Source: a virus
Virus record (IMG/VR): IMGVR_UViG_3300044833_000092
Coordinates: 3,541 to 67,540 of that record
DNA: 64,000 nt
Strand: one strand, 5' to 3'
In this document: piece after piece, positions 1 through 64,000 of the stretch
Layout: each line of letters begins with the position of its first letter
Position numbering within the stretch: the first letter of the stretch is position 1
Notes under the pieces: model-generated
What the model saw: only the letters and a program-made list of their open reading frames with translations
Database searches by the model: none
Told to the model about the DNA's origin: nothing
Program-made: the position numbers and the translations under genes

Positions 1-1515
1 TACGGCGTCGATGAGGCGATCATCACCGGCATGTCAGTTCTCTGGACGGAGATTTTCGTCCACCCCTCGGGCTTCAAGACACCGGGCAGCTTCTTCGACC
101 CCATCCGCAACCTGCTGCTCGATCCTGACGCTAAGCGGGTGCAGGACTGCATGTGGATCGCCAGGGAGTGTGTGCATCCGGTGTGGGAGGTTGAGGACGA
201 GTACGGCTGGAAGCGCGGCACGATGGCGGGCTCATTGGAATCGGCTTCGCGCCAAGCCGATTACCGCAACGATCCGACCGATAGCTACCATCGCCTCCAG
301 GGTCGCACCAACGACTTGATCCGTTATTGGAAAGTTTGGTCGAAGATGGGCATGGGCCAGCGGCTCGAAGGCGCGCTCAAGGGCGGCATGAGCGAGTACG
401 CTGAGGCCCTGGAGCCGCTGGGCAACTTCTGCTACTTGGTCATCGCTCCCAATTACAACTTCCCTCTGAACCTGCCGCCCTGGGTGCTGGAGCAATCGCT
501 CACGGATCAGAGCGTTGTGCAGAAGGCGATTCAGTGGCCCATACCATTCTGGCTGGACAAGGGGGCGTGGCCGTTCTCGGAACTTGCGTTCCACAAGATC
601 AGCGATCGCCTCTGGCCGAAGTCGCACTTGAGCCCGGCACTGGGCGAGTTGAAGTTCATCAATTGGGTGTACTCGCTCCTAATGGGCAAAATCCGCATGG
701 CCAGCCGCGATATGCTGGTGATGCTCCGCGGCATGTCCGACGACGTGAAGAACGCTATTAAGCACGGCCCGGACTACTCGGTTATCGAAGTCGAGAAGAT
801 GAACGACTCGATCGACAAAATCGTCCAGTGGTTGCAGACGCCGAAATTCAATCCCGAAATTTACAAAGTCTTGGACATGATGATGGAAATGTTCGAGAAG
901 CGCACCGGGCTCTCGGACCTGATGTACGGTCAGACGGCCCAGGCGTTCCGCTCGGCTCAAGAGGGCCAGATCAAACAGGCCAACGCCACGGTGCGGCCGG
1001 CCGACATGGGCCAGCAGGTGGAGGATTGGTCGAGCGAACTGGCCCGCAAGGAAATGGCCGCGGCCCGCTGGCAGATTACCGCGCAGGACGTACTGCCCGT
1101 CGTCGGCTCGGCCGGGGCCTGGGTGTGGCAGGAAGCGGTCCTGACCACGCCGCCGGAACAATTGTTCCATCTGTACGATTGCCGTATCGAGGCCGGCACC
1201 ACTCGCCGCCCCGACCGCGACCGCGATATCGAGAACCTCAATAAGGCGATGACAAACCTGTTCTCGCCTTTCTTTACTTACTTCCAGCAATCGATGGACG
1301 CCGATCCGGTCAACGCCCTCATCGGCGCGTGGGCCAAGTCGATTGGCCTGGATGCCGAGAAGTTTCTCTTCAAGCCACCGCCCCCGCCACCTGCTCCCGG
1401 TGGAACGCCGGGCGGTGGACCCCCTGGCCCTCCTGGTGCCGGCGCTCCCCCCAGCGCCGGGCCAGGAGGGCCTCCTCCAGCCGGCGCTGGCGCTCCGGCT
1501 GGTCCACCCCACTAG
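1..1515 (+). CDS. Portal protein (5'-truncated by window edge)
   Basis: Frame open from base 1 (YGVDEAIITGMSVLW...); segments WPKSHLSPALGELKFINW and KRTGLSDLMYG...RSAQE resemble podovirus-type portals; Pro/Gly tail. Confidence 0.75.
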   Translation, partial: YGVDEAIITGMSVLWTEIFVHPSGFKTPGSFFDPIRNLLLDPDAKRVQDCMWIARECVHPVWEVEDEYGWKRGTMAGSLESASRQADYRNDPTDSYHRLQGRTNDLIRYWKVWSKMGMGQRLEGALKGGMSEYAEALEPLGNFCYLVIAPNYNFPLNLPPWVLEQSLTDQSVVQKAIQWPIPFWLDKGAWPFSELAFHKISDRLWPKSHLSPALGELKFINWVYSLLMGKIRMASRDMLVMLRGMSDDVKNAIKHGPDYSVIEVEKMNDSIDKIVQWLQTPKFNPEIYKVLDMMMEMFEKRTGLSDLMYGQTAQAFRSAQEGQIKQANATVRPADMGQQVEDWSSELARKEMAAARWQITAQDVLPVVGSAGAWVWQEAVLTTPPEQLFHLYDCRIEAGTTRRPDRDRDIENLNKAMTNLFSPFFTYFQQSMDADPVNALIGAWAKSIGLDAEKFLFKPPPPPPAPGGTPGGGPPGPPGAGAPPSAGPGGPPPAGAGAPAGPPH

Positions 1516-1524
1516 GAGATTTTC

Positions 1525-1836
1525 ATGGCGGCTCTTACCTCAAAACTGCGGCGTCAACTGGAGTCCGCCTTGGCCGACAAGGCGCTGGCCAAGGAATTGT
1601 CCGATGCCATCGATGTTAATTCGGTCTACACCGGAGCCCCTGCCGCCGGTGCCGCCCAGGCCGCCGTCGTCAACAGCACCGGCGGCGTGGCCAACGGCAC
1701 AATGGCGGCCGTAGGCGTCACGAACACGGGCGACGTGAGTGCGGCGATCAACAAGAACTTCACCGAGCTGTTTAAGTTGCTCGATGCCATTCGCACCGCC
1801 CTGATCGCCAAGGCTGTCATCAAGGGCTCCGCGTAG
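1525..1836 (+). CDS. Small virion protein (head fibre/decoration-like)
   Basis: AGGAG SD; Ala/Gly-rich then amphipathic helix; follows portal. Confidence 0.5.
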   Translation: MAALTSKLRRQLESALADKALAKELSDAIDVNSVYTGAPAAGAAQAAVVNSTGGVANGTMAAVGVTNTGDVSAAINKNFTELFKLLDAIRTALIAKAVIKGSA

Positions 1837-1889
1837 GGCGAAACTCAGGGGTGGTGGATTTCCACCACCCCTGTCCGGAGGGCTATGTT

Positions 1890-2390
1890 ATGGGCAGCTT
1901 GATTGCGCTGATGGAAGAGACGGCGCTGCCGGTCGTCAGCGACGACGTGATGATCCAGGCGGCCTACCTGCAAATGCGCGCCGATGGCGTGACGCACAAG
2001 CTGGCGGAAATGCTGGCCTTGCAAGCGCCGCCCATGAGCAACACCGATCGGGAGTTCCTTGAAGGGACTCAGAATCAATTCGTCGGCGATGAAAAGACTG
2101 GCGACCTGTTCAAAAAAATTGCCAATCGCCGCGGCGTGAGCGTTACCGGCAAGCACTACGTTGGCGGCTTGGCAAAGTTCCCAGGTGATCCAGAGGCATG
2201 GGTCGGCAGCCGCGGCGACGTGAAGCGGGTATTGGAGGATCGCGGCTGGGGCTCGGAGGGGGCCGTCAACGTCGAGCCCAGGATCAAGCCGGTCAAAAGG
2301 GAAATGCAACTGCCCAAGGCTCTCAAGGGCGGCCTCAAGGGCCGCTTGCGTAAGAAGGGCCTGGGTTCGGATATTCTTGGAGACGGATAA
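1890..2390 (+). CDS. Hypothetical phage protein
   Basis: GGAGGG SD before ATG 1890; tightly packed with the next gene. Confidence 0.7.
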   Translation: MGSLIALMEETALPVVSDDVMIQAAYLQMRADGVTHKLAEMLALQAPPMSNTDREFLEGTQNQFVGDEKTGDLFKKIANRRGVSVTGKHYVGGLAKFPGDPEAWVGSRGDVKRVLEDRGWGSEGAVNVEPRIKPVKREMQLPKALKGGLKGRLRKKGLGSDILGDG

Positions 2391-2392
2391 TC

Positions 2393-3526
2393 ATGCTCAC
2401 CGCCGGCGACGTGGTAAACCGTTTGATCGATTACGTTGGCTCCAATCAGGCCAGCGACGGCTTGGCCCTCAGCAAGGCTCGCAGGGCCATGCAGGATGCT
2501 GTGCGCGTATTCTCCGGCATGTACCATTGGAACTGGTTCAAGCAGATCGGCAGAATCGACCTGCTTGCTTGGCAGGATTCAGGCACGATTGCCTACGATC
2601 CAACAGTCAACATAGTTACCTTGGCCGGGGCGACTTGGCCGTCTTACGCTGCGAGTGGAATGTTACGCAACGGCTCAGTCGTCGCTCGCGTTTCGAGCTT
2701 GATCGATGCGACGCATTTACGACTCGATCCGAATTACACTTTCCCTTCTATAGTCGCCGGCGGCGCAGCGTACCGCCTATACTTCGATCGCTACCATCTA
2801 CCAAGCGACTTCGCCGCCATGTTGACGCCCTACCGCGAGGATTGGTGGGGAGGCTTGCGGTACACGCCGCCGTCGGGCTGGCTCTACGGCACCCGCGGCG
2901 ACGACACCACCGGCATCCCGGCCACCTTCACGATTATGCCGAGTCCAGCGGGCGGCTTCGATCTGCTGGTGCGGCCAAGTCCAAACGAGTCGCGTACACT
3001 GGATTTCGTTTATTGCCGTTCCATGCGGCCGGTGCAGTTTGACGTGGGCTTGAACCAGGGGACGCTGACCGTGTCCAACGATGGGCTCACCGTCACCTGC
3101 ACCAAGAGCTTGTTCATGCCGGCGATGATCGGCTCAATCATCCGCATCACCAACAACGCCTTGGTTCCGGAGTTGCGTGGCGTCGTCATTCAAGAGACGC
3201 CGATCGCGGCCGTGCCCAGCGCCACGAGTCTGACGCTCTCGTCGCCGTGCCCCCTGGTGAACACCGCCGGCCTGGGATACACTATCTCCGATCCGATCGA
3301 CGTAGAACCCCTGGCAATGGCGACGTGTTTTCAGTGGTTGGCCATGCGGACCTTGGCTGTGGAAACCGGCAGCAAGGCGTCTGCGGCGATCGCGGCCGAG
3401 TTCGATGATAGCCTCAATACCGCCAAGTGCGCCGACGCCCGCTATGCCGGGCCGGACAGGGCAGGGCCACGCCACGGCGGTCTTGCGAATCGCTGGCAGG
3501 GACCGAGTGTCACAGAGGTTATGTAA
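2393..3526 (+). CDS. Head-tail adaptor / tail tubular protein A-like
   Basis: N-terminal helices ...FSGMYHWNW, RYHLPSDF, VRPSPN...LDFVY pattern of podovirus adaptors; position after portal. Confidence 0.6.
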   Translation: MLTAGDVVNRLIDYVGSNQASDGLALSKARRAMQDAVRVFSGMYHWNWFKQIGRIDLLAWQDSGTIAYDPTVNIVTLAGATWPSYAASGMLRNGSVVARVSSLIDATHLRLDPNYTFPSIVAGGAAYRLYFDRYHLPSDFAAMLTPYREDWWGGLRYTPPSGWLYGTRGDDTTGIPATFTIMPSPAGGFDLLVRPSPNESRTLDFVYCRSMRPVQFDVGLNQGTLTVSNDGLTVTCTKSLFMPAMIGSIIRITNNALVPELRGVVIQETPIAAVPSATSLTLSSPCPLVNTAGLGYTISDPIDVEPLAMATCFQWLAMRTLAVETGSKASAAIAAEFDDSLNTAKCADARYAGPDRAGPRHGGLANRWQGPSVTEVM

Positions 3527-3527
3527 C

Positions 3528-3998
3528 ATGGCGAAGAAATCAGCCGTTCACGCGCCAGAGCCCGAGCCTGAATTTGATCCCGAGCTTGAGCCCGAGTCCG
3601 AGCATGAGCCTATTCCCGAGAGCGAGGTTGCGAACGTCACCGTTCCTGATCCGCCGCCAGTGCCAATGACCGGCAAGAAGGTTCGCCCCAAGCCGTTCAG
3701 CGCCGAGCGGCACAAAGGGTTCGCCGGCACGCTTTGCATAATGGCGCAGTCGATCGGCGAAATGCAAAAGACAATCACCGAACATTACCCGAGCAGCACC
3801 GAGCCGGTGCGGGCGGTGCGTGAATTTATCCGCAGCTTCAACAAACTGCGGGCCGGGTTAAATTCCAAATACTTCAGCGAGGGCCAATCGTCGGATGGGC
3901 TCACGCCCTATTATCCTCCCGGTGGCCCGATCCTCAACGTGAGCAGCGGCGAGGCCGCCGCGGCCGACTCGGCCGCGGACGATCCGTTTGGAGGTTAG
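3528..3998 (+). CDS. Hypothetical protein with EP-rich N-terminus
   Basis: GAGG SD, ATG one base after the upstream stop. Confidence 0.6.
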   Translation: MAKKSAVHAPEPEPEFDPELEPESEHEPIPESEVANVTVPDPPPVPMTGKKVRPKPFSAERHKGFAGTLCIMAQSIGEMQKTITEHYPSSTEPVRAVREFIRSFNKLRAGLNSKYFSEGQSSDGLTPYYPPGGPILNVSSGEAAAADSAADDPFGG

Positions 3999-4000
3999 CC

Positions 4001-4183
4001 GTGACGCAAGAAAAGACTGCCTCAAAGATTCAGATGCGCGACTTCGCCGGCTTGGTCCTGAACATCGACCCGGCCGACGTGAGGCCGGGTACGTCCCAGG
4101 AGCAGACCAATATCACCTGTGCCCGCCCGGCGATGCTGGAGCTTCGCGCTGGCGTCATGCCTGTTCGTTATGAGGACCAGTAG
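4001..4183 (+). CDS. 60-aa protein resembling the N-terminal segment of nozzle/stabilisation proteins
   Basis: GGAGG SD; RDFAGLVLNIDPADVRPG...Q.N...LELRAG pattern. Confidence 0.55.
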   Translation: MTQEKTASKIQMRDFAGLVLNIDPADVRPGTSQEQTNITCARPAMLELRAGVMPVRYEDQ

Positions 4184-4185
4184 TC

Positions 4186-4491
4186 ATGTTCATCGGTTTC
4201 TCGCTTCTCAACGGCACGCTGCCCGATTGGCTGCAAGTCACCGATGCGAGCGGCACGCCGCTCGCGGCCGACGCTCCGCCGACCTATCGGGTCTTCTCGC
4301 CCGCCGGCGTCGAGCTGATACCGGCGGCTGGCGTAACGTCGGCGATCGGCGGAGCCACCGGCTTGTATCTGACCAGCGTTCCGCTGCTGGATTCATCTGG
4401 CTTCGAGATGGGCGAACGCTTCTATATCCTGTACTCATGGACCCTGGCGGGCGTCGCCAAGGTCGATGGCAGGACGTTTGGGGTCGTGTAA
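4186..4491 (+). CDS. Small beta-rich virion protein
   Basis: Coupled start/stop; shares DA.PT..V(Y/F)..AG with the next gene. Confidence 0.6.
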   Translation: MFIGFSLLNGTLPDWLQVTDASGTPLAADAPPTYRVFSPAGVELIPAAGVTSAIGGATGLYLTSVPLLDSSGFEMGERFYILYSWTLAGVAKVDGRTFGVV

Positions 4492-4934
4492 TGCCGGCGT
4501 TGCTGTCTTTTAAGCGGACCGGAACAAGATGGCTTGGGACGCACCAATTGGGCGACCGTCTCGGCTTGGCGCTGGTATGCACCAACGCCGGCATTCCGGC
4601 GCTGCCCGATGCCGCTCCGACCGCGGCCGTCTACGACTCCGCCGGCCGCCACGTCGTCACCTATTCCATACCGCCGGTGCGCACCGAGGACGCCATGTTT
4701 GCCAGGGCGATCCACCTGGGCCGGCTCTACGTCATCGGTCGTTACGCCGCCCGCCTCTCCTACGCTGTCGCCGGGTTGCAACGGGTCGGATTGGTCGTCT
4801 TCGACGTTGTTGCCGGCGGCGATCCGGCTGGAGCTGTGATAGCCGGCTATCCTTTCCACCGGCCCCAGGGTGAGTTTCACGTTCTCGATCTGGACTCCGG
4901 CGAATTGGTCCGGGGTCGAAACCCGTTCGTCTAA
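4491..4934 (+). CDS. Small beta-rich virion protein, probable paralog of 4186-4491
   Basis: TAATG overlap; PDAAPTAAVYDSAG. Confidence 0.6.
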   Translation: MPALLSFKRTGTRWLGTHQLGDRLGLALVCTNAGIPALPDAAPTAAVYDSAGRHVVTYSIPPVRTEDAMFARAIHLGRLYVIGRYAARLSYAVAGLQRVGLVVFDVVAGGDPAGAVIAGYPFHRPQGEFHVLDLDSGELVRGRNPFV

Positions 4935-4946
4935 AGGAGCTTCCCA

Positions 4947-5519
4947 ATGGTATCCGACCTTCCTGTCCTTCCGCCCCCTTCCATGCGCTGGCGCGGGGCC
5001 TACCTGTTCGACGTTCTTGCCCCGAAGCGCAAGAGCGGCACCCAAGAACTGCTTCGCACCTGGCGCAGGACGCATAAGCTGTTCGATCCCGAACTGATTG
5101 TGCCCAACGGCGTGACTGACCTGGGCATCAACGACAACGAGAACGTCTACTTCGCTGGCAGCACCCAGCGGAGCCCGTGGTACTTCGGCCTGATTGACAA
5201 CGCCGGCTTCACGGCGCTGGCCTCCGGAGACACGTCAGCTTCGCACGCCGGTTGGACAGAGTTCACAACCATCGTGGAGGCTAACCGTCAGGCGTGGTCT
5301 GTGGGTGCCGCGGCCGCCAAGACTATCACCGGCACCGCCAGCTCAGTGTTCACGATGGCCGGGGCCGCGAACATTAAGGGGGCGTTTCTGATTAGCAATA
5401 ACACGCTGGGCGGCAGCACCGGCATGTTGTGGTCCACCGGAGCTTTCGGTGTGGTTCAGGCTTTGGTGACAAGTCAGGCATTGCGCGTAAACTATACACT
5501 GACCGGAGCCTCGTCGTAG
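4947..5519 (+). CDS. Tail-fibre-associated virion protein
   Basis: AAGGAG SD; WYFGLI...HAGWTEF...IKGAFL...GMLWSTGAF pattern seen in phage fibre-type proteins. Confidence 0.6.
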   Translation: MVSDLPVLPPPSMRWRGAYLFDVLAPKRKSGTQELLRTWRRTHKLFDPELIVPNGVTDLGINDNENVYFAGSTQRSPWYFGLIDNAGFTALASGDTSASHAGWTEFTTIVEANRQAWSVGAAAAKTITGTASSVFTMAGAANIKGAFLISNNTLGGSTGMLWSTGAFGVVQALVTSQALRVNYTLTGASS

Positions 5520-5572
5520 GGGTGGTGGATTTCCACCACCTAGGCTATTGCGGCGCACCAATAGGAGGCAGA

Positions 5573-6319
5573 GTGGCACGGGTCAAAGCTATCGTCATCT
5601 GTACGCCGTCGCTGGGCGTCGTGTCGTTCTGGTGGGCCAGACAGATGATGAGTCTGGTTCACCCGCTCAACATCGGCAAAAAATTTGCGTTCGTCCAAGA
5701 CGACGGCGACAGCGGTGTAGCCGATACGCGCAACCAAATCGTCCATGACGTGCTGCGGATGGATAACGATACACTGGAGGTTGATTCGCTGTTTTGGGTG
5801 GACGATGACGTGCTGGTCATGCCGGGTGCGCTACTGGCCCTGTACAATCATCACGTCCCGATTGCCTCGGGCGTTTACTTTACCAAGTGCGAGCTGCCGG
5901 AGGCCCTGATCTTTCCAGGGCGATTGCACGGCACGGCCAAGTTCTATCCGAACGAGATTATCCGCGACGGCTGGGGCCACGGCATGGGCCTATGCCTCAT
6001 TAAGGCCGACGTGTACCGCAAGATGGCAGCGGCTGGCCTGGGAGTCGATCGTCACGGCAAGCCTGAGTGGTACAAGACCAGCAGCGACTTCAAGCTCGAA
6101 GGCAGCATGATCGACTGTGGCGGCACGGAAGATTTGTTCTTCCTGAACCGTGCCGGCGAGCTTGGCTACAAGACGGTCATCGATTGCACCAAGCACGCCT
6201 TTGGTTGGCACTACGACCTGAAAACTGGCCTGGGCTATCCTCAGAAGCAGTTCAACCAATGGGCGCATTGTCAGCCAATCGCTTGGGAAACCAACGACGG
6301 TCCTGTAACCTGGGAGTGA
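5573..6319 (+). CDS. GT-A fold (family 2-like) glycosyltransferase
   Basis: GTG start after AGGAGG; TRNQIV, LFWVDDDV (DxD), GMGLCLIK, TEDLFF motifs. Confidence 0.75.
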   Translation: MARVKAIVICTPSLGVVSFWWARQMMSLVHPLNIGKKFAFVQDDGDSGVADTRNQIVHDVLRMDNDTLEVDSLFWVDDDVLVMPGALLALYNHHVPIASGVYFTKCELPEALIFPGRLHGTAKFYPNEIIRDGWGHGMGLCLIKADVYRKMAAAGLGVDRHGKPEWYKTSSDFKLEGSMIDCGGTEDLFFLNRAGELGYKTVIDCTKHAFGWHYDLKTGLGYPQKQFNQWAHCQPIAWETNDGPVTWE

Positions 6320-6322
6320 GCA

Positions 6323-6853
6323 ATGGCGACCAAGAATCTGGAGAATTTTGAGACGCCCGGCGTCGTCGCTTGCACTCAGACTTCCCTGGGCATTGGCTCG
6401 TCGCGCGAATCGGCCGTCATCGACAACTCGGCGCTGCAATTTCTTGACGACGTAATTACGCTGACATTTACTATCGCCAGTGGCACGCCGTCTACGTCGG
6501 GGGCCAGTGTCAACATCTATGTCGCTGCCTCGCCGGATGGCACGCTGTTCCCAAGGGTCCAACTGCTAACCGGCGCTCCATTTCAGACTGGGGCTGGCGA
6601 CGCCTCGGTCGGAGCCTTGGGAGCGCCGAACAATTTGCGGATGATTGGCTCGTTCGGCTTGCAAACCACTGTTAGCGTTGGCGAGCGCACGTTTACCACT
6701 GAGCCCATGTCGGTCATGCAGGCGCTCGGCTACCTTCCCAAAAAGTACAGCATTATCATTGAAAATTCGACTGGCGTGGTGTTCTCTTCGTCCACCACCA
6801 CCACGGCTCAGAATCTGAACCACTCTCCGCTTTCGACCACCAGCGGCAACTGA
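6323..6853 (+). CDS. Beta-rich virion protein
   Basis: GGAG SD; Ser/Thr/Gly-rich beta-strand pattern in the virion module. Confidence 0.55.
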   Translation: MATKNLENFETPGVVACTQTSLGIGSSRESAVIDNSALQFLDDVITLTFTIASGTPSTSGASVNIYVAASPDGTLFPRVQLLTGAPFQTGAGDASVGALGAPNNLRMIGSFGLQTTVSVGERTFTTEPMSVMQALGYLPKKYSIIIENSTGVVFSSSTTTTAQNLNHSPLSTTSGN

Positions 6854-6860
6854 GGGCTCT

Positions 6861-8423
6861 ATGGTCCCGCAGGCGCTGCTTGTGGCTCCGCCAGTCAGTG
6901 TTGCCAGCGGCACGCTGGTTGGCATTGTTTCGTTCAGGGACAACTTGCGCCATCGCGTTGGCGGCGTGGTCGTCGGCGTCGTGGGCGGCACCACGGACCC
7001 GACGAGCGTAACGGACGATCAGAACAACCTCTACACGATGGTCACGTCCGCGAACGCCAGCGGAGCCATTCGTTCGTCCCTGTGGTATTGCCAGAGGATT
7101 TTCGGTTCTCCTAAGAGGATTACGGTCAAATGGCCCAGTAACGGCGCGGCCATTGTGCTGTCGGCTGTCTTTACCGATCAGCCGCTCCTGGTCACAACCT
7201 CAACAACCAATGCTGCAAACACAGGATCGTTGACGGTTGGTCCCTTGGCCGCCTCGAAGTCCGGCGAGGAATTAGTGTTCAGTGTCTGCGCCAGCAGCGG
7301 CAACCTCAACGGCGGGCCGGCAGGCTTCGTGTCTGTCAACCAGAGTGTCGCCGGTGGCTTCGGCTATGCGCTGCCGCCGAAGCGCGTCGCTACTTGGACC
7401 AATTCAGTTTCTGTTATCACCACAGCCTGTATTGCTTCCTTCCGGGCAATCCCGGTCGCAACCAATCCGTGGGCTTTCGATCCGATCGTCAAGTTTTCCG
7501 GCGGTACGCCGCCGGCTCCGCTGACAGCCTCGTACGCCGGAACGCTCACTTGGACCGGCACTTTTGTCGTTACCGGCGTCGATGCGCCATTTGGCACCAC
7601 GCTGACCTGGATGGCCACGGCGCTGCCGACCGGAGAGGACGTGGCCTATTCGGTCCTGCTCACTTGGACCGGCACGTTCGTCCTGGCCGGCGTTGATGAC
7701 TTCGTTGGTCACACGCTCACTTGGACCGGGACATTCCTGGCGGTCGGATTGGATGCCACCTGGGCAACCACGCTCACCTGGACCGGAGTGGACGCGGCAA
7801 CCGGGATCGATGAACAACCCCTGGTGACTACCTTGACTTGGACCGGGGCGTTCGCCATCACCGGCATCGATGCCACCTGGGCAACCACTCTCACTTGGAC
7901 CGGGGTGGACACAGCAACCGGCATCGATGAACAACCCTTGGCCGATACTCTTACCTGGACCGGCGCAGAAGTGGCCACTGGCGTCGATGCTCATTGGGCC
8001 ACTACCTTGACGTGGACCGGGACGTTCGCCGCCACCGGCGTCGATGCGCGGTTTGCCCATACGCTCACCTGGAGCTGGCTCATCGAGGCTAACCGTGCCG
8101 CCGAGTCCGCCGTATTTTCCCTGTTGCTCTGGAGCGACCATTTTAGCTTCGACCAGGCTCCGCGCGTGATTCTCAATTGGTTCGATAGCTTCGACATTCC
8201 AGGCGTAGTGCGGCCGCCGGCCTCGGCGTCGTTTGCCGATACGCTTACCTGGACGGAGGCGGCCGGCAGCGACTTGTCATGGTTCGATCGTTTGACGTGG
8301 ACCTCAGACCTGGGAAACCCGGTGTCGTCGGCGTTTTGGAGCGACACCTTGTTTTGGCACGACGCCAATGGCGGCTTCGATCCCAACGTCAACCTGCTTT
8401 CGACGGGCCGATACCGTCGCTAG
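6861..8423 (+). CDS. Fibre-like virion protein with TLTWTG repeats
   Basis: About ten 19-20 aa TLTWTG...G.D repeats; C-terminus FDPNVNLLSTGRYRR. Confidence 0.65.
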   Translation: MVPQALLVAPPVSVASGTLVGIVSFRDNLRHRVGGVVVGVVGGTTDPTSVTDDQNNLYTMVTSANASGAIRSSLWYCQRIFGSPKRITVKWPSNGAAIVLSAVFTDQPLLVTTSTTNAANTGSLTVGPLAASKSGEELVFSVCASSGNLNGGPAGFVSVNQSVAGGFGYALPPKRVATWTNSVSVITTACIASFRAIPVATNPWAFDPIVKFSGGTPPAPLTASYAGTLTWTGTFVVTGVDAPFGTTLTWMATALPTGEDVAYSVLLTWTGTFVLAGVDDFVGHTLTWTGTFLAVGLDATWATTLTWTGVDAATGIDEQPLVTTLTWTGAFAITGIDATWATTLTWTGVDTATGIDEQPLADTLTWTGAEVATGVDAHWATTLTWTGTFAATGVDARFAHTLTWSWLIEANRAAESAVFSLLLWSDHFSFDQAPRVILNWFDSFDIPGVVRPPASASFADTLTWTEAAGSDLSWFDRLTWTSDLGNPVSSAFWSDTLFWHDANGGFDPNVNLLSTGRYRR

Positions 8424-8456
8424 GGAGACAGGTGGTGGAAATCCACCGCCCTTGAA

Positions 8457-9374
8457 ATGGCGCTCCTTCCCGTACAAGCCAGCGTGGGCACCACCGGCAC
8501 CGGAACGGTCCGACCGACCGTCTTTCCGTCAACGGTGACGAGCGGCAATGGCGTGGTGGTTCTGGTGTCCTATGGTGCCAATACCTTAACGTCGATCACC
8601 GACACTGAGGGCAACGCCTATTTGCTGGCCGGCGTCGGTAGCTTCTTCGGAGCCGATCTGGCGGCCATCTACTATTGCGCCAACGTCACCGGCGGCCCGG
8701 TCTTTACGGCTACGGCCCACTTCTCTTCTTCAACGCCAGCCGAAATTATTGCCTTCGAGGTTCCTGGCAACCTGACTCTCCAGGCCGCCAATGCGTCCGC
8801 CGGCAACAGCGTCAATCCCGCTCCAGGCGCGGTCAACACTGGAGTCGTCAATACGCTTGTCTTTGTCGTTCTCAACAAGACCGGCTCCGTCATTACGCCG
8901 CCGGCTGGCTTCACCGAGGCTCGCAACACTGGCACGTCAGACGCTGCCTATAACCCCTATGCCACCGTGCAGGTGGGGCTCGATCCGCCCTGGTCAACCA
9001 CGGCCGGCACGCCCTGGGCCGCGGCGATCGCAGCCTTCTCGTCCACCGCAGGCGTCGGGCCGGCAACCGGCTTGGTGTTTGGAAACCTTACATTCTCGGG
9101 CTCATTCACCTTTGAGCCCGTCCTGGGCAACCTGCTGCGCTGGACGGCCTTCTTCGTCACCGGCGCTCCGATTGTGGCTAACGCTTCTTGGAGCGACACT
9201 TTGACCTGGAGCGTCAGCGCCATCAACGACTTGAACCTCAAGGATTTCATCCTGTGGACCGGGGCTAAGTTTGGCTTGGCCGAGTCGTACGACCGCCTGA
9301 CTGATACACTCTCATGGGCAGGGCGGTTCGAGCCAGACGTGAACTTGCTGGCGGCCGGCAGGTACAGGAGGTAG
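8457..9374 (+). CDS. Fibre-like virion protein, paralog of 6861-8423
   Basis: TSITDTEGNAY vs TSVTDDQNNLY; DTLTW repeats; C-terminus FEPDVNLLAAGRYRR. Confidence 0.65.
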   Translation: MALLPVQASVGTTGTGTVRPTVFPSTVTSGNGVVVLVSYGANTLTSITDTEGNAYLLAGVGSFFGADLAAIYYCANVTGGPVFTATAHFSSSTPAEIIAFEVPGNLTLQAANASAGNSVNPAPGAVNTGVVNTLVFVVLNKTGSVITPPAGFTEARNTGTSDAAYNPYATVQVGLDPPWSTTAGTPWAAAIAAFSSTAGVGPATGLVFGNLTFSGSFTFEPVLGNLLRWTAFFVTGAPIVANASWSDTLTWSVSAINDLNLKDFILWTGAKFGLAESYDRLTDTLSWAGRFEPDVNLLAAGRYRR

Positions 9375-9376
9375 GC

Positions 9377-9580
9377 ATGGTCAGCGTTGAAGAACGCATA
9401 CGCCAGCTCAAACAGGTGCCGCTTCTGGAAATCGAAATCGCCCGACTCAAGATTGAACTTGCCAGGGTGCAGCAGCGCCGCTGCGAGCTATGCCGGGAAA
9501 ACCAACAGCTCAAGACAGGTGGTGGAAATCCACCACCTGCTTCCCTTCGTGAACGAACGACGATGGCGGAGAATTTGTAA
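9377..9580 (+). CDS. Small coiled-coil protein containing motif A in frame
   Basis: AGGAGG SD; heptad-like IRQLKQ..LEIEIARLKIELARVQ. Confidence 0.55.
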   Translation: MVSVEERIRQLKQVPLLEIEIARLKIELARVQQRRCELCRENQQLKTGGGNPPPASLRERTTMAENL

Positions 9581-9694
9581 TGGGAAAAGGCCGTCCGCAC
9601 AACTTGGTTAACTTCAGCACGGACGAACTTATCGCCGAAATTAGAAAGCGAGGGGTGGAAAATTCCTAATTTATTTGCTGAAACCCCGGATGAC

Positions 9695-11986
9695 GTGGTT
9701 CTCATTGCCGATGGGTGGGGTCCAGTGTTGCGCTGGAACGGCTTCACCAATCAGGCGAGCCCGGCCGGCGTGCCGGCTCCGTCCAAGCTGCCGACCATGA
9801 CATTCTCCGGCACCGGCCCTATCGTCGGCGCGTACCGCTGCTTTCTGCGCTACATCGACGCCAACGATTACCCCGGCAACCTGACGCCCATCGCCCCGGC
9901 TGACGTGATTGCCCTGTCCCGCTCCGGTGTAGTCGCCAAGGCTGTGGCTGGCACGCCGATTGTATTGACCATCACGGCTCACGGATTCAATAATTCGACC
10001 ACCATCAAGACGACGGGCATCGCCGGCATCGTGGAGGCCAACGGCGTTTTCAAGGTGACGGTCATCGATGCCAACAATATCTCTCTCAACGGTTCGACCG
10101 CCGACGGGCTCAGCGAGTTCTACGGCGGCGGCGGGACTTGGATCGCCGGCACCGGCTTGGTGACGTACGGCAATCTGGAGGCTCCAGCGGACCCGCGAGT
10201 GGTGCGCCGTCAGATACTCCGCAACACCGATGGCCAGGAAGCGGTGTTCTACGTCGATATCGACACCACCGACCTGTCCAGCGCTACTCTTACCAGTACC
10301 CAGGACGACAACGCGCTCCAGACGGGCATCGCCGTGCCTTTTCTCGACTCCACTGGCAAGGACGTTTCCAATGTCAATGGCGAGCCGCCTAACAACAAGC
10401 CCTTGATCGTCTATCATCGAGGATTGGTTTTTATGGCTGGCGACGTGCGTTACACCGAGGGCGCTGTTGCCTTGACGTTCGGCTCCAATCAGGTGCATGG
10501 TATTGCAACGGAGTGGCGAGCGGCCGCGGCTGGCCGCTTCATCTACGTCGTCGGTGCGAACAAGGCGTACACGATTGCAGCCGTGGACGAGTTGAATCAG
10601 ATCGTCACCCTGACAGAGCCGTACCTTGCACCGTCGCAGCCGTACGCTTTCTATGCCATTTGTTCGGCCGAGCCGGATCAGCGCACCGTCTACTATTCCG
10701 ACGCCAGCCACGCCGAGGGCTTCTCGCCGCTTGTCGGCTTTACCATCGCCTCCGACGGCGACGACTTCACCGGCGAGTTGTCCTACGATTCGTTCCTCTA
10801 CATTCTGGAACGCTCGCATATCTACAAACAGACGTATCAAACCGATCCCAACACAGACGGTGCCGTCTACCAGAGTTCCGATCGCGGCTGCGTCAACCAG
10901 CGCTGCGCCGTTAAGGCGGGTGAGAGCGTCTACATGCTGGACGAGAAGGGCATTCACGCCTTTGGCGGCCGCAACGCCGGCGATCGCAGCGATCCGGTGC
11001 AGACGCTCTTTCGCCCAGACGTGCCGGGGCCGAAGATCAACTTCGCGGCGGGCCGTTTCTTTCACGGTGTCTTGGATCAGACGACCGAAGTTATACGCTG
11101 GTTCGTTTCGCTCTCGGGAACCTATCTCCCCCGCCACGCCATTTGCTATCAATACGATCTTGACCGCTGGTGGATCGAGGAGTATCCGTGGCCGATATCC
11201 TGCTCATTCGTCGGCCGCCTCTACCGCCGGGCTCCGCTGGAGACGTGGGGAGCCGGGCGCTTGCAGGTATTCCTGGGCTCGACCGGCCGCCGCGTGTTCG
11301 CCGTTGGAGCTTCGCCGCTCGACGGAGTGCCACCACTCAAGGAGTACGCCTGCCCCATCACGACCGCCGGGTTTAACTGGTTGGAAACGCCGTCAGCGCT
11401 GCCGCCGTGCGTCAATGCTCCAGTGGTGATTGTCGGCGGCCGTGGCAAAGGACAGCGGCGCATTGTGGTCTCTATGTCGGGAACGAGACTGCGCCTGCGC
11501 GATCCGTGGCTGGTGCAGCCCGACGTGACCAGCACCATTCAGGTTGGCGGTATCGAGTGGAGCTGGAAGTCTGGCTGGATGGAATGGGCTGACGAAGAGA
11601 CGACCAATCCGCGAGCGGTGGAAGTATCTTTCGGGCCTACGACGGTGCCCAGCGACGTGACCTTGAACCGCTTCCGTGACCGTAGCGATCAGGCTGACGT
11701 GATTGCTCTTGACCGTGCCGAGGACGGCGTGTTGGCTCGGGCCGGCGAGAGTGACGTATTGCTCTCGTTGGAACAGTTGCCGGGTGGCTTCGGACAGGCC
11801 CTGATGTTTTCGGGAAAGCAGTCGTACACTCGTGGGCCACAGGTTATCAGTGTGGGACTCAATGGTGTTGGCACCATCGATCCGGTGAAGCTCTATCAAA
11901 TCGACGTTGACGGCGTTGTCGATCCGACTGGAATCATTCCCGATCGTCAGCTGCGCCGCCAGGGCGAAGGCGGGGGAGGGGGATAG
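9695..11986 (+). CDS. Nozzle / DNA stabilisation (tail tubular B-like) protein with inserted beta domains; start uncertain
   Basis: Beta-propeller-type motifs (YHRGLVFMAG, VYYSD, DRGCVNQRC, VYMLDEKGIHAFGG, WSWKSGW); TAHGF...EANG FCCH-like insert. Confidence 0.7.
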   Translation: MVLIADGWGPVLRWNGFTNQASPAGVPAPSKLPTMTFSGTGPIVGAYRCFLRYIDANDYPGNLTPIAPADVIALSRSGVVAKAVAGTPIVLTITAHGFNNSTTIKTTGIAGIVEANGVFKVTVIDANNISLNGSTADGLSEFYGGGGTWIAGTGLVTYGNLEAPADPRVVRRQILRNTDGQEAVFYVDIDTTDLSSATLTSTQDDNALQTGIAVPFLDSTGKDVSNVNGEPPNNKPLIVYHRGLVFMAGDVRYTEGAVALTFGSNQVHGIATEWRAAAAGRFIYVVGANKAYTIAAVDELNQIVTLTEPYLAPSQPYAFYAICSAEPDQRTVYYSDASHAEGFSPLVGFTIASDGDDFTGELSYDSFLYILERSHIYKQTYQTDPNTDGAVYQSSDRGCVNQRCAVKAGESVYMLDEKGIHAFGGRNAGDRSDPVQTLFRPDVPGPKINFAAGRFFHGVLDQTTEVIRWFVSLSGTYLPRHAICYQYDLDRWWIEEYPWPISCSFVGRLYRRAPLETWGAGRLQVFLGSTGRRVFAVGASPLDGVPPLKEYACPITTAGFNWLETPSALPPCVNAPVVIVGGRGKGQRRIVVSMSGTRLRLRDPWLVQPDVTSTIQVGGIEWSWKSGWMEWADEETTNPRAVEVSFGPTTVPSDVTLNRFRDRSDQADVIALDRAEDGVLARAGESDVLLSLEQLPGGFGQALMFSGKQSYTRGPQVISVGLNGVGTIDPVKLYQIDVDGVVDPTGIIPDRQLRRQGEGGGGG

Positions 11987-11988
11987 CT

Positions 11989-12669
11989 ATGGGCATAGAG
12001 TCTTTTTTCGGCGCTCAGGCCGATCGCTTGCTCCGCAAAGAGTGGGGTGACGACGTGGACAGTTTCGCGCAGGAACTGGTGGCCATGTTCACGTCTAAGG
12101 AACCGATCAACCTGACCGGACCTGTGACAATCGATCGTGGGAACGCCGACAATGTTCCGGCACTCACGATCAACGATGGTACTAACGGCAGCTCAGCGCC
12201 GATCGTCATTAATCGTACCGATGGCACCGGCTCGTCGCAGCCAAACGTCGATAGCGGCGGCGGCTATTCATGCTGTGGCTCCAGTTCGCAAAATGCTCCT
12301 CCCAAGATGCCGCCGGTCGATCAAGGCAAATTCCCGCCGGTTCCACCTGTGACGCCGGCTGGACCTCCGGGCGGTCTGCCTGATCCCAACATGCCCAGGC
12401 GTGAGTTTAGCGGCACTATCCTGATAAAAGTCGTGCAGGGCGAGCCGGATGTCTTCGGCTGGAATGGTCAACAGGTGCCGTTCATAGCTACGGGCTGTGT
12501 CCCGTACAAGCCGCCATCGGTGAATGGCCCAACGAGTGCTTTCGATCCTAGCCTGAATCAGCCCGAGCCCGTCACGGCGCAGCTGGCGGCGTTCATGGCA
12601 AAGTGGAGTCTCGACGGTTACGATCTCATCGCCGACACCGTAGCCGGTCCCGGTTCTCCTTGTGCTTAG
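11989..12669 (+). CDS. Hypothetical virion-module protein
   Basis: SD and tight packing after the nozzle-like gene. Confidence 0.55.
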   Translation: MGIESFFGAQADRLLRKEWGDDVDSFAQELVAMFTSKEPINLTGPVTIDRGNADNVPALTINDGTNGSSAPIVINRTDGTGSSQPNVDSGGGYSCCGSSSQNAPPKMPPVDQGKFPPVPPVTPAGPPGGLPDPNMPRREFSGTILIKVVQGEPDVFGWNGQQVPFIATGCVPYKPPSVNGPTSAFDPSLNQPEPVTAQLAAFMAKWSLDGYDLIADTVAGPGSPCA

Positions 12670-12734
12670 GGCGAGCCGGACTATAATCTCAGGGGTGGTG
12701 GAAATCCACCACCTGAAAAACCAGGGGGCGTGCC

Positions 12735-13457
12735 ATGCCTTATGCGAATGTTGGTTCAGTCGATCCGATGCCGTACGCTGGCTCGGTACAACAGATGTCT
12801 GATAACTTTATGCCGAGTCTGCAAGGTCAGGCCAATCAAATGAATGCCAGCCGCGGAGGCGGAGGCGGAGGAGGCGGCGGCGGGGGCGGCTTGCCCGGCG
12901 TCGGGGCCGGCGGTTTCGTACAGAAAACATTTGAGAACCAGTACGACAACCCTGGGCTCGACCTTCAGAAGGCCCAGCTTGCTGCGTCCAACGCCCACTG
13001 GAACGCCGCCTTCGGCGCTCTTCAGGGTCAGCTTGGCGCTGGTGGACAACGCTTCTCGCCGGCGGCCGGCCTGGGACCGCATATCACCACCGGCGGCGTT
13101 TGGAACCCGCAGCAGGTGGATCAGCAGGTGAACGCTGCTCGGGCCAAAAACGATCAGACGGCGGCCACGCAAAGTCGGGCCGCTGCCCAGGGCGCTGTTG
13201 GCCGTGGCTTCGCCGGCAACTCGCCCATGATCGCGGCGCTCCAGGGCCAGATAGGCGGAGCGAACATTGCCGCCGACGCTTCCAGTGAGGCCGGCATCCG
13301 CAGCAACGCCGCGCAAATGAACGCGAACCAGACGCTGAGTTCGCAGACCGAGGCTCAGAACCAGTTCGCTGCCCAGCAAGCTCAAGAGACGCAACGGACT
13401 GCGCCGCTCTACGCCCGCCAGAACGCCTTGATCGCCGCCCTGGCCGGCATTGCCTGA
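12735..13457 (+). CDS. Ejection / DNA pilot-type internal virion protein
   Basis: Ala/Gln/Gly-rich helical protein with GRGFAGNSPM; position typical of podovirus core proteins. Confidence 0.55.
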   Translation: MPYANVGSVDPMPYAGSVQQMSDNFMPSLQGQANQMNASRGGGGGGGGGGGGLPGVGAGGFVQKTFENQYDNPGLDLQKAQLAASNAHWNAAFGALQGQLGAGGQRFSPAAGLGPHITTGGVWNPQQVDQQVNAARAKNDQTAATQSRAAAQGAVGRGFAGNSPMIAALQGQIGGANIAADASSEAGIRSNAAQMNANQTLSSQTEAQNQFAAQQAQETQRTAPLYARQNALIAALAGIA

Positions 13458-13487
13458 ACTATTGGTGCGCCGCAATAGGAGTCTATC

Positions 13488-14813
13488 ATGCCGGTTCCGA
13501 TTCAGACACTAAACCCCGACCAGCAACCACTCTGGCCGCAGGCGCAAAACTCTCCAGTCGGCCCGGATCAACAGCCGCTTCGCGGTCCACGCGATCCGCG
13601 CGAGGCGGTTATGAGTTACGGCCGGAGCGCCGAGGACTTAGGGGCTCCCGGCGCTCCGCTTGCGCCGCCCGCAGCGCCGCCGGCGGCACCGGCCCCGGCG
13701 GCGGCAGCGTCTCTGGCCGCAGCCGGCGGCCCCATGACGATCTACAACGGCACCAACCGGACCGACGTGAACTTTCAACCGGCCGCCGGCGGCGGCGTGC
13801 AGGCGCAATCGATGACTGATCCCAACACCGGGGCGGTGTTTCAGCGCAGTCCCGCCGGCGGCTGGACGGTGCCGGGAGCCGGCGGCCCTGGCATGAGTTT
13901 CAACGATGCCCAGGCAGGAATCCAGGGTCAACAAGCCCAGCAGACGCTCAACCTGAACCGCGGCTTCCTGCCGAGTAACATGCAAGCCGGCATGGATCAG
14001 ATTCTCCAGGGGATGCCGCCCGACATACGCAACACGCCTGGGGCCAGGGGCATGGCGATGGAGCAGATGAACAAGCAGGTTGGCCAGAATCAGGATTGGG
14101 CCAAGATCGGCCTAGGCCAAGGGGAATTGGATATCAAAAACCGCGGCCTCACCGAGGCTACCGATCCGATGAAGGTGCTGCGCCAACAGGCCGCGATCGC
14201 CATTGGCCACGCTCCCGACAAAGCCAATGAAATTCTCCAAGGCATGAACACCGCGATGGAGTCCAAGATGGGCCAGCGCGTCTTGGGAGGGGGAGTGGGA
14301 CCAATGCCCGGTGTTGGCCCGGCCGCCCCTGGCGTTGGCGGGCTCGCTCAGCCGGGCGTCAGTCAAGCCCCTGGGCAGTTGCCGCCGACGACGCTGGCTG
14401 GTGCCAATCCGGGTGCAACGCCGCGCAACAAGTTTGACTTGCAGAACGAGCAGGACGCGGCGTTCGGTCCGGAGTTGTCCGCGTCCGTGAGGGAGAATCC
14501 CACGATCGCCAATGGTACAGCGACGTTTCCAACATCAACGGCGGCGCTGTTGCAACAGGCGTATGTCTACGATCAGCAGCATCCAGGCTTCATGCAGCAG
14601 CACGGCAAGGCTTTGTTGGCCGCCATACGACAGCGGCGCGGCATCAACTCTCCCGAAGAAACTGCGGGCGCTATGGGCAAGACTTATGGCGTTCTCGGCT
14701 ATCCGTTGCTTGGAGATACGACTCCAGAAGACAAGGCTGGCGGCGCTTGGCGAGACGCCCTGGGCATGAAGAACGGCTTGCTCGGCAGTCGTGGTTCAGG
14801 TTTCCTCAAGTAG
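13488..14813 (+). CDS. Ejection-type internal virion protein
   Basis: AGGAG SD fused to motif B; low-complexity Gly/Gln/Ala/Pro. Confidence 0.55.
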   Translation: MPVPIQTLNPDQQPLWPQAQNSPVGPDQQPLRGPRDPREAVMSYGRSAEDLGAPGAPLAPPAAPPAAPAPAAAASLAAAGGPMTIYNGTNRTDVNFQPAAGGGVQAQSMTDPNTGAVFQRSPAGGWTVPGAGGPGMSFNDAQAGIQGQQAQQTLNLNRGFLPSNMQAGMDQILQGMPPDIRNTPGARGMAMEQMNKQVGQNQDWAKIGLGQGELDIKNRGLTEATDPMKVLRQQAAIAIGHAPDKANEILQGMNTAMESKMGQRVLGGGVGPMPGVGPAAPGVGGLAQPGVSQAPGQLPPTTLAGANPGATPRNKFDLQNEQDAAFGPELSASVRENPTIANGTATFPTSTAALLQQAYVYDQQHPGFMQQHGKALLAAIRQRRGINSPEETAGAMGKTYGVLGYPLLGDTTPEDKAGGAWRDALGMKNGLLGSRGSGFLK

Positions 14814-14829
14814 CAGAGCAGGTGACACG

Positions 14830-15285
14830 ATGCCTAATTCTAACATTCCTCAAGCGCCGCCTCACGCCTTGCCGCCGGGCGGCAGGTTCGTTGAGCCTCC
14901 GTCTGCCGGCGGTCGGGTCATTCAACGATCGGCCGATGGAGGTTCCGTCAATGTCACGATGCCTGACGGCACGCTGCATCAGTGGGATGCAAGCGGCCCG
15001 CGGGGCTCGGCCGGCCGATACTTGGGCTCCTCTGACGGCGGCCAGCCGCAAGCTGGCCAGACTCAGTTGCCGTCGCCGCCAGCTGAAACCCAAGATCAGC
15101 AATTGACCCGCTTGGCGGCTTATCAGTTTGGCACCGCTAACAGATACTTGGCGAACGGGCCGCGTGTGCCGGGTCCGAGCGATGCGACTCTCGATGCCAA
15201 TGCTGCTGGCTTATGGGACAAGGCGTTCGCGGCGGTTCCGCTGCAATTGAATCCGGCAGCGTTTGGCCTCGGAGGACCACAGTGA
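14830..15285 (+). CDS. Hypothetical protein
   Basis: AGGTG SD; in operon. Confidence 0.5.
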   Translation: MPNSNIPQAPPHALPPGGRFVEPPSAGGRVIQRSADGGSVNVTMPDGTLHQWDASGPRGSAGRYLGSSDGGQPQAGQTQLPSPPAETQDQQLTRLAAYQFGTANRYLANGPRVPGPSDATLDANAAGLWDKAFAAVPLQLNPAAFGLGGPQ

Positions 15286-15366
15286 TGGCAGAAGAGAGTC
15301 AGTGGCTGACGAACCCACGATCGTCCAGTTTCAGGGTGGTGGAAATCCACCACCTGACCGGGAGGC

Positions 15367-15573
15367 TTGAGCGTGAACTACTGGATTCTGTTCGCGGTCG
15401 CCCTGGCCGGCATTCTCTTTGGGGATGCGATAGGCATGTACAGCGAGCGGCGGGCATGGAAGGCCCGCGGCGCTGGCAACGACATTGGCTCGCCCCACTA
15501 CTGCGACGGAACGCTGTACTACGTCATCCGGTCACAGGTGTTCAACGATCGGTGTATTGTCAAAGTGCCATAA
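15367..15573 (+). CDS. Small membrane protein
   Basis: GGAGG SD; N-terminal TM helix WILFAVALAGILFG. Confidence 0.55.
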   Translation: MSVNYWILFAVALAGILFGDAIGMYSERRAWKARGAGNDIGSPHYCDGTLYYVIRSQVFNDRCIVKVP

Positions 15574-15588
15574 CCAAGGAGCCTCTCG

Positions 15589-16143
15589 ATGCCGCTTCCT
15601 CCGTTTCCTCCCGGTATGCCTCCCCCAGGTATGCCTCCTCCCGGTATGCCTCCTCCCGGTATGCCTCCTCCCGGTATGCCTCCTCCCGGTATGCCGCCGC
15701 CGGGCATGATGCCGCCAGGGCTGGGGCCGCCGCCCCTGGGGCCTCCCGGTATGCCACCGCCTGGAATGGGTGGCCCTCCAGGGATGGGTGGCCCGCCTCC
15801 AGGCATGGGCGGCATGGGTGGCCCACCGATGGACCCGGCGCTTATGGCGATGCTGGCGTCTATGCCGCCCGACGACGGCCCCGGTGGCGAAGCCGGCGGG
15901 ATCGGCGGCATGGACGGCTCGGGCATCGGCCCTCCCGGCTCGGGCGGCCAGCCGATGGACCCGGCGGTCCTGCAAATGATCGAGCAACTGATCGGCCCTG
16001 GCGGCCCTGGCGGCCCCGTACAGGGGCCTCGCGGTCCGGCGGGCATTCCCCCAGGCCCGGCCCCTCCAGGCCAGGGACAGCCAACCAGTGCGTGGCAACA
16101 GGCCCTTATGGGACTCGGGGCAGGGCCAGGGCTTGGCCGCTGA
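15589..16143 (+). CDS. Pro/Gly/Met-rich protein with GMPPP repeats
   Basis: AAGGAG SD; 15-bp tandem repeats about 15607-15705 with synonymous variation. Confidence 0.65.
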   Translation: MPLPPFPPGMPPPGMPPPGMPPPGMPPPGMPPPGMPPPGMMPPGLGPPPLGPPGMPPPGMGGPPGMGGPPPGMGGMGGPPMDPALMAMLASMPPDDGPGGEAGGIGGMDGSGIGPPGSGGQPMDPAVLQMIEQLIGPGGPGGPVQGPRGPAGIPPGPAPPGQGQPTSAWQQALMGLGAGPGLGR

Positions 16144-16209
16144 CCCCCATATTTGCCAGCGCCACGCGACGATCTCCCTTGGGGGTAGCCTTGGCGTCCT
16201 CCAAGGGAG

Positions 16210-16238
16210 AAGTCGCGCCATAAGCGATCCTGGCGCAA
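16210..16238 (+). repeat. 29-bp element E (AAGTCGCGCCATAAGCGATCCTGGCGCAA), copy 1
   Basis: Identical to 60590-60618; 24/29 inverted copy at 41203-41231. Confidence 0.9.
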
Positions 16239-16265
16239 CTGTGGGCATGTTAAGATGGGTAGAAT

Positions 16266-16673
16266 ATGGGAGTGGAACCGGCGATCGCCGAATCAGTGTG
16301 TGGCTTTTGCCAACAAAAGTTCATTCATCGCGTCGGTGAGCCACGGCGGTTTTGTTCGCCTGAGTGCCGCAGAGCAGAGAAGGCTTTGCAGCAATCCGTA
16401 AAACTGTCAAGTGGCAGCGCTGGCGCGGTTAATGAGCTTATCGTTTCGGCTGATCTGTTGCGTCGCGGATATCATATCTTCCGGGCGATTAGCCCAAGTT
16501 GTCCGTGCGACTTAGTGCTACTGCACGGCGGCCGATGTTGGCGAGTTGAGGTTACGACCGCCTACGAAAATATGGACGGCAGGATCGTTGTTACCAAGCA
16601 TAAGCCGGACAGATATGATATTATCGCCGGCGTACTGCCTGACGGCACGATTCATTATTCGTCGTTGCCATAA
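16266..16673 (+). CDS. Zn-finger PD-(D/E)XK endonuclease (homing-endonuclease-like)
   Basis: CGFC...FCSPEC; GAVNELIV...GY.IF...CDLV...RVEVTT; more AT-rich codons than neighbours. Confidence 0.75.
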   Translation: MGVEPAIAESVCGFCQQKFIHRVGEPRRFCSPECRRAEKALQQSVKLSSGSAGAVNELIVSADLLRRGYHIFRAISPSCPCDLVLLHGGRCWRVEVTTAYENMDGRIVVTKHKPDRYDIIAGVLPDGTIHYSSLP

Positions 16674-16723
16674 GGGTGGTGGAAATCCACCACCCTATTG
16701 CGGCGCACCAATAGGAGTTTTCT

Positions 16724-19700
16724 ATGTCGGTTGACTTCGACTCTCTCGTCGCCGATCCGTTCACTTACATCCGCAACAAACAAGCGATGGATCAACAGGC
16801 GGCCGCGGAACAGGACGCTGCCAACAAGAGCGCGATCGCGCAGCCGATGGGCCCGCAAGAGCAAGACGGTTTGCTCAAGCAGATGCTCGGGGCCGGAGCC
16901 TCGGGCCTGGGCTTCGTCGGCGGCACGCTCGGCAAGCTCTTCGGCGGCCGTGCCATCCGGGCCGGGCTCCAGGGCCTGACCGGCGGACCCATGAACTGGC
17001 GGGAACTGGCCAGCGTGATCCCCGGCTCCGACATTACCGGCCTCACCGATCCGGAACAGACCGTCACTGGCCGCAACCTGCTCGATCAGTGGGGCATGAC
17101 TTCGCCGACGACTCAGGACCAGCGCGGCACGTTCCAGTTGTCGGACCTGGCTGGCCCAGCCGTCGAAGCGGCCCTGGACCCGGCGACCTACCTGGCCTTC
17201 GGCGCTGGGGCCTCGACCAAGGCGGGACAGGCGGCCGAGCGGCTCGGGGTGCTGCCCAAGACGACGGCGGCCCGGATCGCCGGCTACACAGCGCCGGAGC
17301 AGATTGCCGCCAAGATGGGCATGACGCCGGCGGCCGCGGCTGCAAAAGCGGCCGAGGTTGGCGTCGATCTGAAGAGTCTGGTCGGCAAGCCGCTCGGCGG
17401 ACTTGTCGGCTTAAAATTGCCGTTCACGACGGCCGCGGATTCCGGGGCCATTCTCGGCACCGGCCCCTGGGCGCAGAAGGCGGCCGAAACGATCGGCACG
17501 CCATTCAAGTGGCTCGGCTCGACCAGGGCGGCCGACTACGCTCGGGCCATGTTCAACCCGGAGGCGCAGGGTCAGCCGTACGCCAGCACGCAAGCGGAAC
17601 TGATTGCCCAGGCCCCGTACACACGCACCGCCGGCGAGAACCTGCGGCGTGGGATCGGCGAGGCATACGATCCGCTCTTGGACTTCCGGGCCGCCGGTAC
17701 GCTGCCGCCGGAGTATGCTCCGATGGTGCGCGGCGCTGCTGAGGGCTTCGGCGTCCCAGGCCCGCAGCTTGAGGGTGTGAGCGATGCCATCGCCCAAGCG
17801 GCCGCCCAGGCGAGCGCCTTGAAGGATGCCGCTCGCCAGCGCTTCGAGTCCGCCGGCGGCCAGATCAGTTCTTGGGGCAGCGTGTTCCCAGACGTGCAGC
17901 ACTTCCCACGCTCGCCGACTCCGCTCGAAGTGCAGAGCCCCATCTTCCGCGGCAGCGGTCCTACGGAGAACCTGGGCAAGCAGTTCTACGCCGGCGTGCC
18001 CAACGCCATCCAGCGCAAGGATATTCTCGACTTGCCGGGCGGCACCGCTCAGGTCAACGAGTTGGTGCGGAACCCGGCGATCGGCACCAGTGCCCGCACC
18101 ATCGGGGCCGCCCCCGGCTCGCCGCTCGACAAGCTTATGAACGTGCCCGGTCACGCCGACGCCATCACCGCCAAGCTCCAGGCGGCTATGGGAGCTTTCG
18201 CCCCGGCCGACCAGTTGCAGATGCAGGCGCTCATGGCGGCCGACAAGGCGGGCTCTTTGGCCCCGGCCGACGCCGTGATCCTCGACGGGCTCCGCAAACA
18301 GTATCTGGCCAGCCGCGCTGCGATGATGGGTACGATCCGCGAGGACGTGCTTGGCATGAAGCCGGTGGACGTGACGCAATTGCTGGCGCTACGCAAGGCT
18401 CCTGGCCCACTGACGGCCGCGGACGCGGCCCGCTTGGCTGAGCTGGAAGGTATGGAGGCGAACGCCCGCATGATCGGCGGCCGCATGAGCCGCATGTATG
18501 CCGAGCGGGCCACTGGCACCCTGGGCGATCCGGCGGCCGATATCATCCCCGGCGTCAGTAGGAGCTTGCAAGACCGGGCGGCCGAAGAGTACCTGCGCTC
18601 GCAAGTGTTCCAGCTCGATCCGCAGCGGCTCGCCGAGTTGACCAACGAGGCCGGGCTCGATCCTGGCAGCGTGGCCGCCTGGGCCTCCTCGAAGCCTTCC
18701 GAGCGGGCCGCCACTCTCCAAGGACTCCAGATGCCGGGTAAGTCTGGCGTCGGTAATCTCATCAGCGAGACGGGTAGGATACTTACGCCGGCGGAGGCGC
18801 AGGAGCTTCTTTCGTCCGGCCACTTGGATCGCATCGCCCGGCCGCTGGCCAAGTACCTTGGCCAGCTCGATCCGCAGCGGCAGACGCGCGGCCTGTTCTC
18901 CAACGATCCGTTCTCCGACTTGCTCCGATACGGCGAGTCGATGGTCAAGGGCACTGAGAAAGCCGACGTGGTGACGAACGTGCTGGGCCGCAACGCTGCC
19001 TTCGGCGGGGCTGGCAACGTCAAACTCCAGCCGCTCTTGAAGGAGTTGAAGCTCAATACGCCAGTGGCGCAAGCCAGGATCATGGAGCAGATGAATGCCG
19101 CCGGCGGCTTGCCCGGCGGCGTTGCCGGCAAGCTCGGGGACATTGGCAAGGCCAGGGTGAGTCCGCAGATTGCCGAGGCCATTCAGGCGCTCAACCCGCG
19201 CACCAAGATGCCGGAGTACATCAAGCCGACGCTCGCGGCCATCGATCAGGCCACCGGGGCCACCCGCGCCGCTCTGACCTATCCCTGGCCGTCGTTCCAC
19301 GTCCGCAACCTTGTGACCGATGAAGTCAACTCTCTGATGCGCGTTGGACCCGGCGGCATCAAGTGGGGGCCGACGGCGCAGGCGCTGAGCCAGGGCAAGA
19401 ACCCCGAAGCGCTGTTGAGTCTGCCGATGATCCAGCGGCTGGGCATCACAGACCCGGCCGAAGCGGCTCGTGTCGTTGGCCGCGAGGCGTTCGCTACCCA
19501 GGCGTTCGGCCGCGGCCAGGGCCGGCTGACCACTGAGGGGATGCAGTCGGCCGAGCGTGGCATTCTGCCGGCGATCCCCGGCGCGATTCCTTCGGCATCC
19601 CTGGCCGACATTGGCAGCGGCAAGGTACTGCCCAAGGATTGGAGCTTCAACCCGGCCAGGACCGAGGGCATCCTTGGCCAGACCGAGACGAAGTTTGCTC

Positions 19701-20614
19701 CTGGCGTACTCGGCCGAACCGCGGCCGATTGGGAGGATACCACCGCTCGCGGCGGCTTGTTCCTGCACTTGCTGGAACAGGACTACACTCCCGCGGCCGC
19801 TCGGGCCATTGTCGATAAGACCGTCTACGGCGGCGCTCAGTTCACGCCGTTCGAGAAAGGTTTCGTGCGCCGGCTGATGCCGTTCTACGGCTACACCAAG
19901 TACGTCATTCCCCAGCAGTTGACCAACATCGCCAATTACCCTGGCGGCCTTGCTGCCCAGGGCATCCGCATGGCCAATGCCCAGCGGGATCAGGCCGGCT
20001 ACCTGCCGGAGTATCTTGCTGGCGGCTTGGCCATCCCGATCGGCCAGCAGGAGGACGGCACGCAACGCTACCTCTCCAAGCTCGACATGCCGTGGGAAAT
20101 GCCGTTCAACATGGTGAAGCCGGGCGGTAACGTATCCTCGACCATCACCGGCACCGGCATGGGCCTCCTGGGCCAGATGAATCCATTGCTCAAGGGCGCT
20201 CTGGAGGTTGCGACCAATCGTCAGTTCTACACTGGCCGCGATCTGGATACGCTTCAGCGCACGCTGACCGGCGTGCCGGCGATCGACAACCTGTTCTACA
20301 ACAGTCCGGCAGCGCGCGTTTTGACGACCGGCGGCACTCTGGCCGACGTGCGCAAGGACGTGCCAACGAAGCTGCTGGGATTGACGACGGGAGTTAAGCT
20401 GACCGATGTAGACATGAACCGCGAGCGTGCCTTTGGTACGCTCGCGGCCGTGAAGGATTATTTGGCTCACGATCCAAACGCTGCCCAGCACGTCAACTAC
20501 ACACCGGCGAAGGGGCAGGAGTTAACGCCCCAAGAAGTGCAGGTGTTCCAGTTGCTCAAGCAGTTGCAGGCCCAGGCGACTCACGCCGCGGCCGCGGCCA
20601 AGAAGGGCGGATAG
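16724..20614 (+). CDS. Large internal virion / ejection protein (large polyvalent protein-like)
   Basis: 1296 aa, Ala/Gly-rich; FHVRN, RRLMPFYGY, NPLLKGALEVATNRQFYTGR motifs typical of large ejected proteins. Confidence 0.7.
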   Translation: MSVDFDSLVADPFTYIRNKQAMDQQAAAEQDAANKSAIAQPMGPQEQDGLLKQMLGAGASGLGFVGGTLGKLFGGRAIRAGLQGLTGGPMNWRELASVIPGSDITGLTDPEQTVTGRNLLDQWGMTSPTTQDQRGTFQLSDLAGPAVEAALDPATYLAFGAGASTKAGQAAERLGVLPKTTAARIAGYTAPEQIAAKMGMTPAAAAAKAAEVGVDLKSLVGKPLGGLVGLKLPFTTAADSGAILGTGPWAQKAAETIGTPFKWLGSTRAADYARAMFNPEAQGQPYASTQAELIAQAPYTRTAGENLRRGIGEAYDPLLDFRAAGTLPPEYAPMVRGAAEGFGVPGPQLEGVSDAIAQAAAQASALKDAARQRFESAGGQISSWGSVFPDVQHFPRSPTPLEVQSPIFRGSGPTENLGKQFYAGVPNAIQRKDILDLPGGTAQVNELVRNPAIGTSARTIGAAPGSPLDKLMNVPGHADAITAKLQAAMGAFAPADQLQMQALMAADKAGSLAPADAVILDGLRKQYLASRAAMMGTIREDVLGMKPVDVTQLLALRKAPGPLTAADAARLAELEGMEANARMIGGRMSRMYAERATGTLGDPAADIIPGVSRSLQDRAAEEYLRSQVFQLDPQRLAELTNEAGLDPGSVAAWASSKPSERAATLQGLQMPGKSGVGNLISETGRILTPAEAQELLSSGHLDRIARPLAKYLGQLDPQRQTRGLFSNDPFSDLLRYGESMVKGTEKADVVTNVLGRNAAFGGAGNVKLQPLLKELKLNTPVAQARIMEQMNAAGGLPGGVAGKLGDIGKARVSPQIAEAIQALNPRTKMPEYIKPTLAAIDQATGATRAALTYPWPSFHVRNLVTDEVNSLMRVGPGGIKWGPTAQALSQGKNPEALLSLPMIQRLGITDPAEAARVVGREAFATQAFGRGQGRLTTEGMQSAERGILPAIPGAIPSASLADIGSGKVLPKDWSFNPARTEGILGQTETKFAPGVLGRTAADWEDTTARGGLFLHLLEQDYTPAAARAIVDKTVYGGAQFTPFEKGFVRRLMPFYGYTKYVIPQQLTNIANYPGGLAAQGIRMANAQRDQAGYLPEYLAGGLAIPIGQQEDGTQRYLSKLDMPWEMPFNMVKPGGNVSSTITGTGMGLLGQMNPLLKGALEVATNRQFYTGRDLDTLQRTLTGVPAIDNLFYNSPAARVLTTGGTLADVRKDVPTKLLGLTTGVKLTDVDMNRERAFGTLAAVKDYLAHDPNAAQHVNYTPAKGQELTPQEVQVFQLLKQLQAQATHAAAAAKKGG

Positions 20615-20616
20615 GC

Positions 20617-20967
20617 TCACGACTCCGGCGCAAGGACCGCGGTGACTGCAATGTCGTAGAAGCTCCCGTCGCCCAGCAAGTCAATTCCCAGGCCGACAGC
20701 GCGGAAGAGCGGCGTGCAGCGATAGCTCAAGACCGCGCTATTGGCCAAGCCGTCGCCGAAGCGGACGACGTAGCCGTTGGCACCACCGACGCACTCGATG
20801 GTGTAACTGCCGCCGAGAATGCCCCAGGAGTCGTTGCCGCTCCCGCCGGAGGGCGGCATGAGCCAAGGTAGCTGGTCGATCCGGTCGGGGTGTTCGCCAT
20901 CGACGCTGGTTATGTTCACGTTCAACGAGACAGTGGAGTCGATGAGTGGACACGCAGCAGCACGCAT
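20617..20967 (-). CDS. Hypothetical protein
   Basis: GGAGG SD before ATG 20967; TGnTATACT extended -10 near 21082-21090. Confidence 0.55.
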   Translation of the reverse strand: MRAAACPLIDSTVSLNVNITSVDGEHPDRIDQLPWLMPPSGGSGNDSWGILGGSYTIECVGGANGYVVRFGDGLANSAVLSYRCTPLFRAVGLGIDLLGDGSFYDIAVTAVLAPES

Positions 20968-21121
20968 AATGAGTCCTCCAAGAATGGGCCGGGAAATGAC
21001 GATGGCGGGGATGTTGCCGAGGCACCCCCGCCACCTAGCGTTCCTATTCCGATACCGACCGGAAGTCAGAGCGCTGAGAACAGTATAGCAACAAGGGTGG
21101 TGGAAATCCACCACCCTTGTT

Positions 21122-21394
21122 TTACTTCACCCGCCTGGGCGAACCGTCCGGCATGGCGATGCCCGACAGTTGCGTTGAGCCGGCATCCTCGGGACCGTTG
21201 TAGACAGGCCAGAGCCCGCTCAGCAGCGTGCCGCAGCGTGGACAAGTGTGGCAATGGAAGTCGTTGGCGCAGCTATCAGCGTGCTGCCAGACGTGGCCGC
21301 ACTTTTGGTTGCTGCACTTGTGCTTGTGAATGCTCACTTTCAGCGGCTCAGTCTGAACCTTCTTGGGCTTCGCTGCTCTCGGCATAGCTGCCAT
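21122..21394 (-). CDS. Zn-ribbon protein
   Basis: CSNQKCGHVW...CPRCG. Confidence 0.6.
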   Translation of the reverse strand: MAAMPRAAKPKKVQTEPLKVSIHKHKCSNQKCGHVWQHADSCANDFHCHTCPRCGTLLSGLWPVYNGPEDAGSTQLSGIAMPDGSPRRVK

Positions 21395-21432
21395 CCTTCC
21401 TGTTGGCCTTCCTATTGGTGCGCCGCAATAGC

Positions 21433-22050
21433 CTAGAGCCCCAGGGCCTCGGCCAAGTTCGTGACCAGCTCGTCGCCGACGATCGTGCCTCCCACCGCCT
21501 TGGCCCGGCGCTCCGTCTCTACCACGGCGCGTACGCTGGCCAGCATAGCTTCCACGGTCCGCAGTTTCTTGGTGACTTGGCGTTCGGCCTCATGGGCCGC
21601 CGTGGCTGAGGCGGCGTGGTAGTGGTAGGCCGCCTCACACTGATCGAGCAACCTGACGATCGTGTCGCCGGCGGCGTAGGTCGGGCCGCCGCCGAGGACA
21701 AAGCGCAGATCGTGCAGGGCGGCCAGCGGCGTGGGCGGCACAAGCTGCGGCACGACCAGCAAGCCGGTCATGGGGGCCAATCGCCTCATCGCTTCGGTGA
21801 TGGCTTCGGCGATGCGGTACAAGTCCGTGGGCGTGAATGCCCCGTCGCAGACGGCCTCGCCGTCCGGCGTCAGCTCGACGGTATCGCCTGTGTCGCTCTC
21901 GTCGTCCCATTCCTTGAGAAGCTCGTTGCGCACCTGCTCGCACGCGGAGTATATCTCTGGCCCCCATTTTGCCTGAACAGGGGCAATGTCGGCTAGAGCT
22001 TCGGCGTCCTCATCGGACAAACTGCCAGATGGAATCTGTTCGTCGGCCAT
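21433..22050 (-). CDS. Hypothetical protein
   Basis: GGAG SD; coherent ORF. Confidence 0.6.
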   Translation of the reverse strand: MADEQIPSGSLSDEDAEALADIAPVQAKWGPEIYSACEQVRNELLKEWDDESDTGDTVELTPDGEAVCDGAFTPTDLYRIAEAITEAMRRLAPMTGLLVVPQLVPPTPLAALHDLRFVLGGGPTYAAGDTIVRLLDQCEAAYHYHAASATAAHEAERQVTKKLRTVEAMLASVRAVVETERRAKAVGGTIVGDELVTNLAEALGL

Positions 22051-22164
22051 TTGTCTTGCTCCGTTAGGTGTGAAAATGGTCCCCGGTTGGTCGCATTTAT
22101 TTGCTCCGCTTCACCCATAGGTAGCGACTGCGGATAACCTTTCGGTACAACCGGGGCCGGGCAT

Positions 22165-22383
22165 CTACTTGCGAACCTTGATCGTGCAAAGGCCCTTGCG
22201 GGCTGGAATCTCGTCGCCCTTGACCCACTTGCCGGCGCTGCTGAGGCCGTCAACGCTCTCCTGATCCAGCTTGACGGGATACCATTCGTCCTTCTCTGTG
22301 TCGAATGCTTCAAGGGCCACGGCGTCGTAAGTGCCCTTGCGCTTGTCCGTGACTGTCAGCTTGTCGCCCTTCTTAACCTTCAT
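22165..22383 (-). CDS. Small basic hypothetical protein
   Basis: GAGGAGG SD; MKVKKGDKLTV. Confidence 0.65.
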   Translation of the reverse strand: MKVKKGDKLTVTDKRKGTYDAVALEAFDTEKDEWYPVKLDQESVDGLSSAGKWVKGDEIPARKGLCTIKVRK

Positions 22384-22399
22384 CGCAACCTCCTCTTGG

Positions 22400-22867
22400 T
22401 TAAAGATCGTTCCAACCATTTTTATCCGCCACAGCCTCCGGCGGCAGCGCCGGCTCGAAGAAGTGAAAGACGTACGTTGGCCCATCGGGCGGCCCCCGCC
22501 AGAACCCTAGCGTCACCTGGGCGTTGCCGACGAAGCGTATGCGGTCGATCATCAGGTTGACCACGCCGCGATTGTCGATCTTGCCGGTCATGTACTTCTC
22601 GGAAATTGAGCCCGGCGCAGCCACCGACGAGCTGACGTGCAGGTAGTTGCCGAAACTGTAATGGTCCACCGAGACGATCATGCGCAAGCCGTCGTGGAAG
22701 TCAAAGACGTTGCTGCGGTACAGGCCGGGGCGATCGAACTCTTTGTCCACAGGTTGGCCACGCTGATCCAAGGGCGGCTCGAACCTGTACCAGTTCCAGA
22801 CTTTCTCCACCGCTTGCGGCCAGCGGCGGCGTGCCAGGGTGGCGCTCTCGGGCTCGATCGGCAACAT
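22400..22867 (-). CDS. Hypothetical protein
   Basis: AGGAGG SD; LRMIVSVD...YLHVS resembles 26084-26503. Confidence 0.55.
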   Translation of the reverse strand: MLPIEPESATLARRRWPQAVEKVWNWYRFEPPLDQRGQPVDKEFDRPGLYRSNVFDFHDGLRMIVSVDHYSFGNYLHVSSSVAAPGSISEKYMTGKIDNRGVVNLMIDRIRFVGNAQVTLGFWRGPPDGPTYVFHFFEPALPPEAVADKNGWNDL

Positions 22868-22878
22868 GGCGTGACCTC

Positions 22879-23253
22879 CTAGTTTCGGCAATACTGCGAC
22901 GGCGTGTACCGCGACTTGGCGGTGAAGATTTTCACGTCCCAACAGTGAACCTGATGCTCGCCCAATTCAACCTTGGCGTTGATGACTTCGGCTACCGCGT
23001 GAGCAAACTGGTGATAGAAGCCCTGTTCATTCCAGGGCTCAGGGAGCTTTTCGGCCAAGCGGATTTGCTCCGTCAGCATCCTGGCCATTGCGCCTCCGAC
23101 CAGGGCGCGGGTGCAATAATCGGCCACGGCTGTGACACGTTGGGCCGTTGGCAAAGTCAGGCCGTTCGTCTGGACTGTGAGCATGAAAATGTCCGCGCAC
23201 CACAGGCGGCATTGCTCGACGGCCTGTTTCATCTTCACTTCGATATCGGGCAT
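22879..23253 (-). CDS. Hypothetical protein
   Basis: GGAGGGG SD just downstream of motif A. Confidence 0.6.
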   Translation of the reverse strand: MPDIEVKMKQAVEQCRLWCADIFMLTVQTNGLTLPTAQRVTAVADYCTRALVGGAMARMLTEQIRLAEKLPEPWNEQGFYHQFAHAVAEVINAKVELGEHQVHCWDVKIFTAKSRYTPSQYCRN

Positions 23254-23464
23254 GATTCCCCTCCGTAGAGGGGTGGTGGAAATCCACCACCCCTGGATTT
23301 CGTTCAGTCCGTGTGGCGAAAGTCGTGGGCCGTGGCTAACGGAACCGGCCGCCGCCAAAGGAACGCTTCAACCCGCTCGCTGCCCTCATCGACAAGCTCG
23401 GCCGTGAAGCCGTAGCGTTTGAGTGCATCGCGCAGGTGGCTGTTGAGTACGTCGTACAAGCCTA

Positions 23465-23821
23465 TCATCTTGTACTGGAGCTTTGCAAGGCGCACGAACT
23501 CTCGGAAGTGGCCCTGGCGTTTTCTATGGACGCTATCGCCAGAATGTCCAGGCGCTCGCCACCGTCCGTGACTCGGGCCAAGCCCTTGAGTCCCAATGGC
23601 GAATGGAAGTTCATCCAAGCCGTTCCGCCAAAGAGGCGTGCGAATAAGTCGGACACCATGTCTGCCGTCAAGGGGCCGATGACATTGAACTCGGCCGAGA
23701 GTGCTGTTACGTCGGCCGCCGCGGCCGCTATGTCGCCCTTGTCGAAGCCTACGGTGCGTACCGGGATGCCGATGGCTTCCAGAGAAAGGATCATGCCGCT
23801 CAGGTCGTCATTCGTCATCAT
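23465..23821 (-). CDS. Hypothetical protein
   Basis: GGAGG SD; overlaps helicase stop. Confidence 0.55.
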   Translation of the reverse strand: MMTNDDLSGMILSLEAIGIPVRTVGFDKGDIAAAAADVTALSAEFNVIGPLTADMVSDLFARLFGGTAWMNFHSPLGLKGLARVTDGGERLDILAIASIENARATSESSCALQSSSTR

Positions 23822-26087
23822 CGATTTCCGCCTCCATTTCTTTGAGCAGAGCGCTGATATCGTCAGCGTCCAAGTCCTCATCGTCCTCATCGTCGCCCAT
23901 GTCCTTCTCCAGGCTGGCCAGGGCGTTCCACGTCTCCTCATCGTAGTCGAGGGCGTCCGCTCGGAATATGTCTGCCGGGTCGGACAGGTCGCCCTGCTCG
24001 GCCAGCGAGCCCCACAGTTGCACGGCCGCTCCGGGGAGCATGTCGTCAATGGCCTTGGCCAGGGCCATCTGCATACTCACGTCGTCGCCGCCCATCGCTA
24101 CCAAGCCGTCCTCAGTGAACTTGCCTTCCAGGCTTTGAGCGGCCGCCAGCTTCTTGCCCATCAACTGCATGGCCGCCTCTTGAATGGTGCCTTCGTAGTA
24201 CAGGTAGTGGACCCGGCACTCCAGCTTCTGGCCGATGCGCCAGCTACGGGCGGCCGCTTGCCGCAGCGTGAACAAGTTGTAGCCCGTCTCATAAAAGATC
24301 AGGGTCGGGAAGTTGTGGCCCCCTTTCTTGTCGAACAGGTCCAGGCCGGTTTCTACCAGCTTGGGATGACTGACGACCACCTGATAGCGGCCGCCCTTGT
24401 TGTTGATCCAATGCTCGCGGTCGGTGGACTTGACCGATGAACGCAAAGCGATCGCCCGGACCCCGGCGTCGTTGACGATATCCACGATGCGGCTGAGTAC
24501 ATCGTGAGTGTCGGTGTTCTGGACGTAGACCCATACCTGTCGGCCGCTGGCGACTTCGGCTTTGATAAGCTCCAAGAGCTTCTTCTCTTTCGGCCGCAGC
24601 TTCTCGTGCAGGGTGATCGGCTGCACCACCGGCACGAAGAACTTGCCTTCCGGATTCCGCGGCGTGGGTTCGCCCCGCCGCCAGTAGCCGACCATCGGCC
24701 AGTTGAACGGATAGTCGATCCAGCAGAGCAAGGTCTGGAGCAAGGCCCCGAGCAGCGAGCGGTCGCCGTTGCGGATCAGTTCGCGGTTGGCTTCCCGTAG
24801 CTCCGTGTCGATGCGGAGATACTCTTTGGCCTGATCCGCGTCCGGCAGGATCGGCCAAGTGAACTCGCGCAGCTTTGGCAACTGGTCGCTGATCTGCTCC
24901 AGTTCCATGTAAGCCGTCACGCCCAGCAGGTGCCGGCCGAACAGCAAGGGTGAGACGCCGGGCCGGACGTACTCGGCGACGTTACGGCCCTTGGACTTGC
25001 CGCGGCCATGCTTGCCCGTCACTGTGGTTTCGCCGCTCGTCTCGGTCGTGACCCGCTCGATGCGGCCGTAGCGCTTGTCGAACAGGCCGGGATTGTTCCA
25101 GCCCAGCCCTTCGGCCAGCAGCGTCCGCGGATTCAGGCGGAACAGCAGCGGCCGGACGTGGTTGGCCAAGCCGCCGATCAGCGTGCCGGTCAGTGCCAGA
25201 GTCTTGCGACAGGCGGCCGCCATGCAGCCGGCCGCCTCGCCCTGCTCCGACGTGGCGCTCTTCTCTTCGTGGGCCTCATCGAGGACGAAGTAGTGGAAGT
25301 AATTCCGCAAACGCTTGTGGATGAACTTGTCTGGAGCGAAGCGGTCCAGGCCGCCGGCTTGCTTGCCCTTGTGCTGCCAAAGGCGCTCGCCGCACTCGGC
25401 CACGGTTTCGATCATGCCGTTGGGGCCGCCGCGTTGGCCGCGGGCCTTGCGCTTGCTGACGAAGTTCTTGCACGTCCGCTGGGCCTTGGCGAAATACTCC
25501 GGCGGCAGGAAGTTGCCATCCCTGTCCTTCTGTGGCAAGCCGCACTTCGGACAGCGCTGGCCCGGCCGCAGCTTGCGCAGCTTCTTGAAGCGCGTTGAGG
25601 CTGGCCGCCACTCCGCGCCCAGCTTGATCTTGTCGCGGCCGATGACGAACCACTCCGGGCACGTCGGCGCGATGCGGCGCTTGGCGTAGAGCTTCGGCAG
25701 CATCTTGCAGGAGTCCAGCATCGTCACCCTGGCGTCGGGGATCGTCGCCAGGATTTCCGCCTTCCACTTGTGAACCAAGTGGCCGGGGCACATCACGATC
25801 GCCCGGTACGGCTTGCCCTTGGCGTCCATGTCGGCGGTGACGATGGCCATGAAGGTCTTGCCGGTGCCCATCTTCGAGCAGAGCAAGATGCCGGGCTCGC
25901 GGGGAATGGCGGCCACCAGTCCGGCTATCAGGTGAGCCTGACTCGGGAACGGCTTGCGCTTGTAGCGCGAGAAGTCCGGCAGCGGATCGCGCCCCGGAAC
26001 GTGCAGGGGATTCAGGGCGCTCTCGGCGTTGTTGCCGAGCAGAGAGCCGTAGGTGGCCAGGTATTCATCGAGCGTGGTTGCGTTCAT
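23808..26087 (-). CDS. SF2 / SNF2-related helicase with Zn ribbon
   Basis: MGTGKT Walker A, DEAH, LTGT, TGLDL, QAAARSWRIGQ; CPKC insert. Confidence 0.9.
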   Translation of the reverse strand: MNATTLDEYLATYGSLLGNNAESALNPLHVPGRDPLPDFSRYKRKPFPSQAHLIAGLVAAIPREPGILLCSKMGTGKTFMAIVTADMDAKGKPYRAIVMCPGHLVHKWKAEILATIPDARVTMLDSCKMLPKLYAKRRIAPTCPEWFVIGRDKIKLGAEWRPASTRFKKLRKLRPGQRCPKCGLPQKDRDGNFLPPEYFAKAQRTCKNFVSKRKARGQRGGPNGMIETVAECGERLWQHKGKQAGGLDRFAPDKFIHKRLRNYFHYFVLDEAHEEKSATSEQGEAAGCMAAACRKTLALTGTLIGGLANHVRPLLFRLNPRTLLAEGLGWNNPGLFDKRYGRIERVTTETSGETTVTGKHGRGKSKGRNVAEYVRPGVSPLLFGRHLLGVTAYMELEQISDQLPKLREFTWPILPDADQAKEYLRIDTELREANRELIRNGDRSLLGALLQTLLCWIDYPFNWPMVGYWRRGEPTPRNPEGKFFVPVVQPITLHEKLRPKEKKLLELIKAEVASGRQVWVYVQNTDTHDVLSRIVDIVNDAGVRAIALRSSVKSTDREHWINNKGGRYQVVVSHPKLVETGLDLFDKKGGHNFPTLIFYETGYNLFTLRQAAARSWRIGQKLECRVHYLYYEGTIQEAAMQLMGKKLAAAQSLEGKFTEDGLVAMGGDDVSMQMALAKAIDDMLPGAAVQLWGSLAEQGDLSDPADIFRADALDYDEETWNALASLEKDMGDDEDDEDLDADDISALLKEMEAEIDDDE

Positions 26088-26503
26088 GGCTTGTCAATTC
26101 TCCCTTCGGTTGACTCGAACAGGTGCAGGGTCGTGGGGTGGATATCGACGTACTCAGCGCCGCCTGTGCGTCGCGGGAAGATCAGGACCATTGGAATGTC
26201 CGCCTGGATCAGGCGATACATCGCGTGCTTCAACTCGTCCCAGGTGGGCACGCGATCCGGCTTGCCCTGCTTGTCGCGGTGCGAGAGCGACAGGTGCCAG
26301 AGCGGGCGGCCCTGGAACACCATGTCATGGCTGACCAGGGCGACGAGGGCTCCGTCGTCTACGTCGGCCATGTAACCTTTGGGATCAGCCGCTTGTTTGC
26401 CGACGAATCTCTCTATCTGCTCCGGCGGCATTGGAATCCTGTACCAGCGGATGCCGCGAACCTTTTCGCTGATGGTGCCGGGTATGCCAGCTTGACGCTC
26501 CAT
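26084..26503 (-). CDS. Conserved phage hypothetical protein
   Basis: WHLSLSH...RVPTWDELK...EYVDIHPTTLHL motif; GGAGG SD. Confidence 0.7.
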   Translation of the reverse strand: MERQAGIPGTISEKVRGIRWYRIPMPPEQIERFVGKQAADPKGYMADVDDGALVALVSHDMVFQGRPLWHLSLSHRDKQGKPDRVPTWDELKHAMYRLIQADIPMVLIFPRRTGGAEYVDIHPTTLHLFESTEGRIDKP

Positions 26504-26583
26504 CGGACCCTCCGTTTGCAAGGGTGGTGGAAATCCACCACCTGACCTGAAAGCTATTGCGGCGCACCAATAGGCGGACGAGT

Positions 26584-27273
26584 CTACACAATCTTGATCG
26601 CCTTGTCCATCAGGCCCTTGCGGACGATCTTGTCCAGTTGCTCGTCCTCGGCCACCATGTAGGCGCAGTCGCAGCCGTAGCACTTGGCCTTAACGATCAG
26701 TTCGTTTATGAGCATCTGTTCGCAGATATAACCGGCCCATTCGCGGACGATCGGCGTGGTGAACCGGCCGTCGTTCAGTTCCTGCCAGACGGCTTCCTCG
26801 CTTAGCACCGGCATGAAGCCGGGTCGCTTGGACTTCAAGACCAAGTGGTAGGTGTTGAACCCCAAGCTGTGGGCAAACGCTTCGTAGCCGTAAGGCGAGC
26901 GTGTGAATGACGCCCCTGGAGCAATGCCGCTGCTGTAGTTACCGTCGCTGTGATCGACCCACAATTGGAACGTCACCTTGGGACTGTAGGCCACCGCCCG
27001 CAGAGCCTTGATAGAGCCCTGTGGACCGGCCACGCTCAGGTAGAGCAATTCTCTGCTGTAGTCCCTGGTGACGGCAGCGGCGTCGAAGGCGAAGCTGTGT
27101 TCGCATTCGGTGGCTGTGATTCTGAGTTGCCGGGTTTCTCGGCTGACGCTTCGAGTGGCGCTTCCAGCGCTGCTGCTGGGTTCTCGTCCAGGCCGTAGCC
27201 CGCCGGCATCTTGCCCGAGTGCAGGAGAATCTCGTACTCCTGTGCGTAAGTGCTGACTGTCATTAGCGACCAC
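26584..27273 (-). CDS. Conserved protein of methyltransferase-helicase modules; start unclear
   Basis: YLSVAGPQGSIKAL...FTTPIVREW; 5' part overlaps the recombinase and lacks a clear start. Confidence 0.55.
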   Translation of the reverse strand: MVANDSQHLRTGVRDSPALGQDAGGLRPGREPSSSAGSATRSVSRETRQLRITATECEHSFAFDAAAVTRDYSRELLYLSVAGPQGSIKALRAVAYSPKVTFQLWVDHSDGNYSSGIAPGASFTRSPYGYEAFAHSLGFNTYHLVLKSKRPGFMPVLSEEAVWQELNDGRFTTPIVREWAGYICEQMLINELIVKAKCYGCDCAYMVAEDEQLDKIVRKGLMDKAIKIV

Positions 27274-28010
27274 TTTTTCACTCCCTTTCTATTGGGGATT
27301 TTGGCCTCGAATAGTTTGTTGCCGATCGAACGCAACGTCTCGCCGTTGCAGCGCATAAGGTAGATGCGGCGCATCAGGCGCAACTCGTAATCGTTGACGA
27401 CCCAAACCCGGTGGTAAATATCGTGTCCCAGCTTCCTCTCACCCGTAGGCGTTTTCTTTACCATGAAGCCGTGAGGCGGGCTGGGCTTATGCACCAAACC
27501 CTGGCGCTCCTTCTCCGCCAGGACAGCCTTGACCCGCTCCCGGTTCAGGCTCCGCTCAAACTCCGCGAAGATGGACAGGAACGCCACCATCAAGCGACCC
27601 ATCGGATTGGACGTGTCGAGCCCATACTCAACGAAGTGGCAGTACACGCCCATCTTCTCCCAATGGTCGAGGGTGGCGAAGGTGTCCCCCATGTTGCGGA
27701 ATGCCCGGTCCGGCTTGGTGAAGATGATATGGTCCCCCGGTTGCACGGAGTCATAGACCACCTTGCCGGCCTTGCGTTGCCGGAACGGCACCCGCCCCGA
27801 CACTTCCTCATCGGCGAAGTAGCCGAGGTAGGTGCAGCCCAGCGCCTTGAGCCGCCATTCGACGTAACCCAGCAGTCGCTGCTCCTGGGCCTGGAGCGAA
27901 GTCTGCTGATGACCCGTCGATACCCGGCCGTAGGCAAAGACGCGGGCCGGCGGCGATGGCTCGCTGGCCACTTGAACCGATGGCTTCATGCTGCTCTTCT
28001 TGCGGGTCAC
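27036..28010 (-). CDS. Serine recombinase (resolvase domain plus partial recombinase domain)
   Basis: YGRVST catalytic motif, DEEVSG, KPDRAFR, GRLMVAFLSIFAEFERSLNRER. Confidence 0.9.
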   Translation of the reverse strand: MTRKKSSMKPSVQVASEPSPPARVFAYGRVSTGHQQTSLQAQEQRLLGYVEWRLKALGCTYLGYFADEEVSGRVPFRQRKAGKVVYDSVQPGDHIIFTKPDRAFRNMGDTFATLDHWEKMGVYCHFVEYGLDTSNPMGRLMVAFLSIFAEFERSLNRERVKAVLAEKERQGLVHKPSPPHGFMVKKTPTGERKLGHDIYHRVWVVNDYELRLMRRIYLMRCNGETLRSIGNKLFEAKIPNRKGVKKWSLMTVSTYAQEYEILLHSGKMPAGYGLDENPAAALEAPLEASAEKPGNSESQPPNANTASPSTPLPSPGTTAENCST

Positions 28011-28549
28011 GATCCTGCCCTCCTGACCTTACCCCGCGGCCGTGGCTCATCCTTGGCCGCAACGAACTGTTGGAAGTTGCCGCGGTTGACGGTGATGGCG
28101 CGCTTGGTGGCACGCTCATACTCGTTCCTCAGATTAGCCAACTCTTTGCTGACATGCTTTTCCAGTTCCTTAGCCTTGGCGATGACGCTCTGCACAGCCT
28201 TCTCGACCTTGGCGTCGTAGAGATACCAGTCGTGGCCACCCCAGGAGCGCACCCTGGCGCTGCCATCTTTCTTGGTGATGAAGCTTTTCTCCCAGGCCAC
28301 GGCCTCAAGCGCCTCGAAATCGCCAATGCTGATGCTGCCGCTCGGATCGTCAAAGCGCATGATTTTAATGCTGGCGTTGTGCCGCTTGAGCAGATCGTCC
28401 AGTTGCTTGATCGACGGCTTGATCTTCCAGCCGACTGACCAGAACATGGCGAAGCGGCCATCGGGCAGAAGGTACACCGGTGGATCGGTGGCTCGGAAGA
28501 GCTTGGCGTCAAACCCTTTGATCCGTTCTGTCTGTTTCGGTTCTGACAT
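28007..28549 (-). CDS. Hypothetical protein
   Basis: GGAG SD after motif A. Confidence 0.6.
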   Translation of the reverse strand: MSEPKQTERIKGFDAKLFRATDPPVYLLPDGRFAMFWSVGWKIKPSIKQLDDLLKRHNASIKIMRFDDPSGSISIGDFEALEAVAWEKSFITKKDGSARVRSWGGHDWYLYDAKVEKAVQSVIAKAKELEKHVSKELANLRNEYERATKRAITVNRGNFQQFVAAKDEPRPRGKVRRAGS

Positions 28550-28583
28550 GGCGATTCTCCCAGGTGGTGGAAATCCACCACCC

Positions 28584-29594
28584 TTACTTGAGTTCGTGAA
28601 ACGTGCCGTCTTGCGTGACGGCGCGGATGGACAGAATAAAACGCTCCGCTTCGACCGTCTTGTTCACCAGAGTGCCATCGTCGCGCTCTTCCGTGGTCGC
28701 CTCCTTGAGGTATGTTTCCTTGATACAGCTTCCCCGTATGACGTGGGGTTCTTCTCCCGGCGGGCGAACGGTGCCGTTCAGGTGCCCGGCCGAAAGCAGA
28801 ACGGCCGTGTGCCCCTTGGACAGCGGCAGCGGCGGGCGGCCCAATGGCAGGGGCACCGGCGGCCGCAAGTGTTCCTGCAACGGACTGGCCGCCAGTACCC
28901 GCTCTATCTCCAGCACCGTCATGGCCATCTTGGCGAACGTCCGTGGCCGCGCCTTACTCTTGGGGATGACGTACTTGCCGGCATCCGAGCCCACCAGAGC
29001 AGGCGGGATCGGCGGATACAATTCCTCCTGCCGCGACAATTCCTTGTGATACTTGCGCTTGACGCCGATGTAGAAGCTCTCGCGGAACTTGCGAACCTCG
29101 CCAGGAAACGGCGTCTGCTTGAAGTCGTCAAGCCGCGGGTTCAGGTACTGCAAGCCAGGGGAGTAGTCCCCCATCACGTCCTCGGGCACGACGTAGATCA
29201 GGATGCCGCCTACGGCCAGCCAGTCGAAACAACGGTGCAGGAACTGCTGCTGAGTCGAGCCGCCGCCTATCTCGTCGTCGTACGGCGGATTCAGGTACAG
29301 CACCTGTATACTGTTGGCCGTGATGGCGCAGTTGAACACGTCGGCCGGAGCCAGACAGCGCTCGTCGCCGATCTTCTGCTTGCACGCCCGAGCCCGGCCC
29401 TCGTCCAGTTCGACGGCCCAGGGCGAGGCTTCCTCGAACGCTGCCGCCAATTGATTGAGCGCCTCGCCCTTGCCGGCGCACGGGTCCAAGATGTTGAACG
29501 GCCCTTCGGCCGAGAGCGCCCGCAGAATCTTGGCGATCGCCGTTTCATGGGCCGGATAGAAGCCGGCCTTCTGCTGACTAGCCAGACGCGCCAT
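28584..29594 (-). CDS. Amino DNA methyltransferase (DUF6094-like)
   Basis: MARLASQQKAGFYP, ILDPCAGKG (SAM binding), LYLNPPYD. Confidence 0.85.
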   Translation of the reverse strand: MARLASQQKAGFYPAHETAIAKILRALSAEGPFNILDPCAGKGEALNQLAAAFEEASPWAVELDEGRARACKQKIGDERCLAPADVFNCAITANSIQVLYLNPPYDDEIGGGSTQQQFLHRCFDWLAVGGILIYVVPEDVMGDYSPGLQYLNPRLDDFKQTPFPGEVRKFRESFYIGVKRKYHKELSRQEELYPPIPPALVGSDAGKYVIPKSKARPRTFAKMAMTVLEIERVLAASPLQEHLRPPVPLPLGRPPLPLSKGHTAVLLSAGHLNGTVRPPGEEPHVIRGSCIKETYLKEATTEERDDGTLVNKTVEAERFILSIRAVTQDGTFHELK

Positions 29595-29792
29595 CGGTAT
29601 CCCCTTTTGGCTGGGTGTTGCCGGTCGAGCCCGGCACGCACGGTTCATGTACCCACTCGTAGACGCCGGTGAGGTTCAGCGACCTGACCAGCCGACCGCA
29701 CCAAGCACAGGTTGCCATGCAGCCGTAATACTCGTCAGCCCGCAGCAGCTTCCTGGGTGATTCACTGTCGCCGTTTGATATTGCGTACAGCA

Positions 29793-30170
29793 TCACTTCT
29801 TCCCCCTCATAAAGCCGGGCACCTTGCCGGCGATCTTGTCCGCGGCCGCCCGTTCCTTCCCTGCCCGCTTCCGCGACTTAGCGGTCAACGCCTCCCGCTG
29901 ACGAGCGATAGCTTCCGTCACCTTGGGCGGCAGGAACAACTGCACGCTGGTTTCGCTATCGACGTAGACGATGAACGTGGTGTCGCCTTGCTCCCTCTGG
30001 CGCAGCGTCCAGACGATGAATGTCTGTGCCGCCCCGATCAGCGGCGTATACAGGCTGATCGTGGAAGGCTTGGTAGCGCTCACGTCTGGCAGTTCAGCCA
30101 GTGAACCTAACATGCGATCGAACTTGCTGGGCGACTTGTAGTTCTGTTCCACGATGTTCTCTCTCGGCAT
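29793..30170 (-). CDS. Hypothetical protein
   Basis: AGGAG SD after motif A. Confidence 0.6.
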   Translation of the reverse strand: MPRENIVEQNYKSPSKFDRMLGSLAELPDVSATKPSTISLYTPLIGAAQTFIVWTLRQREQGDTTFIVYVDSETSVQLFLPPKVTEAIARQREALTAKSRKRAGKERAAADKIAGKVPGFMRGKK

Positions 30171-30249
30171 GTTCGTAGCTCCTGTAGAAGAGGGGTGGTG
30201 GAAATCCACCACCCCTCGGGTGTGACCTTCTATTGCGGCACCGCAATAG

Positions 30250-30762
30250 CTAACCGTCGATGGTGAAGTAGGCGTGACGGCCACGCTCCTGAACGAAGCA
30301 TAGACGCCTGCCGAAGTCGGGCGCTAGGAGCGTCCGGACGGCTTCGATGTACAACTTGTCAGTGACCAATCGACTCGCCGGATGCGGCACGACGACCATA
30401 GGCCCGGACCACAGCGGCGGCACGGCCTGACCAGCAACCGTACCACAGCATACTACCACGTCCGGCTTGTGCAAATCTAGCTCCGAAGCGATCCATTTTG
30501 GATCGGCCGGAAACTTGCCCGCTGAGTCCCCGTAGCTCACCTTGGGAGAGGCATTCGAGAACGCCATGTCCTCCCGCTCGAAGCAGTCCTCGCCCAGGAG
30601 CTTTCGGAGGCGATTGCCCGAGCGACAGCGGCCCGTAGCCCACAGCCAGCCGAGCCGCCATTCCGAGGACCATTCAGGGAGCGGGACCGCCACCCCCTTC
30701 TGCTTGTGCCAGCCGTGTAGTGGCCGGTGGAACCAAGCGTTCTGTAGAAACGTCAGTATCAT
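30250..30762 (-). CDS. Uracil-DNA glycosylase superfamily-like protein
   Basis: SGNRLRKLL, PDVVVCCG.VA, VVPHPASR motifs. Confidence 0.55.
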   Translation of the reverse strand: MILTFLQNAWFHRPLHGWHKQKGVAVPLPEWSSEWRLGWLWATGRCRSGNRLRKLLGEDCFEREDMAFSNASPKVSYGDSAGKFPADPKWIASELDLHKPDVVVCCGTVAGQAVPPLWSGPMVVVPHPASRLVTDKLYIEAVRTLLAPDFGRRLCFVQERGRHAYFTIDG

Positions 30763-31223
30763 TCGTCCTCCGGATGGTTGTCGCTGCTGATCGACGGCCT
30801 GTAGTCCTCGATCATCTTGGCGATGGCGCTCACGTCGCCGGCGAACTGGCTGGTCATGTTCCGCTGCTTGATTGCAGCCTCGCGGATTTTTCCGTGAAGC
30901 TCGTTGACGTGACCGTAGGCGTTCTTGGCCGCCTCCCGCAGTTCCATGTTCGTCTCCATGATGACGCGCAGGACATTGACGAGCCGGGCCGCCTCAGCCG
31001 CCGGCATGGGGCCGGTTGGCTTGTAGAGATTGAGCAAGCTGGGCCGCCCGCTGGTGATGGCAATGACAACCTCTTGCGTGGCACAGTGGACAAGCTCGGT
31101 CAGGTCGTCCAGGTTCCGCATCCGGAACGACTTGACCGTATCTGGTGCGGCGTCCACGTCAGCGAGTCCTTTCTTGGCGGTCGTGTGACCCTTGCTGTCG
31201 GTGCGCGTGATGAACTTTCCCAT
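30759..31223 (-). CDS. Hypothetical coiled-coil protein
   Basis: GAGG SD; ATGA overlap. Confidence 0.6.
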   Translation of the reverse strand: MGKFITRTDSKGHTTAKKGLADVDAAPDTVKSFRMRNLDDLTELVHCATQEVVIAITSGRPSLLNLYKPTGPMPAAEAARLVNVLRVIMETNMELREAAKNAYGHVNELHGKIREAAIKQRNMTSQFAGDVSAIAKMIEDYRPSISSDNHPEDE

Positions 31224-31291
31224 TGGGCCGTCCTCATGGTGCCTGTGGTTGGCCCATCCTATTGCGGCACCGCAATAGGATGGGCGACGGC

Positions 31292-31642
31292 TCAGCCGTC
31301 AAACGGAATCGTTGTCGGCTTCTTCGGCAGCTTACTGATATCGTTGCGCTCGATGCCCTCGCACAGCGCCAGGCGCACCAGTGTGTCCCACGATATCAGC
31401 CAGAAGTTGCCCGTCTGATTGGACTGGATGATCGGCAGACCGTTCAGGCCCATCGATATCTCGTAGGTCCACTTAGGTCGATTGGGATTCTCCAGTTGTC
31501 CCACGACCCGCCGGGGCGGTTCCAGCTTCTCGTCATACACTTGGCCCAGGGGGGCCGGATAGCTCGTCGGCGGAGCGCTCCAATTGGGGCGACGGGGCGC
31601 TTCCGGCAGACTTGGCTTGGCCGCGCGACGCTTCGCCATCAT
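31292..31642 (-). CDS. Hypothetical protein, paralog of 31533-31937
   Basis: QSNQTGNFWLISWDTLVRLALCEGI. Confidence 0.55.
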   Translation of the reverse strand: MMAKRRAAKPSLPEAPRRPNWSAPPTSYPAPLGQVYDEKLEPPRRVVGQLENPNRPKWTYEISMGLNGLPIIQSNQTGNFWLISWDTLVRLALCEGIERNDISKLPKKPTTIPFDG

Positions 31643-31937
31643 CCCTCCCGACGCCGGGTAAGCCGGGGTTCTGTTCCCGCGGCAAACCTTCCGGCAGTTC
31701 GTCGTTCAACTCAACGCCCTCGCCCACGGCCAGAGCGTAGAAATCCTTCCATCCTATGAAGAACACTTTGCCCGTCTTGACGGAGCGGAGCCCGACGCCG
31801 GCGGCCGACTTGCCGAAGATGGCCAGCATGTCTTGGCCGCCGCCGGTCCAGTAGCCGAGGTCTTGCCAGTCGGAAGGCATCGTGGTGCCTTTGGGATGCA
31901 ACTCTCCGAGCCCGGTCGCTCGCGTAATGCTTGCCAT
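31533..31937 (-). CDS. Hypothetical protein
   Basis: RSVKTGKVFFIGWKDFYALAVGEGV; GGAGG SD. Confidence 0.55.
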   Translation of the reverse strand: MASITRATGLGELHPKGTTMPSDWQDLGYWTGGGQDMLAIFGKSAAGVGLRSVKTGKVFFIGWKDFYALAVGEGVELNDELPEGLPREQNPGLPGVGRDDGEASRGQAKSAGSAPSPQLERSADELSGPPGPSV

Positions 31938-31946
31938 GCGAACCTC

Positions 31947-32384
31947 CTAAAGAACTTTGGTCTTACTGCCGAACTCCATTATCACCACGTCGCCGGAGCC
32001 GCTGGTCGCCTCGAAGTGCATAGCCTTGAAGAAATTCGCGGCTCCAGGCAGGAGACAATAGGGCACTTCCACCACGACTTGCACGCCGTCGCCGTGGCCC
32101 TGGATTAACAGTTGCTCCAGCAACTGCCGGCCTATGGCCATGCGCCACCAGTCGGGGTGGACCGTTAGATGCTTGATGATGCAGACGCCCGCGGCCTGTT
32201 CCCAGGAGAGCCAGCCGCGGACGCTCTGGTGACAATCGACGGCGACGACGTTGTGGCGGAACGGCTGGCGTAAACAGAACTCCACGTCGTTCATCGACAG
32301 GCACAACTTTGGGCTGACATGGCGGTGCGCCGCCCACTCCAATTCATGAACTTGCCATGCGTCACGCCACTTCATCGCCCTCAC
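31947..32384 (-). CDS. GNAT acetyltransferase (RimI-like)
   Basis: HLTVHPDWWRMAIGRQLL motif A; A..FFKAMHF motif B. Confidence 0.75.
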   Translation of the reverse strand: MRAMKWRDAWQVHELEWAAHRHVSPKLCLSMNDVEFCLRQPFRHNVVAVDCHQSVRGWLSWEQAAGVCIIKHLTVHPDWWRMAIGRQLLEQLLIQGHGDGVQVVVEVPYCLLPGAANFFKAMHFEATSGSGDVVIMEFGSKTKVL

Positions 32385-32676
32385 CTTTGTCTCCGGCACG
32401 ATCAGCCTCCCTTTGCCCAGGTGTCGGATTTCCACCACCCTTTAGGATATTGATACTCTCGGTCAGAGCGGTGAGCAAGCCTTCGGCTTCGGCCAGCGGC
32501 AGCACCGCCGAGAACGGCGAGCGATCGTGGGTAGCTACGGTGACGCAGACGCCACTGATGCCAGAAACGACCGCGATACCCATATGGTATGGCCAGCCAA
32601 GCCGAATGCGTTTCGCCTCTGCACCGTCGGCCAGGAGCATTAGCCTGACCTTTTGTTGCTGGTGAGTCAGCTTCAT
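32362..32676 (-). CDS. Hypothetical protein containing a motif A variant in frame
   Basis: AAGGA SD; KGGGNPTPG. Confidence 0.5.
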   Translation of the reverse strand: MKLTHQQQKVRLMLLADGAEAKRIRLGWPYHMGIAVVSGISGVCVTVATHDRSPFSAVLPLAEAEGLLTALTESINILKGGGNPTPGQREADRAGDKGEGDEVA

Positions 32677-32744
32677 CGGAGTGATCCTTGGAGCGCCGAG
32701 GGGAAGCCCGGCCTATTGCGGCGCACCAATAGGCCGGGCAGTCC

Positions 32745-33440
32745 TCACGCGACCTGGGTGCCGGCGGCGATCTTGAGCTTGTGATCCTCGATCAGCTTGG
32801 CGTCGGCCATGCTCAGGTTGCCCATCATGGTCAACAGTTCCAAGCTGTGCTTCCAGAGATTGGCGATGGCGTCGAAGGTCGGGCGATAGGCGAACGCCAG
32901 ACGCATCCGGTCGCCATCGGGAAGCTCCAGCTTCTCAACGGTGGCGTAAGCCTTGTCGGCATCGCCGCCGGCACCGGCCATCGCCGTGCAGATAGCGCTG
33001 GCCCGGTAGTGCCAGTCGGCCCAGGAGCGGCGATTGAAGTAGCGTGAGCCATACTCAACCACCTTATACTGCTTCTTGTGGGCCTCATCGAACTGCTCGT
33101 ACAGGCCAGTCGCCAGGAAAATGGCGAACGCTTCCGGACCCTGGCCGGCGTGCAAACCATAGTGGTGGACGTGGCCTTTCTCGGCGTCGGTGTACAGCAC
33201 CACCATGTCCGAATAGGTGGACGCCTTGGGCTTGTTCCAAAACTCGCCCGGCTTCTTCGGGTTGGTCGTCTGCGACATGAAGCGCTGCCGCCCCTTGGCG
33301 GCCCCGCGGGTCGCTGTCTCGGTCCAGAAGCGGATGCGGCAGCGCAGGGTAAACCCGAACGGATAATCCTCAACGACATGCGCCGTCTCGGGGGACGTGG
33401 CCCCCAGGATGATGACGGCCCCTTTGGCTTCTTCGCTCAT
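32745..33440 (-). CDS. Conserved phage hypothetical protein
   Basis: GAGG SD; VEDYPFGFTLRCRIRFW...WNKPKASTY. Confidence 0.65.
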   Translation of the reverse strand: MSEEAKGAVIILGATSPETAHVVEDYPFGFTLRCRIRFWTETATRGAAKGRQRFMSQTTNPKKPGEFWNKPKASTYSDMVVLYTDAEKGHVHHYGLHAGQGPEAFAIFLATGLYEQFDEAHKKQYKVVEYGSRYFNRRSWADWHYRASAICTAMAGAGGDADKAYATVEKLELPDGDRMRLAFAYRPTFDAIANLWKHSLELLTMMGNLSMADAKLIEDHKLKIAAGTQVA

Positions 33441-33492
33441 CTTGCTGTCCTCTGGTGGTGAGAAAAACTCAGGTGGTGGAAATCCGCCATCC

Positions 33493-33777
33493 TTAGTCAC
33501 GGTCAAGTCTATCGTGCTGACAGCCGATCTGCCCGCATTCGCCACAGTAATCTTTGCGCTTCAGTTCGATCAGGTCGTCCGGATCGACAGAGTGCTTCTT
33601 GTCGTCTCCGACTATGACGGCCACGACCTTGCCGGTCCGTTCCTCGATGCCGGTCCATTCGGTGTCGGCGTCTGGCTCAGTCTCCCAGCCTAGGATGCGG
33701 ACGGCAACAGCCGGCCAGCCTCCGATCCGGAAGCTGCCCGAGAACTTTTGGTCAGCTTCGTAGTGAGCGAGCTTCAC
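33493..33777 (-). CDS. Small protein with C-terminal Cys cluster
   Basis: AGGAGG SD fused to motif B; YCGECGQIGCQH. Confidence 0.6.
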   Translation of the reverse strand: MKLAHYEADQKFSGSFRIGGWPAVAVRILGWETEPDADTEWTGIEERTGKVVAVIVGDDKKHSVDPDDLIELKRKDYCGECGQIGCQHDRLDRD

Positions 33778-33874
33778 GATTGTCCTCCTATTGCGGCGCA
33801 CCAATAGCCGCTTAAAACGATGCGGGGCCGGACCCACTGTGAGCCCGGCCCCGCATCGCACTGTCCACAGCTCT

Positions 33875-33886
33875 ATTGTCCCATAA
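33875..33886 (-). promoter_or_regulatory. Repeated leftward promoter-like motif TTATGGGASAAT (also 38302-38313, 40055-40066, 41335-41346)
   Basis: Four same-orientation copies at gene boundaries; TGn-GACAAT resembles an extended -10. Confidence 0.6.
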
Positions 33887-33899
33887 ACGCCGGAGCTAA

Positions 33900-34166
33900 T
33901 CAAGCGTCCGGCTTGGTCAACCCGCACGACTGGCAAGCGATATCGGGCTTGCCATTGATGGTTCCGAAGTAGTGCCATTCATGCTCGCAGGTGGCTTGCA
34001 GGATCGCTAGGGCATCGCCGCTCCGGTCGCTCTCTTTCAAGGCCGCGGTCCTTTGTCGAAGCGCAGACTTGAACTTATCCTTGAGCGCATTGAGCCTGTC
34101 CTGCTGCTCCTGACCGAGCGGCTCGGGCTCGCCGGTAAACTCGTCTCTCCAACCTACAGCCGACAT
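33900..34166 (-). CDS. Small Zn-finger protein
   Basis: CEHEW...CQSCG; AGGAGG SD. Confidence 0.6.
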   Translation of the reverse strand: MSAVGWRDEFTGEPEPLGQEQQDRLNALKDKFKSALRQRTAALKESDRSGDALAILQATCEHEWHYFGTINGKPDIACQSCGLTKPDA

Positions 34167-34205
34167 GAGAAGCCCTCCTAATTCAGGTGGTGGAAATCCG
34201 ACACC

Positions 34206-34664
34206 CTAGTTGCGGTGATGCTGACAGGTCGGATCGACGCACTTCTGATTGAACGTATCCAGGGCCGCCGAAACTTCGCGGTGCAAGCGATCGCCCTGGA
34301 TGCAGAGCGAGTGACAGAAGTACGCCATCAGGTGACAGCGGGCGCTCCAGCAGGTTTCCCGCGGCGGCGAGAAGTTGCAGCCGACCGTCTCGTGAGCGAG
34401 AATGAAGTTAAAGATCAGATCGCGCAGCTCCTCGGGCGGAAGGAACTTGCGACTCTCGGGCTTGAGCTTTTCGAGCATGACTTGCAGCACGCCGATGAGG
34501 GCATCCTTGGCGTCTCCGCCCTCCTTCATGTAGCTGCCCAGGTTCGCGGCCAAGTCCTCCGTTCCAGCCAGCGGCATGTCGGCCGCCCTGGCGACATAGC
34601 CGGCCATTATGCCGATCGCCCCGGCTATGTCCTGCATGTTCTTGTGATTCAGTTCCAGACCCAC
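34206..34664 (-). CDS. Hypothetical protein
   Basis: AAGGAG SD. Confidence 0.6.
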   Translation of the reverse strand: MGLELNHKNMQDIAGAIGIMAGYVARAADMPLAGTEDLAANLGSYMKEGGDAKDALIGVLQVMLEKLKPESRKFLPPEELRDLIFNFILAHETVGCNFSPPRETCWSARCHLMAYFCHSLCIQGDRLHREVSAALDTFNQKCVDPTCQHHRN

Positions 34665-34679
34665 AGTTTGACTCCTTCG

Positions 34680-34991
34680 TTAGTAGATGTTGACGGGCTC
34701 GTTCGGCCAGACCACCTTGCGGCTGCGCAAGAGAGCCCGGATCAAATCGTCCACGGCCACGGCGCTCTTGATGCGCATGTACATCTGCGCCTCCAGCTTG
34801 TCACCGTCCGGCATGACGGCCAAGCCGTCGAAGCTCACCTGGACGGCCGTGGGCTTGCCGGAGCCGTCCGGCGTTGGGAACCACTGGCCGACATTGTACT
34901 CCTGAATGGCCACGAACGGCGAGCCGGGACGGATGCCGCCATGCGGCAGCACCGGCCCGTCCTCGCCGTAGATCGTTTCCCTGCTGCTCAT
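34680..34991 (-). CDS. Hypothetical protein
   Basis: GGAGG SD; ATGA overlap. Confidence 0.6.
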   Translation of the reverse strand: MSSRETIYGEDGPVLPHGGIRPGSPFVAIQEYNVGQWFPTPDGSGKPTAVQVSFDGLAVMPDGDKLEAQMYMRIKSAVAVDDLIRALLRSRKVVWPNEPVNIY

Positions 34992-35254
34992 GGGAACCTC
35001 CAATCGCCGCCTTCGAGCATGGCCAAGCAGCGGCGTGCAACCTTGGCCATGTAGGCTCGGCCTTGCTCCACAGTCACGTTACTCAGGTTGCCGACGCCCA
35101 AGCTGCTGGTCAGATCGCTGGCCAGCAGCTTGCGCAGCTGGCGGTGCCGCGGATCGAACTCGTCGTCAAAGACCATATTGCCGCAGGTGGAAGCGAAGGT
35201 GCCAACGGAAATCGCTATCTGCGGCAGATGGTAGCCCGCATGAAACACACTCAA
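34988..35254 (-). CDS. Hypothetical protein
   Basis: TTGA overlap with the upstream gene. Confidence 0.5.
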   Translation of the reverse strand: MSVFHAGYHLPQIAISVGTFASTCGNMVFDDEFDPRHRQLRKLLASDLTSSLGVGNLSNVTVEQGRAYMAKVARRCLAMLEGGDWRFP

Positions 35255-35472
35255 GGCGCACCCCTTTCGTCGGCGTCAGCGCACCGATCGCACTGGTAGC
35301 CCCTCTGCTGATCCTGCCGGGTCAAGACGTTCTTGGCCCCGCACGTCGGACAGTCGCAATCCCGCGGATTGTCCCTGGTCGCAGCTCGCAACGCCGAGTT
35401 ACCGCCCGGATCGGCGAACTCGCTACGGTCGTCGTCGTCGGTTTCGTCCGAGTCTCAATGTCTAACGCTCAT
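35251..35472 (-). pseudogene. Zn-finger gene with in-frame TGA at codon 6 (pseudogene or readthrough)
   Basis: MSVRH*DSDETDDDDRSEFADPGGNSALRAATRDNPRDCDCPTCG...YQCDRCAD; GGAG SD; not in the ORF track. Confidence 0.65.
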
Positions 35473-35507
35473 CGCTTGCTCTCCCTATTGCGGCGCACCA
35501 ATAGCGC

Positions 35508-36371
35508 CTAGTCCAAGTTGCTCCGGCTACCATCGTAGAAGAACTCGTAATCATTGGCCTCAAGGAAGTCTTCGACATGCTCCAGGTCTTCGGTGAGATA
35601 TTCAATCCTCCGATAGCCGAAGCCCTCCGTGTCCTTGTTGGCTTCCTTCATAAACTCTTCCAGTTCCTTCTCCAGTTCCTCTTGGGCTTTGTCGTACTTC
35701 TCCGGGCCGTCGAGAACGATGGCCCGCATCCGCTTTACGTCCTTGGGGAACATGCCGTTCTCGTCCAGATGGTCGAGAAGCAGAGTCGTCGGGACCAGAT
35801 CGCCGGACTCGGCCGCGGTGCGGCAGGTTAAAGCCATGCCGACCGTTGTGGTGTCGATGGCCGGGTTGGCAGGGCCGATAAGAGTTTCAGTCAGCCAATT
35901 CTCTACCTCCCAGCGCACATCCTCCGGCTCGAAGCTGGGGCATTCGTCTATGTCGATTATGACTTCGCCGCGCCAGTGGTAATTACTGGGGCGGTCGCCA
36001 ATGTCGATGGAGAACTCATAGCCGGCATCGTCCAGCAACTGCATCAATTCGATGATGCGCTTGCGCTGCTCCTTGGTCGTGAACTGCTTGTGATCGTCCA
36101 CGTTGGACATATCGGCCAGCACGGTACGGTCCAGGCGGCCGAAGAACGCCACGCCGTCGCCCTGGCAATAACTCAGCGACCAAGTGAGCCCGTTGCACTG
36201 GACGCCGTGGCAATACTTAGCATGTTCCTTGAGCGATTCCTCAAGGCTGTCGCTGTCGCTGGAATCCCAGCTTTCTTGGAGCATCTGCGAGCCCCAGGCC
36301 AGAGCCTTAGCCTTGGCTTTCGGTTTCAACTCGCCGATCTTGTAGACCCGGCGTTTCACGGTCCTTGCCAT
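35508..36371 (-). CDS. Conserved phage early protein
   Basis: AGGAG SD; LSYCQGDGVAF and EANDYEFFYDG motifs. Confidence 0.65.
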   Translation of the reverse strand: MARTVKRRVYKIGELKPKAKAKALAWGSQMLQESWDSSDSDSLEESLKEHAKYCHGVQCNGLTWSLSYCQGDGVAFFGRLDRTVLADMSNVDDHKQFTTKEQRKRIIELMQLLDDAGYEFSIDIGDRPSNYHWRGEVIIDIDECPSFEPEDVRWEVENWLTETLIGPANPAIDTTTVGMALTCRTAAESGDLVPTTLLLDHLDENGMFPKDVKRMRAIVLDGPEKYDKAQEELEKELEEFMKEANKDTEGFGYRRIEYLTEDLEHVEDFLEANDYEFFYDGSRSNLD

Positions 36372-36405
36372 GCGAATAACTCCTATTGGTGCGCCGCAAT
36401 AGCTC

Positions 36406-36816
36406 TTACGAGTATTGCCGGCAACCTCTGGATTCTTCGGGCACCCCCTGGTTGACCAGAACGTAGAACTCGCTTTCGCCATCTGGCTCGGGCAGGAAGT
36501 CGGCATCGAGCCCGCGGGCGTCGAGCCATTCCATTTCCCGCAAGCACTGGTCGCCGAAGTCTTTTTGCGATTCGGCCGAAAGCTCCGCGGCCAACTCTTC
36601 GACGTGGGCGGCCGCGTCACGCGCGGCCTCTTCATTGTTGAATGGCTGATAGGCGTGCAGGTGCGTATCGGTCCCATACCAGCCGCCTTCTTCGGGGCCG
36701 CCGTAGTACGGCGCGCTCTCCATGAGGCAGACGTACCACGTCTCGGCGTTCTTGGCCTCTTTGCATACGGCATCGAATGCCTGTTGCAGGAACTGTTCCG
36801 CCATAGCATCACTCAC
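36406..36816 (-). CDS. Acidic hypothetical protein
   Basis: YYGGPEEGGWY motif common in phage early proteins. Confidence 0.65.
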   Translation of the reverse strand: MSDAMAEQFLQQAFDAVCKEAKNAETWYVCLMESAPYYGGPEEGGWYGTDTHLHAYQPFNNEEAARDAAAHVEELAAELSAESQKDFGDQCLREMEWLDARGLDADFLPEPDGESEFYVLVNQGVPEESRGCRQYS

Positions 36817-37016
36817 TTTCTAAGGGTGGTGGAAATCCGACACCTGACAACCGGACAATAGGATAACCGCAATGCGGCTTGTAGTGCAAGCCACGATAGA
36901 CGACGATTGCCAACCAGATTGGAGCGTCACAAGACCAGCGATAGAGAGCCAGCGCCTCCGGCCCCTCGCACGGGTAGCCGGAGGACGCCAGTCTGAAACA
37001 CAGTTCATTCAAGTCG

Positions 37017-37628
37017 TCAAGGACATTGGACATGGTACGTCCCGAAGCGGCGCACGATGCGGACCGCATTAGTCCGCTTGAGAAGGCGACTGTCGCGCGG
37101 TATGACGTAAACGTCGCTCGCGCCGTTGTGGACCTTGCAGTAGAGGATGGCTTGCTGAACTGCCGCTTCCAAACCGTAGATCGGCCCACCCTGGCCGAGG
37201 CTGCGGCTTTCGTACAACAGCTCGTAGCCCAGCAGATTGTCGCTTTCGTCCGGCTGGAGCTTGCTGTAGTCTATCGCCTGCGCCGTATTGCTGACGACTT
37301 GATCCTGAGCCGTCTCCGGATCGGGCGCTTGCAGATTGACCGTCTCACTGGGCCTGCCGTCCAGGTGGAAGAAGTTCCGATGCTCGAAGTCGCTGTGCGC
37401 TCCACCCCGGAGCCGGTGACAGAACGCGAAGTAATCGCCCTGGTCCTCGATGTTACCGTTGCGGTGGTTCAACGACCAGACGTGGCCATCCATGACATAG
37501 AAGGCACAGTTGCCGTCCTCCTCGGCACCTATCAGTTGCCCTACCGAGCGCAGGTAAACGGCGCAGTCAGCGCGGTAGTTCGCCGACCCCAACATCCCCG
37601 CTTGATACAGATGATCCTTGAACGCCAT
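37017..37628 (-). CDS. Hypothetical protein
   Basis: AGGAGG SD fused to a motif B variant. Confidence 0.6.
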   Translation of the reverse strand: MAFKDHLYQAGMLGSANYRADCAVYLRSVGQLIGAEEDGNCAFYVMDGHVWSLNHRNGNIEDQGDYFAFCHRLRGGAHSDFEHRNFFHLDGRPSETVNLQAPDPETAQDQVVSNTAQAIDYSKLQPDESDNLLGYELLYESRSLGQGGPIYGLEAAVQQAILYCKVHNGASDVYVIPRDSRLLKRTNAVRIVRRFGTYHVQCP

Positions 37629-37665
37629 TGAATCCTCCTGTTGCGGCGCTGCAATAGCGCCTGGG

Positions 37666-38052
37666 TTAAACGACCTTGACGAACCGAACGTCGGCCGGGG
37701 CGAACCACTGAACGTCGTCGTCGTCCAGAAAGTCGTTCATGTCCCCGCCCTGGATCAGGTGACAGAGCGTATTGACGCCCTTCATCCTGAACATGGTTTC
37801 GCTGCTCTTGAGAATCCTACCGCCCTTCGTGTTGGTGACGTTCACCACTTCGATGATCTTGCCGAGCCAGCCGCTCTCGATCGAGCGGGCGAAGCGGCCG
37901 ACGCACTCCTCGGGCTTCGGCTTGACATTTCGGGCGCGGATCGCGGCGAAGTCAATCACCATGCCAGTGCCTTCACAGTTCGGGCAGTTGTCCCGCTGGA
38001 CCCCCGGCTTGCAACTGCACTTGGCCCCGGTCTTGGGCTGATATGCACTCAT
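37666..38052 (-). CDS. Zn-finger protein
   Basis: CSCKPGVQRDNCPNCEGTG. Confidence 0.65.
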   Translation of the reverse strand: MSAYQPKTGAKCSCKPGVQRDNCPNCEGTGMVIDFAAIRARNVKPKPEECVGRFARSIESGWLGKIIEVVNVTNTKGGRILKSSETMFRMKGVNTLCHLIQGGDMNDFLDDDDVQWFAPADVRFVKVV

Positions 38053-38088
38053 GCGAAGAACTCCTATTGCGGCGCGTCAATAGACGGC

Positions 38089-38295
38089 CTATTCCTTTTC
38101 GTACCCATCGAACCACGGACCGTAGCGGCGCGTGCGCCGCCGGGCGTCCTCGGACACCGCCGTCCGGCTGGATGCCTCTTTGTCGTTGCAATGCTCCTGC
38201 GCTTGTTGGAGCGTAAGTTTCCGCTTGACCGTGAGCTTGCGCCCAGGGGCCTTGTCATCGCCGAAGAAGTGGCGATTGACCGTGTACATATCCAT
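38089..38295 (-). CDS. Small hypothetical protein, probably leaderless
   Basis: LTLQQAQEHCND...WFDGY; ATG 6 nt after GAGAAT. Confidence 0.6.
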   Translation of the reverse strand: MDMYTVNRHFFGDDKAPGRKLTVKRKLTLQQAQEHCNDKEASSRTAVSEDARRRTRRYGPWFDGYEKE

Positions 38296-38330
38296 GCCTG
38301 CATTCTCCCATAAGTGTGAGGGTAAAGCCA

Positions 38331-38663
38331 CTACGCCAACGGCACGCAGTATTTGCCTTCCAGATCGTTACTGGCCCCGCTGGGCAGCATGAGCCTGACA
38401 GTGCAGCCGCGCGGATCGCCGCCCAGGATTACGCCGATATTCTCGGGGCCGCACAGGGCGAGCAGACGATTTGCGGCGGAGAGCTTTCTCTGCTTTTCCT
38501 GTTCGCTCAGCGGCCGATTGCAAGTCTCGTCGGTGTAGAGCCGATGGTAAGCCTTGCTGTGGGCCATAATCTTGACGGCCAGCGTGCGAATCGAATAGGG
38601 CGCGAGCGCCTTGCACTCGCGCCCCAGGGCGATCATAAACAGGTCGCGTTCCTTGATAGGCAT
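38331..38663 (-). CDS. Hypothetical protein
   Basis: GDPRGCTVRL motif; GAGG SD. Confidence 0.6.
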   Translation of the reverse strand: MPIKERDLFMIALGRECKALAPYSIRTLAVKIMAHSKAYHRLYTDETCNRPLSEQEKQRKLSAANRLLALCGPENIGVILGGDPRGCTVRLMLPSGASNDLEGKYCVPLA

Positions 38664-38682
38664 TGTGCCCTCGGGTTGGGTG

Positions 38683-39198
38683 TTAGACTTCGCAGACCAG
38701 TTCGCGCCGCCGATCGACGCGGGTGACGACCTTGCACTTCATGTCCTTGGTCACTTTCGTTTCGTAGCTGACCGTGACATTGGGGAACTTGGTGGGCGTC
38801 AGATCGACTTGAGCCAGGACGCGCTCCTTGCCGTTGACTTCGCGGACCACGACCGACTTGCTGCTCACCGGCATTGGCCCCAGCACCTTGGCCAGGGCCG
38901 TCAGCTTATCCTTCGTGGCTGTGAGATAGATGCTCTCGCTGTAGCTGCCCATGCGCGGCTCGAAGCCGGCCTCCTCCAGGTCGAAGAACACGGCATACGC
39001 TTCCCGCACCCAGCCGGGCAGCTTGCCGATATCCTCGCGGAGGCTCTGGATGCGAGCGTAACAACCCTTGATGGAATCCTCGAAGTAGGCCGTACGCTCT
39101 GCGATGCGCTCGGCGATCTTCTCTTCGCGCTCGTCCTGCTTGGCCTTGTCCACGTCGGCGAGCAGGGCGTCCACGGTACGGTCGAATTTGTCTGGCAT
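38683..39198 (-). CDS. Hypothetical protein
   Basis: GGAGTTATTCGCATG start context. Confidence 0.65.
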   Translation of the reverse strand: MPDKFDRTVDALLADVDKAKQDEREEKIAERIAERTAYFEDSIKGCYARIQSLREDIGKLPGWVREAYAVFFDLEEAGFEPRMGSYSESIYLTATKDKLTALAKVLGPMPVSSKSVVVREVNGKERVLAQVDLTPTKFPNVTVSYETKVTKDMKCKVVTRVDRRRELVCEV

Positions 39199-39283
39199 GC
39201 GAATAACTCCAGTTGAAGGGAAGGGAAAGAGGGGTGGTGGAAATCCACCACCCCAGGGAATGCTATTGCGACGCCGCAATAGC

Positions 39284-39541
39284 TCAGGCTCCGTCTCGCT
39301 TGTTGTCGCCGACAATGACCCGGAACTGCTTCATCAAGGTCCAGCGGCCATAGAGAGCATTGCCGTACTTGAGCGCCTCGTCGGCGGTCTTAAACGTCAT
39401 GCCGTTGCCGCAGAATTTTCCAGAGTTGTCCGCAAGTACCTCGACCTTGAGTACCTTGGACGGGTCGGCTTTGACAGTCGCTTCCAGCCCGGCGACCTCC
39501 TCGTGCGTCTGATGACAGATATCGCTGATTGCTTGTGCCAT
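39284..39541 (-). CDS. Hypothetical protein
   Basis: GGAGTCTTACGCATG start context. Confidence 0.6.
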   Translation of the reverse strand: MAQAISDICHQTHEEVAGLEATVKADPSKVLKVEVLADNSGKFCGNGMTFKTADEALKYGNALYGRWTLMKQFRVIVGDNKRDGA

Positions 39542-39619
39542 GCGTAAGACTCCAGTGGGATTGCGGCGCACCCATAGCTCGAAGTGAGCTATGGGTGCGC
39601 CGCAATAGGAAAGGGAAAC

Positions 39620-39979
39620 TCAAAGCTGGTCGAGAATGTCGCCGTCGCCGTCGTAGTCCAGGGCCGAGACGGCCCGCTGGGCACGCCGCTCGGGCTCGGA
39701 ACGGCGCGGGCCGCCGCTGACCAAGACAGAAGTGGGATCGTTGCTGACGGGCGGGATGACCAGCGGCTTGATGGTCAGGGCCATCTGCTTGGTGAGCCGC
39801 TGGTAGCGGATCATCAGGATGGTGCCGACCGGCACCCCCGATGCCTTGTTGAATACGCGGCCGTCGTTCGGGCCGCTCATCATGCGGAAGTCCTTGCCGG
39901 CGTTCCAGTCGGCCTCAACGGCCGCCTTGGACTTGTAATCGCGGCCGTAGGCCGGGACCACGCTGATTGTCTCTGGCAT
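39620..39979 (-). CDS. Hypothetical protein
   Basis: PAYGRDYKSKAAVEADWNAGKDF motif; motif B at start. Confidence 0.65.
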   Translation of the reverse strand: MPETISVVPAYGRDYKSKAAVEADWNAGKDFRMMSGPNDGRVFNKASGVPVGTILMIRYQRLTKQMALTIKPLVIPPVSNDPTSVLVSGGPRRSEPERRAQRAVSALDYDGDGDILDQL

Positions 39980-40083
39980 TCGTAAACCCCCTATTGGTGC
40001 GCCGCAATAGCCGGCAGCGAAGTGCCCCGGTCAGACCGCAGCGTCACAGTATCCATTGTCCCATAAGCAGAGGAGCAAATCCA

Positions 40084-40455
40084 CTACTCGGAACCCCGCT
40101 CGCCGATCAGGCGAAACGGCACTTCCTTCTGGAACAGCGCCCACTTCTCATCGCCCATGCCGCAAGCCATGACCACTCCGGTCGGGTTGGCCTTGATAGC
40201 CGCGGCCAGACAGGCGGCGCGGTCCAGGTACACGGCGACGCGCCCCTGCTCGTCCTGCAAGAGAAAGTCGAAAGTCGTGGCATCCATCGCAAAGAAGTGA
40301 TGGACCTTGCCGGCCTTGCCATCCTCGGTCACGCCTACGACGCCCGAGTACCAGCGGCCATCGCTCCTGCCCCGCTTAGGACGGTGCGGCTTGCGCTTGT
40401 GCTTACGCGGGCGCTTTCCATTTAATGAATCGCGCCCTTTCCAGTTCTTACTCAT
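40084..40455 (-). CDS. Hypothetical protein
   Basis: GAGG SD. Confidence 0.6.
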   Translation of the reverse strand: MSKNWKGRDSLNGKRPRKHKRKPHRPKRGRSDGRWYSGVVGVTEDGKAGKVHHFFAMDATTFDFLLQDEQGRVAVYLDRAACLAAAIKANPTGVVMACGMGDEKWALFQKEVPFRLIGERGSE

Positions 40456-40462
40456 CGGTTCC

Positions 40463-40786
40463 TCACTGGTAGTTGAAGTCGCAGGCCCCGTTACTGTTCA
40501 ACAGGATAGCCAGACCGCCCCACGAAAACTCTTCGGTGATCCGGAACTTATGGTGGCAAGGCGTTAGCTGACCCTCACGCGGGCAGAACGGACACGGCAC
40601 GTCGATCGTCACCTGGGGATACTCCAGGGCTCGGCCGCTGATGCGGCCCTCGAATGTACGGCACCCGCACTTCACGTCGATGGTCGGCAGGCTTTCCCGC
40701 ACCTTATCCGCGGTCCAAGGCCCCGCGGCCGGCTTGGTCAAGTCCGGTGTCGTAAGATGATCCACCGGCGTTTGTATCTTCCCCAT
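40463..40786 (-). CDS. Hypothetical Cys-containing protein
   Basis: AGGAGG SD fused to motif B. Confidence 0.6.
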   Translation of the reverse strand: MGKIQTPVDHLTTPDLTKPAAGPWTADKVRESLPTIDVKCGCRTFEGRISGRALEYPQVTIDVPCPFCPREGQLTPCHHKFRITEEFSWGGLAILLNSNGACDFNYQ

Positions 40787-40798
40787 GCGAAAACCCTC

Positions 40799-41017
40799 CT
40801 ATTGCGGCGCACCAATAGGACGCGCCTTTCGACTCCCCATTCTGAGCGGCCGCGGCAAGCCGATATGCAGCCTGCCAGCGTCGCCCCCATCAGCCGAGCC
40901 GCTCCCGGCCACAGCGGCCAGATAAACGCAAGGCTCGGAATGATAGTAGAACCTGACTTCGGCATCGGCCCCCAAATGGGCGGCCACGTCCAATATGTCT
41001 CGGACTCTCATCGGCAT
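40799..41017 (-). CDS. Small hypothetical protein
   Basis: GGGAG SD; stop codon lies within motif B. Confidence 0.4.
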   Translation of the reverse strand: MPMRVRDILDVAAHLGADAEVRFYYHSEPCVYLAAVAGSGSADGGDAGRLHIGLPRPLRMGSRKARPIGAPQ

Positions 41018-41403
41018 TCTCTCCCGCGGGGAACGGCCGCAAGAATCAGGTGGTGGAAATCCGACACCCTATTGCGGCGCATCAATAGCCTAATGCGGCG
41101 CGGCAATAGAAAGCGACGTTGGTTGCACGGCGGGCTCGGATCAGTCCAGCCCGCCTTTAGCTTGACGGCTGGTCGCTGGACTGCCGTACACTATGCCGGC
41201 AATTGCGCCAGGATCGATTCTGGCGGCCCTTGTCCGCAAGGCAGGGTAAAGCCTAGCCAAGGGCGGAATCGCCCCGCATACGTCAAGCTGGGCGAACGGC
41301 CGGCCGGCCCTGTCAACGGTACGGATACACTCCCATTGTCCCATAAAGGGCGGACTATTGCCACTAAGCAAGGGCCGGACCGAAAGGACAGGGGAGCGGA
41401 ACG

Positions 41404-41445
41404 AAAAGGGCCGGCCCTGTCCTTTGCAGAGGACAGGGGCGGCCG
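41404..41445 (-). terminator. Probable intrinsic terminator after 41466-42584
   Basis: CCCTGTCCT/AGGACAGGG stem with a short U-run on the minus strand. Confidence 0.45.
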
Positions 41446-41465
41446 GCGGATGACAGTAAGGCCGC

Positions 41466-42584
41466 TTACGCTGCGACGGCTTCCACGGTCGGGACCGTGG
41501 CGGCCGCGGCCGTTTCCTTGGCGGCCCGCTTTTCAGCCCGCGCCGCCTTTGCGGCGAGTCCGGCGGTCTTGATTCCTTCTACGGCATCATTGGCCGCGGA
41601 GCGGATGGCCCGGAGTCCTTCCAAGCGCGCTTTCGTTTCGATGGTAGTCGCCGCACCGAAAGCGGCGATAGACGACAGAATGTCCGCGAGTCCGAAGTCT
41701 CCTTGCTGAACGGCCACGGCCACGGCCGCGGCCCTGTTGACTTCGGCCGTCTTGCCGGACTCCGTGGCCACGACCGGGGAAGCCGCGGCCGCGAGAGCGC
41801 GGCCGATGCGCTTGGCGGAATCCGACACTTCCACCGGAACGACAGGGGCGGAGACTTCCTTTTCGCCCTTCGCCTTGCCGCGGCCCTTGGCGGTCTGGGC
41901 GAATGCTTTCTTAGCCTTGAGAAATTCCGAAAGCGTCATCGCCTTGCACGTCCCTGCCCCGGCGACAGCGGACTCCAGTAACTTGACGGACTCTTCCTTC
42001 CACTCCGGAACGAAAGAATACGCATAGGTCACGACCGGGCCGGCCGTCCCGTCAGCCTGATATTCAAGGGCCGGCGCGCTGTCATCCCGCGCCAGGAGGG
42101 GAAGGGCGGAATCGACAATTGACCGGCCCAACCGCACCATCTTTTCCGCGGACCAGACCCGCGACAGGGCCGCGTAGCCAAGGTAGCGCGAGATATTGAT
42201 ATCCCGCCCGTTGGGAACCATTCCGCCCAGCGTTTCCTTCAAGGCCTTGACGCAAGCCGTGAAGCGATTAGCCTTGCTGCCAGTCTCATGGAGCAGGCCG
42301 GCATTGAAGTAGGTCCACGCGGCATTGCCGACCGCGAGCGCGTCCGTCATCGCACCAAGGGACTCCTCGCCCAGCGCGTCCGCCACGTCCGCGGCGAGCT
42401 TGACTTGCGACAGGGCAAATACCCTGTCCGCTTCCTCTTGCGCGAGCCGGTGCGCCTCTGCGGCTTGGATGGCGGCGACTTTCTCTTCGGCCGTCAATTC
42501 GACTTTCGCCGGAATCTCAGCGGTCGTGGCCGTGACGACAGGGGCCGCGGTCGGGACCGCGGCAGTTTTCTTGTTCTTAGACAT
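41466..42584 (-). CDS. Ala/Lys-rich early protein
   Basis: GAGG SD before MSKNKK; own sigma70-like promoter. Confidence 0.7.
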   Translation of the reverse strand: MSKNKKTAAVPTAAPVVTATTAEIPAKVELTAEEKVAAIQAAEAHRLAQEEADRVFALSQVKLAADVADALGEESLGAMTDALAVGNAAWTYFNAGLLHETGSKANRFTACVKALKETLGGMVPNGRDINISRYLGYAALSRVWSAEKMVRLGRSIVDSALPLLARDDSAPALEYQADGTAGPVVTYAYSFVPEWKEESVKLLESAVAGAGTCKAMTLSEFLKAKKAFAQTAKGRGKAKGEKEVSAPVVPVEVSDSAKRIGRALAAAASPVVATESGKTAEVNRAAAVAVAVQQGDFGLADILSSIAAFGAATTIETKARLEGLRAIRSAANDAVEGIKTAGLAAKAARAEKRAAKETAAAATVPTVEAVAA

Positions 42585-42710
42585 TCGACATTCCTCTAGC
42601 GTCATCGGCTGACGCTGGCCGTTCCGAACCGGAGATAGCGAATTGCTTCCCCGTACCCTACAGAGTCGCAACGGCGGTTCCACCCGCCATTCTTTCCGCA
42701 AAGAATACAA

Positions 42711-42739
42711 ATGGTAATAAACTGCGGCGATTAAAGCAA
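42711..42739 (-). promoter_or_regulatory. Sigma70-like promoter TTGCTT-17-TACCAT
   Basis: Exact 17-nt spacer in an AT-rich patch upstream of 42584. Confidence 0.55.
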
Positions 42740-43007
42740 TAGGTGATTGCTTGCGCCAGGATGCCGTAGGACAGGGCCGGCCGGTCAAGGCAACCGATTG
42801 GCCATTGAAGGGCCGGAAAGTCGCAGGGCGGCCCAGCTGGGCGAACGGCCGGCCCTGTCCTACGGCAGGGGCAGGGCCGGACCGCGAGCGGTCCTATTGT
42901 GGCGTCGCAATAGGATTTAATGCCGCATAGAAATGCCAGTATAAATGAAATGGGCCGGCCCTGTTGACAGGGCCGGCCTTGCGTTTGCGTCCGGACCGCG
43001 AGCGGTC

Positions 43008-43370
43008 TTAACCTACGGCAATAGCCGAAAGCAACTCGGCACCGGCAAGGCGGGCCGCGGCGCGGGCGGCCCTTGCAGTTTGCTTTGCGTCCGCGGCGAA
43101 CTGCTCCAGTATCGCGGCTTCCCGGTGCAGCCGTTGACATTCTTCAAGCTGGGCGAGCTGGCCGTTGTACGGATACGGCAGGGCCTTACCCTTGCCAAGC
43201 GGCCGGCCCGGATAGGGCGGCGCGGCGGTCGGGATAGGCGGGCCGGCCGGCAGGAGCAGGGCCGGCAGCGGCCGCGGATTACAATGGCAGCCGTCGCCCA
43301 GCTGGCAATCACAATCGATACAAGTATCGGAAAGGATGACTCCGGGCCGGGAACCGTTTGCACTGGTCAT
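43008..43370 (-). CDS. Cys/Pro-rich hypothetical protein, first gene of the leftward arm
   Basis: GGAGGTTATTCGCATG start context; CIDCDCQLGDGCHC. Confidence 0.55.
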   Translation of the reverse strand: MTSANGSRPGVILSDTCIDCDCQLGDGCHCNPRPLPALLLPAGPPIPTAAPPYPGRPLGKGKALPYPYNGQLAQLEECQRLHREAAILEQFAADAKQTARAARAAARLAGAELLSAIAVG

Positions 43371-43558
43371 GCGAATAACCTCCAATGGGACAAGGGAACC
43401 GCGGCCGGTCGAATTGACCGGGCCGCACTAGAGAGTAGGTCACGAACGGCCGGCCCGCCAGAAAAAATGCGGAAACGGGCAAACGGGTTGAAATGGGAAC
43501 GGGTGACAGGGCCGCAAGCTGGGCCGGCCCTGTCCGCTCGCGGACAAGGCCGCGGGCC

Positions 43559-43617
43559 GGCCGGCAGGGCCGGCAGGGCCGGCAGGGCCGGCAAGGCCGG
43601 CAGGGCCGGCAAGGCCG
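43559..43617. repeat. 9-bp tandem repeat GGCCGGCA(G/A), about 6.5 copies
   Basis: Directly visible. Confidence 0.9.
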
Positions 43618-44151
43618 CAGAAAGGGCCGCCCCGCGGCCGTGTCGCCCTGCGACCAGACCGGAGGATGCTATGCGGCTTAGTCGGGAAACGTAGTCGATT
43701 TCACCCATATCAAGATCGAGTGGAGCGGACTGTAGATTCGCTGCTTAACGCGCGTGGCCAGGCGGGCAGGCGCGTGGCCACCCGTAGGCCCCCATCGCCT
43801 CCTCCCAGGTGTCACTACTCCTCGCCGAGATTTTTCCTTATGTCCCTTCGGTCCCTCGGGGCTACGGCGTAGCGTTTCTTCACGTCCGCGGCGTGTGGTT
43901 CCGTCAGGTGGTGGAAATCCACCACCTGCCCTCTTTGTTCGCCAGCGAACATTTCCCTTTCTCTCGCTTCGCTCGGCGTCCCGCTCACCGCTTCGCGTTC
44001 CTCATGTCCTGTCGTCCGGTGGACGATGCTCACGGCTTCCGTCAACGCTCCACTCCATGACTCAGACCGCGTAGCCAGTTTGCCGCATTTTTGGGTACTT
44101 ACACCCACAAGCACTTTGCTCATTTGCCCTCTCACCATCAGGAGGTCACTC

Positions 44152-45648
44152 ATGTTTTCGTCCTTCGGCTTCGCGTCCTCAGCGTTGCCCGTACTGGCGG
44201 TGGCTCTCGCTCTCTTCTACCTGCTCGGCAACCTGGACCTGTCGTCAGCCATTGCGTCGGCTGGCGATGCCGTTGTGGAGACGGGCGACTTCCGCTCCGG
44301 TACGGAACGTGTCCTTCCCGCTGGCGGTGGCGGGCCGACTCCTGCCGCGGCTCCCGCTCCTGCTGGAGGCGGGGCACAAGGCAGGGCACCAGCACCCGGA
44401 CAACCCGGCAGCACAGGCAGGACGCCGGCGGGAGGCCCGCAAGGTGGACAGCTGGCCCCGGCGATGGGCCAGCCTGGACCCGCGGCCGCGGGCCAGCCGC
44501 GTCCGGCCGGTCAGCCGCCCGCCCCTGGGCAACTGCCGGGCCAGGGCCAGCCGCAGCCCCAGCCGGCAGGTGGTGGAAATCCACCACCCCAGCCGGGAGG
44601 CCAGCAGGGTCAATGGGCTCTGCGTAACGAGCTTCAGCGGCTTGGCTGGGACGTGAGCGGCTTTACGGACGATGCTTCGGCGTGGCAGGCGTTGTCGGGC
44701 CGGCTGGCCCAGCAGCAGCAGGTCAACCAGCAGATGGCGGAGTACGCCCGCTGGGGGCAGTATTACGTCGCCAACCAGCGGCAGATTCAGGAAGCCCTTG
44801 CCAGGGGCCAGGGCCAGCCCACTCCTGTTCCGACGCCGGGTTCTCCGGGTTCGGTTGGCGGGGCGGCTCAGCAGGAAGATTGGTGGAAGGCCCCCGCCTG
44901 GAATCCCGAGAATGAAAAGTACATCAGCTTCGATCCGGCTACCGGGGCTCCGGTCGTGCCGATCGGCATGGACCCGTCGATCGCCAAGCAGTACCTGGAC
45001 TACAAGACGTGGCAGCGCGAGACGGTGGAGAAATTCTTCCGCGATCCGATCGGCACGCTCAAGCCAGGGCTGGAGCAACTGATCCGGTCCGAGGCTCAGA
45101 AGATCGCTGGCCAGCAGGTGGCCGGCTACGGCGATCAGCAGTTCGCTCAGAACTACGTCGCTTCGCAGCCCTGGATGTTCGCCAAGGATCAGGCGGGCAA
45201 CGTCCAGACCGATTACCTGGGCCAGCCGCTCCTGACGCCGGCGGGCAGCAAGTTCAAGCATTACCTCGAATATGCTCAGCGCTCCGGCATTCAGGACATT
45301 CGGGCTCAGCAACAGTGGGCCTACGGCATGGTTGAGCGCGATGCCCTTGCGTGGCAGCTTCAGCAGTATCAGGCCGGTCAGCAACCGGGAGGCCAGCCGG
45401 GTGGGCCGGCCCCGGCCGCTGGTCAGCCGGGCGCTCAGTTGACGCCGCAGCAGATTCAGCAGCAGCAACAGCAAGCGGCCCTGAACCTGGGCGGAGCAAG
45501 GCATATCCCCGGCAGCGGAGCCCAGGGCAACAACCCGGCCCCGACGCCGGGCAACGGCGGCGTGCCTCGAAAGCCGATCGGTCGCAATGCCCTGGTCAAC
45601 CGCCTTCAGGGTGCCCTTCAGGAAAAGGGCATCACGCAACTGAATTAG
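44152..45648 (+). CDS. Capsid scaffolding protein with hydrophobic N-terminal leader
   Basis: AGGAGG SD; P/G/Q-rich linkers, helical core, directly upstream of the capsid gene. Confidence 0.7.
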   Translation: MFSSFGFASSALPVLAVALALFYLLGNLDLSSAIASAGDAVVETGDFRSGTERVLPAGGGGPTPAAAPAPAGGGAQGRAPAPGQPGSTGRTPAGGPQGGQLAPAMGQPGPAAAGQPRPAGQPPAPGQLPGQGQPQPQPAGGGNPPPQPGGQQGQWALRNELQRLGWDVSGFTDDASAWQALSGRLAQQQQVNQQMAEYARWGQYYVANQRQIQEALARGQGQPTPVPTPGSPGSVGGAAQQEDWWKAPAWNPENEKYISFDPATGAPVVPIGMDPSIAKQYLDYKTWQRETVEKFFRDPIGTLKPGLEQLIRSEAQKIAGQQVAGYGDQQFAQNYVASQPWMFAKDQAGNVQTDYLGQPLLTPAGSKFKHYLEYAQRSGIQDIRAQQQWAYGMVERDALAWQLQQYQAGQQPGGQPGGPAPAAGQPGAQLTPQQIQQQQQQAALNLGGARHIPGSGAQGNNPAPTPGNGGVPRKPIGRNALVNRLQGALQEKGITQLN

Positions 45649-45684
45649 TTTCCTTACTCATCGCCCTGTCCACAGGAGGTTCTG

Positions 45685-46860
45685 ATGACCGGCTTTATGA
45701 TCGCTTTCCTGGTCCTCGCTTTGGGGCTCATCCTCTGGAGTCGAGCGGCCCCTTGGGTGGAAATTGTCGAGACGACCATTGACGATTACATCCGCGACGT
45801 GGAAGACGCCATCATGCGCGATTACAAGCTGCTGGCGCTCATCCAAAGTCGCGGCAACGTCCAGTTCAACAAGTCCGGCCTCAAGATGAATTGGAAGGTC
45901 AAGTATCGGCGCGCCATTCCGAAGGGCTACGCCGACATGGACGTGCAGACGTTCCCACGTCGCGTGCGCCACAAGACGGCCGTTCTCGGCTGGCGGGCCT
46001 ATGCCCTGGCCGAAGCCGTCAGCAAGCTGGACCGCTTGATGAACCGCGGGGCGGCGGCCATCGTCAACATCATCGCCGACAAGGTGCAGACGATGGTGGA
46101 CGATATGCAGACGTTCTTCAACGAGCAGGTGTACGTTGACGGCGAATTGGCCGGCAACGAGAAGGGCATCCACGGCCTGGAATCCATGTTCGGCTTCTCG
46201 GGCATTTCGCTCAACCAGCCGATCGCCTTGCCCTCGGACGTGTACGCGGGCATCAACACCGATCTTGGCTTCTACAACGGCCAGTGGGATTTGGCTCCGT
46301 CAGGCCCCGGTGCCGGCTTGCATGTCTGGCCCTCGGGCAAGGGCACGGTCGATTTCGACTTCTACAGCCCGCTCTTGGTGGATTACACCAACCCCTTCTG
46401 GAACGAGACGCCCAACATCTGGGCCAACACCTGCACGGAGGCGGTTCGCTACGGCCTCATCAACGGCCGTAAGAACAAGAGCAAGTCCGGCATGATCGAC
46501 GCCGTGTTCCTCGAACGCGAGTTGTACCGCCAGTGGGTCGAGAAGACCGCGGCCAAGGAGCGGCTGGTTATCAACCAGGGCGGCGGCGGCGATGGCCGCA
46601 CGCTCACCAGCCTGGGCTACGGCGACACCTTCAATTTCGAGGGTGCCGAGATTACCTACGAGTTCGGTACGCCGCCGCTAACCGGCTACGGCGTCAACGT
46701 CGATCAGATCGAGCTTGACTCCATGCAGGAGCGCCTCTTCCAACCCAATGGCCCCTACGAGCATGAGGTTGACAAGTCGATCCGGTATGACATTGATTTC
46801 TTCGGGAACTTCCGCTTCGATTCGCCGCGCTACTTCGTGAAGTGGTATCCCTACTCCTGA
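45685..46860 (+). CDS. Major capsid protein with hydrophobic N-terminal leader
   Basis: AGGAGG SD; TTIDDYIRDVEDAIMR.YKLLALI, YVDG...GIHGLES, FFGNFRFDSPRYF; 391 aa after scaffold. Confidence 0.8.
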   Translation: MTGFMIAFLVLALGLILWSRAAPWVEIVETTIDDYIRDVEDAIMRDYKLLALIQSRGNVQFNKSGLKMNWKVKYRRAIPKGYADMDVQTFPRRVRHKTAVLGWRAYALAEAVSKLDRLMNRGAAAIVNIIADKVQTMVDDMQTFFNEQVYVDGELAGNEKGIHGLESMFGFSGISLNQPIALPSDVYAGINTDLGFYNGQWDLAPSGPGAGLHVWPSGKGTVDFDFYSPLLVDYTNPFWNETPNIWANTCTEAVRYGLINGRKNKSKSGMIDAVFLERELYRQWVEKTAAKERLVINQGGGGDGRTLTSLGYGDTFNFEGAEITYEFGTPPLTGYGVNVDQIELDSMQERLFQPNGPYEHEVDKSIRYDIDFFGNFRFDSPRYFVKWYPYS

Positions 46861-46866
46861 CCCCTT

Positions 46867-46900
46867 CCCCAGGTGGTGGATTTCCACCACCTGGGGTTTA
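46867..46900 (+). terminator. Motif A hairpin with extended stem after the capsid gene (possible terminator/attenuator)
   Basis: CCCCAGGTGGTGGA-TT-TCCACCACCTGGGG then TTT. Confidence 0.45.
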
Positions 46901-46936
46901 CCCGCGATCTTCACTCGTTTCTTAGGAGATTTCTTC

Positions 46937-47548
46937 ATGTGGGAAGCAGCTTTGCCGTGGGAGCGCGGCTTCACGGCCAACTTCGGTCAGGCCGTCGTGG
47001 ACCCGCTCAGCTTCAAGAATCTGGAGGGGATGGAGTATTTCCTCCGCGACAGTTCCCCGAACTACCCTTCGGAGGAAACCAAGCGGCCGGTCAAGCTCCG
47101 TCTGGTCCGCAACAAGAGCGGCATCAACCTCCTGCCCAATCGTCTTGTGGTAATGAATCCACTGGACAACTTCAATAGCACGCTCGGCTACGCGGCGGCC
47201 GCGGACGGCGAGTGCGCTTACCCGGTGGACGAGTATCTGCCCGCCACCGGCGTCGCCCCCAACGACCTGTTCTACGTCGTCACCGGCGGCCCGGCGCAGG
47301 TTATGCTGCCGGCAGTCTCCCCGGACTCCGTTGTTCCCGGCGACTTGCTGGTCGTCAAGTTCCTGACCAGCAACGTCACTGTCCTCGCCGGCCGGGCCGG
47401 CAAGGCTGTGTTCCCAGATTCGTACGCCAGCGCTGCGGACGGGCTCGCCATCGCGGCGATGGTTCGCAACGCTTTCAAGAGCCTTTCCACAATGGCCGCC
47501 GTGAATGGCCTTGTGAAGGTGCAGGTTCCCTGGACGACCGCCTTCTAG
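46937..47548 (+). CDS. Capsid decoration/cement-like protein
   Basis: Follows capsid; VDEYLPATGVAPNDLFYVVTGGPA. Confidence 0.6.
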   Translation: MWEAALPWERGFTANFGQAVVDPLSFKNLEGMEYFLRDSSPNYPSEETKRPVKLRLVRNKSGINLLPNRLVVMNPLDNFNSTLGYAAAADGECAYPVDEYLPATGVAPNDLFYVVTGGPAQVMLPAVSPDSVVPGDLLVVKFLTSNVTVLAGRAGKAVFPDSYASAADGLAIAAMVRNAFKSLSTMAAVNGLVKVQVPWTTAF

Positions 47549-47680
47549 AACGAAGTCGGTCCTAAGAGAAAGGAGTCCCCGGTTTTCCGTTGAACGGGCG
47601 TTTGGTTTTCTGCGCGACGGGCTGCGAGTGGGTGCCCTGCTCGCAGCCCGTCGTCGCCTAAAGATAAAGAGGAGCCGGTC

Positions 47681-48142
47681 ATGGGCAAAGGTAAGAGCAA
47701 GAGTAAGAGCAAGAGTCGCTCTTACTGGAAGCGTAAGTACACCAAACTTGCGTTCAACAGCCAAGCGGCCATATCGAAGATTTTGTTCCGCGAGCGTCAC
47801 GCTCAGTACGAGCTGCGCTTCACTTCGCTGTCTACTGCAACCACCGCTGCCTTCGCCGCGGCCGAGAAGGCCTTGGCCAAGGCCGATGCGGCAATGGAGA
47901 AGCGCTTCGATTCTGTGAACGAGTTTCGCCAGACGCTCACGGATCAGGCGGCCACCTTTATTCCGCGAGCCGAGGCCGAGCAGCGTATCAAGGTCATCGC
48001 CGATAAGGTGGAATCCCAGGGTTCGGTGTCCGACAAGTCGATCGGACGGATAAGCCAAAGTGAGCGCGGCTGGAACTATCTGATCGGAGCCCTATTGGTC
48101 GCTGCCGCCTGGGCCGCGGTATTCGTCAGTCACAAGCCTTAG
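47681..48142 (+). CDS. Coiled-coil protein with C-terminal TM helix (holin/spanin-type candidate)
   Basis: EKRFDSVNEFRQTLTDQ; C-terminal WNYLIGALLVAAAWAAVF. Confidence 0.55.
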   Translation: MGKGKSKSKSKSRSYWKRKYTKLAFNSQAAISKILFRERHAQYELRFTSLSTATTAAFAAAEKALAKADAAMEKRFDSVNEFRQTLTDQAATFIPRAEAEQRIKVIADKVESQGSVSDKSIGRISQSERGWNYLIGALLVAAAWAAVFVSHKP

Positions 48143-48214
48143 CCTTGCCCAAACGGCCGGGATGGCTTAGAACAGGTGGTGGAAATCCACCACCTGTTTC
48201 TTTTGGAGCCACCC

Positions 48215-49165
48215 ATGTCCCAAGAGCCGCCGCTGATCCGCGATATCGTCATCGCCACCAATCCATTGCAGTATTGCACCCTCAAGCGCTTGCCGCCCGA
48301 GCTGCGCATCCCCGCGGCCGACTTGGCGGTCCAGCACAATCCGGCCAACCAGCCGCGGTTGGACCACTTCCACCCCTCCATGCTGGCTCCTGGCGTCGAG
48401 CCCGCGGAGTTCATTGCCCTGTTGACCAGCAAGTATTGGGGCACCAAGGGCGTCAAGCTGACCGTCTCGTTCATGGAACGCACGCCGACCGACTTGGCCA
48501 ACCGCATCCTGCTGCATATGAACGCCTGGGCGCAATGGGCCAACGTCACCTTCCTGCTGACCAACGGACAGGGCCAGATACGCATTTCTCTCGGACGCGG
48601 CGGCTACTGGAGCTATCTCGGCGTCGATAACCTCTCCATCGATCTACGTCAGCAGACCATGAATCTGGAACAGTTCACCATGCAGACGCCCGAGAGCGAG
48701 TTTCATCGCGTCGTGCGCCATGAGACGGGCCATGTCCTCGGCTTCCCGCACGAACATGCACGCCCGGCGATCGTGGCTTTGCTCGATCCGGCTCGCACCA
48801 CGGCGTTCTTCGAGGCTACCCAGGGTTGGACTGCCCAGGAGATCAACGAGCAGATACTCACGCCCCTGGACGAGAGCGACCTTCTCGATACGCCGGCCGA
48901 CGTGAAGTCCATCATGTGCTATATGTTCCCCGGTTCCATCACCAGGAGCGGCCAGCCGATCCCCGGCGGCAACGATATCGACCCCTCGGACGGAGAGTTT
49001 GCGGCTCGCATCTATCCCAAGGCGATCGTGCCGCCCACGCCGCCTGTTCCTCCGGTGCCGCCAGTTCCGCCAGTGGTTGGTTCGCCGACTGAGGTAATCA
49101 ACTTGGACCTGAAAGCCAAGAACGCCATTCTCCCTGGGGACTGGACTGTACAGGTACGTTCGTGA
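48215..49165 (+). CDS. Metzincin Zn metalloprotease (astacin/matrixin-like)
   Basis: HETGHVLGFPHEH (HExxHxxGxxH) and SIMCY Met-turn. Confidence 0.9.
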   Translation: MSQEPPLIRDIVIATNPLQYCTLKRLPPELRIPAADLAVQHNPANQPRLDHFHPSMLAPGVEPAEFIALLTSKYWGTKGVKLTVSFMERTPTDLANRILLHMNAWAQWANVTFLLTNGQGQIRISLGRGGYWSYLGVDNLSIDLRQQTMNLEQFTMQTPESEFHRVVRHETGHVLGFPHEHARPAIVALLDPARTTAFFEATQGWTAQEINEQILTPLDESDLLDTPADVKSIMCYMFPGSITRSGQPIPGGNDIDPSDGEFAARIYPKAIVPPTPPVPPVPPVPPVVGSPTEVINLDLKAKNAILPGDWTVQVRS

Positions 49166-49440
49166 TAGTATCTGTCGGCTTACCGTTCTGTTGGTTCCTC
49201 TTGTGGAGTCGTATCATGCGCATGGTCGTCTTCGTCGTTCTAATGTGCCTCTGGCTGTTCGGCGGCGGTTTCATCGCCTACGGAGCCCAGCAAGCCGTCA
49301 ATCCCGTCGCTTTCGGTGTCGTCACTCTGCTCCCCTGGCTTTGTGTGGCCATTCTCGGCTGGGAAATCTACCGGGGAGGGGCAGGTCCGGTTGTCTACCC
49401 TTATCCAGAGGCATATCCGCCGCACCAGCCGCGGCCCTGA
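49162..49440 (+). CDS. Small membrane protein (holin candidate)
   Basis: Two or three TM segments. Confidence 0.5.
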   Translation: MIVSVGLPFCWFLLWSRIMRMVVFVVLMCLWLFGGGFIAYGAQQAVNPVAFGVVTLLPWLCVAILGWEIYRGGAGPVVYPYPEAYPPHQPRP

Positions 49441-49587
49441 ATCCTATTGCGGCGCACCAATAGCCAAGGTGGGATCGAGCAATGAGCGGCAAATTGAAAA
49501 TGTCAAGTATCAAACAGGCGTACAAGCAGGCAAGAAAAAGCCTGAAGAACCGCCTCAAGAAACTAAAGCTCATCAAGGAGGCGTTTA

Positions 49588-49821
49588 ATGATCGGCCAGC
49601 CACGGAGCCCGCACCATCACTTTCCGCCGACGCAAATCGGACAGACGTTCCCGCACAGCAAATGGACGGTGATAGGCGAGCAGTATAAGATCAACGACTT
49701 CGTGTGGGTCGTGCCAGTACAATGCAAGTGCGGCACCAAGGCGGCCATCCCGCGCCAGCGCCTGTTCAAGGGCCTCTCACGCAGTTGCGTGAAGTGTGCC
49801 CGCAAGAGAGGTTGGAGGTAG
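49588..49821 (+). CDS. Small Zn-ribbon protein like HNH-associated N-terminal domains
   Basis: IGQTF...KWTVIG...QCKCG...SRSCVKC; GGAGG SD. Confidence 0.6.
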   Translation: MIGQPRSPHHHFPPTQIGQTFPHSKWTVIGEQYKINDFVWVVPVQCKCGTKAAIPRQRLFKGLSRSCVKCARKRGWR

Positions 49822-49891
49822 GGTGGTGGATTTCCACCACCCTACCCTACTGCCGGGTTTCCCAGGTGTTTTCGCCCATTGGAGGACAGTT

Positions 49892-50593
49892 ATGCTTCGT
49901 CAGCGTGCTTTACTACTGTCGTTCACGGCGGCCATTGCCGTCGTGACGCTGGCTCTCGCTCCTGGCTTGCTCGCCAAGCCGACCGAGATTCAGGTGACGA
50001 CTATCCGCGTTAAAGATGCGGATGGTCGCGTCCTCGCTACTCTTTCAGTTCCGTTGGTTGGCAGCGTTGAGGTTGTCTCGCCTCCCGGCGTGCCCACGCC
50101 GGTTATCGTGCCAACTCCTCAGCCGCCGCCGTTGCCCACGCCTCCCCCGGTAGTGCCGGTGCCGGCCCCGCCGCCGGTCGAGCCTCCGGCCCCGGTGGTC
50201 CCGCCAGTGACTCCGCCAAAGCCTCCGCCGCCGGCCCCGCCAATTGTGTCAACGGAGCCGGTGGCGTTTGCCATCGTCATCACCGACAAGCGCCAGGCGA
50301 TCGCCGTTGGCCAAGCAGCGGCCCTCCAGGCCGGTTCAACTCTCAAGGCGTCAGTCGAGGCCAAGGGCATCGGCTTCGCACAGTTCGACGCACTGAGCGC
50401 CGCCGTGCAGAACACGCCGGCTGACAAGGTGCCCGGCGGCGACTATAAGCAATGGTTGGGCAACCCCAAGTTCAAGCTGGCCCCAGCGCTCGGTACGCCA
50501 TGCTTGGTACTGGTCGATAAGGGCGGCCATCCTGTCAAGGCGCTTCCGTTGCCACCGGACGCGCCGAGTATCCTTGCTGCCATCCTCAACTGA
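49892..50593 (+). CDS. Secreted protein with Pro-rich linker
   Basis: GGAGG SD; signal peptide MLRQRALLLSFTAAIAVVTLALA. Confidence 0.65.
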   Translation: MLRQRALLLSFTAAIAVVTLALAPGLLAKPTEIQVTTIRVKDADGRVLATLSVPLVGSVEVVSPPGVPTPVIVPTPQPPPLPTPPPVVPVPAPPPVEPPAPVVPPVTPPKPPPPAPPIVSTEPVAFAIVITDKRQAIAVGQAAALQAGSTLKASVEAKGIGFAQFDALSAAVQNTPADKVPGGDYKQWLGNPKFKLAPALGTPCLVLVDKGGHPVKALPLPPDAPSILAAILN

Positions 50594-50611
50594 TTACCCA
50601 AAGGTCACACT

Positions 50612-51895
50612 ATGTCTTGCCTTCCCATCACGATCTCCGTCGTGACAACTGCCTTCGCTCTTGCCGTGACTTCATTGGCCAGGGCTGAGCCCGAGGGCCT
50701 GATACTGCCCACCCGCGAACTGATCGGCTTGGCCGATCTGATGATGACTCCCAAGCCGGGCTTACTCTGGCCGCGCTGGCGCTACCTGTCCTTTGCCGCG
50801 GCCTTGCCCGAGGACATTGACAAGCGCAAGGCGGCCGTGCGTTTTGCCCTGGCGGCCCTGAACCGTACCGCTGCCACTGAGGCTCAGTACCTTGCCCAGG
50901 TGACGCCGCTGCTGTGGGGCGTCGATACCGCTACGCTCGGCTGGCCGGACAGCGTTTGGGAGAGCTACGGCCGCACGGAGCATTACTACGAAGAGGCCGG
51001 CAGCGAAACCCTGAAGCTGTTCTTCAAGCTCAAGGCCGGCACCGAACGGCCCATCTTGCGCGCTGATGAGTTCATCGACGGTTGCTTTGCGCCGGAGCGT
51101 TACGCCGCGGCGCTGGCGATCCCGCAAACGAAAGAGGATTTTCTCAATACCTTTCTCGGTCCGCGCGGGGCGGCCGGAGCGGACCGGGCGTTCGGCATCA
51201 TCAGCGAGAAGTTGACAGTGGCGAACTTTCCCGGCAAGGTGGCCCGCTTCAAGCCGGCGGATCGTCCCGCCGTTTGGATGCGAGTGCTTTACGGCGACGA
51301 TCGCGGCCTCAACGAGCAGCGGCTGCATCCGGCGGATATCGACGGGGAACATACCGAGTTCAGTTGGGAGCTTCCCAACGGCCTGGGTGCCTACACCACT
51401 TACGATGCCACCGGCCGCTTGGCGCTGACGGTTAGTACCAAGCTCAGCAAGGACAAGCAGGGTCATTCGGTGCGGCTGGGCATCAGTTGCATCGAATGCC
51501 ATACCGCTGGCATTCGCGGCCTGGAGAACGCCGACGATCCCGATAAACTTCTTCTTCTGAACATCAACGCCGCCGAATGGAACAAGGAGCGGCTGATGTT
51601 CCTGGCTGGCGAGGACCAGAAGCGTTGGACTAATTCCCTGGCGGCCATTAACGGCCTTTCGCCGTCACGGAACGCCGATGCTCGCCGCAACATTATCGAT
51701 GACTTTGGCCATGATCTGACGCCTGGAGAGGCCGCCAGGGAATTGGGTCTGAGCGATTGGCCCGACGACAAACCGACGCCGCGGAAGAATTTTGGCGATG
51801 CTGTGGCCTTGTCCGCGGCGATGAAAGTCAATAAATTGTACTTAGAAGCGGCTCGCCAACGCATGTTGGCGTCCGGACAAATCAAGTCCCCCTAA
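50612..51895 (+). CDS. Secreted protein with a single CxxCH (possible c-type haem site)
   Basis: Signal peptide ending ARA; GISCIECH; ELPNGL.AY. Confidence 0.6.
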   Translation: MSCLPITISVVTTAFALAVTSLARAEPEGLILPTRELIGLADLMMTPKPGLLWPRWRYLSFAAALPEDIDKRKAAVRFALAALNRTAATEAQYLAQVTPLLWGVDTATLGWPDSVWESYGRTEHYYEEAGSETLKLFFKLKAGTERPILRADEFIDGCFAPERYAAALAIPQTKEDFLNTFLGPRGAAGADRAFGIISEKLTVANFPGKVARFKPADRPAVWMRVLYGDDRGLNEQRLHPADIDGEHTEFSWELPNGLGAYTTYDATGRLALTVSTKLSKDKQGHSVRLGISCIECHTAGIRGLENADDPDKLLLLNINAAEWNKERLMFLAGEDQKRWTNSLAAINGLSPSRNADARRNIIDDFGHDLTPGEAARELGLSDWPDDKPTPRKNFGDAVALSAAMKVNKLYLEAARQRMLASGQIKSP

Positions 51896-51914
51896 ACAAC
51901 CGGGAGGGTAGATC

Positions 51915-52397
51915 ATGTCGAGGTCACTGGTCACGTTAGCCGCATTGCTATCCTGCACCGCTGGCGTTCAGGCCCAGCAGTTTGTCGATTCCGCCGGGAA
52001 TCGCTATCAACTGGTCCCCATGCAGCAGCAGCAGCAGTTTCAGCAGGTGCCGGCCGCGGCTCCGCTGGCACAGACATTGGCTCCGTCGAGCCTGTTGCCG
52101 CAGTCTTTCCAGCAGCCGCAGCAGTTTGCCCAGGTCCAGCAGGTGCAACAGCAGCAGTTTCAGCAGGTGCCGGTGCAGCAGTTTGCCCAACAGCCGCAGC
52201 AGCAGCTTATTCAAGTGCCGCAGCAGCAGGCGCAAGTGCGCTACGTAGCCCTCGGCGGCGTCGGCCGCGGCACTGTCGGCGGCTGTGCCGGCGGCAACTG
52301 TGGTGCTGCCCGCGGCACCGGCGGTTGCTCTGGTGGCAACTGCGGTGGCGGCGGCGGTGCCTCCGCCGGCCGCGGCCTCTTTGGCCGCCGGCGTTGA
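51915..52397 (+). CDS. Secreted Gln-rich protein with GGC.GGNC repeats
   Basis: Signal peptide ending VQA; C-terminus GRGLFGRRR. Confidence 0.65.
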   Translation: MSRSLVTLAALLSCTAGVQAQQFVDSAGNRYQLVPMQQQQQFQQVPAAAPLAQTLAPSSLLPQSFQQPQQFAQVQQVQQQQFQQVPVQQFAQQPQQQLIQVPQQQAQVRYVALGGVGRGTVGGCAGGNCGAARGTGGCSGGNCGGGGGASAGRGLFGRRR

Positions 52398-52433
52398 CCC
52401 TCAACTGTTCGCCCGTCTTTTCCAAAGGAGTCC

Positions 52434-53078
52434 TTGATGTTTCGCTTCGCAATGGCAACCCTGGTGACATTTGCCTTGGCTCTGGAAGCCGCGGCCCATC
52501 CGCCGGCCCAGGTGACGTACATCCCTGGCCCCCAGGCTCAGGTGCAAGTCGCTTTTGCGCCGCGCCGGGCGTTCGCCGCCCCGATCTTCGCACCGCTTCC
52601 GGTCGCCTCCTACAGCAACGCCGTGACTTTCGTGCAGCCGCCGCCAGCGGCCACGTTCTTCATGGCCCCGCAGCCCGCTCCGATCGTGGTGCAGCAACCG
52701 CAGCAGCAGATCATCGTGCAGCAGCAGCAGCCGAGCGTGACCTACGTTCAGCCGCCGCCACAGCAGCAAGTGATCGTGCAACCGCAGGAGCAGGTGATCG
52801 AACCGCCGCCCGCCGCTCCGCTGGTGCAGTTCCAGCAGGAGGCGCAGGTGCAGTACGTTCAGGCTCCGCAAGCGGAAGTGCGCTTCGCCGTTCCGCGGCC
52901 ACGACTGTTTGCACCGTCCCCGGCGTTTGTCACTTACGCTCCGGCGTTTGCACCGGCGCTCGTGGCTTATGCTCCAGTCGCCTACGCCGGCGTGGCTGGC
53001 GTGCGTCATCACCTGGGCTTCATTGAGCGCCACGATATCAAGCGTGCGGCCATACAAGCCGCCCGCGCCGCTCAGTAA
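52434..53078 (+). CDS. Secreted Gln/Pro/Ala-rich protein
   Basis: AAGGAG SD; signal peptide ending AAA. Confidence 0.65.
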   Translation: MMFRFAMATLVTFALALEAAAHPPAQVTYIPGPQAQVQVAFAPRRAFAAPIFAPLPVASYSNAVTFVQPPPAATFFMAPQPAPIVVQQPQQQIIVQQQQPSVTYVQPPPQQQVIVQPQEQVIEPPPAAPLVQFQQEAQVQYVQAPQAEVRFAVPRPRLFAPSPAFVTYAPAFAPALVAYAPVAYAGVAGVRHHLGFIERHDIKRAAIQAARAAQ

Positions 53079-53080
53079 GG

Positions 53081-53332
53081 ATGGCTCCCTTGTTCTTCCG
53101 CAACGTAACCATCACCGTTGAAATCGGCCCCAAGGCCGAGGCGTTGGCCAAGGCGTATATCGCCTTGTTGCCCAGGCCGAACGCCATGACCCAGGCCGAG
53201 ACGGACGCCATCACGGCCGTCCTGACGCAAGAGGCGGCTACCCTGAAGGGGTTCAGGAACGATCCGAACCTGCCTTCGACGCCGCCGGGGCCGCCGCCAG
53301 GAGCCGAGACGACCGGCCGCCCGCTTTATTGA
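53081..53332 (+). CDS. Small helical protein
   Basis: MTQAE...NDPNLP shared with the next gene. Confidence 0.55.
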   Translation: MAPLFFRNVTITVEIGPKAEALAKAYIALLPRPNAMTQAETDAITAVLTQEAATLKGFRNDPNLPSTPPGPPPGAETTGRPLY

Positions 53333-53381
53333 CTCACTCTTTTCTGTAACCCGTTCGCCCAAGAACACAGGAGATTTCTCA

Positions 53382-53636
53382 ATGGTAGACCCGAACCTGC
53401 AAGCCGCCGTGGACGCGGTTGCCAAGGCCACCACCGACGTTGGGACGACCATCAAGTCGCTCGATGGCCTCATTACCACCAACATGACACCGGCCGACGT
53501 GAAGACCGTGACCGACACGCTGACCGGCATTGCCACCGCTTGCACGGCGATGGCCAACGATCCGAACGTGCCGGTGCCGGTGCCGGTGCCGCCGCCAATT
53601 CCGGCCGCGGCCCGTAAGGCCGGCCCGCGTCCGTAA
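53382..53636 (+). CDS. Small helical protein, paralog of 53081-53332
   Basis: AGGAG SD; MTPAD...NDPNVP. Confidence 0.6.
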   Translation: MVDPNLQAAVDAVAKATTDVGTTIKSLDGLITTNMTPADVKTVTDTLTGIATACTAMANDPNVPVPVPVPPPIPAAARKAGPRP

Positions 53637-53730
53637 TTTCAGGTGGTGGATTTCCACCACCCCTCCGCGGCCAGCCTATTGCGACGCCGCAATAGGCTGG
53701 CCGTTTCCTTACCCAATCAAGGAGTCAACC

Positions 53731-53949
53731 GTGGCCGATCCAGTAGCACCAGCCCTGAAGCTCCCCGCCGAACACGAAATCGCCCTGCATCAACAGTTGG
53801 TCAACATGGGCGTTCCCGAGAACGTCATTATGAAGGCCGGCGGTGCCGGCGGCTTCCTCTCCCGACTCGTCACCTTCGCCAAGAATCACCCTGGCATCAA
53901 GACGATCTTGACGGAACTGGTGACTGCCGGCATCGCCGCCGGCTCGTAG
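53731..53949 (+). CDS. Small hypothetical protein
   Basis: AAGGAG SD before GTG. Confidence 0.6.
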   Translation: MADPVAPALKLPAEHEIALHQQLVNMGVPENVIMKAGGAGGFLSRLVTFAKNHPGIKTILTELVTAGIAAGS

Positions 53950-53983
53950 GTTTCGTTCCCTTTCACTTTCAGGAGCCTCTATT

Positions 53984-54931
53984 GTGAACCTTATTCCCTT
54001 TCCGACTGAAATGCCGGACGACGCCTTGAGCGTCGTCGCCGCCTATCTGCGCGGCAATGGCAACACCGCCGAGGCCCTGCAAGCCGCCTGGATGGCCCAG
54101 GGCTTCATAATGGGCTCGGTCATTGGCAGCTACACGCCGCCAGTGCCGCCGCCAGTGGCGGGAGCCGGCCAACTCACCGGTGGCGATCCGCGTTTCTATG
54201 AGACGCCGCCCCATCCGCTGGCTCAGGCCCAGGCCCAGGTAGCGGCCATGACGAACGAGCAGCGGGCCGATTACCTCGAACACTTGATCCGTACCAAGGA
54301 CAAGAACGTCTCCACGATCGGCTCCCAGGGATCGCAGCACGCCATCTTCGGAGCCGGGGGCACCTTCAATTGGGGCAACGCCCTGGCGATCCTGTTCAAG
54401 ATCATCAACGATATTGTCGCGGGCGGCGGCTTCGGCCTGGGGATTCTGGTTCCCAATCCACCCGTAACACCCGGCGTCCCGGTGGCACCGGGGGCACCGC
54501 CGCAGATTGGTGCCCCTCCGCCGGCGGCGGCTCTCGATCAGAACCGCGGCTACACCGGCCACGCGGCCGGTGGCGTCGATCCCAGCTCGGGCCAGCGCCA
54601 GGATTCGACGCGGGAGCGCAGGCTTCTTCCGGGCGAGCCGCCACCTCCGGCACCGGGCACCTATCCGGCCGGCGTTGCGCCGGCGGGTCAGCAACCGTAC
54701 CAGCCACAGCCAGGGTCTGGCCCTCACTTCCCGAGGGCCAGCGATCCGTCGCCCGGCTCCGGACCCACTGGCGCGGTATGGCGCGAGCCGCCTCCAGGCC
54801 AGGGCGGCCCGGTGGGCAACCCGCCGCAAGGCAACCCGCCGCAAGGCAACCCGCCGCAAGGCAACCCGCCCCTGGGCGGCCAGCCGCACCGCGACAGCGG
54901 CCCCGGCGATGCCATTGGCGGCAACAGGTGA
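53984..54931 (+). CDS. Hypothetical protein with P/G-rich tail (GNPPQ repeats)
   Basis: AGGAG SD; 15-bp repeats 54815-54871. Confidence 0.6.
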   Translation: MNLIPFPTEMPDDALSVVAAYLRGNGNTAEALQAAWMAQGFIMGSVIGSYTPPVPPPVAGAGQLTGGDPRFYETPPHPLAQAQAQVAAMTNEQRADYLEHLIRTKDKNVSTIGSQGSQHAIFGAGGTFNWGNALAILFKIINDIVAGGGFGLGILVPNPPVTPGVPVAPGAPPQIGAPPPAAALDQNRGYTGHAAGGVDPSSGQRQDSTRERRLLPGEPPPPAPGTYPAGVAPAGQQPYQPQPGSGPHFPRASDPSPGSGPTGAVWREPPPGQGGPVGNPPQGNPPQGNPPQGNPPLGGQPHRDSGPGDAIGGNR

Positions 54932-55049
54932 CAAGAGAGACGGGCAGCGGCTGGTTGTGACCGCCAGTCGTGGCGGGTCCGTCAAGTCTGGCAAGCTGGC
55001 GGCCCGCCAGCCCGATTGATAACCATAGGCCCTTTAAGGGCCAAGGCGT

Positions 55050-55092
55050 GGCAGGGTGGTGGATTTCCACCACCCTGCCCTTTTCTTTTTTC
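55050..55092 (+). terminator. Intrinsic terminator built on motif A
   Basis: 14-bp stem GGCAGGGTGGTGGA/TCCACCACCCTGCC followed by CTTTTCTTTTTT at the end of the capsid operon. Confidence 0.7.
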
Positions 55093-55125
55093 GGGGGACC
55101 GTTAGTATGCTTTGAGGAGGTCACA

Positions 55126-55473
55126 ATGAACGTAAAAAAGATTAAGCGATTTCTTTCCAATCCTTTGATTGATTTCGTTGCCCCTGGCACCAGGGATTTT
55201 TGCCGCGGCTACCTCTGCCAGCTTGGAGGATTCCCCACGCCGGAGTTGGCGTGGACCGACGACGGCTGGGTCGAGCTGCGCTGGGAGCGTGGAAGCCGCC
55301 TGTTCGTCGTCCATGTTTTCGGCGACGTGCTGACGTTGGGGCTGTTCTCCAAGAACAGTGATGACCCGGCCCCCAAGCGGCTCAACCGCCAAGACCCGTT
55401 TGTCCAGACGACGCGATGGGCTCTGGAGTGGGTGACGGAGTGTCAGCCGGAGCGGGAGTCGCCTCATGGCTGA
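55126..55473 (+). CDS. Hypothetical protein
   Basis: GAGGAGG SD. Confidence 0.55.
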   Translation: MNVKKIKRFLSNPLIDFVAPGTRDFCRGYLCQLGGFPTPELAWTDDGWVELRWERGSRLFVVHVFGDVLTLGLFSKNSDDPAPKRLNRQDPFVQTTRWALEWVTECQPERESPHG

Positions 55474-55774
55474 CTCCCGCTGCCGGGTCGTCGGGTATTT
55501 CGATAACGCCAACGTCAGGGCAATTGGCGAGCGACTCCATCAGACTGGCCATGTCCTCGGCTTCCCGCGCCAGGGTGCGGGCCGCCAATGCTTCGCTGAG
55601 CAGTTCGCACAACAGAGCATTGGCGAATACCTTGCCGCCGCCCTTGGCTGCGACTTGAATGGACCGTTCGCTCTCGAAGCGTTTGAGAAGGCCGGGATTC
55701 ATCCAAAGTGTATAGCGGTCTACCACTTTGTTTGCCCCGGCTGGCGGCCGTCCGGCTTTGCGTTTTTCGGTCAC
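55382..55774 (-). CDS. Putative ribbon-helix-helix transcription regulator
   Basis: GRPP...RYTLWMNPGLLKRFE...NALLCELLSEAL; AGGAG SD; divergent from the replication operon. Confidence 0.5.
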   Translation of the reverse strand: MTEKRKAGRPPAGANKVVDRYTLWMNPGLLKRFESERSIQVAAKGGGKVFANALLCELLSEALAARTLAREAEDMASLMESLANCPDVGVIEIPDDPAAGVSHEATPAPADTPSPTPEPIASSGQTGLGG

Positions 55775-55795
55775 GATTATTCTCCTGTTGGACTG

Positions 55796-55843
55796 TTGCT
55801 TGTTTGCCGCGTTTATTGTACATTAGTCCCGCCGATTGACCAA
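55796..55843. promoter_or_regulatory. Overlapping divergent sigma70-like promoters
   Basis: Plus strand TTGCTT-17-TACATT; minus strand TTGGTC-17-TACAAT, sharing ATTGTACATT. Confidence 0.5.
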
Positions 55844-55874
55844 TGAGACACGTCAACCAAAGAAGGTCACACCA

Positions 55875-56828
55875 ATGACTCAGTCACCAGAAGTGGAAGA
55901 ACTCATCAAGCGGTTAGCGGCCCCGTTCACGCCGGCTCAAATCAAATTCAAGCCGCAGAGCGTCAACAAAGAAAAAACCCGCGCTCTGGCACTGGCATAT
56001 ATCGACGGCCATGCCGTTAAGGGAAGGCTCGACGAAGCTGTCGGCGTGGCGGGATGGCAAGACTCTTACGAAGTCCTAGACGATCGTTCTGTCAAATGCA
56101 CTTTGCGCGTCAAGATCGGCGACGAATGGATCACCAAGGAAGACGCCGGCGGTGCGAGCGATCAAGAGGACAAAGGCGACCGCATGAAGGCCGCCTTCAC
56201 TGACGCACTGAAACGTGCCGCCGTCAAGTTCGGCATCGGCCGCTTCCTCTACGAGTTGCCGAAGAATTGGTGGCCATACGATCCGGTGAAGAAAACCTTC
56301 GTCGGCACGCCCAATCTGCCGGCGAGCTTCTACCCTGACGGCAAGATACCGCGGCAGCAGCAGGCCCCGCAACAGCAACAGCAACAAGGTGGTGGAAATC
56401 CACCACCTGCCCAAGCGGCAGCGCCGCCTCCAGCGGCCAACCCGAAGCCCCCGGCGTCAGCGCCGGCGGTGAAGACGCCGGATGCACCGCCGGACAAACC
56501 ACCATCTGCCCCAAAGCCGACTGTTACGGTCCCAGCGGCGGCGGGGACAGGTGGTGGAAATCCGACACCTGCTCCGGCCCAGGCCAAGCCCAGGGTCCAG
56601 GCCCAACGGGCAGCGACGGCGCAGCTCGATGAGATCAACAATCTCTGCGGCGACCTGCGCTACGATCTGCCCTGGTTGCAGAATGCCCTGATGGAGAAGT
56701 TCGGCAAACAGGAGCCGGCCGACCTGACCGCCCTGGAGGCCGACGTTGTTCTCAAAGGATTGAAGCTGGCCCTATCGAAGAAAGGAGGCGCACCGACCGC
56801 AACCGCACCGAAGAAAAGTGGCTTTTGA
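55875..56828 (+). CDS. Rad52/Rad22-family single-strand annealing protein
   Basis: LAAPF...ALAYID...RLDEAVG...KEDAG...KAAFTDALKRAAVKFGIGRFLY. Confidence 0.9.
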   Translation: MTQSPEVEELIKRLAAPFTPAQIKFKPQSVNKEKTRALALAYIDGHAVKGRLDEAVGVAGWQDSYEVLDDRSVKCTLRVKIGDEWITKEDAGGASDQEDKGDRMKAAFTDALKRAAVKFGIGRFLYELPKNWWPYDPVKKTFVGTPNLPASFYPDGKIPRQQQAPQQQQQQGGGNPPPAQAAAPPPAANPKPPASAPAVKTPDAPPDKPPSAPKPTVTVPAAAGTGGGNPTPAPAQAKPRVQAQRAATAQLDEINNLCGDLRYDLPWLQNALMEKFGKQEPADLTALEADVVLKGLKLALSKKGGAPTATAPKKSGF

Positions 56829-56862
56829 TTACCCGCCCTACCCATTCACTTGAGGAGCATTC

Positions 56863-57708
56863 ATGTCAGCGACAGAAACACCCGAAGCGCCCGCGGCCGC
56901 AACCGAAACCCCCAAGGGCTCGGAACTGATCGAGAAGTCCGCCATCTTCAAGTACGGCAATCGCACGTTCAAGATTCCGTACGTCAAGCTGGCCGATCCT
57001 CTCACCAAAGAGGAAGACAAGGATCTTGAGGAATCGATCAAGGCCCTGGGCGTCATTCACGCCGTCGTCGTCACCGAGGACAATACGGTCCTGGCCGGCC
57101 ACAATCGCCTGATGAAGGCGAAGAAGCTTGAGATTCCCCTCAAGGACGTGCCCATTCAAGTGCGCAAGCGGGACGCCGGCACGGAAGAGCAGATCGAGGT
57201 TGCCTATGCGTCCAATTTCATTGGCCGCAAGTTCACTCCCGAGCGGCGGGCGCACGCCGCCCATATGCTCGCCAAGCTGGACTTCTCCGCCCGGCGGATC
57301 GCCAAGGTGATTGGCGTCCATCACACCACCGTCATCGATGACCTGAGCAAGGCCGATCCGTTCGCCCTGCCCGAGGAGGAGGAAGAGGAGGAGGCAACGG
57401 AAGGCGGCGAGGCGGCTACGAACGGTGCAGCGGCTGGAGGCAAGAAGAAAGCCAAGAAGGGAGGCAAGGATTTCGTCATCGGCTCGGACAACAAGAAGCA
57501 TCCCAAGAAGAAGAAACGGAAAGCCAAGTCGGCTGACCAGGAAGTCGTGGCCAACCAGCGGGCGAAACTCGTGCGCCGCAAGTGGAAGAAGAACGCCATC
57601 ACGGCCATCGGCTTGCTGGTCCGCTCCCTCGATCGCTTGGGGATCGGCGAGAAGCACGCGGCCAAGCTCCAGGCGCTCATGGACGAGGTTCGCGCCGTCG
57701 AGCTGTAG
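56863..57708 (+). CDS. ParB/Srx N-terminal domain protein with HTH
   Basis: LEESIKALGVIHAVVV...LAGHNRL; SARRIAKVIGVHHTTVIDDL. Confidence 0.8.
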   Translation: MSATETPEAPAAATETPKGSELIEKSAIFKYGNRTFKIPYVKLADPLTKEEDKDLEESIKALGVIHAVVVTEDNTVLAGHNRLMKAKKLEIPLKDVPIQVRKRDAGTEEQIEVAYASNFIGRKFTPERRAHAAHMLAKLDFSARRIAKVIGVHHTTVIDDLSKADPFALPEEEEEEEATEGGEAATNGAAAGGKKKAKKGGKDFVIGSDNKKHPKKKKRKAKSADQEVVANQRAKLVRRKWKKNAITAIGLLVRSLDRLGIGEKHAAKLQALMDEVRAVEL

Positions 57709-57755
57709 GCGTCTGCTTCACCCAGTTCGGAAATAACGCATCGCGGAGGGAGACG

Positions 57756-59267
57756 ATGCTAACGGCTTTGCAGCACCAGCTTCTTGGACTTGAAGCCGTG
57801 GACCGCGAGGAAGAGAGCGGCCGCGAACCGGTCGTGACCGTCTCTCCAACTGGCGGCGGCAAGACTTTCATGATGAGCGAACGGGCTCGTAGGCACGCGG
57901 AGGCGGGAGCCCGTACGCTCATCTTGACCAATCGACGCATTCTCCTGGGCCAGAGCAGTCGCTCTCTGGACGGCCAGGGCGTCACACATTCATTCCTGGC
58001 TGCCGGCTACGCCGACAACATTTGCGAGCGCGTGGAAGTCGGCAGCGTTCGCACGATTTTCAGCCGAGCCTTCAAGCGTAAGAAGTGGGCTTTCCCGCAC
58101 TACGATTACGTCGAGGTTGATGAGGCTCACGCCAACAAGAAGGGCGAGGCCGAGCAACTGATCGGTCACGCCATCCGCGCCGGCGCATTCGTCTGCGGCT
58201 GGACAGCGAGCCCCATTGGCATCGGCCATATCTATAAGCGACTCATTATCGCCGGCACCAAGCCCGAGTTGCGGGCCGCCGGCCTTCTGGTCCCATGTCA
58301 CGTCTTCGCTCCCGACGAGCCCGACCTACAAGGGGTCCAGCGCATCGACACCGGCGAATTCTCGCCGACGAAGGCCGCCAAGCGGATTATGGAGACAATC
58401 GTTTTCGCCGACGTATTCAAGGAATACGAGCGCCTCAATCCCGAGCGGCGACCGGCGCTACTGTGGGCTCCTGGCGTCGAGGAGTCCGGCTGGTTCGTCA
58501 AAGAGTTCCGCAAGATGGGCGTTAGCGCCGCCCATATCGACGGCAACACCAGCGACCGCGAGCGCGACGATATCTTCGCAGCCAGCAAGGCCGGCGACTG
58601 CAACGTGGTCTGTTCCTTCGGCGTTCTGCGCGAAGGTGCCGATATGCCGTGGATTTATCACGGCATTCTGGTTCAGGCGTGCGGAGCCCTGATGACCTAC
58701 ATCCAGATCGTTGGTAGGCTCTTGCGTGCCTGTGAGGGCAAGACTGAGTGCATCTTACAGGATCACGCCGGGGCGTGGTGGCGGCACGGTACGCCGAACA
58801 ACGATCCGGTCTGGCGCTTGACCGATACGGAGAAGTCGATCGCAGCCGCGAAGAAATACGAGTTCGAGCAAGGCACGGCGCATGAGCCAATGCGTTGCCC
58901 GAACTGCACCGGCATCCGCAGCTTCGTGGATTACTCGGCCCCGTGCCCGCACTGTGGCTACTGCTACTACCGCAGCGTCCGCGCCGTCCGCATGACCGAT
59001 GGACGCCTCGTCCAACAGGTTGGGACGGTGCATCAGAGAAAGGACAAAGGCGATGAAGACAAACGCATCTGGAAGAAATGTCTTTTCGCCGCCGCCTATT
59101 CGGCCGAACCGCGCACTGTCGCGCAAGCTGCGGCGGACTTTAGGCGGCGATCTGGCCACCATCTTCCGCCAGATATGCCCAACCTGCCGGAAGCGGGCTC
59201 AATCGACTGGGGACGCCCCGTCCCCAGCGTCTTCCCCTGGCTCAAGAAAGGCGGCAAAGTCCCATGA
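57756..59267 (+). CDS. SF2 DEAD/DEAH-box helicase with Zn ribbon
   Basis: PTGGGKT, DEAH, TASP, EGADMP, QIVGRLLR; CPNC/CPHC. Confidence 0.9.
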   Translation: MLTALQHQLLGLEAVDREEESGREPVVTVSPTGGGKTFMMSERARRHAEAGARTLILTNRRILLGQSSRSLDGQGVTHSFLAAGYADNICERVEVGSVRTIFSRAFKRKKWAFPHYDYVEVDEAHANKKGEAEQLIGHAIRAGAFVCGWTASPIGIGHIYKRLIIAGTKPELRAAGLLVPCHVFAPDEPDLQGVQRIDTGEFSPTKAAKRIMETIVFADVFKEYERLNPERRPALLWAPGVEESGWFVKEFRKMGVSAAHIDGNTSDRERDDIFAASKAGDCNVVCSFGVLREGADMPWIYHGILVQACGALMTYIQIVGRLLRACEGKTECILQDHAGAWWRHGTPNNDPVWRLTDTEKSIAAAKKYEFEQGTAHEPMRCPNCTGIRSFVDYSAPCPHCGYCYYRSVRAVRMTDGRLVQQVGTVHQRKDKGDEDKRIWKKCLFAAAYSAEPRTVAQAAADFRRRSGHHLPPDMPNLPEAGSIDWGRPVPSVFPWLKKGGKVP

Positions 59268-59539
59268 ACGCCGATAAGAAAATGGCGGCTATGCCGAGGT
59301 CTGCTCTTTACATCATCAGCATCGCAGCCCATACCTTGAACGATCAGAGCATGGTCGTCCATCACACGGCCTGTCTGGTGGAGGCAGCCAACAGGGACGA
59401 AGCCGCCGGCAAGGGCCAGCGTATCGCCGAGAAATATTATCCGCGCTCCCGTGGCTTCTCCGGCATTAGCGTGATAGCCATTGGCTACCACGTCATTGGT
59501 CCCAACGACGCCATCAAGCCAGCGAGCCCCAGGCCATGA
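59264..59539 (+). CDS. Hypothetical protein
   Basis: ATGA overlaps on both sides. Confidence 0.55.
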   Translation: MNADKKMAAMPRSALYIISIAAHTLNDQSMVVHHTACLVEAANRDEAAGKGQRIAEKYYPRSRGFSGISVIAIGYHVIGPNDAIKPASPRP

Positions 59540-59808
59540 ACGCTGCCGAATGGGAAGCTCTGCGCCTTCAGTATCCAGGCAAGCGCCGCTTCTACACCAA
59601 TGACATTGGCCAAGTGTATGAGTGGCCCTGGAAGTCGCCGATCATCCCTCATCGGGCTCGCCTCTGGACCGTGGAGAGCATGGATCGCTGGGTGAAGTTA
59701 TCAGGCCAAGACTTGGCATTTATCCTTGAACGCGAGGAACATGAGAAGCTCAAGAAACAGAAACCCAAAGGCAACAAAAAGGGCGACGTAGACCCAAGGA
59801 CACTCTAA
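59536..59808 (+). CDS. Hypothetical protein
   Basis: Coupled start/stop. Confidence 0.55.
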   Translation: MNAAEWEALRLQYPGKRRFYTNDIGQVYEWPWKSPIIPHRARLWTVESMDRWVKLSGQDLAFILEREEHEKLKKQKPKGNKKGDVDPRTL

Positions 59809-60344
59809 TGCTCAAACGTGACGAGATTACCAATCCAAACAGTTGCTGGAACAAGGCCCGCGAGGACGAGCGCTTGTTCATCCTTCTGGACCGCGACGAT
59901 GCAATGGCAGATACGATACAATTCTGGATCAACAAACGGATCGAGCTTGGCAAGAACAAGCCAGGCGATCCGAAACTGGTCGAGGCTGAAGAGTGCATCC
60001 GCCTCATGGCGTCGGAACGCGCCACGCGCGAAGCGATGAGCCACAAGCTGTTGAAGGAAGGAGGCAGGCAAGTAATGGCAACGATACAAGAGCGCCGCGA
60101 GGAACACGAAAAGCGATTTCCAAACACGACGGTTGTTGATATCTGCTTCATGGTGCGCGACTTTACGCGGGGAGATAGCTGCCACGGTGCCGACTGGTTT
60201 CTCGTGGCCATTAGATTTCTCAAGATGGTCGATGAGACGTGGATGCAACCAGTGCCCGAGGACATGGAGTTCGACTCCAGCGTACGCCGACTGGTCAAGG
60301 CGGCGATCGGCTACGCACCTCCAGGGGGGCGGACCAATGGCTGA
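59808..60344 (+). CDS. Conserved phage hypothetical protein
   Basis: SCWNKAREDERLFILLDRD motif. Confidence 0.65.
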   Translation: MLKRDEITNPNSCWNKAREDERLFILLDRDDAMADTIQFWINKRIELGKNKPGDPKLVEAEECIRLMASERATREAMSHKLLKEGGRQVMATIQERREEHEKRFPNTTVVDICFMVRDFTRGDSCHGADWFLVAIRFLKMVDETWMQPVPEDMEFDSSVRRLVKAAIGYAPPGGRTNG

Positions 60345-60582
60345 GGACGCTGGCCTGGAGTCGCTCTTTACCGTCTCGCCCAGGCGGCGGGTCCAGCACT
60401 TGCTGGAGATGGTTGAACGTGCCCGCAACCATCACCCGCGGACCGCCCGCTTCGTCCTGGCCGGCGTCATTGCCACCGTGGACCCTGAGACGCTGACAGC
60501 GGTAGCCGAGGCGATGGCCGACGCTTTGCGCAAGCGTGCGTACAAGCTCGTTTCCCAGGAGAATGAGGAAATGAGCCCATAA
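60337..60582 (+). CDS. Hypothetical protein
   Basis: In operon. Confidence 0.5.
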   Translation: MAEDAGLESLFTVSPRRRVQHLLEMVERARNHHPRTARFVLAGVIATVDPETLTAVAEAMADALRKRAYKLVSQENEEMSP

Positions 60583-60589
60583 AGCCCAC

Positions 60590-60618
60590 AAGTCGCGCCA
60601 TAAGCGATCCTGGCGCAA
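60590..60618 (+). repeat. 29-bp element E, copy 2
   Basis: Identical to 16210-16238. Confidence 0.9.
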
Positions 60619-60839
60619 TGGCTGGGGCCATTAGATAGCGGCATTTAATTCAGTGGCAGGTGGTGGATTTCCACCACCCTGGGGACAATGACATGATGCG
60701 GTTCCCACGAATGCCCGGCTGCGAGACGGGCTGGGAAAGCCATCTCGCATGGGCGGTGGCATTCTGCACGCTGGCGTGGGCAGCAATCTCGTTCGTGGCT
60801 GTGACGGCCTGGGTAGTCTTTCACTGGTGAGGTAACGCT

Positions 60840-61136
60840 ATGAGATACCGCAGACGCAAACCGGCCGAGATCGAGGCGTTCCAGATGACCAAGGAGCGCA
60901 GGGCTGACAACCGCGACTGGCCGGAGTGGCTGAATAAAGCGTGGAACAAACCTTCGACAGCCCACGGTGCCGTGTGGCCCTCCGGTCCTCGAACAGACAA
61001 AGGTTACTTGGTGGCCGATACGCCCGAGGGCTCGCTGACTGTCGGTTGGGATTGGTGGATCGTTTTTGTCGTTGCCACGGGCGAGCTACAGGTAATGAGT
61101 CCGGAACGCTTCGAGGCAAACTACGAGCCGGTCTAA
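60840..61136 (+). CDS. Conserved phage protein
   Basis: MRYRRRKPAEIEAFQ...TPEG...FEANYEPV; GAGG SD. Confidence 0.75.
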   Translation: MRYRRRKPAEIEAFQMTKERRADNRDWPEWLNKAWNKPSTAHGAVWPSGPRTDKGYLVADTPEGSLTVGWDWWIVFVVATGELQVMSPERFEANYEPV

Positions 61137-61161
61137 TGCGGCGCACCAATAGGAGGGAACC

Positions 61162-61365
61162 ATGAACTACAGGTTCAAGGCCAAAGACTGTCCTGACGCC
61201 AACGGGCGAGTTCCGCTTAAGAACGAGCGGAAGTGGAAGCTAAGGTTTCCACTGGACGACGGGGGCGAGCTGACGATCGAGATTGGCAAGACTGGCTGGA
61301 ACGCTCTCAAGGAAATGCTGGCGCAGGAAGCGGCCGACGACGCCGCGGAGGGCGTCGAGATATGA
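61162..61365 (+). CDS. Hypothetical protein
   Basis: AGGAGG SD fused to motif B. Confidence 0.6.
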   Translation: MNYRFKAKDCPDANGRVPLKNERKWKLRFPLDDGGELTIEIGKTGWNALKEMLAQEAADDAAEGVEI

Positions 61366-62252
61366 GCCATCACGATGAACTGTGCGAATACTACGCTCCC
61401 GTCTTGGCGCAGCTTGAGAATCTGAACTGGCAACCCAACGGCAACGCCGCAGCCAATTGCCCGGCCCACGACGATTGCACCCGCTCGCTTTCGGTGAAGT
61501 TCGGCCGCCAGGACGAGTTGCTTGTCAAGTGCCATGCCGACCAGGGCTGCACCTTCCTGGCGATCGCCGGGGCTCTCCAGCGCTTTAGCAAAGATTTCTT
61601 CCGTCACGCCGCCGGTAACGACCGGCCTACAGAGTCGTTTGTTGAGGCGTACGATTACACGAACGTCGAAGGCGAAGTAACCTATCAGTCCATGCGCTTC
61701 TTTCCCAAGCGTTTCCAGATGCGCCGCCCGGACCCGGAGCGGCCCGGCTCATGGATCAACAACATGGACGGCGTGGTCCGTGTTCCCTACCGCCTCAGCG
61801 AGATTGCTTCGTCCTCAAAAGACCGTACCGTCTTCGTTGTCGAGGGCGAGACAAAGGTGCATTGTCTGGAAGATTTAGGCTTCCTGGCGACGTGCAACGC
61901 CGGCGGTTCGGAGAAGTGGCAATTGGACTGGTTGCCATATTTTTTGGGACGCCCCCTTGCCATTTTGCCCGATCATGACGAAAAAGGATGGCGGCACGCG
62001 GCCGTTGTGGCCAAGTGTCTGGTCGGAACCGCGGCACCGCTCCGCATCGTGGAGTTGCCCGGCCTGAAGCTCAAGGACGATGTCTTGAACTGGCGTAAGC
62101 GTATGCCTGAAAACCGCGGCGTGGTGGCGGAAGCCATCAAGGCCGCGGTTCTTTGCGCGCCGCCCTACGATCCCGCCAACGATCCGCAAATGAAGTTGGC
62201 AATCCTCCGCATGGAGATTGCCCGAGCTATGGCCATGTCGGGAGGTATATAA
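61362..62252 (+). CDS. DNA primase (Zn-binding plus TOPRIM), no fused helicase
   Basis: CPAHDD..SLSV...KCHA..GC; FVVEGE, LPDHDEKG, KDDVLNW. Confidence 0.85.
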   Translation: MSHHDELCEYYAPVLAQLENLNWQPNGNAAANCPAHDDCTRSLSVKFGRQDELLVKCHADQGCTFLAIAGALQRFSKDFFRHAAGNDRPTESFVEAYDYTNVEGEVTYQSMRFFPKRFQMRRPDPERPGSWINNMDGVVRVPYRLSEIASSSKDRTVFVVEGETKVHCLEDLGFLATCNAGGSEKWQLDWLPYFLGRPLAILPDHDEKGWRHAAVVAKCLVGTAAPLRIVELPGLKLKDDVLNWRKRMPENRGVVAEAIKAAVLCAPPYDPANDPQMKLAILRMEIARAMAMSGGI

Positions 62253-62291
62253 AAAAAAGGAACCCGCCGGTCATAACCTCCGGCGGGTTCC
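62251..62291 (-). terminator. Intrinsic terminator on the minus strand
   Basis: 12-bp perfect stem GGAACCCGCCGG/CCGGCGGGTTCC with U8 tail on the minus strand. Confidence 0.8.
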
Positions 62292-62305
62292 AAAAACGCG
62301 AGACG

Positions 62306-62344
62306 GCAGACATGCAGACATGCAGACATGCAGACATGCAGACA
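62306..62344. repeat. 8-bp tandem repeat GCAGACAT, about 5 copies
   Basis: Directly visible. Confidence 0.95.
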
Positions 62345-62358
62345 CCCATAACAACACC

Positions 62359-62387
62359 ACTTTACGGCGTTGCACGTCTGCCGTCAA
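62359..62387 (-). promoter_or_regulatory. Sigma70-like promoter TTGACG-17-TAAAGT
   Basis: Near-consensus -35 and -10 with 17-nt spacer. Confidence 0.6.
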
Positions 62388-62714
62388 TACCCCACGAAAG
62401 AAAAATCGCTGCCTTGATTGCAGCAACGGTACGGTAGCGGACGCCGCTGAGTAATGCGTCCGGACCGAGCGGGCCGGGGCCATCAGACCCTGGATAGCAA
62501 AACAACATCGGCTAACTGCCGGACCCCGTTGCGGATTTGACCGTTCCCAAGCCTCTCCCTTCTAGGGGGTAGGGGGTAGTCCGTCTAGTGGCCGGGAAGC
62601 GCAGCGGACCGGCACGGTGTCCTTTGCTATGGGCACCGCCCCTCTTCCTGCTCTGAGCGAGGAAGACCCGGCAGCATGATGTGATTCGATCTCTCTTGAA
62701 TAAGGACGAGTCCA

Positions 62715-62963
62715 ATGGCTGACAAACGCCGCCTGACGCCCGAGGAGCTTGCCATCGCCGTGAAGTGCTACGTCGCTGGCAACACGCCCCTGGACAGACT
62801 GCCGTACACCTTCGAGTTTGACGACCTCTGGCAGCGTGTCAACGCCGGCTTGAAGGTGCCACTCTCGAAGAACGAGCTATGGCTGGTCTTGTCCAACGCC
62901 CGCAAGATCAAGAAGCTGCCGGCGCTGCGCAAGCGGGGTGGTGGAAATCCACCACCCTTGTAA
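62715..62963 (+). CDS. Hypothetical protein ending in motif A (GGGNPPPL)
   Basis: AAGGA SD; LDRLPYTFEFD...NARKIKKLP. Confidence 0.6.
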   Translation: MADKRRLTPEELAIAVKCYVAGNTPLDRLPYTFEFDDLWQRVNAGLKVPLSKNELWLVLSNARKIKKLPALRKRGGGNPPPL

Positions 62964-63300
62964 CGTCCCGGTCGTTTCGATACCCTAACGCCAGAAAGGG
63001 CACCTGCAATGCCGGTCGTGAAAACACTCTATGGACCAGTCGATGAAAAAGCGCGGCCCTCGCGCCGCCGGAAGAACCCCGGACTGTTCGTCAAGGTTAG
63101 CATTACGCGGACTGGACCGTTGTGTCGGGCTATGGCCTACCATCGACTGGTCGAGGGAGCCTTTGGTCGAGTGGCCCACAGCGCCTACGTCTGGCTCTTG
63201 GTGCCACGCGGCGACAAGCTCGCGGCCATCAAGATGAGTCGCGTGGCCAAGAGGCTCACCAAGGCCGGCTATGCCCACGTCGAACTGAGGGTCATAGGCG

Positions 63301-63681
63301 ATGACCAAGAAGCAGCTGGCGGGAGCCGGGGTGCCCAAGGAAATCCTGGCACAAATGTTCCCGGCGAGCGGGCATCACAAGTACCGGGCCAGGGCCGCCG
63401 TGGACCCGGTACACGGCAGGTTCGCCAGTCAAAGGGAGTATCGGCGCTGGGGCGTTCTGTACCTGCTCTGGCAGCAGGGTGAGATACAGCATTTGCGGCG
63501 GCAGGTGGAGTTCCAGCTCAAGGTCAACGGGAAACTGGTCACGCGGTATATCGCTGACTTCGTGTACGAGGAAGCCGGCGAATTGATCGTGGAAGACTGC
63601 AAAGGCTTCCGCACGCCCGAGTACAAACTCAAAAAGAAACTGCTGCTCGCTTGCCACGGGCTCTCCATCCGCGAGACTTAG
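63301..63681 (+). CDS. DUF1064-like PD-(D/E)XK nuclease
   Basis: HKYRAR...FASQRE...RQVEFQL...YIADFVY...VEDCKG.RTPEYKLKKKL. Confidence 0.85.
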   Translation: MTKKQLAGAGVPKEILAQMFPASGHHKYRARAAVDPVHGRFASQREYRRWGVLYLLWQQGEIQHLRRQVEFQLKVNGKLVTRYIADFVYEEAGELIVEDCKGFRTPEYKLKKKLLLACHGLSIRET

Positions 63682-63683
63682 CC

Positions 63684-64000
63684 GTGGCCGCCTGGAACGA
63701 CCTGTCCCTCATATCGCCGTTGACGGCCGAAGAGAAGGCCACGGTGGACCAAGCCGTGCCCCATCTTCGCGGGCTCCTCTACGGCCGCTTTTCCGGTTAC
63801 GTCAGGATCATTGGCTACGACGACGCCTGGGAGGCGTGCGCCTCGGCCCTGATGCGGGCGGTCAAGACCTGGGACGCCTCCCGTTGCGGCTTCGAGTCGT
63901 ACGCAAAATTCTTCCTGCGAAAATTTCTTTTCGCCGCTATGGTGGAACGCTCATCTGCCAAGCTGCCTATGTCGATCGGCGACTTCGACACCTTTCTCTC
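63684..64000 (+). CDS. Sigma-70-family factor-like protein (region 2; 3'-truncated)
   Basis: Own translation: ...GYDDAWEACASALMRAVKTWDASRCGFESYAKFFLR resembles sigma region 2.2-2.3; not in the ORF track. Confidence 0.6.
   Translation, partial: MAAWNDLSLISPLTAEEKATVDQAVPHLRGLLYGRFSGYVRIIGYDDAWEACASALMRAVKTWDASRCGFESYAKFFLRKFLFAAMVERSSAKLPMSIGDFDTFL

Follow-up and report, generated by a model that had tools for sequence, protein, structure and literature searches.

REP elements and BIMEs are intergenic hairpin palindromes that lie just past stop codons and form mosaics with other short motifs, Cluster A stoperators are asymmetric sites of 13–14 bp that point along transcription and are targets of the immunity repressor, and the KorA and KorB sites of plasmid RK2 are located at promoters, with their order set by the promoter. 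The RK2 (IncP-1) sites are dispersed palindromes (OB for KorB and OA for KorA), one of them read by a ParB-family protein, which are sometimes adjacent and act together; the mechanism, in which KorA stalls the KorB sliding clamp, is established (PMC11790492). In Cluster O mycobacteriophages (Corndog), a 17-bp dyad (TGTTCGG-NNN-CCGAACA) with a TTT/AAA centre has been read as a set of sites for dimeric proteins and recombination at its dispersed copies is documented; the authors tested centre orientation against transcription and found little evidence for a relationship (PMC4351075). The SAS repeat of Cluster K is fused to the RBS a fixed few nucleotides before the starts of some genes, and an optional inverted-repeat element upstream (ESAS) creates a two-part arrangement (PMC3203893). 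Finally, the PeSLs of T4-type phages combine a stem-loop with a conserved sequence, are intergenic and repeated, and serve as recombination points (PMC4122927).

Here, two palindrome families, A and B, were analyzed in the 67,540-bp genome of an uncultivated phage, assembled as one contig. The window is the 64,000-nucleotide stretch from position 3,541 to position 67,540 of that record, and its features are listed in Table 1. The motif of family A is perfectly palindromic over its 20 bp, has an A-tract in the middle and occurs roughly once per 2.2 kb: there are 30 sites genome-wide, and with up to three mismatches the 29 in the window correspond to 52 strand-matches, against 0.03 expected from shuffles. 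The exact 20-mer is found in 23 of the 30 sites and the AAA/TTT centre in all of them. Spacing is even (CV 0.47–0.49 versus 0.91 simulated, P = 5e-5) and location predominantly intergenic (26/30, p = 6.5e-17), with solo copies 0–13 nt past stop codons in both arms; six in-frame copies within plus-strand ORFs are translated as GGGNP(P/T)P. Folding gives a strong RNA hairpin for A, and at 8 of the 30 sites the stem is lengthened by 3 bp or more in a copy-specific manner (2% by chance). Terminator-like sites between window positions 20001 and 60000 total 28 and 19 (19.4 and 14.9 in shuffles) and include 7 of the 20 A sites in that interval; the T-run is missing from most A copies.

The Cluster O repeat is likewise a short perfect inverted repeat with >30 copies in a ~70-kb genome, invariant arms and no occurrence in hosts, many copies lying in short intergenic gaps and some within genes. 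With ~30 near-invariant copies, an A/T centre and no repetition in the cellular genomes or other phages searched, A is an analogue of that dyad by kind, not by descent. Its arms (GGTGGTGGA / TCCACCACC) are unrelated to the Cluster O repeat (TGTTCGGNNNCCGAACA), the lineage is different, and here there is a second family, there are stem extensions and the spacing is significantly even. The A motif had no matches in IMG/VR contigs or in phage GenBank, and across 185,579 representative genomes the exact motif gave six single matches but never a repeat; Rfam 15 gave no matches in the window at the gathering score.

Family B comprises 24 sites genome-wide (28 strand-matches with up to three mismatches, 0.01 expected from shuffles), with the exact 20-mer in 12. 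All 24 are intergenic, their spacing is clustered (CV 1.07) and 17 lie in the minus arm; solo copies occupy stop-to-SD gaps in both arms. In our home-made gene calls, 10 of the 24 sites end 8–12 nt from a start codon with a GAGG/GGAG SD directly abutting, a short fixed start distance that is reminiscent of SAS. For the common asymmetric form, folding is on a par with that of shuffles (z = −0.8 and 0.0), and the symmetric variants give strong hairpins. The B core lies on the plus strand in 14 of 20 asymmetric sites (14:6, p = 0.12), and by our own count the half that adjoins the SD is X in six and Y in five of 11 SD-flanked copies, so that orientation is mixed. SAS, in contrast, is asymmetric, SD-containing and of a single orientation relative to transcription, and identity of B, a dyad, with SAS was rejected. 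Stoperator identity was rejected also, as both motifs are dyads of mixed orientation relative to transcription and a Pfam scan of 60 predicted proteins, a set that excludes ~35 small ORFs, identified no repressor.

The first-pass annotation had reported two exactly 20-bp motifs paired at seven places in the window, with A always left of B. All seven pairs were located at the stated coordinates, with spacers of 4, 0, 11, 16, 10, 0 and 14 nt in genome order. The whole-genome count is seven A–B pairs and no B–A pairs, the search around the 30 A and 24 B sites having extended to degenerate partners with up to seven mismatches within ~70 nt. The uniform A-left-of-B order is real; under random order, seven alike has p = 2/128 = 0.016. 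Gene strands and operons around the pairs were taken from our own gene calls. The three pairs in rightward operons (5521, 16675 and 53642) have the layout stop-A-B-SD-start, whereas among the four in the leftward arm the three clear cases (26523, 30194 and 39233) read stop-B-A-SD-start along the transcript; as A sits at the upstream stop and B at the SD in plus operons, and the two are swapped in the minus arm, A lies left of B throughout. The case against an order that follows transcription rests on only four minus-arm sites, and the genome-frame model performs ~120 times better than transcription-frame or random-order models (1 versus (3/7)^3 × (4/7)^4, our own arithmetic). In this respect the pairs differ from ESAS, the parts of which follow transcription, and from PeSLs, which are directional promoter-terminator units along transcription.

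Table 1. Palindrome families, paired sites and the candidate reader gene (window positions unless stated otherwise)
Feature	Position	Strand or context	Details
A family	1850..62956	.	GGTGGTGGA-AA-TCCACCACC; extra site at genome 2498, outside window
A starts, first part	1850, 5521, 8431, 9518, 12694, 15335, 16675, 21096, 23272, 26523
A starts, second part	28563, 30194, 32420, 33472, 34186, 36825, 39233, 41049, 43907, 44569
A starts, third part	46872, 48175, 49822, 53642, 55055, 56388, 56550, 60659, 62937
B family	5545..61152	.	CTATTGCGG-CG-CACCAATAG and symmetric variants
B starts, first part	5545, 13459, 16695, 21412, 26554, 30230, 31259, 32713
B starts, second part	33788, 35485, 36383, 37638, 38064, 39263, 39558, 39589
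B starts, third part	39991, 40799, 41069, 41090, 42894, 49444, 53676, 61133
Composite 1	5521..5564	+ operon	stop, 1 nt, A (centre TTT), 4 nt, B, GAGG, GTG start 5573
Composite 2	16675..16714	+ operon	A and B with 0 nt spacer, GAG, ATG 16724 of 1296-aa gene
Composite 3	26523..26573	between two − genes	A, 11 nt, B; transcript: stop, B, A, GGAGG, ATG
Composite 4	30194..30249	− arm	A (4-bp stem extension), 16 nt, symmetric B touching stop codon of UDG-like gene
Composite 5	39233..39282	− arm	A, 10 nt, symmetric B; A hairpin listed as leftward terminator-like
Composite 6	41049..41109	− arm, 679-nt gap	variant A (GGTGGTGGAAATCCGACACC), 0 nt, B (1 mismatch), 1 nt, third B-like copy at 41090
Composite 7	53642..53695	+ operon	A (centre TTT), 14 nt, symmetric B with 8-bp extension
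ParB-like protein with HTH	56863..57708	+	281 aa; candidate reader of one palindrome family

Further asymmetries were found at the level of single sites. B is nearer to its left-hand A in 19 of 24 cases (19:5, p = 0.007), or 11 of 16 without the composites, and the A centre reads AAA on the plus strand in 22 of 30 sites (22:8, p = 0.016). This holds for 10 of 11 A centres in the minus arm, in contrast to Corndog, where the centre leans towards following transcription; the non-coding A copies of the plus arm split 8:7, without bias. GC skew revealed no genome-wide strand polarity beyond transcription.

Whether A and B form one unit was addressed with the 54 intergenic gaps that measure 20 nt or more. 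Of these, 26 contain A, 21 contain B and 11 contain both, compared with 10.1 expected (Fisher p = 0.78), and the sharing of gaps is thus at the level of independent placement. Either element is found in either position within a gap, and as the gaps are tiny, any gap with both elements shows a separation of 0–16 nt. The spacers are unlike in length and sequence, and the pairs are thus no duplicates of a single unit. Outside the composites stand 23 A and 16 B sites; inside them are eight B copies, one composite having two. Of the seven A copies paired in composites, two have the centre reversed (TTT on the plus strand) and one is the variant with ...CCGACACC; of their seven B partners, three are symmetric variants with three mismatches to the consensus, and the four asymmetric ones all share one orientation. 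The fold of composite 6 is weak (z = −1.0), and composite 7 forms two tandem hairpins (−50.5 kcal/mol). The first-pass annotation had interpreted the pairs as a two-component signal following genome direction: that their order ignores transcription stands (7/7), but a selected two-part unit is not supported, given the chance-level co-occupancy and the different genome distributions of A and B. The two-component reading is therefore weak, any directional reader (packaging, ejection or replication) is purely conjectural, and the present finding is mainly that two families have been placed independently.

The gene for a ParB-like protein lies in the same genome. The protein matches Pfam ParB_N below the family cutoff (E = 1e-3), PHROG ParB-like families with E values down to 2.3e-10, and ParB/Spo0J chains in the PDB over residues 49–184 (E = 0.0035–0.0064). 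At the CTP-binding arginine box (GERRxRA), GHNRLMKA is aligned to GERRWRA, making clamp activity doubtful. Positions, counts, order, folding, spacing and co-occupancy were observed directly, whereas protein binding at the palindromes and the identity of any reader are inferred; as a candidate reader, the protein is, together with the even spacing of A, among the sturdier features of the system.

At close to an even chance, we favor the explanation that A and B are separate, lineage-specific families of intergenic dyads and not halves of one signal. A is a hairpin-capable element, a third of its copies carrying stem extensions and some having T-runs and the look of a terminator, and a dimeric phage protein may also dock on it, for which the ParB-like protein is the best candidate. 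The common form of B, which lies downstream of a stop codon and ahead of the following RBS, mostly at small leftward-arm genes, may be an operator-like site for a second dimeric protein. The A-left order would most likely be an accident of the small sample or a relic of the origin of the sites, not something read by a directional machine. This explanation is favored by the chance co-occupancy, the unlike distributions of A and B, their interchangeable places within a gap, the unequal spacers, the small number of minus-arm pairs, the comparable Cluster O dyads, a skew that tracks transcription only, the strong hairpin of A versus the non-folding asymmetric B, the presence of the ParB-like gene and the single family in a distant relative (see below). 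Against it stand the 7/7 order and the better fit of the genome-frame model, with which the weaker plus-strand biases (A centre, B core and proximity to the left-hand A) and the common orientation of the asymmetric B copies in composites agree.

A polarity that is real but historical is unlikely, though still a serious minority reading. New copies would have spread or been swapped through DNA-level events in which genome orientation is retained, for example replication that copies with a strand bias, or recombination of collinear phages at these repeats, with modules that have B first and A last. Order and internal asymmetry would then be inherited but unread. Partial biases (22:8, 14:6 and 19:5) are what history rather than a strict signal predicts, and they persist in the minus arm, opposite to the prediction from transcription; the letter-identical copies of both families suggest copying or conversion, an 8-bp direct repeat flanks one in-gene A copy (null P = 0.002 per site), and repeat recombination is known in Cluster O (PMC4351075) and T4-type PeSLs (PMC4122927). 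Set against this are the unbiased A copies of the plus arm, the absence of flanking duplications of at least 8 bp at 53 of the 54 A and B sites (just two reach 6 bp), and the scan of 60 proteins, which returned no homing nuclease and no Y1/HUH (RAYT) transposase, the latter also a difference from REP/BIME. It appears improbable that the order is instead read, as a two-component DNA signal, by machinery that traverses the genome one way, for instance during packaging, ejection or unidirectional replication. One order whatever the transcription, the evenly spaced A and the agreeing biases of A centre and B core would fit such a signal, but composites occur at the chance rate, most sites of both families stand apart from them, the A centre flips in two of the seven with the order unchanged, and no compositional strand polarity is seen. 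Moreover, the contig is a circular assembly (127-bp overlap) and so does not fix the genome ends, and both motifs, as near-palindromes, would offer a near-identical face to a machine arriving from either side.

A mechanism modeled on KorB and KorA, for which the RK2 precedent is established (PMC11790492), would have A load a ParB-like sliding clamp and a second, B-bound protein stall it, B at the right making the spreading one-sided. The ParB-like N domain with its HTH and the evenly spaced palindrome are in line with it, yet we consider it quite improbable: the candidate has no clear GERRxRA box, no KorA-like partner was identified among the 60 scanned proteins, B adjoins just 7 of 30 A sites, and the examined part of the distant relative contains no homologue of the ParB-like protein. 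A cassette in which A acts as a terminator, or as a hairpin at the end of the transcript, and B as the promoter or operator of the next gene, as in T4 PeSLs, is barely tenable. The three plus-arm pairs and the terminator-like A sites agree with it, but its order should track transcription and is already contradicted by the three clear minus-arm cases; furthermore, no sigma-70-like promoter is listed at any B site between window positions 20001 and 60000, B lacking promoter-like hexamers where PeSLs have promoters, and B core orientation relative to the gene is mixed. Very improbable, lastly, is a true strand polarity carried by the near-palindromes, with A loading the clamp and B as latch to give chromosome-wide one-sided spreading, or with packaging or rolling-circle replication reading the order. 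If order and orientation truly track the chromosome and not the genes, a genome-wide DNA-level reader (clamp spreading, packaging or replication) would be implied, order and orientation would give a handle for finding the reading process, and polarity written in near-palindromes would amount to a phage orientation code with a logic comparable to CTCF/cohesin or KOPS.

The phage belongs to a lineage with an SU10-type portal, and capsid homologues exist at 63–76% protein identity. The distant relative (G001), the only one with comparable repeats, carries a palindrome of its own that shares the AAAT centre; it has no separate B family, and the two-family composite is thus not conserved across the group. 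Its single family takes two forms, a perfect palindrome and an asymmetric version that abuts the SD. Read on the capsid strand, the A-like centre is AAA at 8 of 10 sites, an orientation bias in the same direction as here and, as such, a point against our preferred explanation, and the one asymmetric copy in its minus arm keeps the genome, not the transcript, orientation.

Motif A (GGTGGTGGA-AA-TCCACCACC) occurs at 30 sites in the complete genome, 23 of them exact, where shuffled sequences predict 0.03 matches, and motif B (CTATTGCGG-CG-CACCAATAG) occurs at 24 sites (12 exact; 0.01 matches predicted by shuffles). All seven adjacent A-B pairs were recovered at exactly the positions reported by the first-pass annotation, and when every A and B site of the whole genome was checked for a degenerate partner nearby, no pair in the opposite order turned up. 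The three rightward pairs are arranged as stop-A-B-SD-start, and the three clear leftward pairs, read along the transcript, as stop-B-A-SD-start; the seventh, at window 41049, comprises a variant A that adjoins a pair of B copies within a gap of 679 nt. The order is thus fixed in the frame of the plus strand and not by transcription, the rightward and leftward transcript layouts being reversed.

Coordinates of the features discussed (window positions unless marked genome)
Feature	Position	Strand	Details
Rightward gene block	353-24154 (genome)		
Leftward arm	24157-46124 (genome)		
Rightward gene block	47692-67221 (genome)		
A-B pairs	5521, 16675, 26523, 30194, 39233, 41049, 53642		spacers 4, 0, 11, 16, 10, 0, 14 nt
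Weaker ORFs with in-frame A	9518, 43907		read as GGGNPPP/GGGNPTP
Serine recombinase	27036-28010	-	324 aa; Resolvase N domain, E=5e-29; PHROG integrase/invertase
Inverted pair of degenerate B copies	39558-39608		11 nt apart, forming a larger palindrome of 51 bp
TTGACG, 19 nt, TACACT	41160-41195	+	in the 679-nt gap of the leftward arm, immediately to the right of the A-B-B cluster
In-frame A copies	44569, 56388, 56550, 62937	+	frame 0; read as GGGNPPP or GGGNPTP
ParB-like HTH protein	56863-57708	+	281 aa
Primase	gene just before 62250-62345		
GC-rich hairpin	62250-62345		directly after primase gene; A8 run and A5 run at its sides
Portal			SU10-type
Capsid protein			88 metagenomic homologues besides itself
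Helicase			SNF2-type
Methyltransferase			DUF6094
UDG-like protein			gene recognised in genome
Rad52-like annealing protein			gene recognised in genome
Second helicase			gene recognised in genome

The further proposal, that A and B together form a two-component signal, was not supported. Among the 54 gaps measuring 20 nt or more, 26 contain A, 21 contain B and 11 contain both, against 10.1 expected if the two are independent (p=0.78). The spacers of the seven pairs vary in both length and sequence, and solo copies occur in both arms, solo A lying just 3′ of stops and solo B occupying stop-to-SD gaps. Given this chance-level co-occupancy, the differing spacers and the placement of the solo copies, the pairs look like short gaps shared by two independent elements rather than a selected two-component signal.

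The statistical case for polarity comes from several plus-strand asymmetries. The same order in all seven pairs has p=0.016, and the argument that it does not follow transcription rests on the four pairs in the leftward arm. The A centre reads AAA on the plus strand in 22 of the 30 copies (p=0.016; 10/11 in the leftward arm), falling to 18/26 (p=0.076) without the four in-gene copies and to 8:7 for non-coding copies in the rightward arms. Asymmetric B copies carry their core on the plus strand in 14/20 cases (p=0.12), and the nearer A lies on the left side of 19 of the 24 B sites (p=0.007), or 11/16 once the composites are removed. Together these asymmetries point suggestively to polarity; they overlap, are individually weak and were found post hoc. 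GC skew was weak and flipped with gene strand, revealing only a transcription-linked asymmetry and no replication polarity. We also considered, and rejected, a switch of the A centre between two domains (permutation P=0.11 with all sites; P=0.01 only after post hoc removal of the four coding copies); its best partition, genome 11971-48109, has 17/18 A centres on the plus strand versus 5/12 elsewhere.

We find the interpretation of the first-pass annotation, a DNA-level signal read by a directional process, supported only in part: the order is indeed independent of transcription, yet the pairs occur at chance frequency, number only seven, and a directional reader is not in evidence. There is about an even chance that the uniform order arose without function, by coincidence among freely ordered neighbours. 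We think it unlikely that the polarity is historical, a legacy of the mechanism by which the elements were copied, and equally doubtful that it acts as some form of functional signal in the genome frame, the clamp-and-latch idea included.

The order of parts in SAS/ESAS and PeSL elements is set by gene or promoter, whereas here the A-B order ignores transcription; in the operators of plasmid RK2, part order likewise follows gene or promoter. Independence from transcription would, if real, be the unusual point relative to all three systems, and the open-access papers searched contained no account of two phage repeat families ordered in the genome frame. The SAS of Cluster K phages are linked to SD sequences and have optional inverted repeats upstream (PMC3203893), and T4-type PeSLs are composite stem-loop/promoter cassettes (PMC4122927). 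In RK2, OB palindromes serve as loading sites for the ParB-family clamp KorB, which KorA stalls at OA palindromes (PMC11790492). In Cluster O mycobacteriophages, a 17-bp dyad repeat centred on TTT/AAA is present 34 times; the authors suggested dimeric regulators and noted recombination between copies (PMC4351075).

Motif A is intergenic at 26 of its 30 sites and far more evenly spaced (CV 0.47-0.49) than random choices of gaps (CV 0.91; P=5e-5). Folding predicts a strong hairpin; 8/30 copies, versus 2% at random positions, extend the stem by at least three complementary flanking pairs of copy-specific sequence, and seven of the 20 copies in window 20001-60000 were listed as terminator-like. 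The invariant arms, the A-tract centre and the variants with one half-site intact fit sites for dimeric proteins, and the stem extensions show that forming a hairpin or cruciform is important for A as well. Neither motif matched an Rfam family, and searching IMG/VR with the exact A and B patterns gave no hits. A does not occur as a repeat in any representative bacterial genome, and an origin from host REP elements was rejected, the genome collection yielding six single matches, each an unrelated local hairpin. The arm GGTGGTGG is one base off the E. coli Chi octamer, which would place a Chi-like word on both strands of every A; the likeness is probably coincidental, since the motif of the relative G001 (below) lacks it. 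The layout of A, two inverted 9-bp arms separated by an asymmetric 2-bp centre, AA, may resemble serine invertase crossover sites, and the phage encodes a serine recombinase.

In all six in-frame A copies, two of them within the C-terminal region of the Rad52-like protein, the centre is AAA; this orientation would encode N, and the opposite one F. Coding thus sets the orientation of the in-gene copies and explains some of A's plus-strand bias. The copy at window 44569 lies inside the 498-aa gene upstream of the capsid and has the 8-bp direct repeat CCAGCCGG on its flanks; repeat and insert add 30 nt in frame and resemble a target-site duplication, the one 8-bp case among the 54 A and B sites. 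Apparent rearrangements at joints in the assembled contigs of the one sequencing run containing this DNA, probably from the source sample, were discounted, as their sides of 20-26 nt equal the motif length and were read as repeat cross-matches.

Motif B is intergenic at all 24 sites and clustered (CV 1.07), with 17/24 copies in the leftward arm. Ten of the 24 directly abut an SD with a start codon 8-12 nt on, distances that depend on our own gene calls from a home-made codon-score caller rather than a standard gene finder. The common asymmetric B folds at the level of shuffled sequence (z -0.8 and 0.0), and the four symmetric variants form good hairpins. Contigs of the sequencing run break at the inverted pair of degenerate B copies. 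A consensus scan of window 20001-60000 identified no sigma-70 promoters at B sites. The long spacer of the TTGACG/TACACT sequence kept it out of the scan's list; read by eye, it could be a rightward promoter.

The genome is a single 67,540-bp contig (61.8% GC), and the window spans its bases 3541-67540. A 127-bp overlap between the contig ends makes a circular assembly with an arbitrary start most likely. Megablast and tblastn detected no match to this phage among GenBank phages. The hairpin after the primase gene looks like a bidirectional terminator. After it comes the 8-mer GCAGACAT, repeated in tandem about five times; these repeats could be iterons of an origin.

Capsid homologues of 63-76% identity are known as proteins, and the 122 loci fetched through the capsid have capsid identities of at most 48%. 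Among loci of at least 9 kb, a comparable hairpin-form dispersed repeat was present only in L081/G001, a distant relative of 31.3 kb (capsid 47% identical) that in the compared part has only structural genes in common with this phage. Its 24-bp palindrome, ACTTCGGCTCA-AA-TGAGCCGAAGT, has the same AAAT centre as A with unrelated arms, and was in no other IMG/VR record; a second, B-like family was not found in G001. The 20 sites (L129+L130) run from 361 to 30678, evenly spaced (CV 0.43), and comprise 10 perfect or near-perfect copies and 10 asymmetric copies (ACTTCGGCTCATTTGATACAAAGT), most of them with a start codon 10-13 nt from their end. The AAA centre lies on the capsid-coding strand in 8/10 perfect copies (5/6 in the leftward arm of G001), and nine of the ten asymmetric copies point the same way along the genome, the sole leftward-arm copy among them. 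The more distant relatives L106 and L109 carry asymmetric dispersed words, among them CCGCCTGGATCATCC, found five times in L106, always on the capsid strand (1684, 2086, 7843, 12159, 15555), with its 11-mer core present eight times; these words may act as promoters or as polar signals of another kind.

What the first reader, a model, noticed from the sequence alone, without database searches (positions are those of the whole stretch)
5545..61152. Second 20-bp palindrome (motif B) fused to ribosome-binding sites
Seen: 24 copies of CTATTG-CGGCGCAC-CAATAG or variants. In about half, the terminal AG is the start of the AGGAG(G)-type SD of the next gene (5545, 13459, 16695, 61133 on plus; 33788, 35485, 36383, 37638, 38064, 39991, 40799 on minus), whichever way the asymmetric core points. 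The 61133 variant (CTAATG) accommodates the upstream stop codon. Known: start-associated sequences occur in cluster K mycobacteriophages. Inference: an operator or RNA hairpin giving genome-wide translational or transcriptional control, or a cassette boundary that supplies an SD to incoming genes.
Basis: partly seen in the sequence, partly recalled or inferred. Interest (0 to 1): 0.85.

Follow-up and report, generated by a model that had tools for sequence, protein, structure and literature searches.

The report
Palindromic repeats abutting phage gene starts
A 20-base near-palindrome recurs 24 times between the genes of an uncultured soil phage and in ten cases touches the ribosome-binding site of the next gene, so it is probably a genome-wide control site of a kind seen in a few other phages but not yet explained in any of them.

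Summary
Motif B (CTATTG-N8-CAATAG) occurs at 24 sites, 12 of them exact (0.01 expected). All 24 are intergenic. Ten lie 8-12 nt before a called start codon, with B's last AG opening the SD (background 3.9%, P=9e-9). Core orientation among those ten is 5:5.

The window is 64 kb of a 67.5-kb circular or terminally redundant virus record from a soil metagenome, with no close relative in any collection I could reach.

New points:
- The majority consensus is the perfect palindrome CTATTGCGGCGCCGCAATAG, which never occurs. It would contain GGCGCC, found once against 41 expected in a genome where 24 of 64 hexamer palindromes are absent.
- The SD-fused form folds weakly as RNA (-3.8/-4.2 kcal/mol, no better than shuffles) and its arms show no compensatory change.
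- Three other copies sit at the tip of 13-17-bp hairpins.

Best reading (0.38): B is the recognition site of a sequence-specific dimeric regulator acting at gene junctions. The main rival is an RNA-level translational or processing element (0.30). The closest known analogues are Cluster K SAS/ESAS, Cluster O palindromes, L5 stoperators and T4 PeSLs. B is a member of none. It is a new variant of a known kind.

The parts
5545..5564 (+). B, exact, SD-fused; 8 nt to the GTG of gene 5573-6319; motif A lies 4 nt to its left (5521-5540)
   Evidence: start supported by the PHROG alignment from residue 3
13459..13478 (+). B, exact (reverse core), SD-fused; 1 nt after the upstream stop, 9 nt to the ATG of gene 13488-14813
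16695..16714 (+). B, exact, SD-fused; abuts motif A (16675-16694); 9 nt to the ATG of the 1296-aa gene 16724-20614
21412..21431 (-). B, exact; 1 nt after the upstream stop, 26 nt (or 17 nt to an alternative ATG) before gene 21122-21385; not SD-fused
26554..26573 (-). B, exact; 10 nt after the stop; followed in the mRNA by motif A (26523-26542), then the SD
30230..30249 (-). B class II (core CGGCACCG; 8-bp stem, 4-nt loop, -9.2 kcal/mol); directly after a TAG stop; followed by motif A
31259..31278 (-). B class II at the tip of a 15-bp hairpin (7 bp of flank complementarity, -29.2 kcal/mol); 35 nt before the start
32713..32732 (-). B, exact, with 7 bp of flank complementarity (13-bp stem, -27.8 kcal/mol); 36 nt before the start
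33788..33807 (-). B, exact, SD-fused; 10 nt to the GTG of gene 33493-33777; preceded by a GC-rich hairpin plus TTTT
35485..35504 (-). B, exact; 3 nt after the stop; followed by GGAGAG, an ATG and only 5 codons, then about 230 nt without an ORF of 50 aa or more
36383..36402 (-). B, exact, SD-fused; 3 nt after the stop, 11 nt to the ATG of gene 35508-36371 (GAGTTATTCGCATG)
   Evidence: start supported by the PHROG alignment from residue 2
37638..37657 (-). B variant (3 mismatches), SD-fused; 9 nt to the ATG of gene 37017-37628
38064..38083 (-). B variant (2 mismatches), SD-fused; 11 nt to the ATG of gene 37666-38052
39263..39282 (-). B class II (core CGACGCCG); 1 nt after the stop; followed by motif A (39233-39252)
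39558..39608 (-). Two degenerate B copies in inverted order (39558-39577 and 39589-39608) that form a 21-bp perfect hairpin, -43.6 kcal/mol; the source run's contigs break here
39991..40010 (-). B, exact, fused to a GGGGG-type SD; 11 nt to the ATG of gene 39620-39979
40799..40818 (-). B, exact, SD-fused although the intergenic gap is 679 nt; 12 nt to the ATG of gene 40463-40786
41069..41109 (-). Tandem pair of B variants (41069-41088 and 41090-41109) abutting motif A (41049-41068), in the long non-coding region at the head of the leftward block
42894..42913 (-). B variant (3 mismatches) in the 423-nt non-coding region, beside GGCCGGCCC hairpins
49444..49463 (+). B, exact; 3 nt after the stop; 18 nt before an ATG at 49482 and 124 nt before the called gene 49588-49821
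53676..53695 (+). B class II at the tip of a 17-bp hairpin (8 bp of flank complementarity, -34.5 kcal/mol); motif A lies 14 nt to its left; 35 nt before the start
61133..61152 (+). B variant CTAATG (holds the TAA stop of ORF 60840-61136), SD-fused; 9 nt to the ATG of the 67-aa gene 61162-61365

Best explanation
B is the recognition site of a sequence-specific, probably dimeric, nucleic-acid-binding regulator, most likely phage-encoded. The site is placed at gene junctions across the genome, so one factor controls many cistrons at once.

The ideal site is the two-fold symmetric CTATTGCGGC|GCCGCAATAG. Every real copy keeps one canonical half-site and spoils the other half or the centre, because the perfect site would contain GGCGCC, which this genome does not tolerate.

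Bound to double-stranded DNA just upstream of a ribosome-binding site, the factor would block or time expression of the gene behind it, as an operator or roadblock. It would act mainly in the leftward early/replication block and at a few rightward genes.

Shown: copy number, strict intergenic placement, the flush junction with the SD, orientation independence, and conservation of both arms and core without compensatory change.

Inferred: that a protein binds, that it binds DNA rather than RNA, and that the effect is repression.
For: 1. There are 24 sites against 0.01 expected, and 12 are identical over all 20 bases, including the part that would be unpaired in a hairpin.
2. All 24 are intergenic, where 10.8% of positions qualify. 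Eighteen of 24 lie in the minus-strand block, which is 33.7% of the genome (P=4e-5).
3. The site has dyad symmetry. Both orientations are used equally at fused starts (5:5), and every copy retains at least one canonical CTATTGCG half. The column-majority consensus is the perfect palindrome, which never occurs.
4. GGCGCC occurs once against 41.4 expected, and 24 of 64 hexamer palindromes are absent. A 20-bp palindrome family that persists in such a genome is likely to be under positive selection.
5. The SD-fused form is a poor RNA hairpin (-3.8/-4.2 kcal/mol; z -0.9/-0.7). The arm pairs show 0 compensatory changes and 7 unpaired departures. This is the argument Pope et al. used to favour DNA binding for ESAS (passages of PMC3203893).
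6. There is precedent. phiC31 and L5 genomes carry 18-30 repressor sites dispersed across the genome (passage of PMC4557955), and stoperators block elongation (passages of PMC6550527).
7. B is not a host or widespread repeat. It gave 0 exact hits in IMG/VR and only 6 single-copy degenerate hits in 185,579 species genomes.
Against: - No DNA-binding protein could be named. Pfam at E<=0.001 on 90 called proteins gave no HTH family other than what a resolvase or ParB_N may carry. Ten more small proteins at E<=1 gave nothing.
- A DNA roadblock does not need to sit flush with the SD. Yet B does so even where the gap is 104-679 nt (33788, 39991, 40799).
- Flank complementarity of 7-8 bp at three copies, and the inverted doublet, point to hairpin or cruciform formation, which plain duplex binding does not need.
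- No conserved promoter lies upstream of B. There were 3 sigma-70-like matches in 25000-44500 against 3.9 in shuffles, none at a B.
- Lysogeny is not established, so an immunity repressor is not assured.
- GGCGCC avoidance explains why no copy is perfect. It does not explain why the commonest form changes two bases (CG to AC) when one would do.
Confidence: 0.38

Rival explanations
1. B acts in the transcript. It is an intercistronic RNA element next to the ribosome-binding site. It could be bound by a translational repressor, as in T4 RegA or the gp43 operator (both recalled from my own knowledge, seen in no call). It could be cut by an RNase so that each cistron gets its own 5' end. Or it could serve as a small 5' hairpin that insulates or stabilises the downstream cistron. 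Because B is a palindrome, RNA from either strand carries the same stem, so orientation would not matter.
For: - The junction with the SD is flush (B's AG is the SD's AG) at 10 starts, including 4 where the gap (by my calls) is 104-679 nt and there was room to sit elsewhere. For 16695 the likely missed gene 16266-16673 would shorten that gap.
- B is also stop-proximal: 14 of 24 sites against a 14% background. It therefore lies inside polycistronic transcripts.
- The more stable the hairpin, the farther it sits from the start. Class I (-4 kcal/mol) lies at 8-12 nt. Motif A (-14.4) lies mostly at 13-34 nt. Extended B hairpins (-28 to -35) lie at 35-36 nt.
- Three copies have 7-8 bp flank extensions, where the control P(n>=5) is 0.002.
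- The 21-bp doublet hairpin is long enough for an RNase III-type enzyme.
Against: - The fused form folds no better than shuffles.
- There is no covariation in the arms or in the family as a whole: observed covariation score 0.106 against a shuffled mean of 0.125.
- The arm variants are not wobble-compatible in the mRNA sense.
- The would-be loop is as conserved as the stem.
- No Rfam family matches.
Confidence: 0.3
2. B is a recombination linker or mobile regulatory cassette boundary. Short identical sequences at gene junctions would let the phage's own recombination system swap or delete gene cassettes between B sites. Each cassette would arrive with B plus an SD, as proposed for PeSLs in T4-type phages.
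For: - Twelve copies are identical, and two class II variants each occur twice in identical form (30230=31259; 39263=53676). This suggests copying rather than independent origin.
- B flanks consecutive small genes of unknown function at 35485-41109.
- The phage encodes an Erf/Rad52-type annealing protein and a 324-aa serine recombinase.
- PeSLs end in an SD and a start codon and mediate shuffling (passages of PMC2839356).
Against: - Twenty bp is short for homologous exchange.
- B lacks the promoter that defines PeSLs.
- Sequence similarity does not extend beyond B into the flanks.
- There are no target-site duplications.
- No relatives were available to show cassette exchange.
- This reading does not by itself explain the dyad symmetry.
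Confidence: 0.12
3. B is, or contains, a promoter for a phage-directed transcription system, with transcripts starting just after CAATAG, so that the mRNA begins at the SD.
For: - It is a conserved 20-mer directly before many genes, and it ends in ATAG|G, which resembles the end of T7-type promoters (recalled from my own knowledge, seen in no call).
- At 33788 a hairpin plus TTTT lies just upstream of B, so the gene behind it would need a new start of transcription if that terminator is efficient.
- An unrelated IMG/VR lineage uses a similar palindrome, CTATTGACGCGCGTCAATAG, over the -35 (TTGACG) of a sigma-70-like promoter.
Against: - A symmetric promoter would fire both ways.
- No RNA polymerase family was found among 90 proteins.
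- No -10-like hexamer lies at the right distance from B's TTG (sequence read).
- Thirteen copies are not followed by a start within 12 nt.
Confidence: 0.06
4. B has no function of its own. It would be a selfish or mutationally self-extending palindrome that is tolerated only in non-coding spacers. Its contact with the SD would follow from the tiny intergenic gaps.
For: - In 6 of the 10 fused cases the whole gap is only 25-53 nt, so B must touch both neighbours.
- Flank extension could arise by templated quasi-palindrome correction (a mechanism recalled from my own knowledge, seen in no call).
Against: - The genome purges hexamer palindromes, yet keeps 24 B and 30 A copies.
- B is flush with the SD in 4 gaps that my calls give as 104-679 nt (16695's gap is overstated by the missed gene 16266-16673).
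- No transposase of the REP/RAYT or IS200 type appears among the Pfam hits.
Confidence: 0.07

Closest known systems
Start-associated sequences (SAS) with extended SAS (ESAS) of Cluster K mycobacteriophages (PMC3203893, passages read; PMC12699233, passages read)
   Same: - Both are repeated 11-19 times or more per genome and sit a few bases before start codons.
- Both contain the AGGAG SD, and the junction shares the heptamer ATAGGAG.
- Both are concentrated in the non-structural part of the genome.
- ESAS adds inverted repeats directly upstream, which its authors judged more likely a DNA-binding site than an RNA hairpin because departures are not compensatory. I found the same pattern here.
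- The function of SAS/ESAS was still untested in 2025.
   Different: - SAS is a 13-bp asymmetric sequence in one orientation. B is a 20-bp near-palindrome used in both orientations.
- The SAS consensus is absent here: 2 hits at up to 2 mismatches against 1.9 expected, neither at a start.
- ESAS repeats are 17 bp with a 4-13 bp spacer. B's arms are 6-8 bp.
- Fourteen of 24 B copies are not at starts.
- The phages and hosts are unrelated.
17-bp palindrome TGTTCGG-NNN-CCGAACA of Cluster O mycobacteriophages (PMC4351075, passages read)
   Same: - More than 30 copies of a dyad-symmetric repeat are spread over the genome.
- The arms are invariant.
- The centre is asymmetric and its direction does not follow transcription.
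- The function is unknown.
   Different: - The sequence is different (0 hits).
- Twenty of 34 Corndog sites lie inside ORFs, whereas all 24 B sites are intergenic.
- No fusion to the SD is reported.
Dispersed repressor sites: L5-type stoperators and the multiple phiC31 repressor sites (PMC6550527, passages read; PMC4557955, passage read; PMC9283540, search listing only)
   Same: Both have 18-30 or more conserved binding sites scattered through a phage genome, most of them not at promoters, silencing transcription genome-wide.
   Different: - Stoperators are 13-bp asymmetric sites bound by a monomer and oriented with transcription.
- B is symmetric and orientation-free.
- No repressor is identified here, and lysogeny is unproven.
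PeSL (promoter-early stem-loop) cassettes of T4-type phages (PMC2839356, passages read; PMC4122927, search listing only)
   Same: They are repeated intergenic composite motifs that end in an SD and a start codon, cluster among small genes of unknown function, and are proposed as recombination linkers.
   Different: PeSLs are about 100 bp long, with a strong sigma-70 promoter and a G/C stem-loop terminator. B is 20 bp, with no promoter consensus and no T-tract.
REP/BIME elements of bacterial chromosomes (recalled from my own knowledge; PMC3184786, search listing only)
   Same: They are intergenic imperfect palindromes inside operons, often just after stop codons, sometimes in pairs. B and motif A together resemble this layout.
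   Different: - REPs are stable G+C-rich hairpins of host chromosomes, and some families are tied to a RAYT transposase.
- Class I B is a weak hairpin.
- No such transposase was found.
- B is absent as a repeat from 185,579 species genomes.

Membership tests
Cluster K SAS | 13-bp consensus GGGATAGGAGCCC (up to 2 mismatches) before starts | tested here: not met
   2 matches against 1.89 expected. Both lie inside called genes (23011, 54655) and neither is at a start.
Cluster K SAS | Lies a few bases upstream of start codons and carries the SD | tested here: met
   Ten of 24 B sites end 8-12 nt before a start, with the AG shared with the SD. The other 14 do not.
Cluster K SAS | Asymmetric, present in one orientation relative to genes | tested here: not met
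   B is a near-palindrome, and core orientation is 5:5 at fused starts.
Cluster K ESAS | Pair of imperfect 17-bp inverted repeats with a 4-13 bp spacer directly upstream of an SAS | tested here: not met
   B's arms are 6 bp (8 bp in 4 copies) with an 8-nt or 4-nt centre. Only the layout (inverted repeat, then SD) is alike.
L5-type stoperators | 13-bp asymmetric site oriented with transcription | tested here: not met
   B is symmetric and both orientations occur.
L5-type stoperators | Bound by the phage immunity repressor, blocking elongation | not testable with these tools
   No repressor was identified. Binding needs bench work.
Cluster O 17-bp palindrome | Sequence TGTTCGG-NNN-CCGAACA | tested here: not met
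   0 matches at up to 2 mismatches.
T4-type PeSL | Strong sigma-70-like promoter within the element | tested here: not met
   3 promoter-like matches in 25000-44500 against 3.9 in shuffles, none at a B. The sequences upstream of B are not conserved. The host's promoter type is unknown, so this is a weak test.
T4-type PeSL | Stable stem-loop acting as terminator or attenuator | tested here: inconclusive
   The stem-loop is stable only in class II and flank-extended copies (-9.2 to -34.5 kcal/mol) and weak in the 12 exact copies. No B appears among the 20 terminator-like sites.
REP/BIME | Stable G+C-rich extragenic hairpin repeated in the host chromosome | tested here: not met
   Class I B folds at -3.8/-4.2 kcal/mol, no better than shuffles. 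Only 6 single-copy degenerate hits were found in genome contigs.
Intrinsic terminator | G+C-rich hairpin followed by a T-tract | tested here: not met
   No B site is in the terminator list. The sequences after B carry no T-run.

The most novel reading that the evidence does not exclude
B and motif A together would form a phage-wide punctuation system. Under this reading almost every intergenic gap of the early block carries one or both. B would be a defined 20-nt translational operator read in the mRNA by a single phage protein that shuts off a whole regulon at the ribosome-binding site. That would be a RegA-like global translational repressor, but with a long, symmetric, high-information site whose imperfection is dictated by restriction-site avoidance. 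Because B is self-complementary, B-bearing transcripts could also pair with each other in trans. The B doublets in the non-coding regions (39558-39608, 41069-41109) and the ORF-less stretch after 35485 could then act as RNA regulators of all B-fused starts.
Probability: 0.15. Interest if true: 0.8.

Novelty: new variant of a known kind. Interest (0 to 1): 0.55.

Why it matters
Genome-wide short repeats at gene junctions are known in a handful of cultivated actinobacteriophages and T4-type phages. For the start-associated kind (SAS/ESAS), no mechanism had been shown as of 2025 (passages of PMC12699233).

Here an unrelated, uncultured soil phage has arrived at a similar layout with a different and symmetric sequence. 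That suggests 'a conserved site flush with the SD' is a recurrent solution in phages rather than a Cluster K oddity.

This instance also offers cleaner tests:
- The site is symmetric, so DNA-dimer binding and RNA-hairpin readings make opposite predictions for compensatory arm mutants.
- It comes in natural weak-hairpin and strong-hairpin forms.
- Its imperfection can be explained by avoidance of one hexamer, which links regulatory-site evolution to restriction pressure.

If one factor binds all 24 sites, it would be a compact switch for a phage regulon.

Tried and rejected
Relatives
- Megablast of window 5000-20000 and tblastn of the portal against 50,697 phage records gave no match.
- Exact B and exact A in IMG/VR gave 0 hits each.
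- The major head protein in IMG/VR gave none.
- The TerL alignment A1 found only relatives at 39-44% identity: 3 metagenome loci and 5 IMG/VR loci. None of them holds A or B.
- TerL relatives at 59-67% identity exist as proteins only (P0002-P0009).
- Degenerate B in genome contigs gave 6 single-copy sites in unrelated bacteria, which is chance level.
- Degenerate B in IMG/VR gave 15 contigs, 12 of them from one unrelated lineage.

Expression
- No RNA holder was listed for 33000-42900. The only run (X1) may be the source sample.
- Laying its contigs on 26000-44000 gave only the source assembly and repeat-induced joints.

Other searches
- Rfam gave 0 families and ARAGORN found 0 tRNAs.
- Sigma-70 promoter and terminator scans were no better than shuffles.
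- I looked for a binder with Pfam and PHROGs on 90 proteins, on the 10 proteins behind B, and on 10 more small proteins at E<=1. PDB sequence searches of the 372-aa and 1296-aa proteins and the Atlas search of the 372-aa protein also named no regulator.

Readings rejected
- LexA-type or other host operator: B is not repeated in any of the species genomes scanned.
- Sigma-54 or sigma-70 promoter within B: the required -12 or -10 element is missing (sequence read).
- attC/integron-like site: the Pfam tally lists a Resolvase-family (serine) recombinase and no other recombinase family.
- MITE: there are no target duplications.

Statistics that did not reach significance
- Class II copies are never SD-fused: 0 of 4 against 10 of 20, Fisher P=0.11.

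Not seen
- Supplementary files of the cited papers were not opened. The phiC31 genome paper (PMC148434) is not held.

Full report
WHAT THE WINDOW IS

The window is bases 3541-67540 of a single 67,540-bp virus record. About 70 bases at the contig's start recur near its end, so it is circular or terminally redundant.

The genome has 62% G+C. It encodes a T4-type large terminase (Pfam PF03237), an SU10-type portal, a head-protein-like gene, two helicases, a primase, an Erf/Rad52 annealing protein, a ParB_N protein, methyltransferases and a 324-aa serine recombinase.

Most of the roughly 95 genes that I called with a simple codon-usage and SD caller have no family.
- Rightward genes run from window 44152 through the contig join to 20614.
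- Leftward genes occupy 20617-43370.

The only sequencing run that holds the sequence is a soil metagenome, which may be its source. Nothing close exists in the phage, IMG/VR, metagenome or species-genome collections I could query. The nearest terminases, at 59-67% identity, are known to me only as proteins.

THE OBSERVATION

With up to 3 mismatches, CTATTGCGGCGCACCAATAG matches 28 times on the two strands, which is 24 sites, against 0.01 expected. Twelve sites are exact.

Placement:
- All 24 lie outside called genes, where only 10.8% of 20-mer positions qualify.
- Ten end 8-12 nt before a called start codon, against 3.9% of intergenic positions (P=8.5e-9).
- In nine of those ten, the next bases are GAG(G/T), so that CAATAG|GAG reads AGGAG. 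At 39991 they are GGGG.
- Two of the fused starts are backed by PHROG alignments that begin at residue 2 or 3.

That ORF has only five codons, and about 230 nt without a long ORF follow.

The 61133 variant CTAATG does contain the TAA of the upstream ORF. Orientation of the asymmetric core relative to the gene is 5:5 among the ten.

B is just as clearly stop-proximal: 14 of 24 lie from -4 to 13 nt after the upstream stop, against 14% for intergenic positions (P=5e-7). In six fused cases the whole gap is only 25-53 nt. In four (16695, 33788, 39991, 40799) my calls give a gap of 104-679 nt and B still sits flush with the SD. For 16695 that gap is overstated, because the likely gene 16266-16673 that my caller missed ends just before motif A.

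Eighteen of 24 sites lie in the leftward block, which is 33.7% of the genome (P=4e-5).

ANATOMY

Aligned in the direction of transcription, the column-majority consensus is the perfect palindrome CTATTGCGGCGCCGCAATAG. No copy has that sequence.

Every copy keeps at least one canonical half (CTATTGCG) and deviates in the other half or in the centre:
- Fifteen copies have the CG...AC core, and 12 of them are exact.
- Four (30230, 31259, 39263, 53676) keep both CG halves but carry one transition in the central GCGC. I call these class II.
- The rest are single variants.

The perfect form would contain GGCGCC. That hexamer occurs once in 67.5 kb against 41.4 expected, and that one copy lies outside the window. 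Of the 64 hexamer palindromes, 24 are absent, 18 of them with expectations of 5-38, and 9 more are below a quarter of expectation. Four- and five-base palindromes are not depleted in this way.

So the 'asymmetric core' is best read as the price of avoiding a restriction-type site. This explains why its direction is arbitrary. It does not explain why the commonest form changes two bases where one would be enough.

STRUCTURE

- As RNA, the exact 20-mer folds at -3.8 or -4.2 kcal/mol depending on strand, no better than shuffles (z -0.9 and -0.7).
- Class II copies form an 8-bp stem with a 4-nt loop at -9.2 kcal/mol.
- Three copies carry 7-8 bp of extra, mutually different, flanking complementarity: 31259, 32713 and 53676. 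The control probability of five or more such pairs is 0.002. They fold at -29.2, -27.8 and -34.5 kcal/mol.
- At 39558-39608 two degenerate copies in inverted order make a 21-bp hairpin at -43.6 kcal/mol. The source run's contigs break there.

Across the 24 copies, the six arm pairs show no compensatory change and seven unpaired departures. The family as a whole shows no covariation above shuffles. Hairpin potential is therefore real for a minority of copies and weak for the SD-fused majority.

COMPANION MOTIF

GGTGGTGGA(AA/TT)TCCACCACC (motif A) occurs 30 times in the genome, 29 of them in the window. It folds at -14.4 kcal/mol and is mostly intergenic (24 of 30 by my calls). It typically lies 13-34 nt before a start.

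Eight of the 30 copies have 3-6 bp of flank extension.

In seven places A and B lie 0-16 nt apart, and in all seven A is to the left of B on the + strand, whichever way the genes run. I cannot explain this; by a two-sided sign test of my own, P is about 0.016.

In the leftward block almost every gap longer than 30 nt holds A, B or both.

WHAT IT MOST LIKELY IS

Three features point to recognition of the sequence by a trans-acting factor rather than to a purely structural hairpin:
- identity over all 20 positions, including the would-be loop;
- AT-rich arms in a G+C-rich genome;
- dyad symmetry with orientation-free use, and no compensatory variation.

Survival of two 20-bp palindrome families in a genome that purges hexamer palindromes argues for selection.

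The proven precedents for many dispersed sites in one phage genome are DNA-binding repressors: phiC31 and L5, with 18-30 sites. Pope et al. used the same 'no compensation' argument to favour DNA binding for ESAS.

I therefore put a dimeric DNA-binding regulator first, at 0.38. It would act as an operator or roadblock at gene junctions.

The flush contact with the SD, the position inside operons, the flank-extended copies, and the trend that stronger hairpins sit farther from starts keep an RNA-level role close behind, at 0.30.

A recombination-linker role like that of PeSLs (0.12) cannot be tested without relatives, and it could coexist with either of the first two. A promoter (0.06) and a functionless selfish palindrome (0.07) are less likely, for the reasons given under rival explanations.

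I could not name the binding protein.

COMPARISON WITH KNOWN SYSTEMS

B works most like the SAS/ESAS pair of Cluster K. There is an inverted repeat directly upstream of an SD-bearing conserved sequence, a few bases before starts, mostly in non-structural genes, and the junction heptamer ATAGGAG is even shared. B is not a member:
- The SAS consensus is absent.
- SAS is asymmetric and single-orientation.
- ESAS repeats are 17 bp.

B shares with the Cluster O 17-bp palindrome the high copy number, invariant arms and an arbitrary central asymmetry. It differs in sequence and in being strictly intergenic.

It differs from stoperators in symmetry and from PeSLs in size and in lacking a promoter. It is not an intrinsic terminator or a REP.

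An unrelated IMG/VR lineage has two or three copies of CTATTGACGCGCGTCAATAG-like palindromes. Each overlaps the -35 (TTGACG) of a sigma-70-like promoter ahead of a gene. No matching -10 follows B in this phage, so I treat the resemblance as coincidental.

VERDICT

The feature is a new variant of a known but mechanistically unsolved kind of phage element. The link between its imperfect symmetry and restriction-site avoidance is, as far as my six answered literature searches show, not described for such repeats. Those searches were not aimed at that point, so I make no claim of absence from print.

Interest is 0.55.

Noticed in passing
window 1850-62956 (29 sites), plus one at genome base 2498: Motif A, GGTGGTGGA(AA/TT)TCCACCACC, occurs 30 times in the genome (52 strand-matches in the window against 0.03 expected). 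It forms an 8-bp stem with a 4-nt loop at -14.4 kcal/mol. It is mostly intergenic and typically lies 13-34 nt before a start. Eight copies have 3-6 bp of flank extension. A perfect palindrome here would contain GAATTC, which occurs once against 8.4 expected.
   Followed up: partly
whole genome: Hexamer palindromes are avoided to an extreme degree. Twenty-four of 64 are absent (for example GACGTC 0 against 37.6, GTCGAC 0 against 25.1, CCCGGG 0 against 21.8), and GGCGCC and GGGCCC occur once each against 41 and 33 expected. Four- and five-base palindromes are not depleted in this way. This points to hosts rich in six-cutter restriction systems.
   Followed up: partly
A-B pairs at 5521/5545, 16675/16695, 26523/26554, 30194/30230, 39233/39263, 41049/41069 and 53642/53676: Wherever A and B are neighbours (0-16 nt apart), A lies to the left of B on the + strand, in both the rightward and the leftward gene blocks (7 of 7). 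The order follows the genome, not transcription. I have no explanation.
   Followed up: no
31935, 36369, 38050, 39196, 40784, 43368 (minus strand): TTCGCATG occurs 6 times in the genome. All six are on the minus strand and all end in a start-codon ATG of a leftward gene, usually as GGAG-N3-5-TTCGC-ATG. Three are behind a B and three are not. This is a second start-associated word.
   Followed up: partly
33873-33886, 40053-40066, 41333-41346 (minus strand); weaker copy at 38300-38313: TTATGGGACAAT(G/A)G recurs upstream of leftward genes (7 matches at up to 3 mismatches against 2.8 expected). Two copies lie 43-66 nt upstream of an SD-fused B. It may be a promoter element of an unknown host.
   Followed up: partly
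41300-43610: GACAGGGCCGGCC-type words occur 6-7 times, and short tandem GGCAGGGCC repeats lie in the long non-coding stretches around the divergence point of the two gene blocks. This could be an origin or a control region.
   Followed up: no
15606-15760: A tandem 15-bp repeat (CCTCCCGGTATGCCT-like, 6 or more copies) would encode a Pro-Gly-Met-Pro repeat. My caller left the region uncalled.
   Followed up: no
62330-62370: A short tandem repeat, CAGACATG x4-5, lies in a 462-nt non-coding gap after a hairpin plus A/T runs.
   Followed up: no
35255-35484: About 230 nt lack an ORF of 50 aa or more on the transcribed strand, directly behind B 35485 and its 5-codon ORF. The stretch could be a leader or a small RNA. 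It matches no Rfam family.
   Followed up: partly
L016-L024 and L027-L030 (IMG/VR contigs, 52-55% G+C), e.g. L022 7141-8082: An unrelated viral lineage carries 2-3 copies of CTATTGACGCGCGTCAATAG-like 20-bp palindromes about 320-600 bp apart. Each overlaps TTGACG-17 nt-TACATT and is followed by a 26-bp perfect palindrome and an SD ahead of a leftward gene.
   Followed up: partly
L003 3551-3716: A distant terminase relative has a local cluster of 21-bp-spaced TAGCA(T/G)(T/A)TGCTAC palindromes, which looks like an iteron or operator array. It has no genome-wide repeat like A or B.
   Followed up: no
genome bases 1-71 and window about 63900-63970: The first 70 or so bases of the contig recur near its end, so the record is circularly closed or terminally redundant.
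   Followed up: no

Follow-up and report, generated by a model that had tools for sequence, protein, structure and literature searches.

Motif A, a palindrome with a unit of 20 bases (20–24 nt) that recurs about every 2 kb in the genome of an uncultured soil phage, is very probably a nucleotide signal that is embedded in several open reading frames (ORFs), with the protein filtering the frame in which it is read. In the window, the whole 64,000-nucleotide stretch of DNA that was analysed, 23 copies occupy short gaps between genes and six lie within ORFs. All six are read in sense, in frame 0, as GGT GGT GGA AAT CC(A CCA or G ACA) CC., giving the peptide GGGNP(P/T)P.

Sequence and Placement of Motif A

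The 14-mer GGTGGTGGAAATCC is present as 29 exact copies in the window, compared with 0.00 expected from 100 shuffles, and as 30 copies across the whole 67,540-bp phage record. In the hairpin GGTGGTGG-AAAT-CCACCACC it makes up the loop and the arm on the 5' side, and the motif is a 9-bp perfect inverted repeat about AA (GGTGGTGGA-AA-TCCACCACC). The 14-mer is identical in 29/29 window copies, in both orientations, and no decayed copies turned up when as many as 5 mismatches were allowed. Variation is confined to the 3' arm (22 ACCACC, 5 GACACC, 1 GCCATCC, and 1 ACCGCC among the 29), and a second allele, CCGACACC, is found at five unrelated loci. The 20-mer was absent as a multi-copy element from every other genome or contig record searched. 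The intergenic copies are as follows.

1850..1869, minus strand: 13 nt past a stop, 15 nt ahead of an SD-preceded ATG
5521..5540, minus strand: followed by motif B
8431..8450, plus strand: 3' arm CCACCGCC
12694..12713, plus strand
15335..15354, plus strand: overlapping ORF 15213-16223 is spurious (codon score -90.8)
16675..16694, plus strand: abuts motif B and the SD of a 1296-aa gene
21096..21115, plus strand: in a minus-strand gene block; 14-bp stem, -26.5 kcal/mol
23272..23291, plus strand
26523..26542, plus strand: adjoins motif B
28563..28582, plus strand
30194..30213, plus strand
33472..33491, plus strand: 3' arm CCGCCATCC
34186..34205, plus strand: variant arm CCGACACC
36825..36844, plus strand: variant arm CCGACACC
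39233..39252, plus strand
41049..41068, plus strand: variant arm, then two motif B copies
43907..43926, plus strand: divergent region between minus and plus gene blocks
46872..46891, minus strand: 11 nt past the major head gene; 13-bp stem, -29.2 kcal/mol
48175..48194, plus strand: T-rich tail
49822..49841, minus strand: immediately 3' of a TAG stop
53642..53661, minus strand: adjoins a motif B variant
55055..55074, minus strand: 13-bp stem and T-run; the sole copy resembling a classical intrinsic terminator
60659..60678, minus strand

The intergenic copies lie, in the median, 12.5 nt after a stop and 23 nt before the next start, with an upstream stop within 40 nt for 16/22 and an SD-preceded start within 45 nt for 18/22. 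The spacing of the motif A copies is rather even, at ~2.2 kb, with a coefficient of variation of 0.50 compared with 0.94 for random gene boundaries, a value reached by about 1 in 10,000 random gene-boundary draws. The orientation relative to transcription is mixed, the mRNA loop being AUUU in 17 intergenic copies and AAAU in 5, and the six coding copies all belong to the minority. Should the signal prove polar, they may sit in the inactive orientation, which weighs against the function proposed below.

Coding Copies and Their Host ORFs

The copies within ORFs and their hosts are listed below.

9377..9580, plus strand: 67-aa coiled-coil-like ORF, probable gene, host of copy 9518
9518..9537, plus strand: motif A, GGGNPPP in frame, 14 codons ahead of the stop of ORF 9377-9580
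32362..32676, minus strand: 104-aa ORF, real gene with homologues, host of copy 32420
32420..32439, minus strand: motif A, GGGNPTP in frame, variant 3' arm CCGACACC, C-terminal tail of its ORF
44152..45648, plus strand: scaffold-like gene directly upstream of the major head gene
44569..44588, plus strand: motif A, GGGNPPP in frame, N-terminal Pro/Gly/Gln-rich linker of the scaffold-like protein
55836..56828, plus strand: gene for a Rad52/22-family (Erf-like) single-strand annealing protein (PF04098, 2.9e-16; phrog_1097, 2.2e-37)
56388..56407, plus strand: motif A, GGGNPPP in frame, immediately after the Rad52 domain, pLDDT<50
56550..56569, plus strand: motif A, GGGNPTP in frame, variant arm, linker end before the C-terminal helical domain
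62715..62963, plus strand: 82-aa ORF, host of copy 62937 (codon score 26.3, 0.317 per codon, GC3 0.81)
62937..62956, plus strand: motif A, GGGNPPP-L-stop in frame, hairpin end 4 nt ahead of the stop codon

The original prediction had placed in-frame copies at these six positions, in flexible or terminal segments, and all six have been recovered in same-strand ORFs with the reading GGT GGT GGA AAT CC. Three are internal, in disordered linkers (44569, 56388, and 56550), and three are in C-terminal tails, 5–55 nt ahead of the stop of their own ORF (9518, 32420, and 62937). The Rad52-like protein is modelled by AlphaFold with a pLDDT below 50 across residues 162–242, a stretch between confident domains that holds both copies, and the flanks of the internal copies consist of 84–90% small or polar residues. 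Copy 56550 repeats copy 56388 directly and in frame with it, 162 nt (54 codons) farther on.

That the host ORFs are real is certain for copies 44569, 56388, 56550, and 62937, and ORF 32362-32676(-) can be added because a library of 1.84 billion proteins contains homologues of it, P0140 (E 1.5e-6) and P0141 (E 3.4e-4), with BLASTP identities of 40% over residues 8–79 and 39% over residues 16–95, respectively. The gene that follows, for a GNAT acetyltransferase, has its GTG (32399) 21 nt downstream of the copy. ORF 9377-9580 is probable only. It has an AGGAGG 5 nt upstream of its ATG, which is 2 nt past the preceding stop, and is coupled via a TAATG overlap to a 29-codon ORF (9580-9669); its codon score is -5.7, yet the best among the six frames, and no family match was found in PHROGs, Pfam, or NCBIfam. 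The scaffold-like ORF is open from 44026 with a likely start at the Met at 44152, and the nature of its product is suggested by gene position only; it matches 16 proteins at E<=0.001, itself included, and no Pfam or PHROG family was found. The Rad52-like gene, annotated in the database from 55875 on (317 aa), has 555 homologues, while the 82-aa ORF has none but itself.

Motif A has six stop-free readings, of which only the sense Gly-Gly-Gly-Asn-Pro-Pro/Thr-Pro is used, the sole reading without bulky, aromatic, or charged residues. The chance of six copies sharing one of six readings is 1.3e-4, or 4.6e-3 for the four certain copies only, and no genuine gene in the window reads the motif antisense or in another frame. 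Other ORFs overlapping motif A proved to be opposite-strand gene shadows or had strongly negative codon scores.

The claim that these copies use A/T-ending codons in a GC3-rich genome is borne out by a GC3 of 0.771 (18,457 codons) and by the relative use of GGT (0.117), GGA (0.095), AAT (0.269), and CCA (0.131). The internal control, four GNPP(Q/L) repeats at 54815-54889, is coded GGC AAC CCG CCG/CCC, as had been noted. When the codon-likelihood check proposed with the original prediction was run, the probability of the exact 18 nt given GGGNPP was 6e-6 per copy under ordinary codon usage. Because of this likelihood, it is the nucleotides and not the peptide that appear to be kept, and the string is identical to that of the 23 intergenic copies.

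Predicted Hairpins and a Possible Terminator Role

Motif A copies are predicted to form hairpins with stems of 8 to 14 bp and folding energies of -10.9 to -29.2 kcal/mol. Copy-specific complementary flanks extend the stem by at least 4 pairs in 7/29 copies, compared with 0.16 expected and a maximum of 3 copies in 5000 controls. In copy 9518 the flanks lengthen the stem to -21.3 kcal/mol, and in copy 44569 the flanks CCGGC/GCCGG do so to -25.9 kcal/mol. The stability of the folds (z-scores down to -6.3), these compensating flanks, and the sites right after stops could be explained by a plain factor-independent intercistronic RNA hairpin (a terminator, attenuator, or 3'-end stabiliser), with copies alike through duplication or recombination and coding copies that are end-of-gene hairpins read through by ORFs. 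Copy 55055, a textbook hairpin with a T-run, and copy 48175, which is nearly so, fit this explanation, as do the three coding copies close to the stop of their ORF. However, structure needs no 29/29 identical 14-mers without decayed copies, and both orientations are present. A hairpin with a sense-strand T-run is found at only 2/10 copies in 44001-64000 and a T-rich tail at 5/29, and because most copies lack this feature, motif A is not a generic intrinsic terminator. Three copies also lie deep in essential-looking genes (scaffold-like and Rad52-like), one of them at a site kept in 5/5 Rad52 orthologues. A plain hairpin is thus an unlikely explanation. The earlier argument against a purely terminator role stands for copies 44569, 56388, and 56550 only; copies 9518, 32420, and 62937 are so near the ORF stop that they could serve at the gene end just as the 23 intergenic copies do.

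Motif A in Orthologues of the Host Proteins

The peptide is found in 8/13 orthologues overall, compared with 0.05 expected from residue shuffles, and the orthologues presumably use the same nucleotides for it. In the Rad52-like protein, GG(G)[NS]PP(P)A occurs at the same site as copy 56388 in 5/5 closest orthologues, all from uncultured phages, while GG(G)[NS]PP was seen at that site in 0/114 other homologues among the matches listed. Three of eight scaffold orthologues (P0125, P0127, and P0128) carry the peptide in a C-terminal linker, whereas the window's copy is N-terminal, and it is absent in the other five; P0123, P0126, and P0130 align to the window's N-terminus ahead of the motif. The GGGNPTP variant is also present in P0125.

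A short, selfish palindrome of the REP or RPE type, functionless for the phage and copying itself into gaps and in-frame tolerant linkers, would account for the shifting position among scaffold linkers, for the second allele at unrelated loci, and for an 11-residue gap in P0141 relative to ORF 32362-32676(-) at NILKGGGNPTP, with the tail retained and realigned at GQREADRAG. The gap and the scaffold linkers are evidence of the insertion type, as had been expected. Within the Rad52-like protein, an N-domain that is widely shared meets a clade-specific C-domain at the motif, and P0003 lacks the 54-codon linker lying between the two direct in-frame copies. In-frame palindromic elements are described in Rickettsia (PMC10969869), and T4-like phages shuffle through PeSL motifs (PMC4122927); the repeats could likewise double as module-exchange junctions. 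Against a selfish element, there is no decay spectrum, the 20–24 nt unit is far below RPE size, neither the even spacing nor the multiplicity confined to this phage among the records searched would be expected, and the Rad52 position is kept in 5/5 close orthologues, so a kept signal fits better than a recent selfish insertion. REPs are accompanied by a RAYT transposase, and the window ORFs, compared with PHROGs, Pfam, and NCBIfam, include no recognisable transposase, whether Y1/RAYT or of another kind. This explanation is therefore doubtful, to about the same degree as the plain hairpin, and the likeness to Rickettsia palindromic elements drawn in the original prediction proves loose.

A Possible DNA Site for Other Transactions

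A duplex DNA site for a transaction other than transcription, such as ParB-like binding, serine-recombinase crossover, replication, or packaging, is less probable still. The phage encodes two proteins that could act at such a site.

27036..28010, minus strand: gene for a small serine recombinase of the resolvase family (PF00239, 5.1e-29)
56863..57708: gene for a ParB-like protein (phrog_6218, 2.3e-10)

The perfect inverted repeat with its central AA dinucleotide, the invariance in both orientations, and the even spacing are consistent with this explanation, and orientation can be described by genome domain, with '+' in 15/15 intergenic copies from 8431 to 43907 and '-' in 7/9 from 46872 round the ends to 5521. 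Invertases and shufflons have recombination sites that lie in frame within genes, which has been counted in its favour. However, with such sites at thirty places and in either orientation the genome would become scrambled. Logan contigs of the source run match 44001-64000 without rearrangement; the contig joints listed have sides of only 20–24 letters, which are the motif itself. The compensating flanks indicate a folded single strand, and the ParB_N match falls under the Pfam cut-off. GGGNP(P/T)P could also be a short motif with a function of its own, common to several phage proteins. The peptide does recur in orthologues, but this idea, already disfavoured, is very improbable, since 23 copies of the nucleotide string lie outside coding sequence, 6/6 coding copies have the same rare codons, and the host proteins are functionally unrelated, with the position shifting between linkers.

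Comparison with Known Systems

The known elements closest to motif A include stoperators, REP/RPE, and uptake sequences. Stoperators of the Cluster A mycobacteriophages L5 and Bxb1 are described as repressor roadblock sites, with more than 20 near-identical 13–14-nt sites throughout a phage genome of similar size, mostly in short intergenic spaces, with an orientation bias relative to transcription and few within genes (PMC9283540, PMC6550527). They are asymmetric and non-palindromic, bind a monomeric repressor, and are almost uniform in orientation, whereas motif A forms a perfect hairpin, its flanks are compensating, and its orientation ratio is 17:5. A stoperator-type repressor family was not found among the phage ORFs in PHROGs, Pfam, or NCBIfam.

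RPEs share with motif A a palindromic repeat between genes and in frame in unrelated genes, with a tolerated peptide (PMC10969869), but they are ~150 bp long, fall into several diverged families, and belong to a bacterial genome, while motif A is short, invariant, and viral. REP/BIME elements are 20–40-nt GC-rich hairpins with many copies just past genes, and the roles proposed in the cited account are termination and mRNA stabilisation (PMC3733652). They are extragenic and spread in sequence, with a GTAG or CGTC tag, none of which is seen in motif A. Uptake sequences (USS/DUS) are likewise DNA-level signals in genes, with preferred frames and poorly conserved positions, and are described as shifting peptide frequencies in coding regions (PMC2817400). 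They are 9–12 nt, serve bacterial natural transformation in hundreds to thousands of copies, and have frames that track preferred codons, whereas the codons of motif A are rare and its carrier is a phage. PeSLs of T4-type phages are repeated intergenic stem-loops and also points of genetic exchange (PMC4122927, PMC2839356), but they are composite promoter-terminator units of hyperplastic regions only and are not reported in frame within genes; no promoter part was found beside motif A.

Proposed Function of Motif A

We propose that motif A serves this phage lineage as a nucleic-acid signal acting in cis, with the short gap between two genes as its normal site. A phage or host protein would recognise it sequence-specifically, either as a hairpin or as a palindromic duplex, and the motif would punctuate transcription units as a conditional stop, a pause, a roadblock, or a protected RNA end, and not simply as a terminator that needs no factor. 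Both the factor recognition and the effect on transcription or RNA are deduced from sequence, and this mechanism is tentative, at somewhat less than an even chance; the explanation taken as a whole merits equally guarded belief. Among ~90 ORFs compared with PHROGs, Pfam, and NCBIfam, no repressor-like, RNA-binding, or nuclease family stood out as a candidate binding factor, which counts against the proposal. As to the form of the site, a duplex-binding protein does not account for the compensating flanks, and an RNA-level reader does not account for the invariance of the DNA 14-mer in both orientations.

Protein-level selection would filter where and how the signal sits, in the Gly/Pro frame and in disordered linkers or C-terminal tails, and selection on the signal would freeze the rare A/T-ending codons in the coding copies. 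The original interpretation is therefore supported in part: the nucleotide-level signal in tolerant linkers is upheld, whereas the RPE likeness and half of the anti-terminator argument are not. For this phage, a DNA signal and not a peptide would be what is maintained inside genes, the Gly-Asn-Pro linker that it encodes being harmless to the protein.

Motif A Copies Within Genes

Six copies of motif A, a 20-base hairpin with an invariant 14-mer core, lie within ORFs. The original observation that all six are read in frame has been confirmed: each is in the sense orientation and starts at codon position 1, giving GGGNP(P/T)P.

Motif A copies within ORFs (start of copy, strand, host ORF)
9518, plus: ORF 9377-9580, with a strong ribosome-binding site, tight coupling on both sides and a poor codon score
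32420, minus: ORF 32362-32676, 21 nt ahead of the next gene's GTG
44569, plus: Pro/Gly/Gln-rich N-terminal linker of the ORF directly upstream of the major head gene (the scaffold-like protein)
56388 and 56550, plus: Rad52/22 protein, after the Rad52 domain (Pfam residues 20-145)
62937, plus: end of an 82-aa ORF (...RKR-GGGNPPP-L-stop) with a good codon score

In an AlphaFold model of the Rad52-like protein, built on six sequences, residues 1-150 and 245-303 have a pLDDT near 90, and residues 162-242, which contain both peptides, have a pLDDT below 50 and no secondary structure. The copy at 44569 is translated, since orthologues of 450-555 aa align to the window N-terminus (LLGNLDLS...GD.FRSG..R), while the public gene call of the scaffold-like protein, P0122 (331 aa), begins at a GTG past the motif. 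According to the orthologues, the scaffold-like gene (44026-45648) is ~170-210 codons longer at its 5' end than P0122.

The minus-strand ORF 32362-32676, which overlaps the following gene, is a real gene; two homologues share WPY...VTVA(S/T).D..P....LP..EA. BLASTP against one database homologue, P0141, leaves an 11-residue gap exactly spanning NILKGGGNPTP, after which the alignment resumes at GQREADRAG/GQMEAARAG. ORF 9377-9580 is probably a real gene, and its stop is overlapped through TAATG by a 29-codon ORF, 9580-9669 (MGKGRPHNLVNFSTDELIAEIRKRGVENS), a possible unannotated small gene. No homologue was found for the 82-aa ORF.

Codon Usage and Reading Frame

Motif A has no stop in any of the six frames, so six readings are open to it. 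The recurrence of one reading in all six copies has P = 1.3e-4, and in the four copies in certain ORFs P = 4.6e-3. The five alternatives are VVEIHH, WWKSTT, GGGFPPP, VVDFHH, and WWISTT. Only the observed reading avoids residues that are bulky, aromatic, or charged, and this suggests that the frame has been filtered by protein tolerance. Among the overlapping window ORFs, none that is a genuine gene puts a copy in a different frame. The spurious ORF 15213-16223 (codon score -90.8) would give VVEIHH at the copy at 15335, and the antisense or off-frame ORFs over 1850, 26523, 36825, 44569, and 48175 are shadows of real opposite-strand genes.

The noted use of A/T-ending codons in a GC3-rich genome is borne out. 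GC3 is 0.771, and the shares of the motif codons within their families are 0.117 for GGT, 0.095 for GGA, 0.269 for AAT, and 0.131 for CCA. Under ordinary codon use, the exact 18 bases coding GGGNPP have a probability of 6e-6, and the GNPP repeats at 54815-54889, proposed as an internal control, indeed use GGC AAC CCG CCG. The DNA motif thus yields the GGGNPP peptide as a by-product. The proposal that a nucleotide motif is embedded where a linker tolerates it was largely right; it went too far on the mobility of the motif. The argument that in-gene copies speak against a terminator role was likewise overextended for the three terminal copies (9518, 32420, and 62937).

The Peptide in Orthologous Proteins

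Among the matches listed for the Rad52-like protein, 119 non-self homologues, the peptide occurs only in the five closest full-length ones (44-53% identity), as GGGNPPPA, GGNPPPA, GGGSPPA, GGNPPAA, and GGGNPPA. In all five it lies at one place, directly past the Rad52 domain. Three of the eight scaffold orthologues carry GGGNPTP, GGGNPPA, or GGNPPV in the C-terminal linker, and the other five have no such peptide. Taken together, 8 of 13 orthologues have the peptide; residue shuffles would give 0.05, and 0 of the 125 other proteins compared contain it. On this basis the clade has the peptide in common, including a Thr variant matching the second allele of the window; at one site the peptide is fixed, at another it is mobile.

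The copies at 56388 and 56550 form direct in-frame repeats flanking a 54-codon Pro/Ala linker. This linker is absent from the homologue P0003, and a distant IMG/VR homologue (L163:893-1819) has both C-terminal module types and no motif. The missing linker and the presence of both modules in the distant homologue suggest module exchange at the Rad52 motif junction.

At the nucleotide level, IMG/VR contains no exact 20-mer and, among the matches listed, only single chance matches to the 14-mer. The 20-mer with two degenerate positions gave single matches only, 17 across 185,579 species genomes and 25 across metagenome contigs, and in no case is there a second copy, motif B, or a window-like protein. 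None of the 185,579 species genomes is a host genome with many copies of motif A.

Sequence and Structure of Motif A

The core, GGTGGTGGAAATCC, occurs in 29 exact copies in the window against 0.00 expected, with no additional copy at one mismatch; the whole record has 30 copies of the 14-mer, 22 forward and 8 reverse. It comprises the 5' arm and loop of GGTGGTGG-AAAT-CCACCACC, which can alternatively be described as a perfect inverted repeat of 9 bp centred on AA. A search at up to five mismatches found nothing besides the 29 exact-core copies, and therefore there are no decayed copies of motif A. Variation is confined to the 3' arm, which is canonical in 22 copies, CCGACACC in five (32420, 34186, 36825, 41049, and 56550), CCGCCATCC in one, and CCACCGCC in one.

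The unit measures 20 nt, or ~32 nt at most with its copy-specific flanks. The flanks extend the stem by at least four further pairs in 7 of 29 copies, where 0.16 would be expected (maximum 3 over 5000 controls). The RNA folds of eight copies range from -10.9 to -29.2 kcal/mol, the weakest being that of the variant copy 32420. Rfam has no match in the window at gathering score. Independent Logan contigs of a DNA run, the only listed run to contain the phage and perhaps the source sample, match 44001-64000 without difference and show no variant at any motif A copy. No RNA run was among those listed for the phage. The joints in this run have sides of motif length only, derived from elsewhere in the same genome.

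Placement and Orientation

Twenty-two intergenic copies lie a median of 12.5 nt past the upstream stop (16 within 40 nt) and a median of 23 nt ahead of a start preceded by a Shine-Dalgarno sequence (18 within 45 nt). The remaining intergenic copy is in the divergent region at 43.9 kb. The spacing of the copies has a CV of 0.50, where random positions give 0.97 and random gene boundaries 0.94; evenness as great arises in ~1 in 10,000 draws, and the same is true of the 23 intergenic copies by themselves.

Relative to transcription, the copies giving an AUUU loop and those giving an AAAU loop in the mRNA stand at 17:5 between genes and 0:6 within them (Fisher P = 0.0012). Genome domains offer another description of orientation: between 8431 and 43907 every one of the 15 intergenic copies is on the plus strand, and of the 9 copies that run from 46872 across the ends as far as 5521, 7 lie on the minus strand.

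A second repeat family, motif B (CTATTGCGGCGCACCAATAG), occurs in both orientations with a 6-bp stem and an 8-nt loop. It has 24 copies at up to four mismatches, 11 of them exact, between 5545 and 61152 (sites include 5545, 16695, 26554, 32713, 35485, 40799, and 49444), and clusters in the minus-strand block between 30 and 43 kb. This family often adjoins motif A and sometimes touches the Shine-Dalgarno sequence of the following gene (16695, 5545, and 61133).

Genome Context and Relatives

The source record is 67,540 bp long, has direct terminal repeats, and is rated complete. The GC content of the window is ~0.61-0.65. Gene modelling with a home-made codon-usage method yields 88 ORFs, arranged in a plus block to 20.6 kb, a minus block from 20.6 to 43.4 kb, and a plus block from 44 kb on. 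No tRNAs were found in the window. Few proteins of the ~90 ORFs have any family in PHROGs, Pfam, or NCBIfam.

Proteins assigned to a family
45685-46860: major head protein, by family match
Other assignments: portal, two helicases, resolvase-family recombinase, methyltransferase-like protein, GNAT
Further assignments: ParB-like protein, primase, Rad52/22 annealing protein, resolvase-like DUF1064

Other features have also been observed. ORF 16724-20614 (1296 aa) has the best codon score of the window and no match in these three databases. ORF 15589-16143, in the structural module, encodes a proline-rich repeat protein through nine tandem repeats of 15 nt that code PPGMP; the long spurious ORF 15213-16223 overlaps it. 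The 520-aa ORF 6861-8423 carries a 57/117-nt repeat in six copies (7548-8073), which code a repeated TLTWTG.F...G.DA, and its product is probably a virion protein with repeat domains. Between the divergent gene blocks, near the motif A copy at 43907, six to seven tandem 9-nt repeats (GGCCGGCAG, 43550-43621) may be iteron-like or belong to a doubtful ORF.

None of the cultured or IMG/VR phages shows a relationship in its DNA, or in its head or scaffold proteins. Two window stretches have no DNA match in 50,697 phage records. In tblastn searches of phage and viral collections, the scaffold-like protein has no match and the Rad52-like protein has only N-domain matches below 60% identity. IMG/VR contains nothing related to the major head protein or to the scaffold alignment, and its Rad52 loci (80) are all distant and without the motif. 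A planctomycete host can only be guessed at, since the sole basis is the source names of more distant Rad52 homologues, which include Gemmataceae. Among 401 Planctomycetota genomes searched with the close-clade Rad52 alignment, none matched at E<=1e-15, and three genomes reached through loci gave none either.

Comparison with Known Systems and Possible Roles

Motif A lacks at least one defining feature of each system compared here, and for this reason it is not filed as a member of any.

The reading we favour, tentatively, is a hairpin or palindrome read by a factor that would stop, pause, or mark transcripts conditionally; inside a gene, the signal would be harmless while the factor is absent. 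Recognition by a sequence-specific factor is suggested because one 14-mer stays unchanged in both orientations, two alleles exist, the copies are evenly spaced, and some are retained inside genes. A folded strand is indicated by the compensating flanks, and the position of the copies points to the punctuation of transcription units. No reading factor was found among the ~90 window ORFs with PHROGs, Pfam, and NCBIfam. In genome-wide behaviour, the nearest system is the stoperators of Cluster A mycobacteriophages (PMC9283540, PMC6550527), which occupy over 20 near-identical sites of 13-14 nt, most of them in short gaps between genes; motif A has 30 exact 14-mers, and 23 of its 29 window copies are intergenic. 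However, the stoperator site is asymmetric and non-palindromic, whereas motif A is a perfect inverted repeat. Stoperators keep one orientation relative to transcription; for motif A the counts are 17:5 between genes and 0:6 within them. A repressor with an HTH and stoperator domain has no match in PHROGs, Pfam, or NCBIfam, but most window ORFs have no family at all, so a novel repressor may be among them.

A plain RNA hairpin is an unlikely explanation. A hairpin forms in all copies, as in an intrinsic terminator, but the U-run that should follow the GC-rich hairpin is mostly missing, and only 5 of 29 copies have a T-rich tail, taken as 7 or more T in 15 nt. In a hairpin-plus-T scan of the sense strand of 44001-64000, 2 of 10 copies pass (55055 and 48175). 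As only five copies have the tail and only these two pass the scan, most motif A copies are not classical intrinsic (Rho-independent) terminators. REP hairpins (PMC3733652) and PeSL cassettes (PMC4122927) are the nearest in form. PeSL cassettes fuse an early promoter to a stem-loop. In 44001-64000 there are 2 sigma-70-like sites against 4.1 expected and none at the copies, although the host's promoters may be of another type.

We also consider it unlikely that motif A is a selfish element like REP sequences or Rickettsia palindromic elements, possibly serving as a recombination junction too. REP/BIME are strictly extragenic imperfect palindromes of 20-40 nt; motif A fits their size and hairpin, but its core palindrome is perfect and 6 of 29 copies are inside ORFs. 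The GTAG or CGTC end tag is also lacking: GTAG directly precedes the core at one copy only (49822), and elsewhere the flanks vary. A RAYT (Y1 transposase) was not found in the ~90 window ORFs with Pfam, PHROGs, and NCBIfam, a scan that began after the first 3,540 bases of the record. In in-frame habit, the nearest are Rickettsia palindromic elements (PMC10969869) and uptake sequences in coding regions (PMC2817400). The former are roughly 100-150 bp long and encode a conserved peptide (PMC10969869). Like them, motif A is found in frame in unrelated ORFs (six copies in five ORFs, one an insertion relative to P0141), but it is far shorter, and while they form families of diverged copies, motif A has no copies with 1-5 mismatches.

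A role in another DNA transaction, involving a ParB-like protein, a serine recombinase, or replication, is improbable; a ParB-like protein and a resolvase-family recombinase are among the few window proteins with a family. A functional peptide, which recurs in orthologues and is here written in unusual codons, is extremely improbable. As for a CRISPR-repeat mimic (Racr-like), no genome locus has array-like multiple 20-mer matches and the flanks are not conserved, and this candidate has been rejected.

A stronger version of the favoured reading would make the hairpin an indispensable genome-wide signal with a dedicated factor, kept at set places by a whole clade of uncultured soil phages. These places would include genes, with the same Rad52 domain boundary retained through ~50% protein divergence, and two conserved alleles (…CCACCACC and …CCGACACC), amounting to true dual coding. 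We regard this version as rather doubtful.

Implications

The practical use is the correction of the P0122 gene start, and the recurrence of GGGNP(P/T)P offers a protein-level tracer of the clade in metagenomes. This phage group has almost no annotated genes, and one invariant 14-mer at 30 sites is a handle for finding the factor that organises its expression or DNA handling. If the dual-coding reading is true, the hairpin could double as a junction for swapping protein domains and gene cassettes. It would also be a clear viral example of a nucleic-acid signal overriding codon usage in genes, and a case of viral dual coding in which a regulatory or structural DNA or RNA site dictates the sequence of protein linkers.
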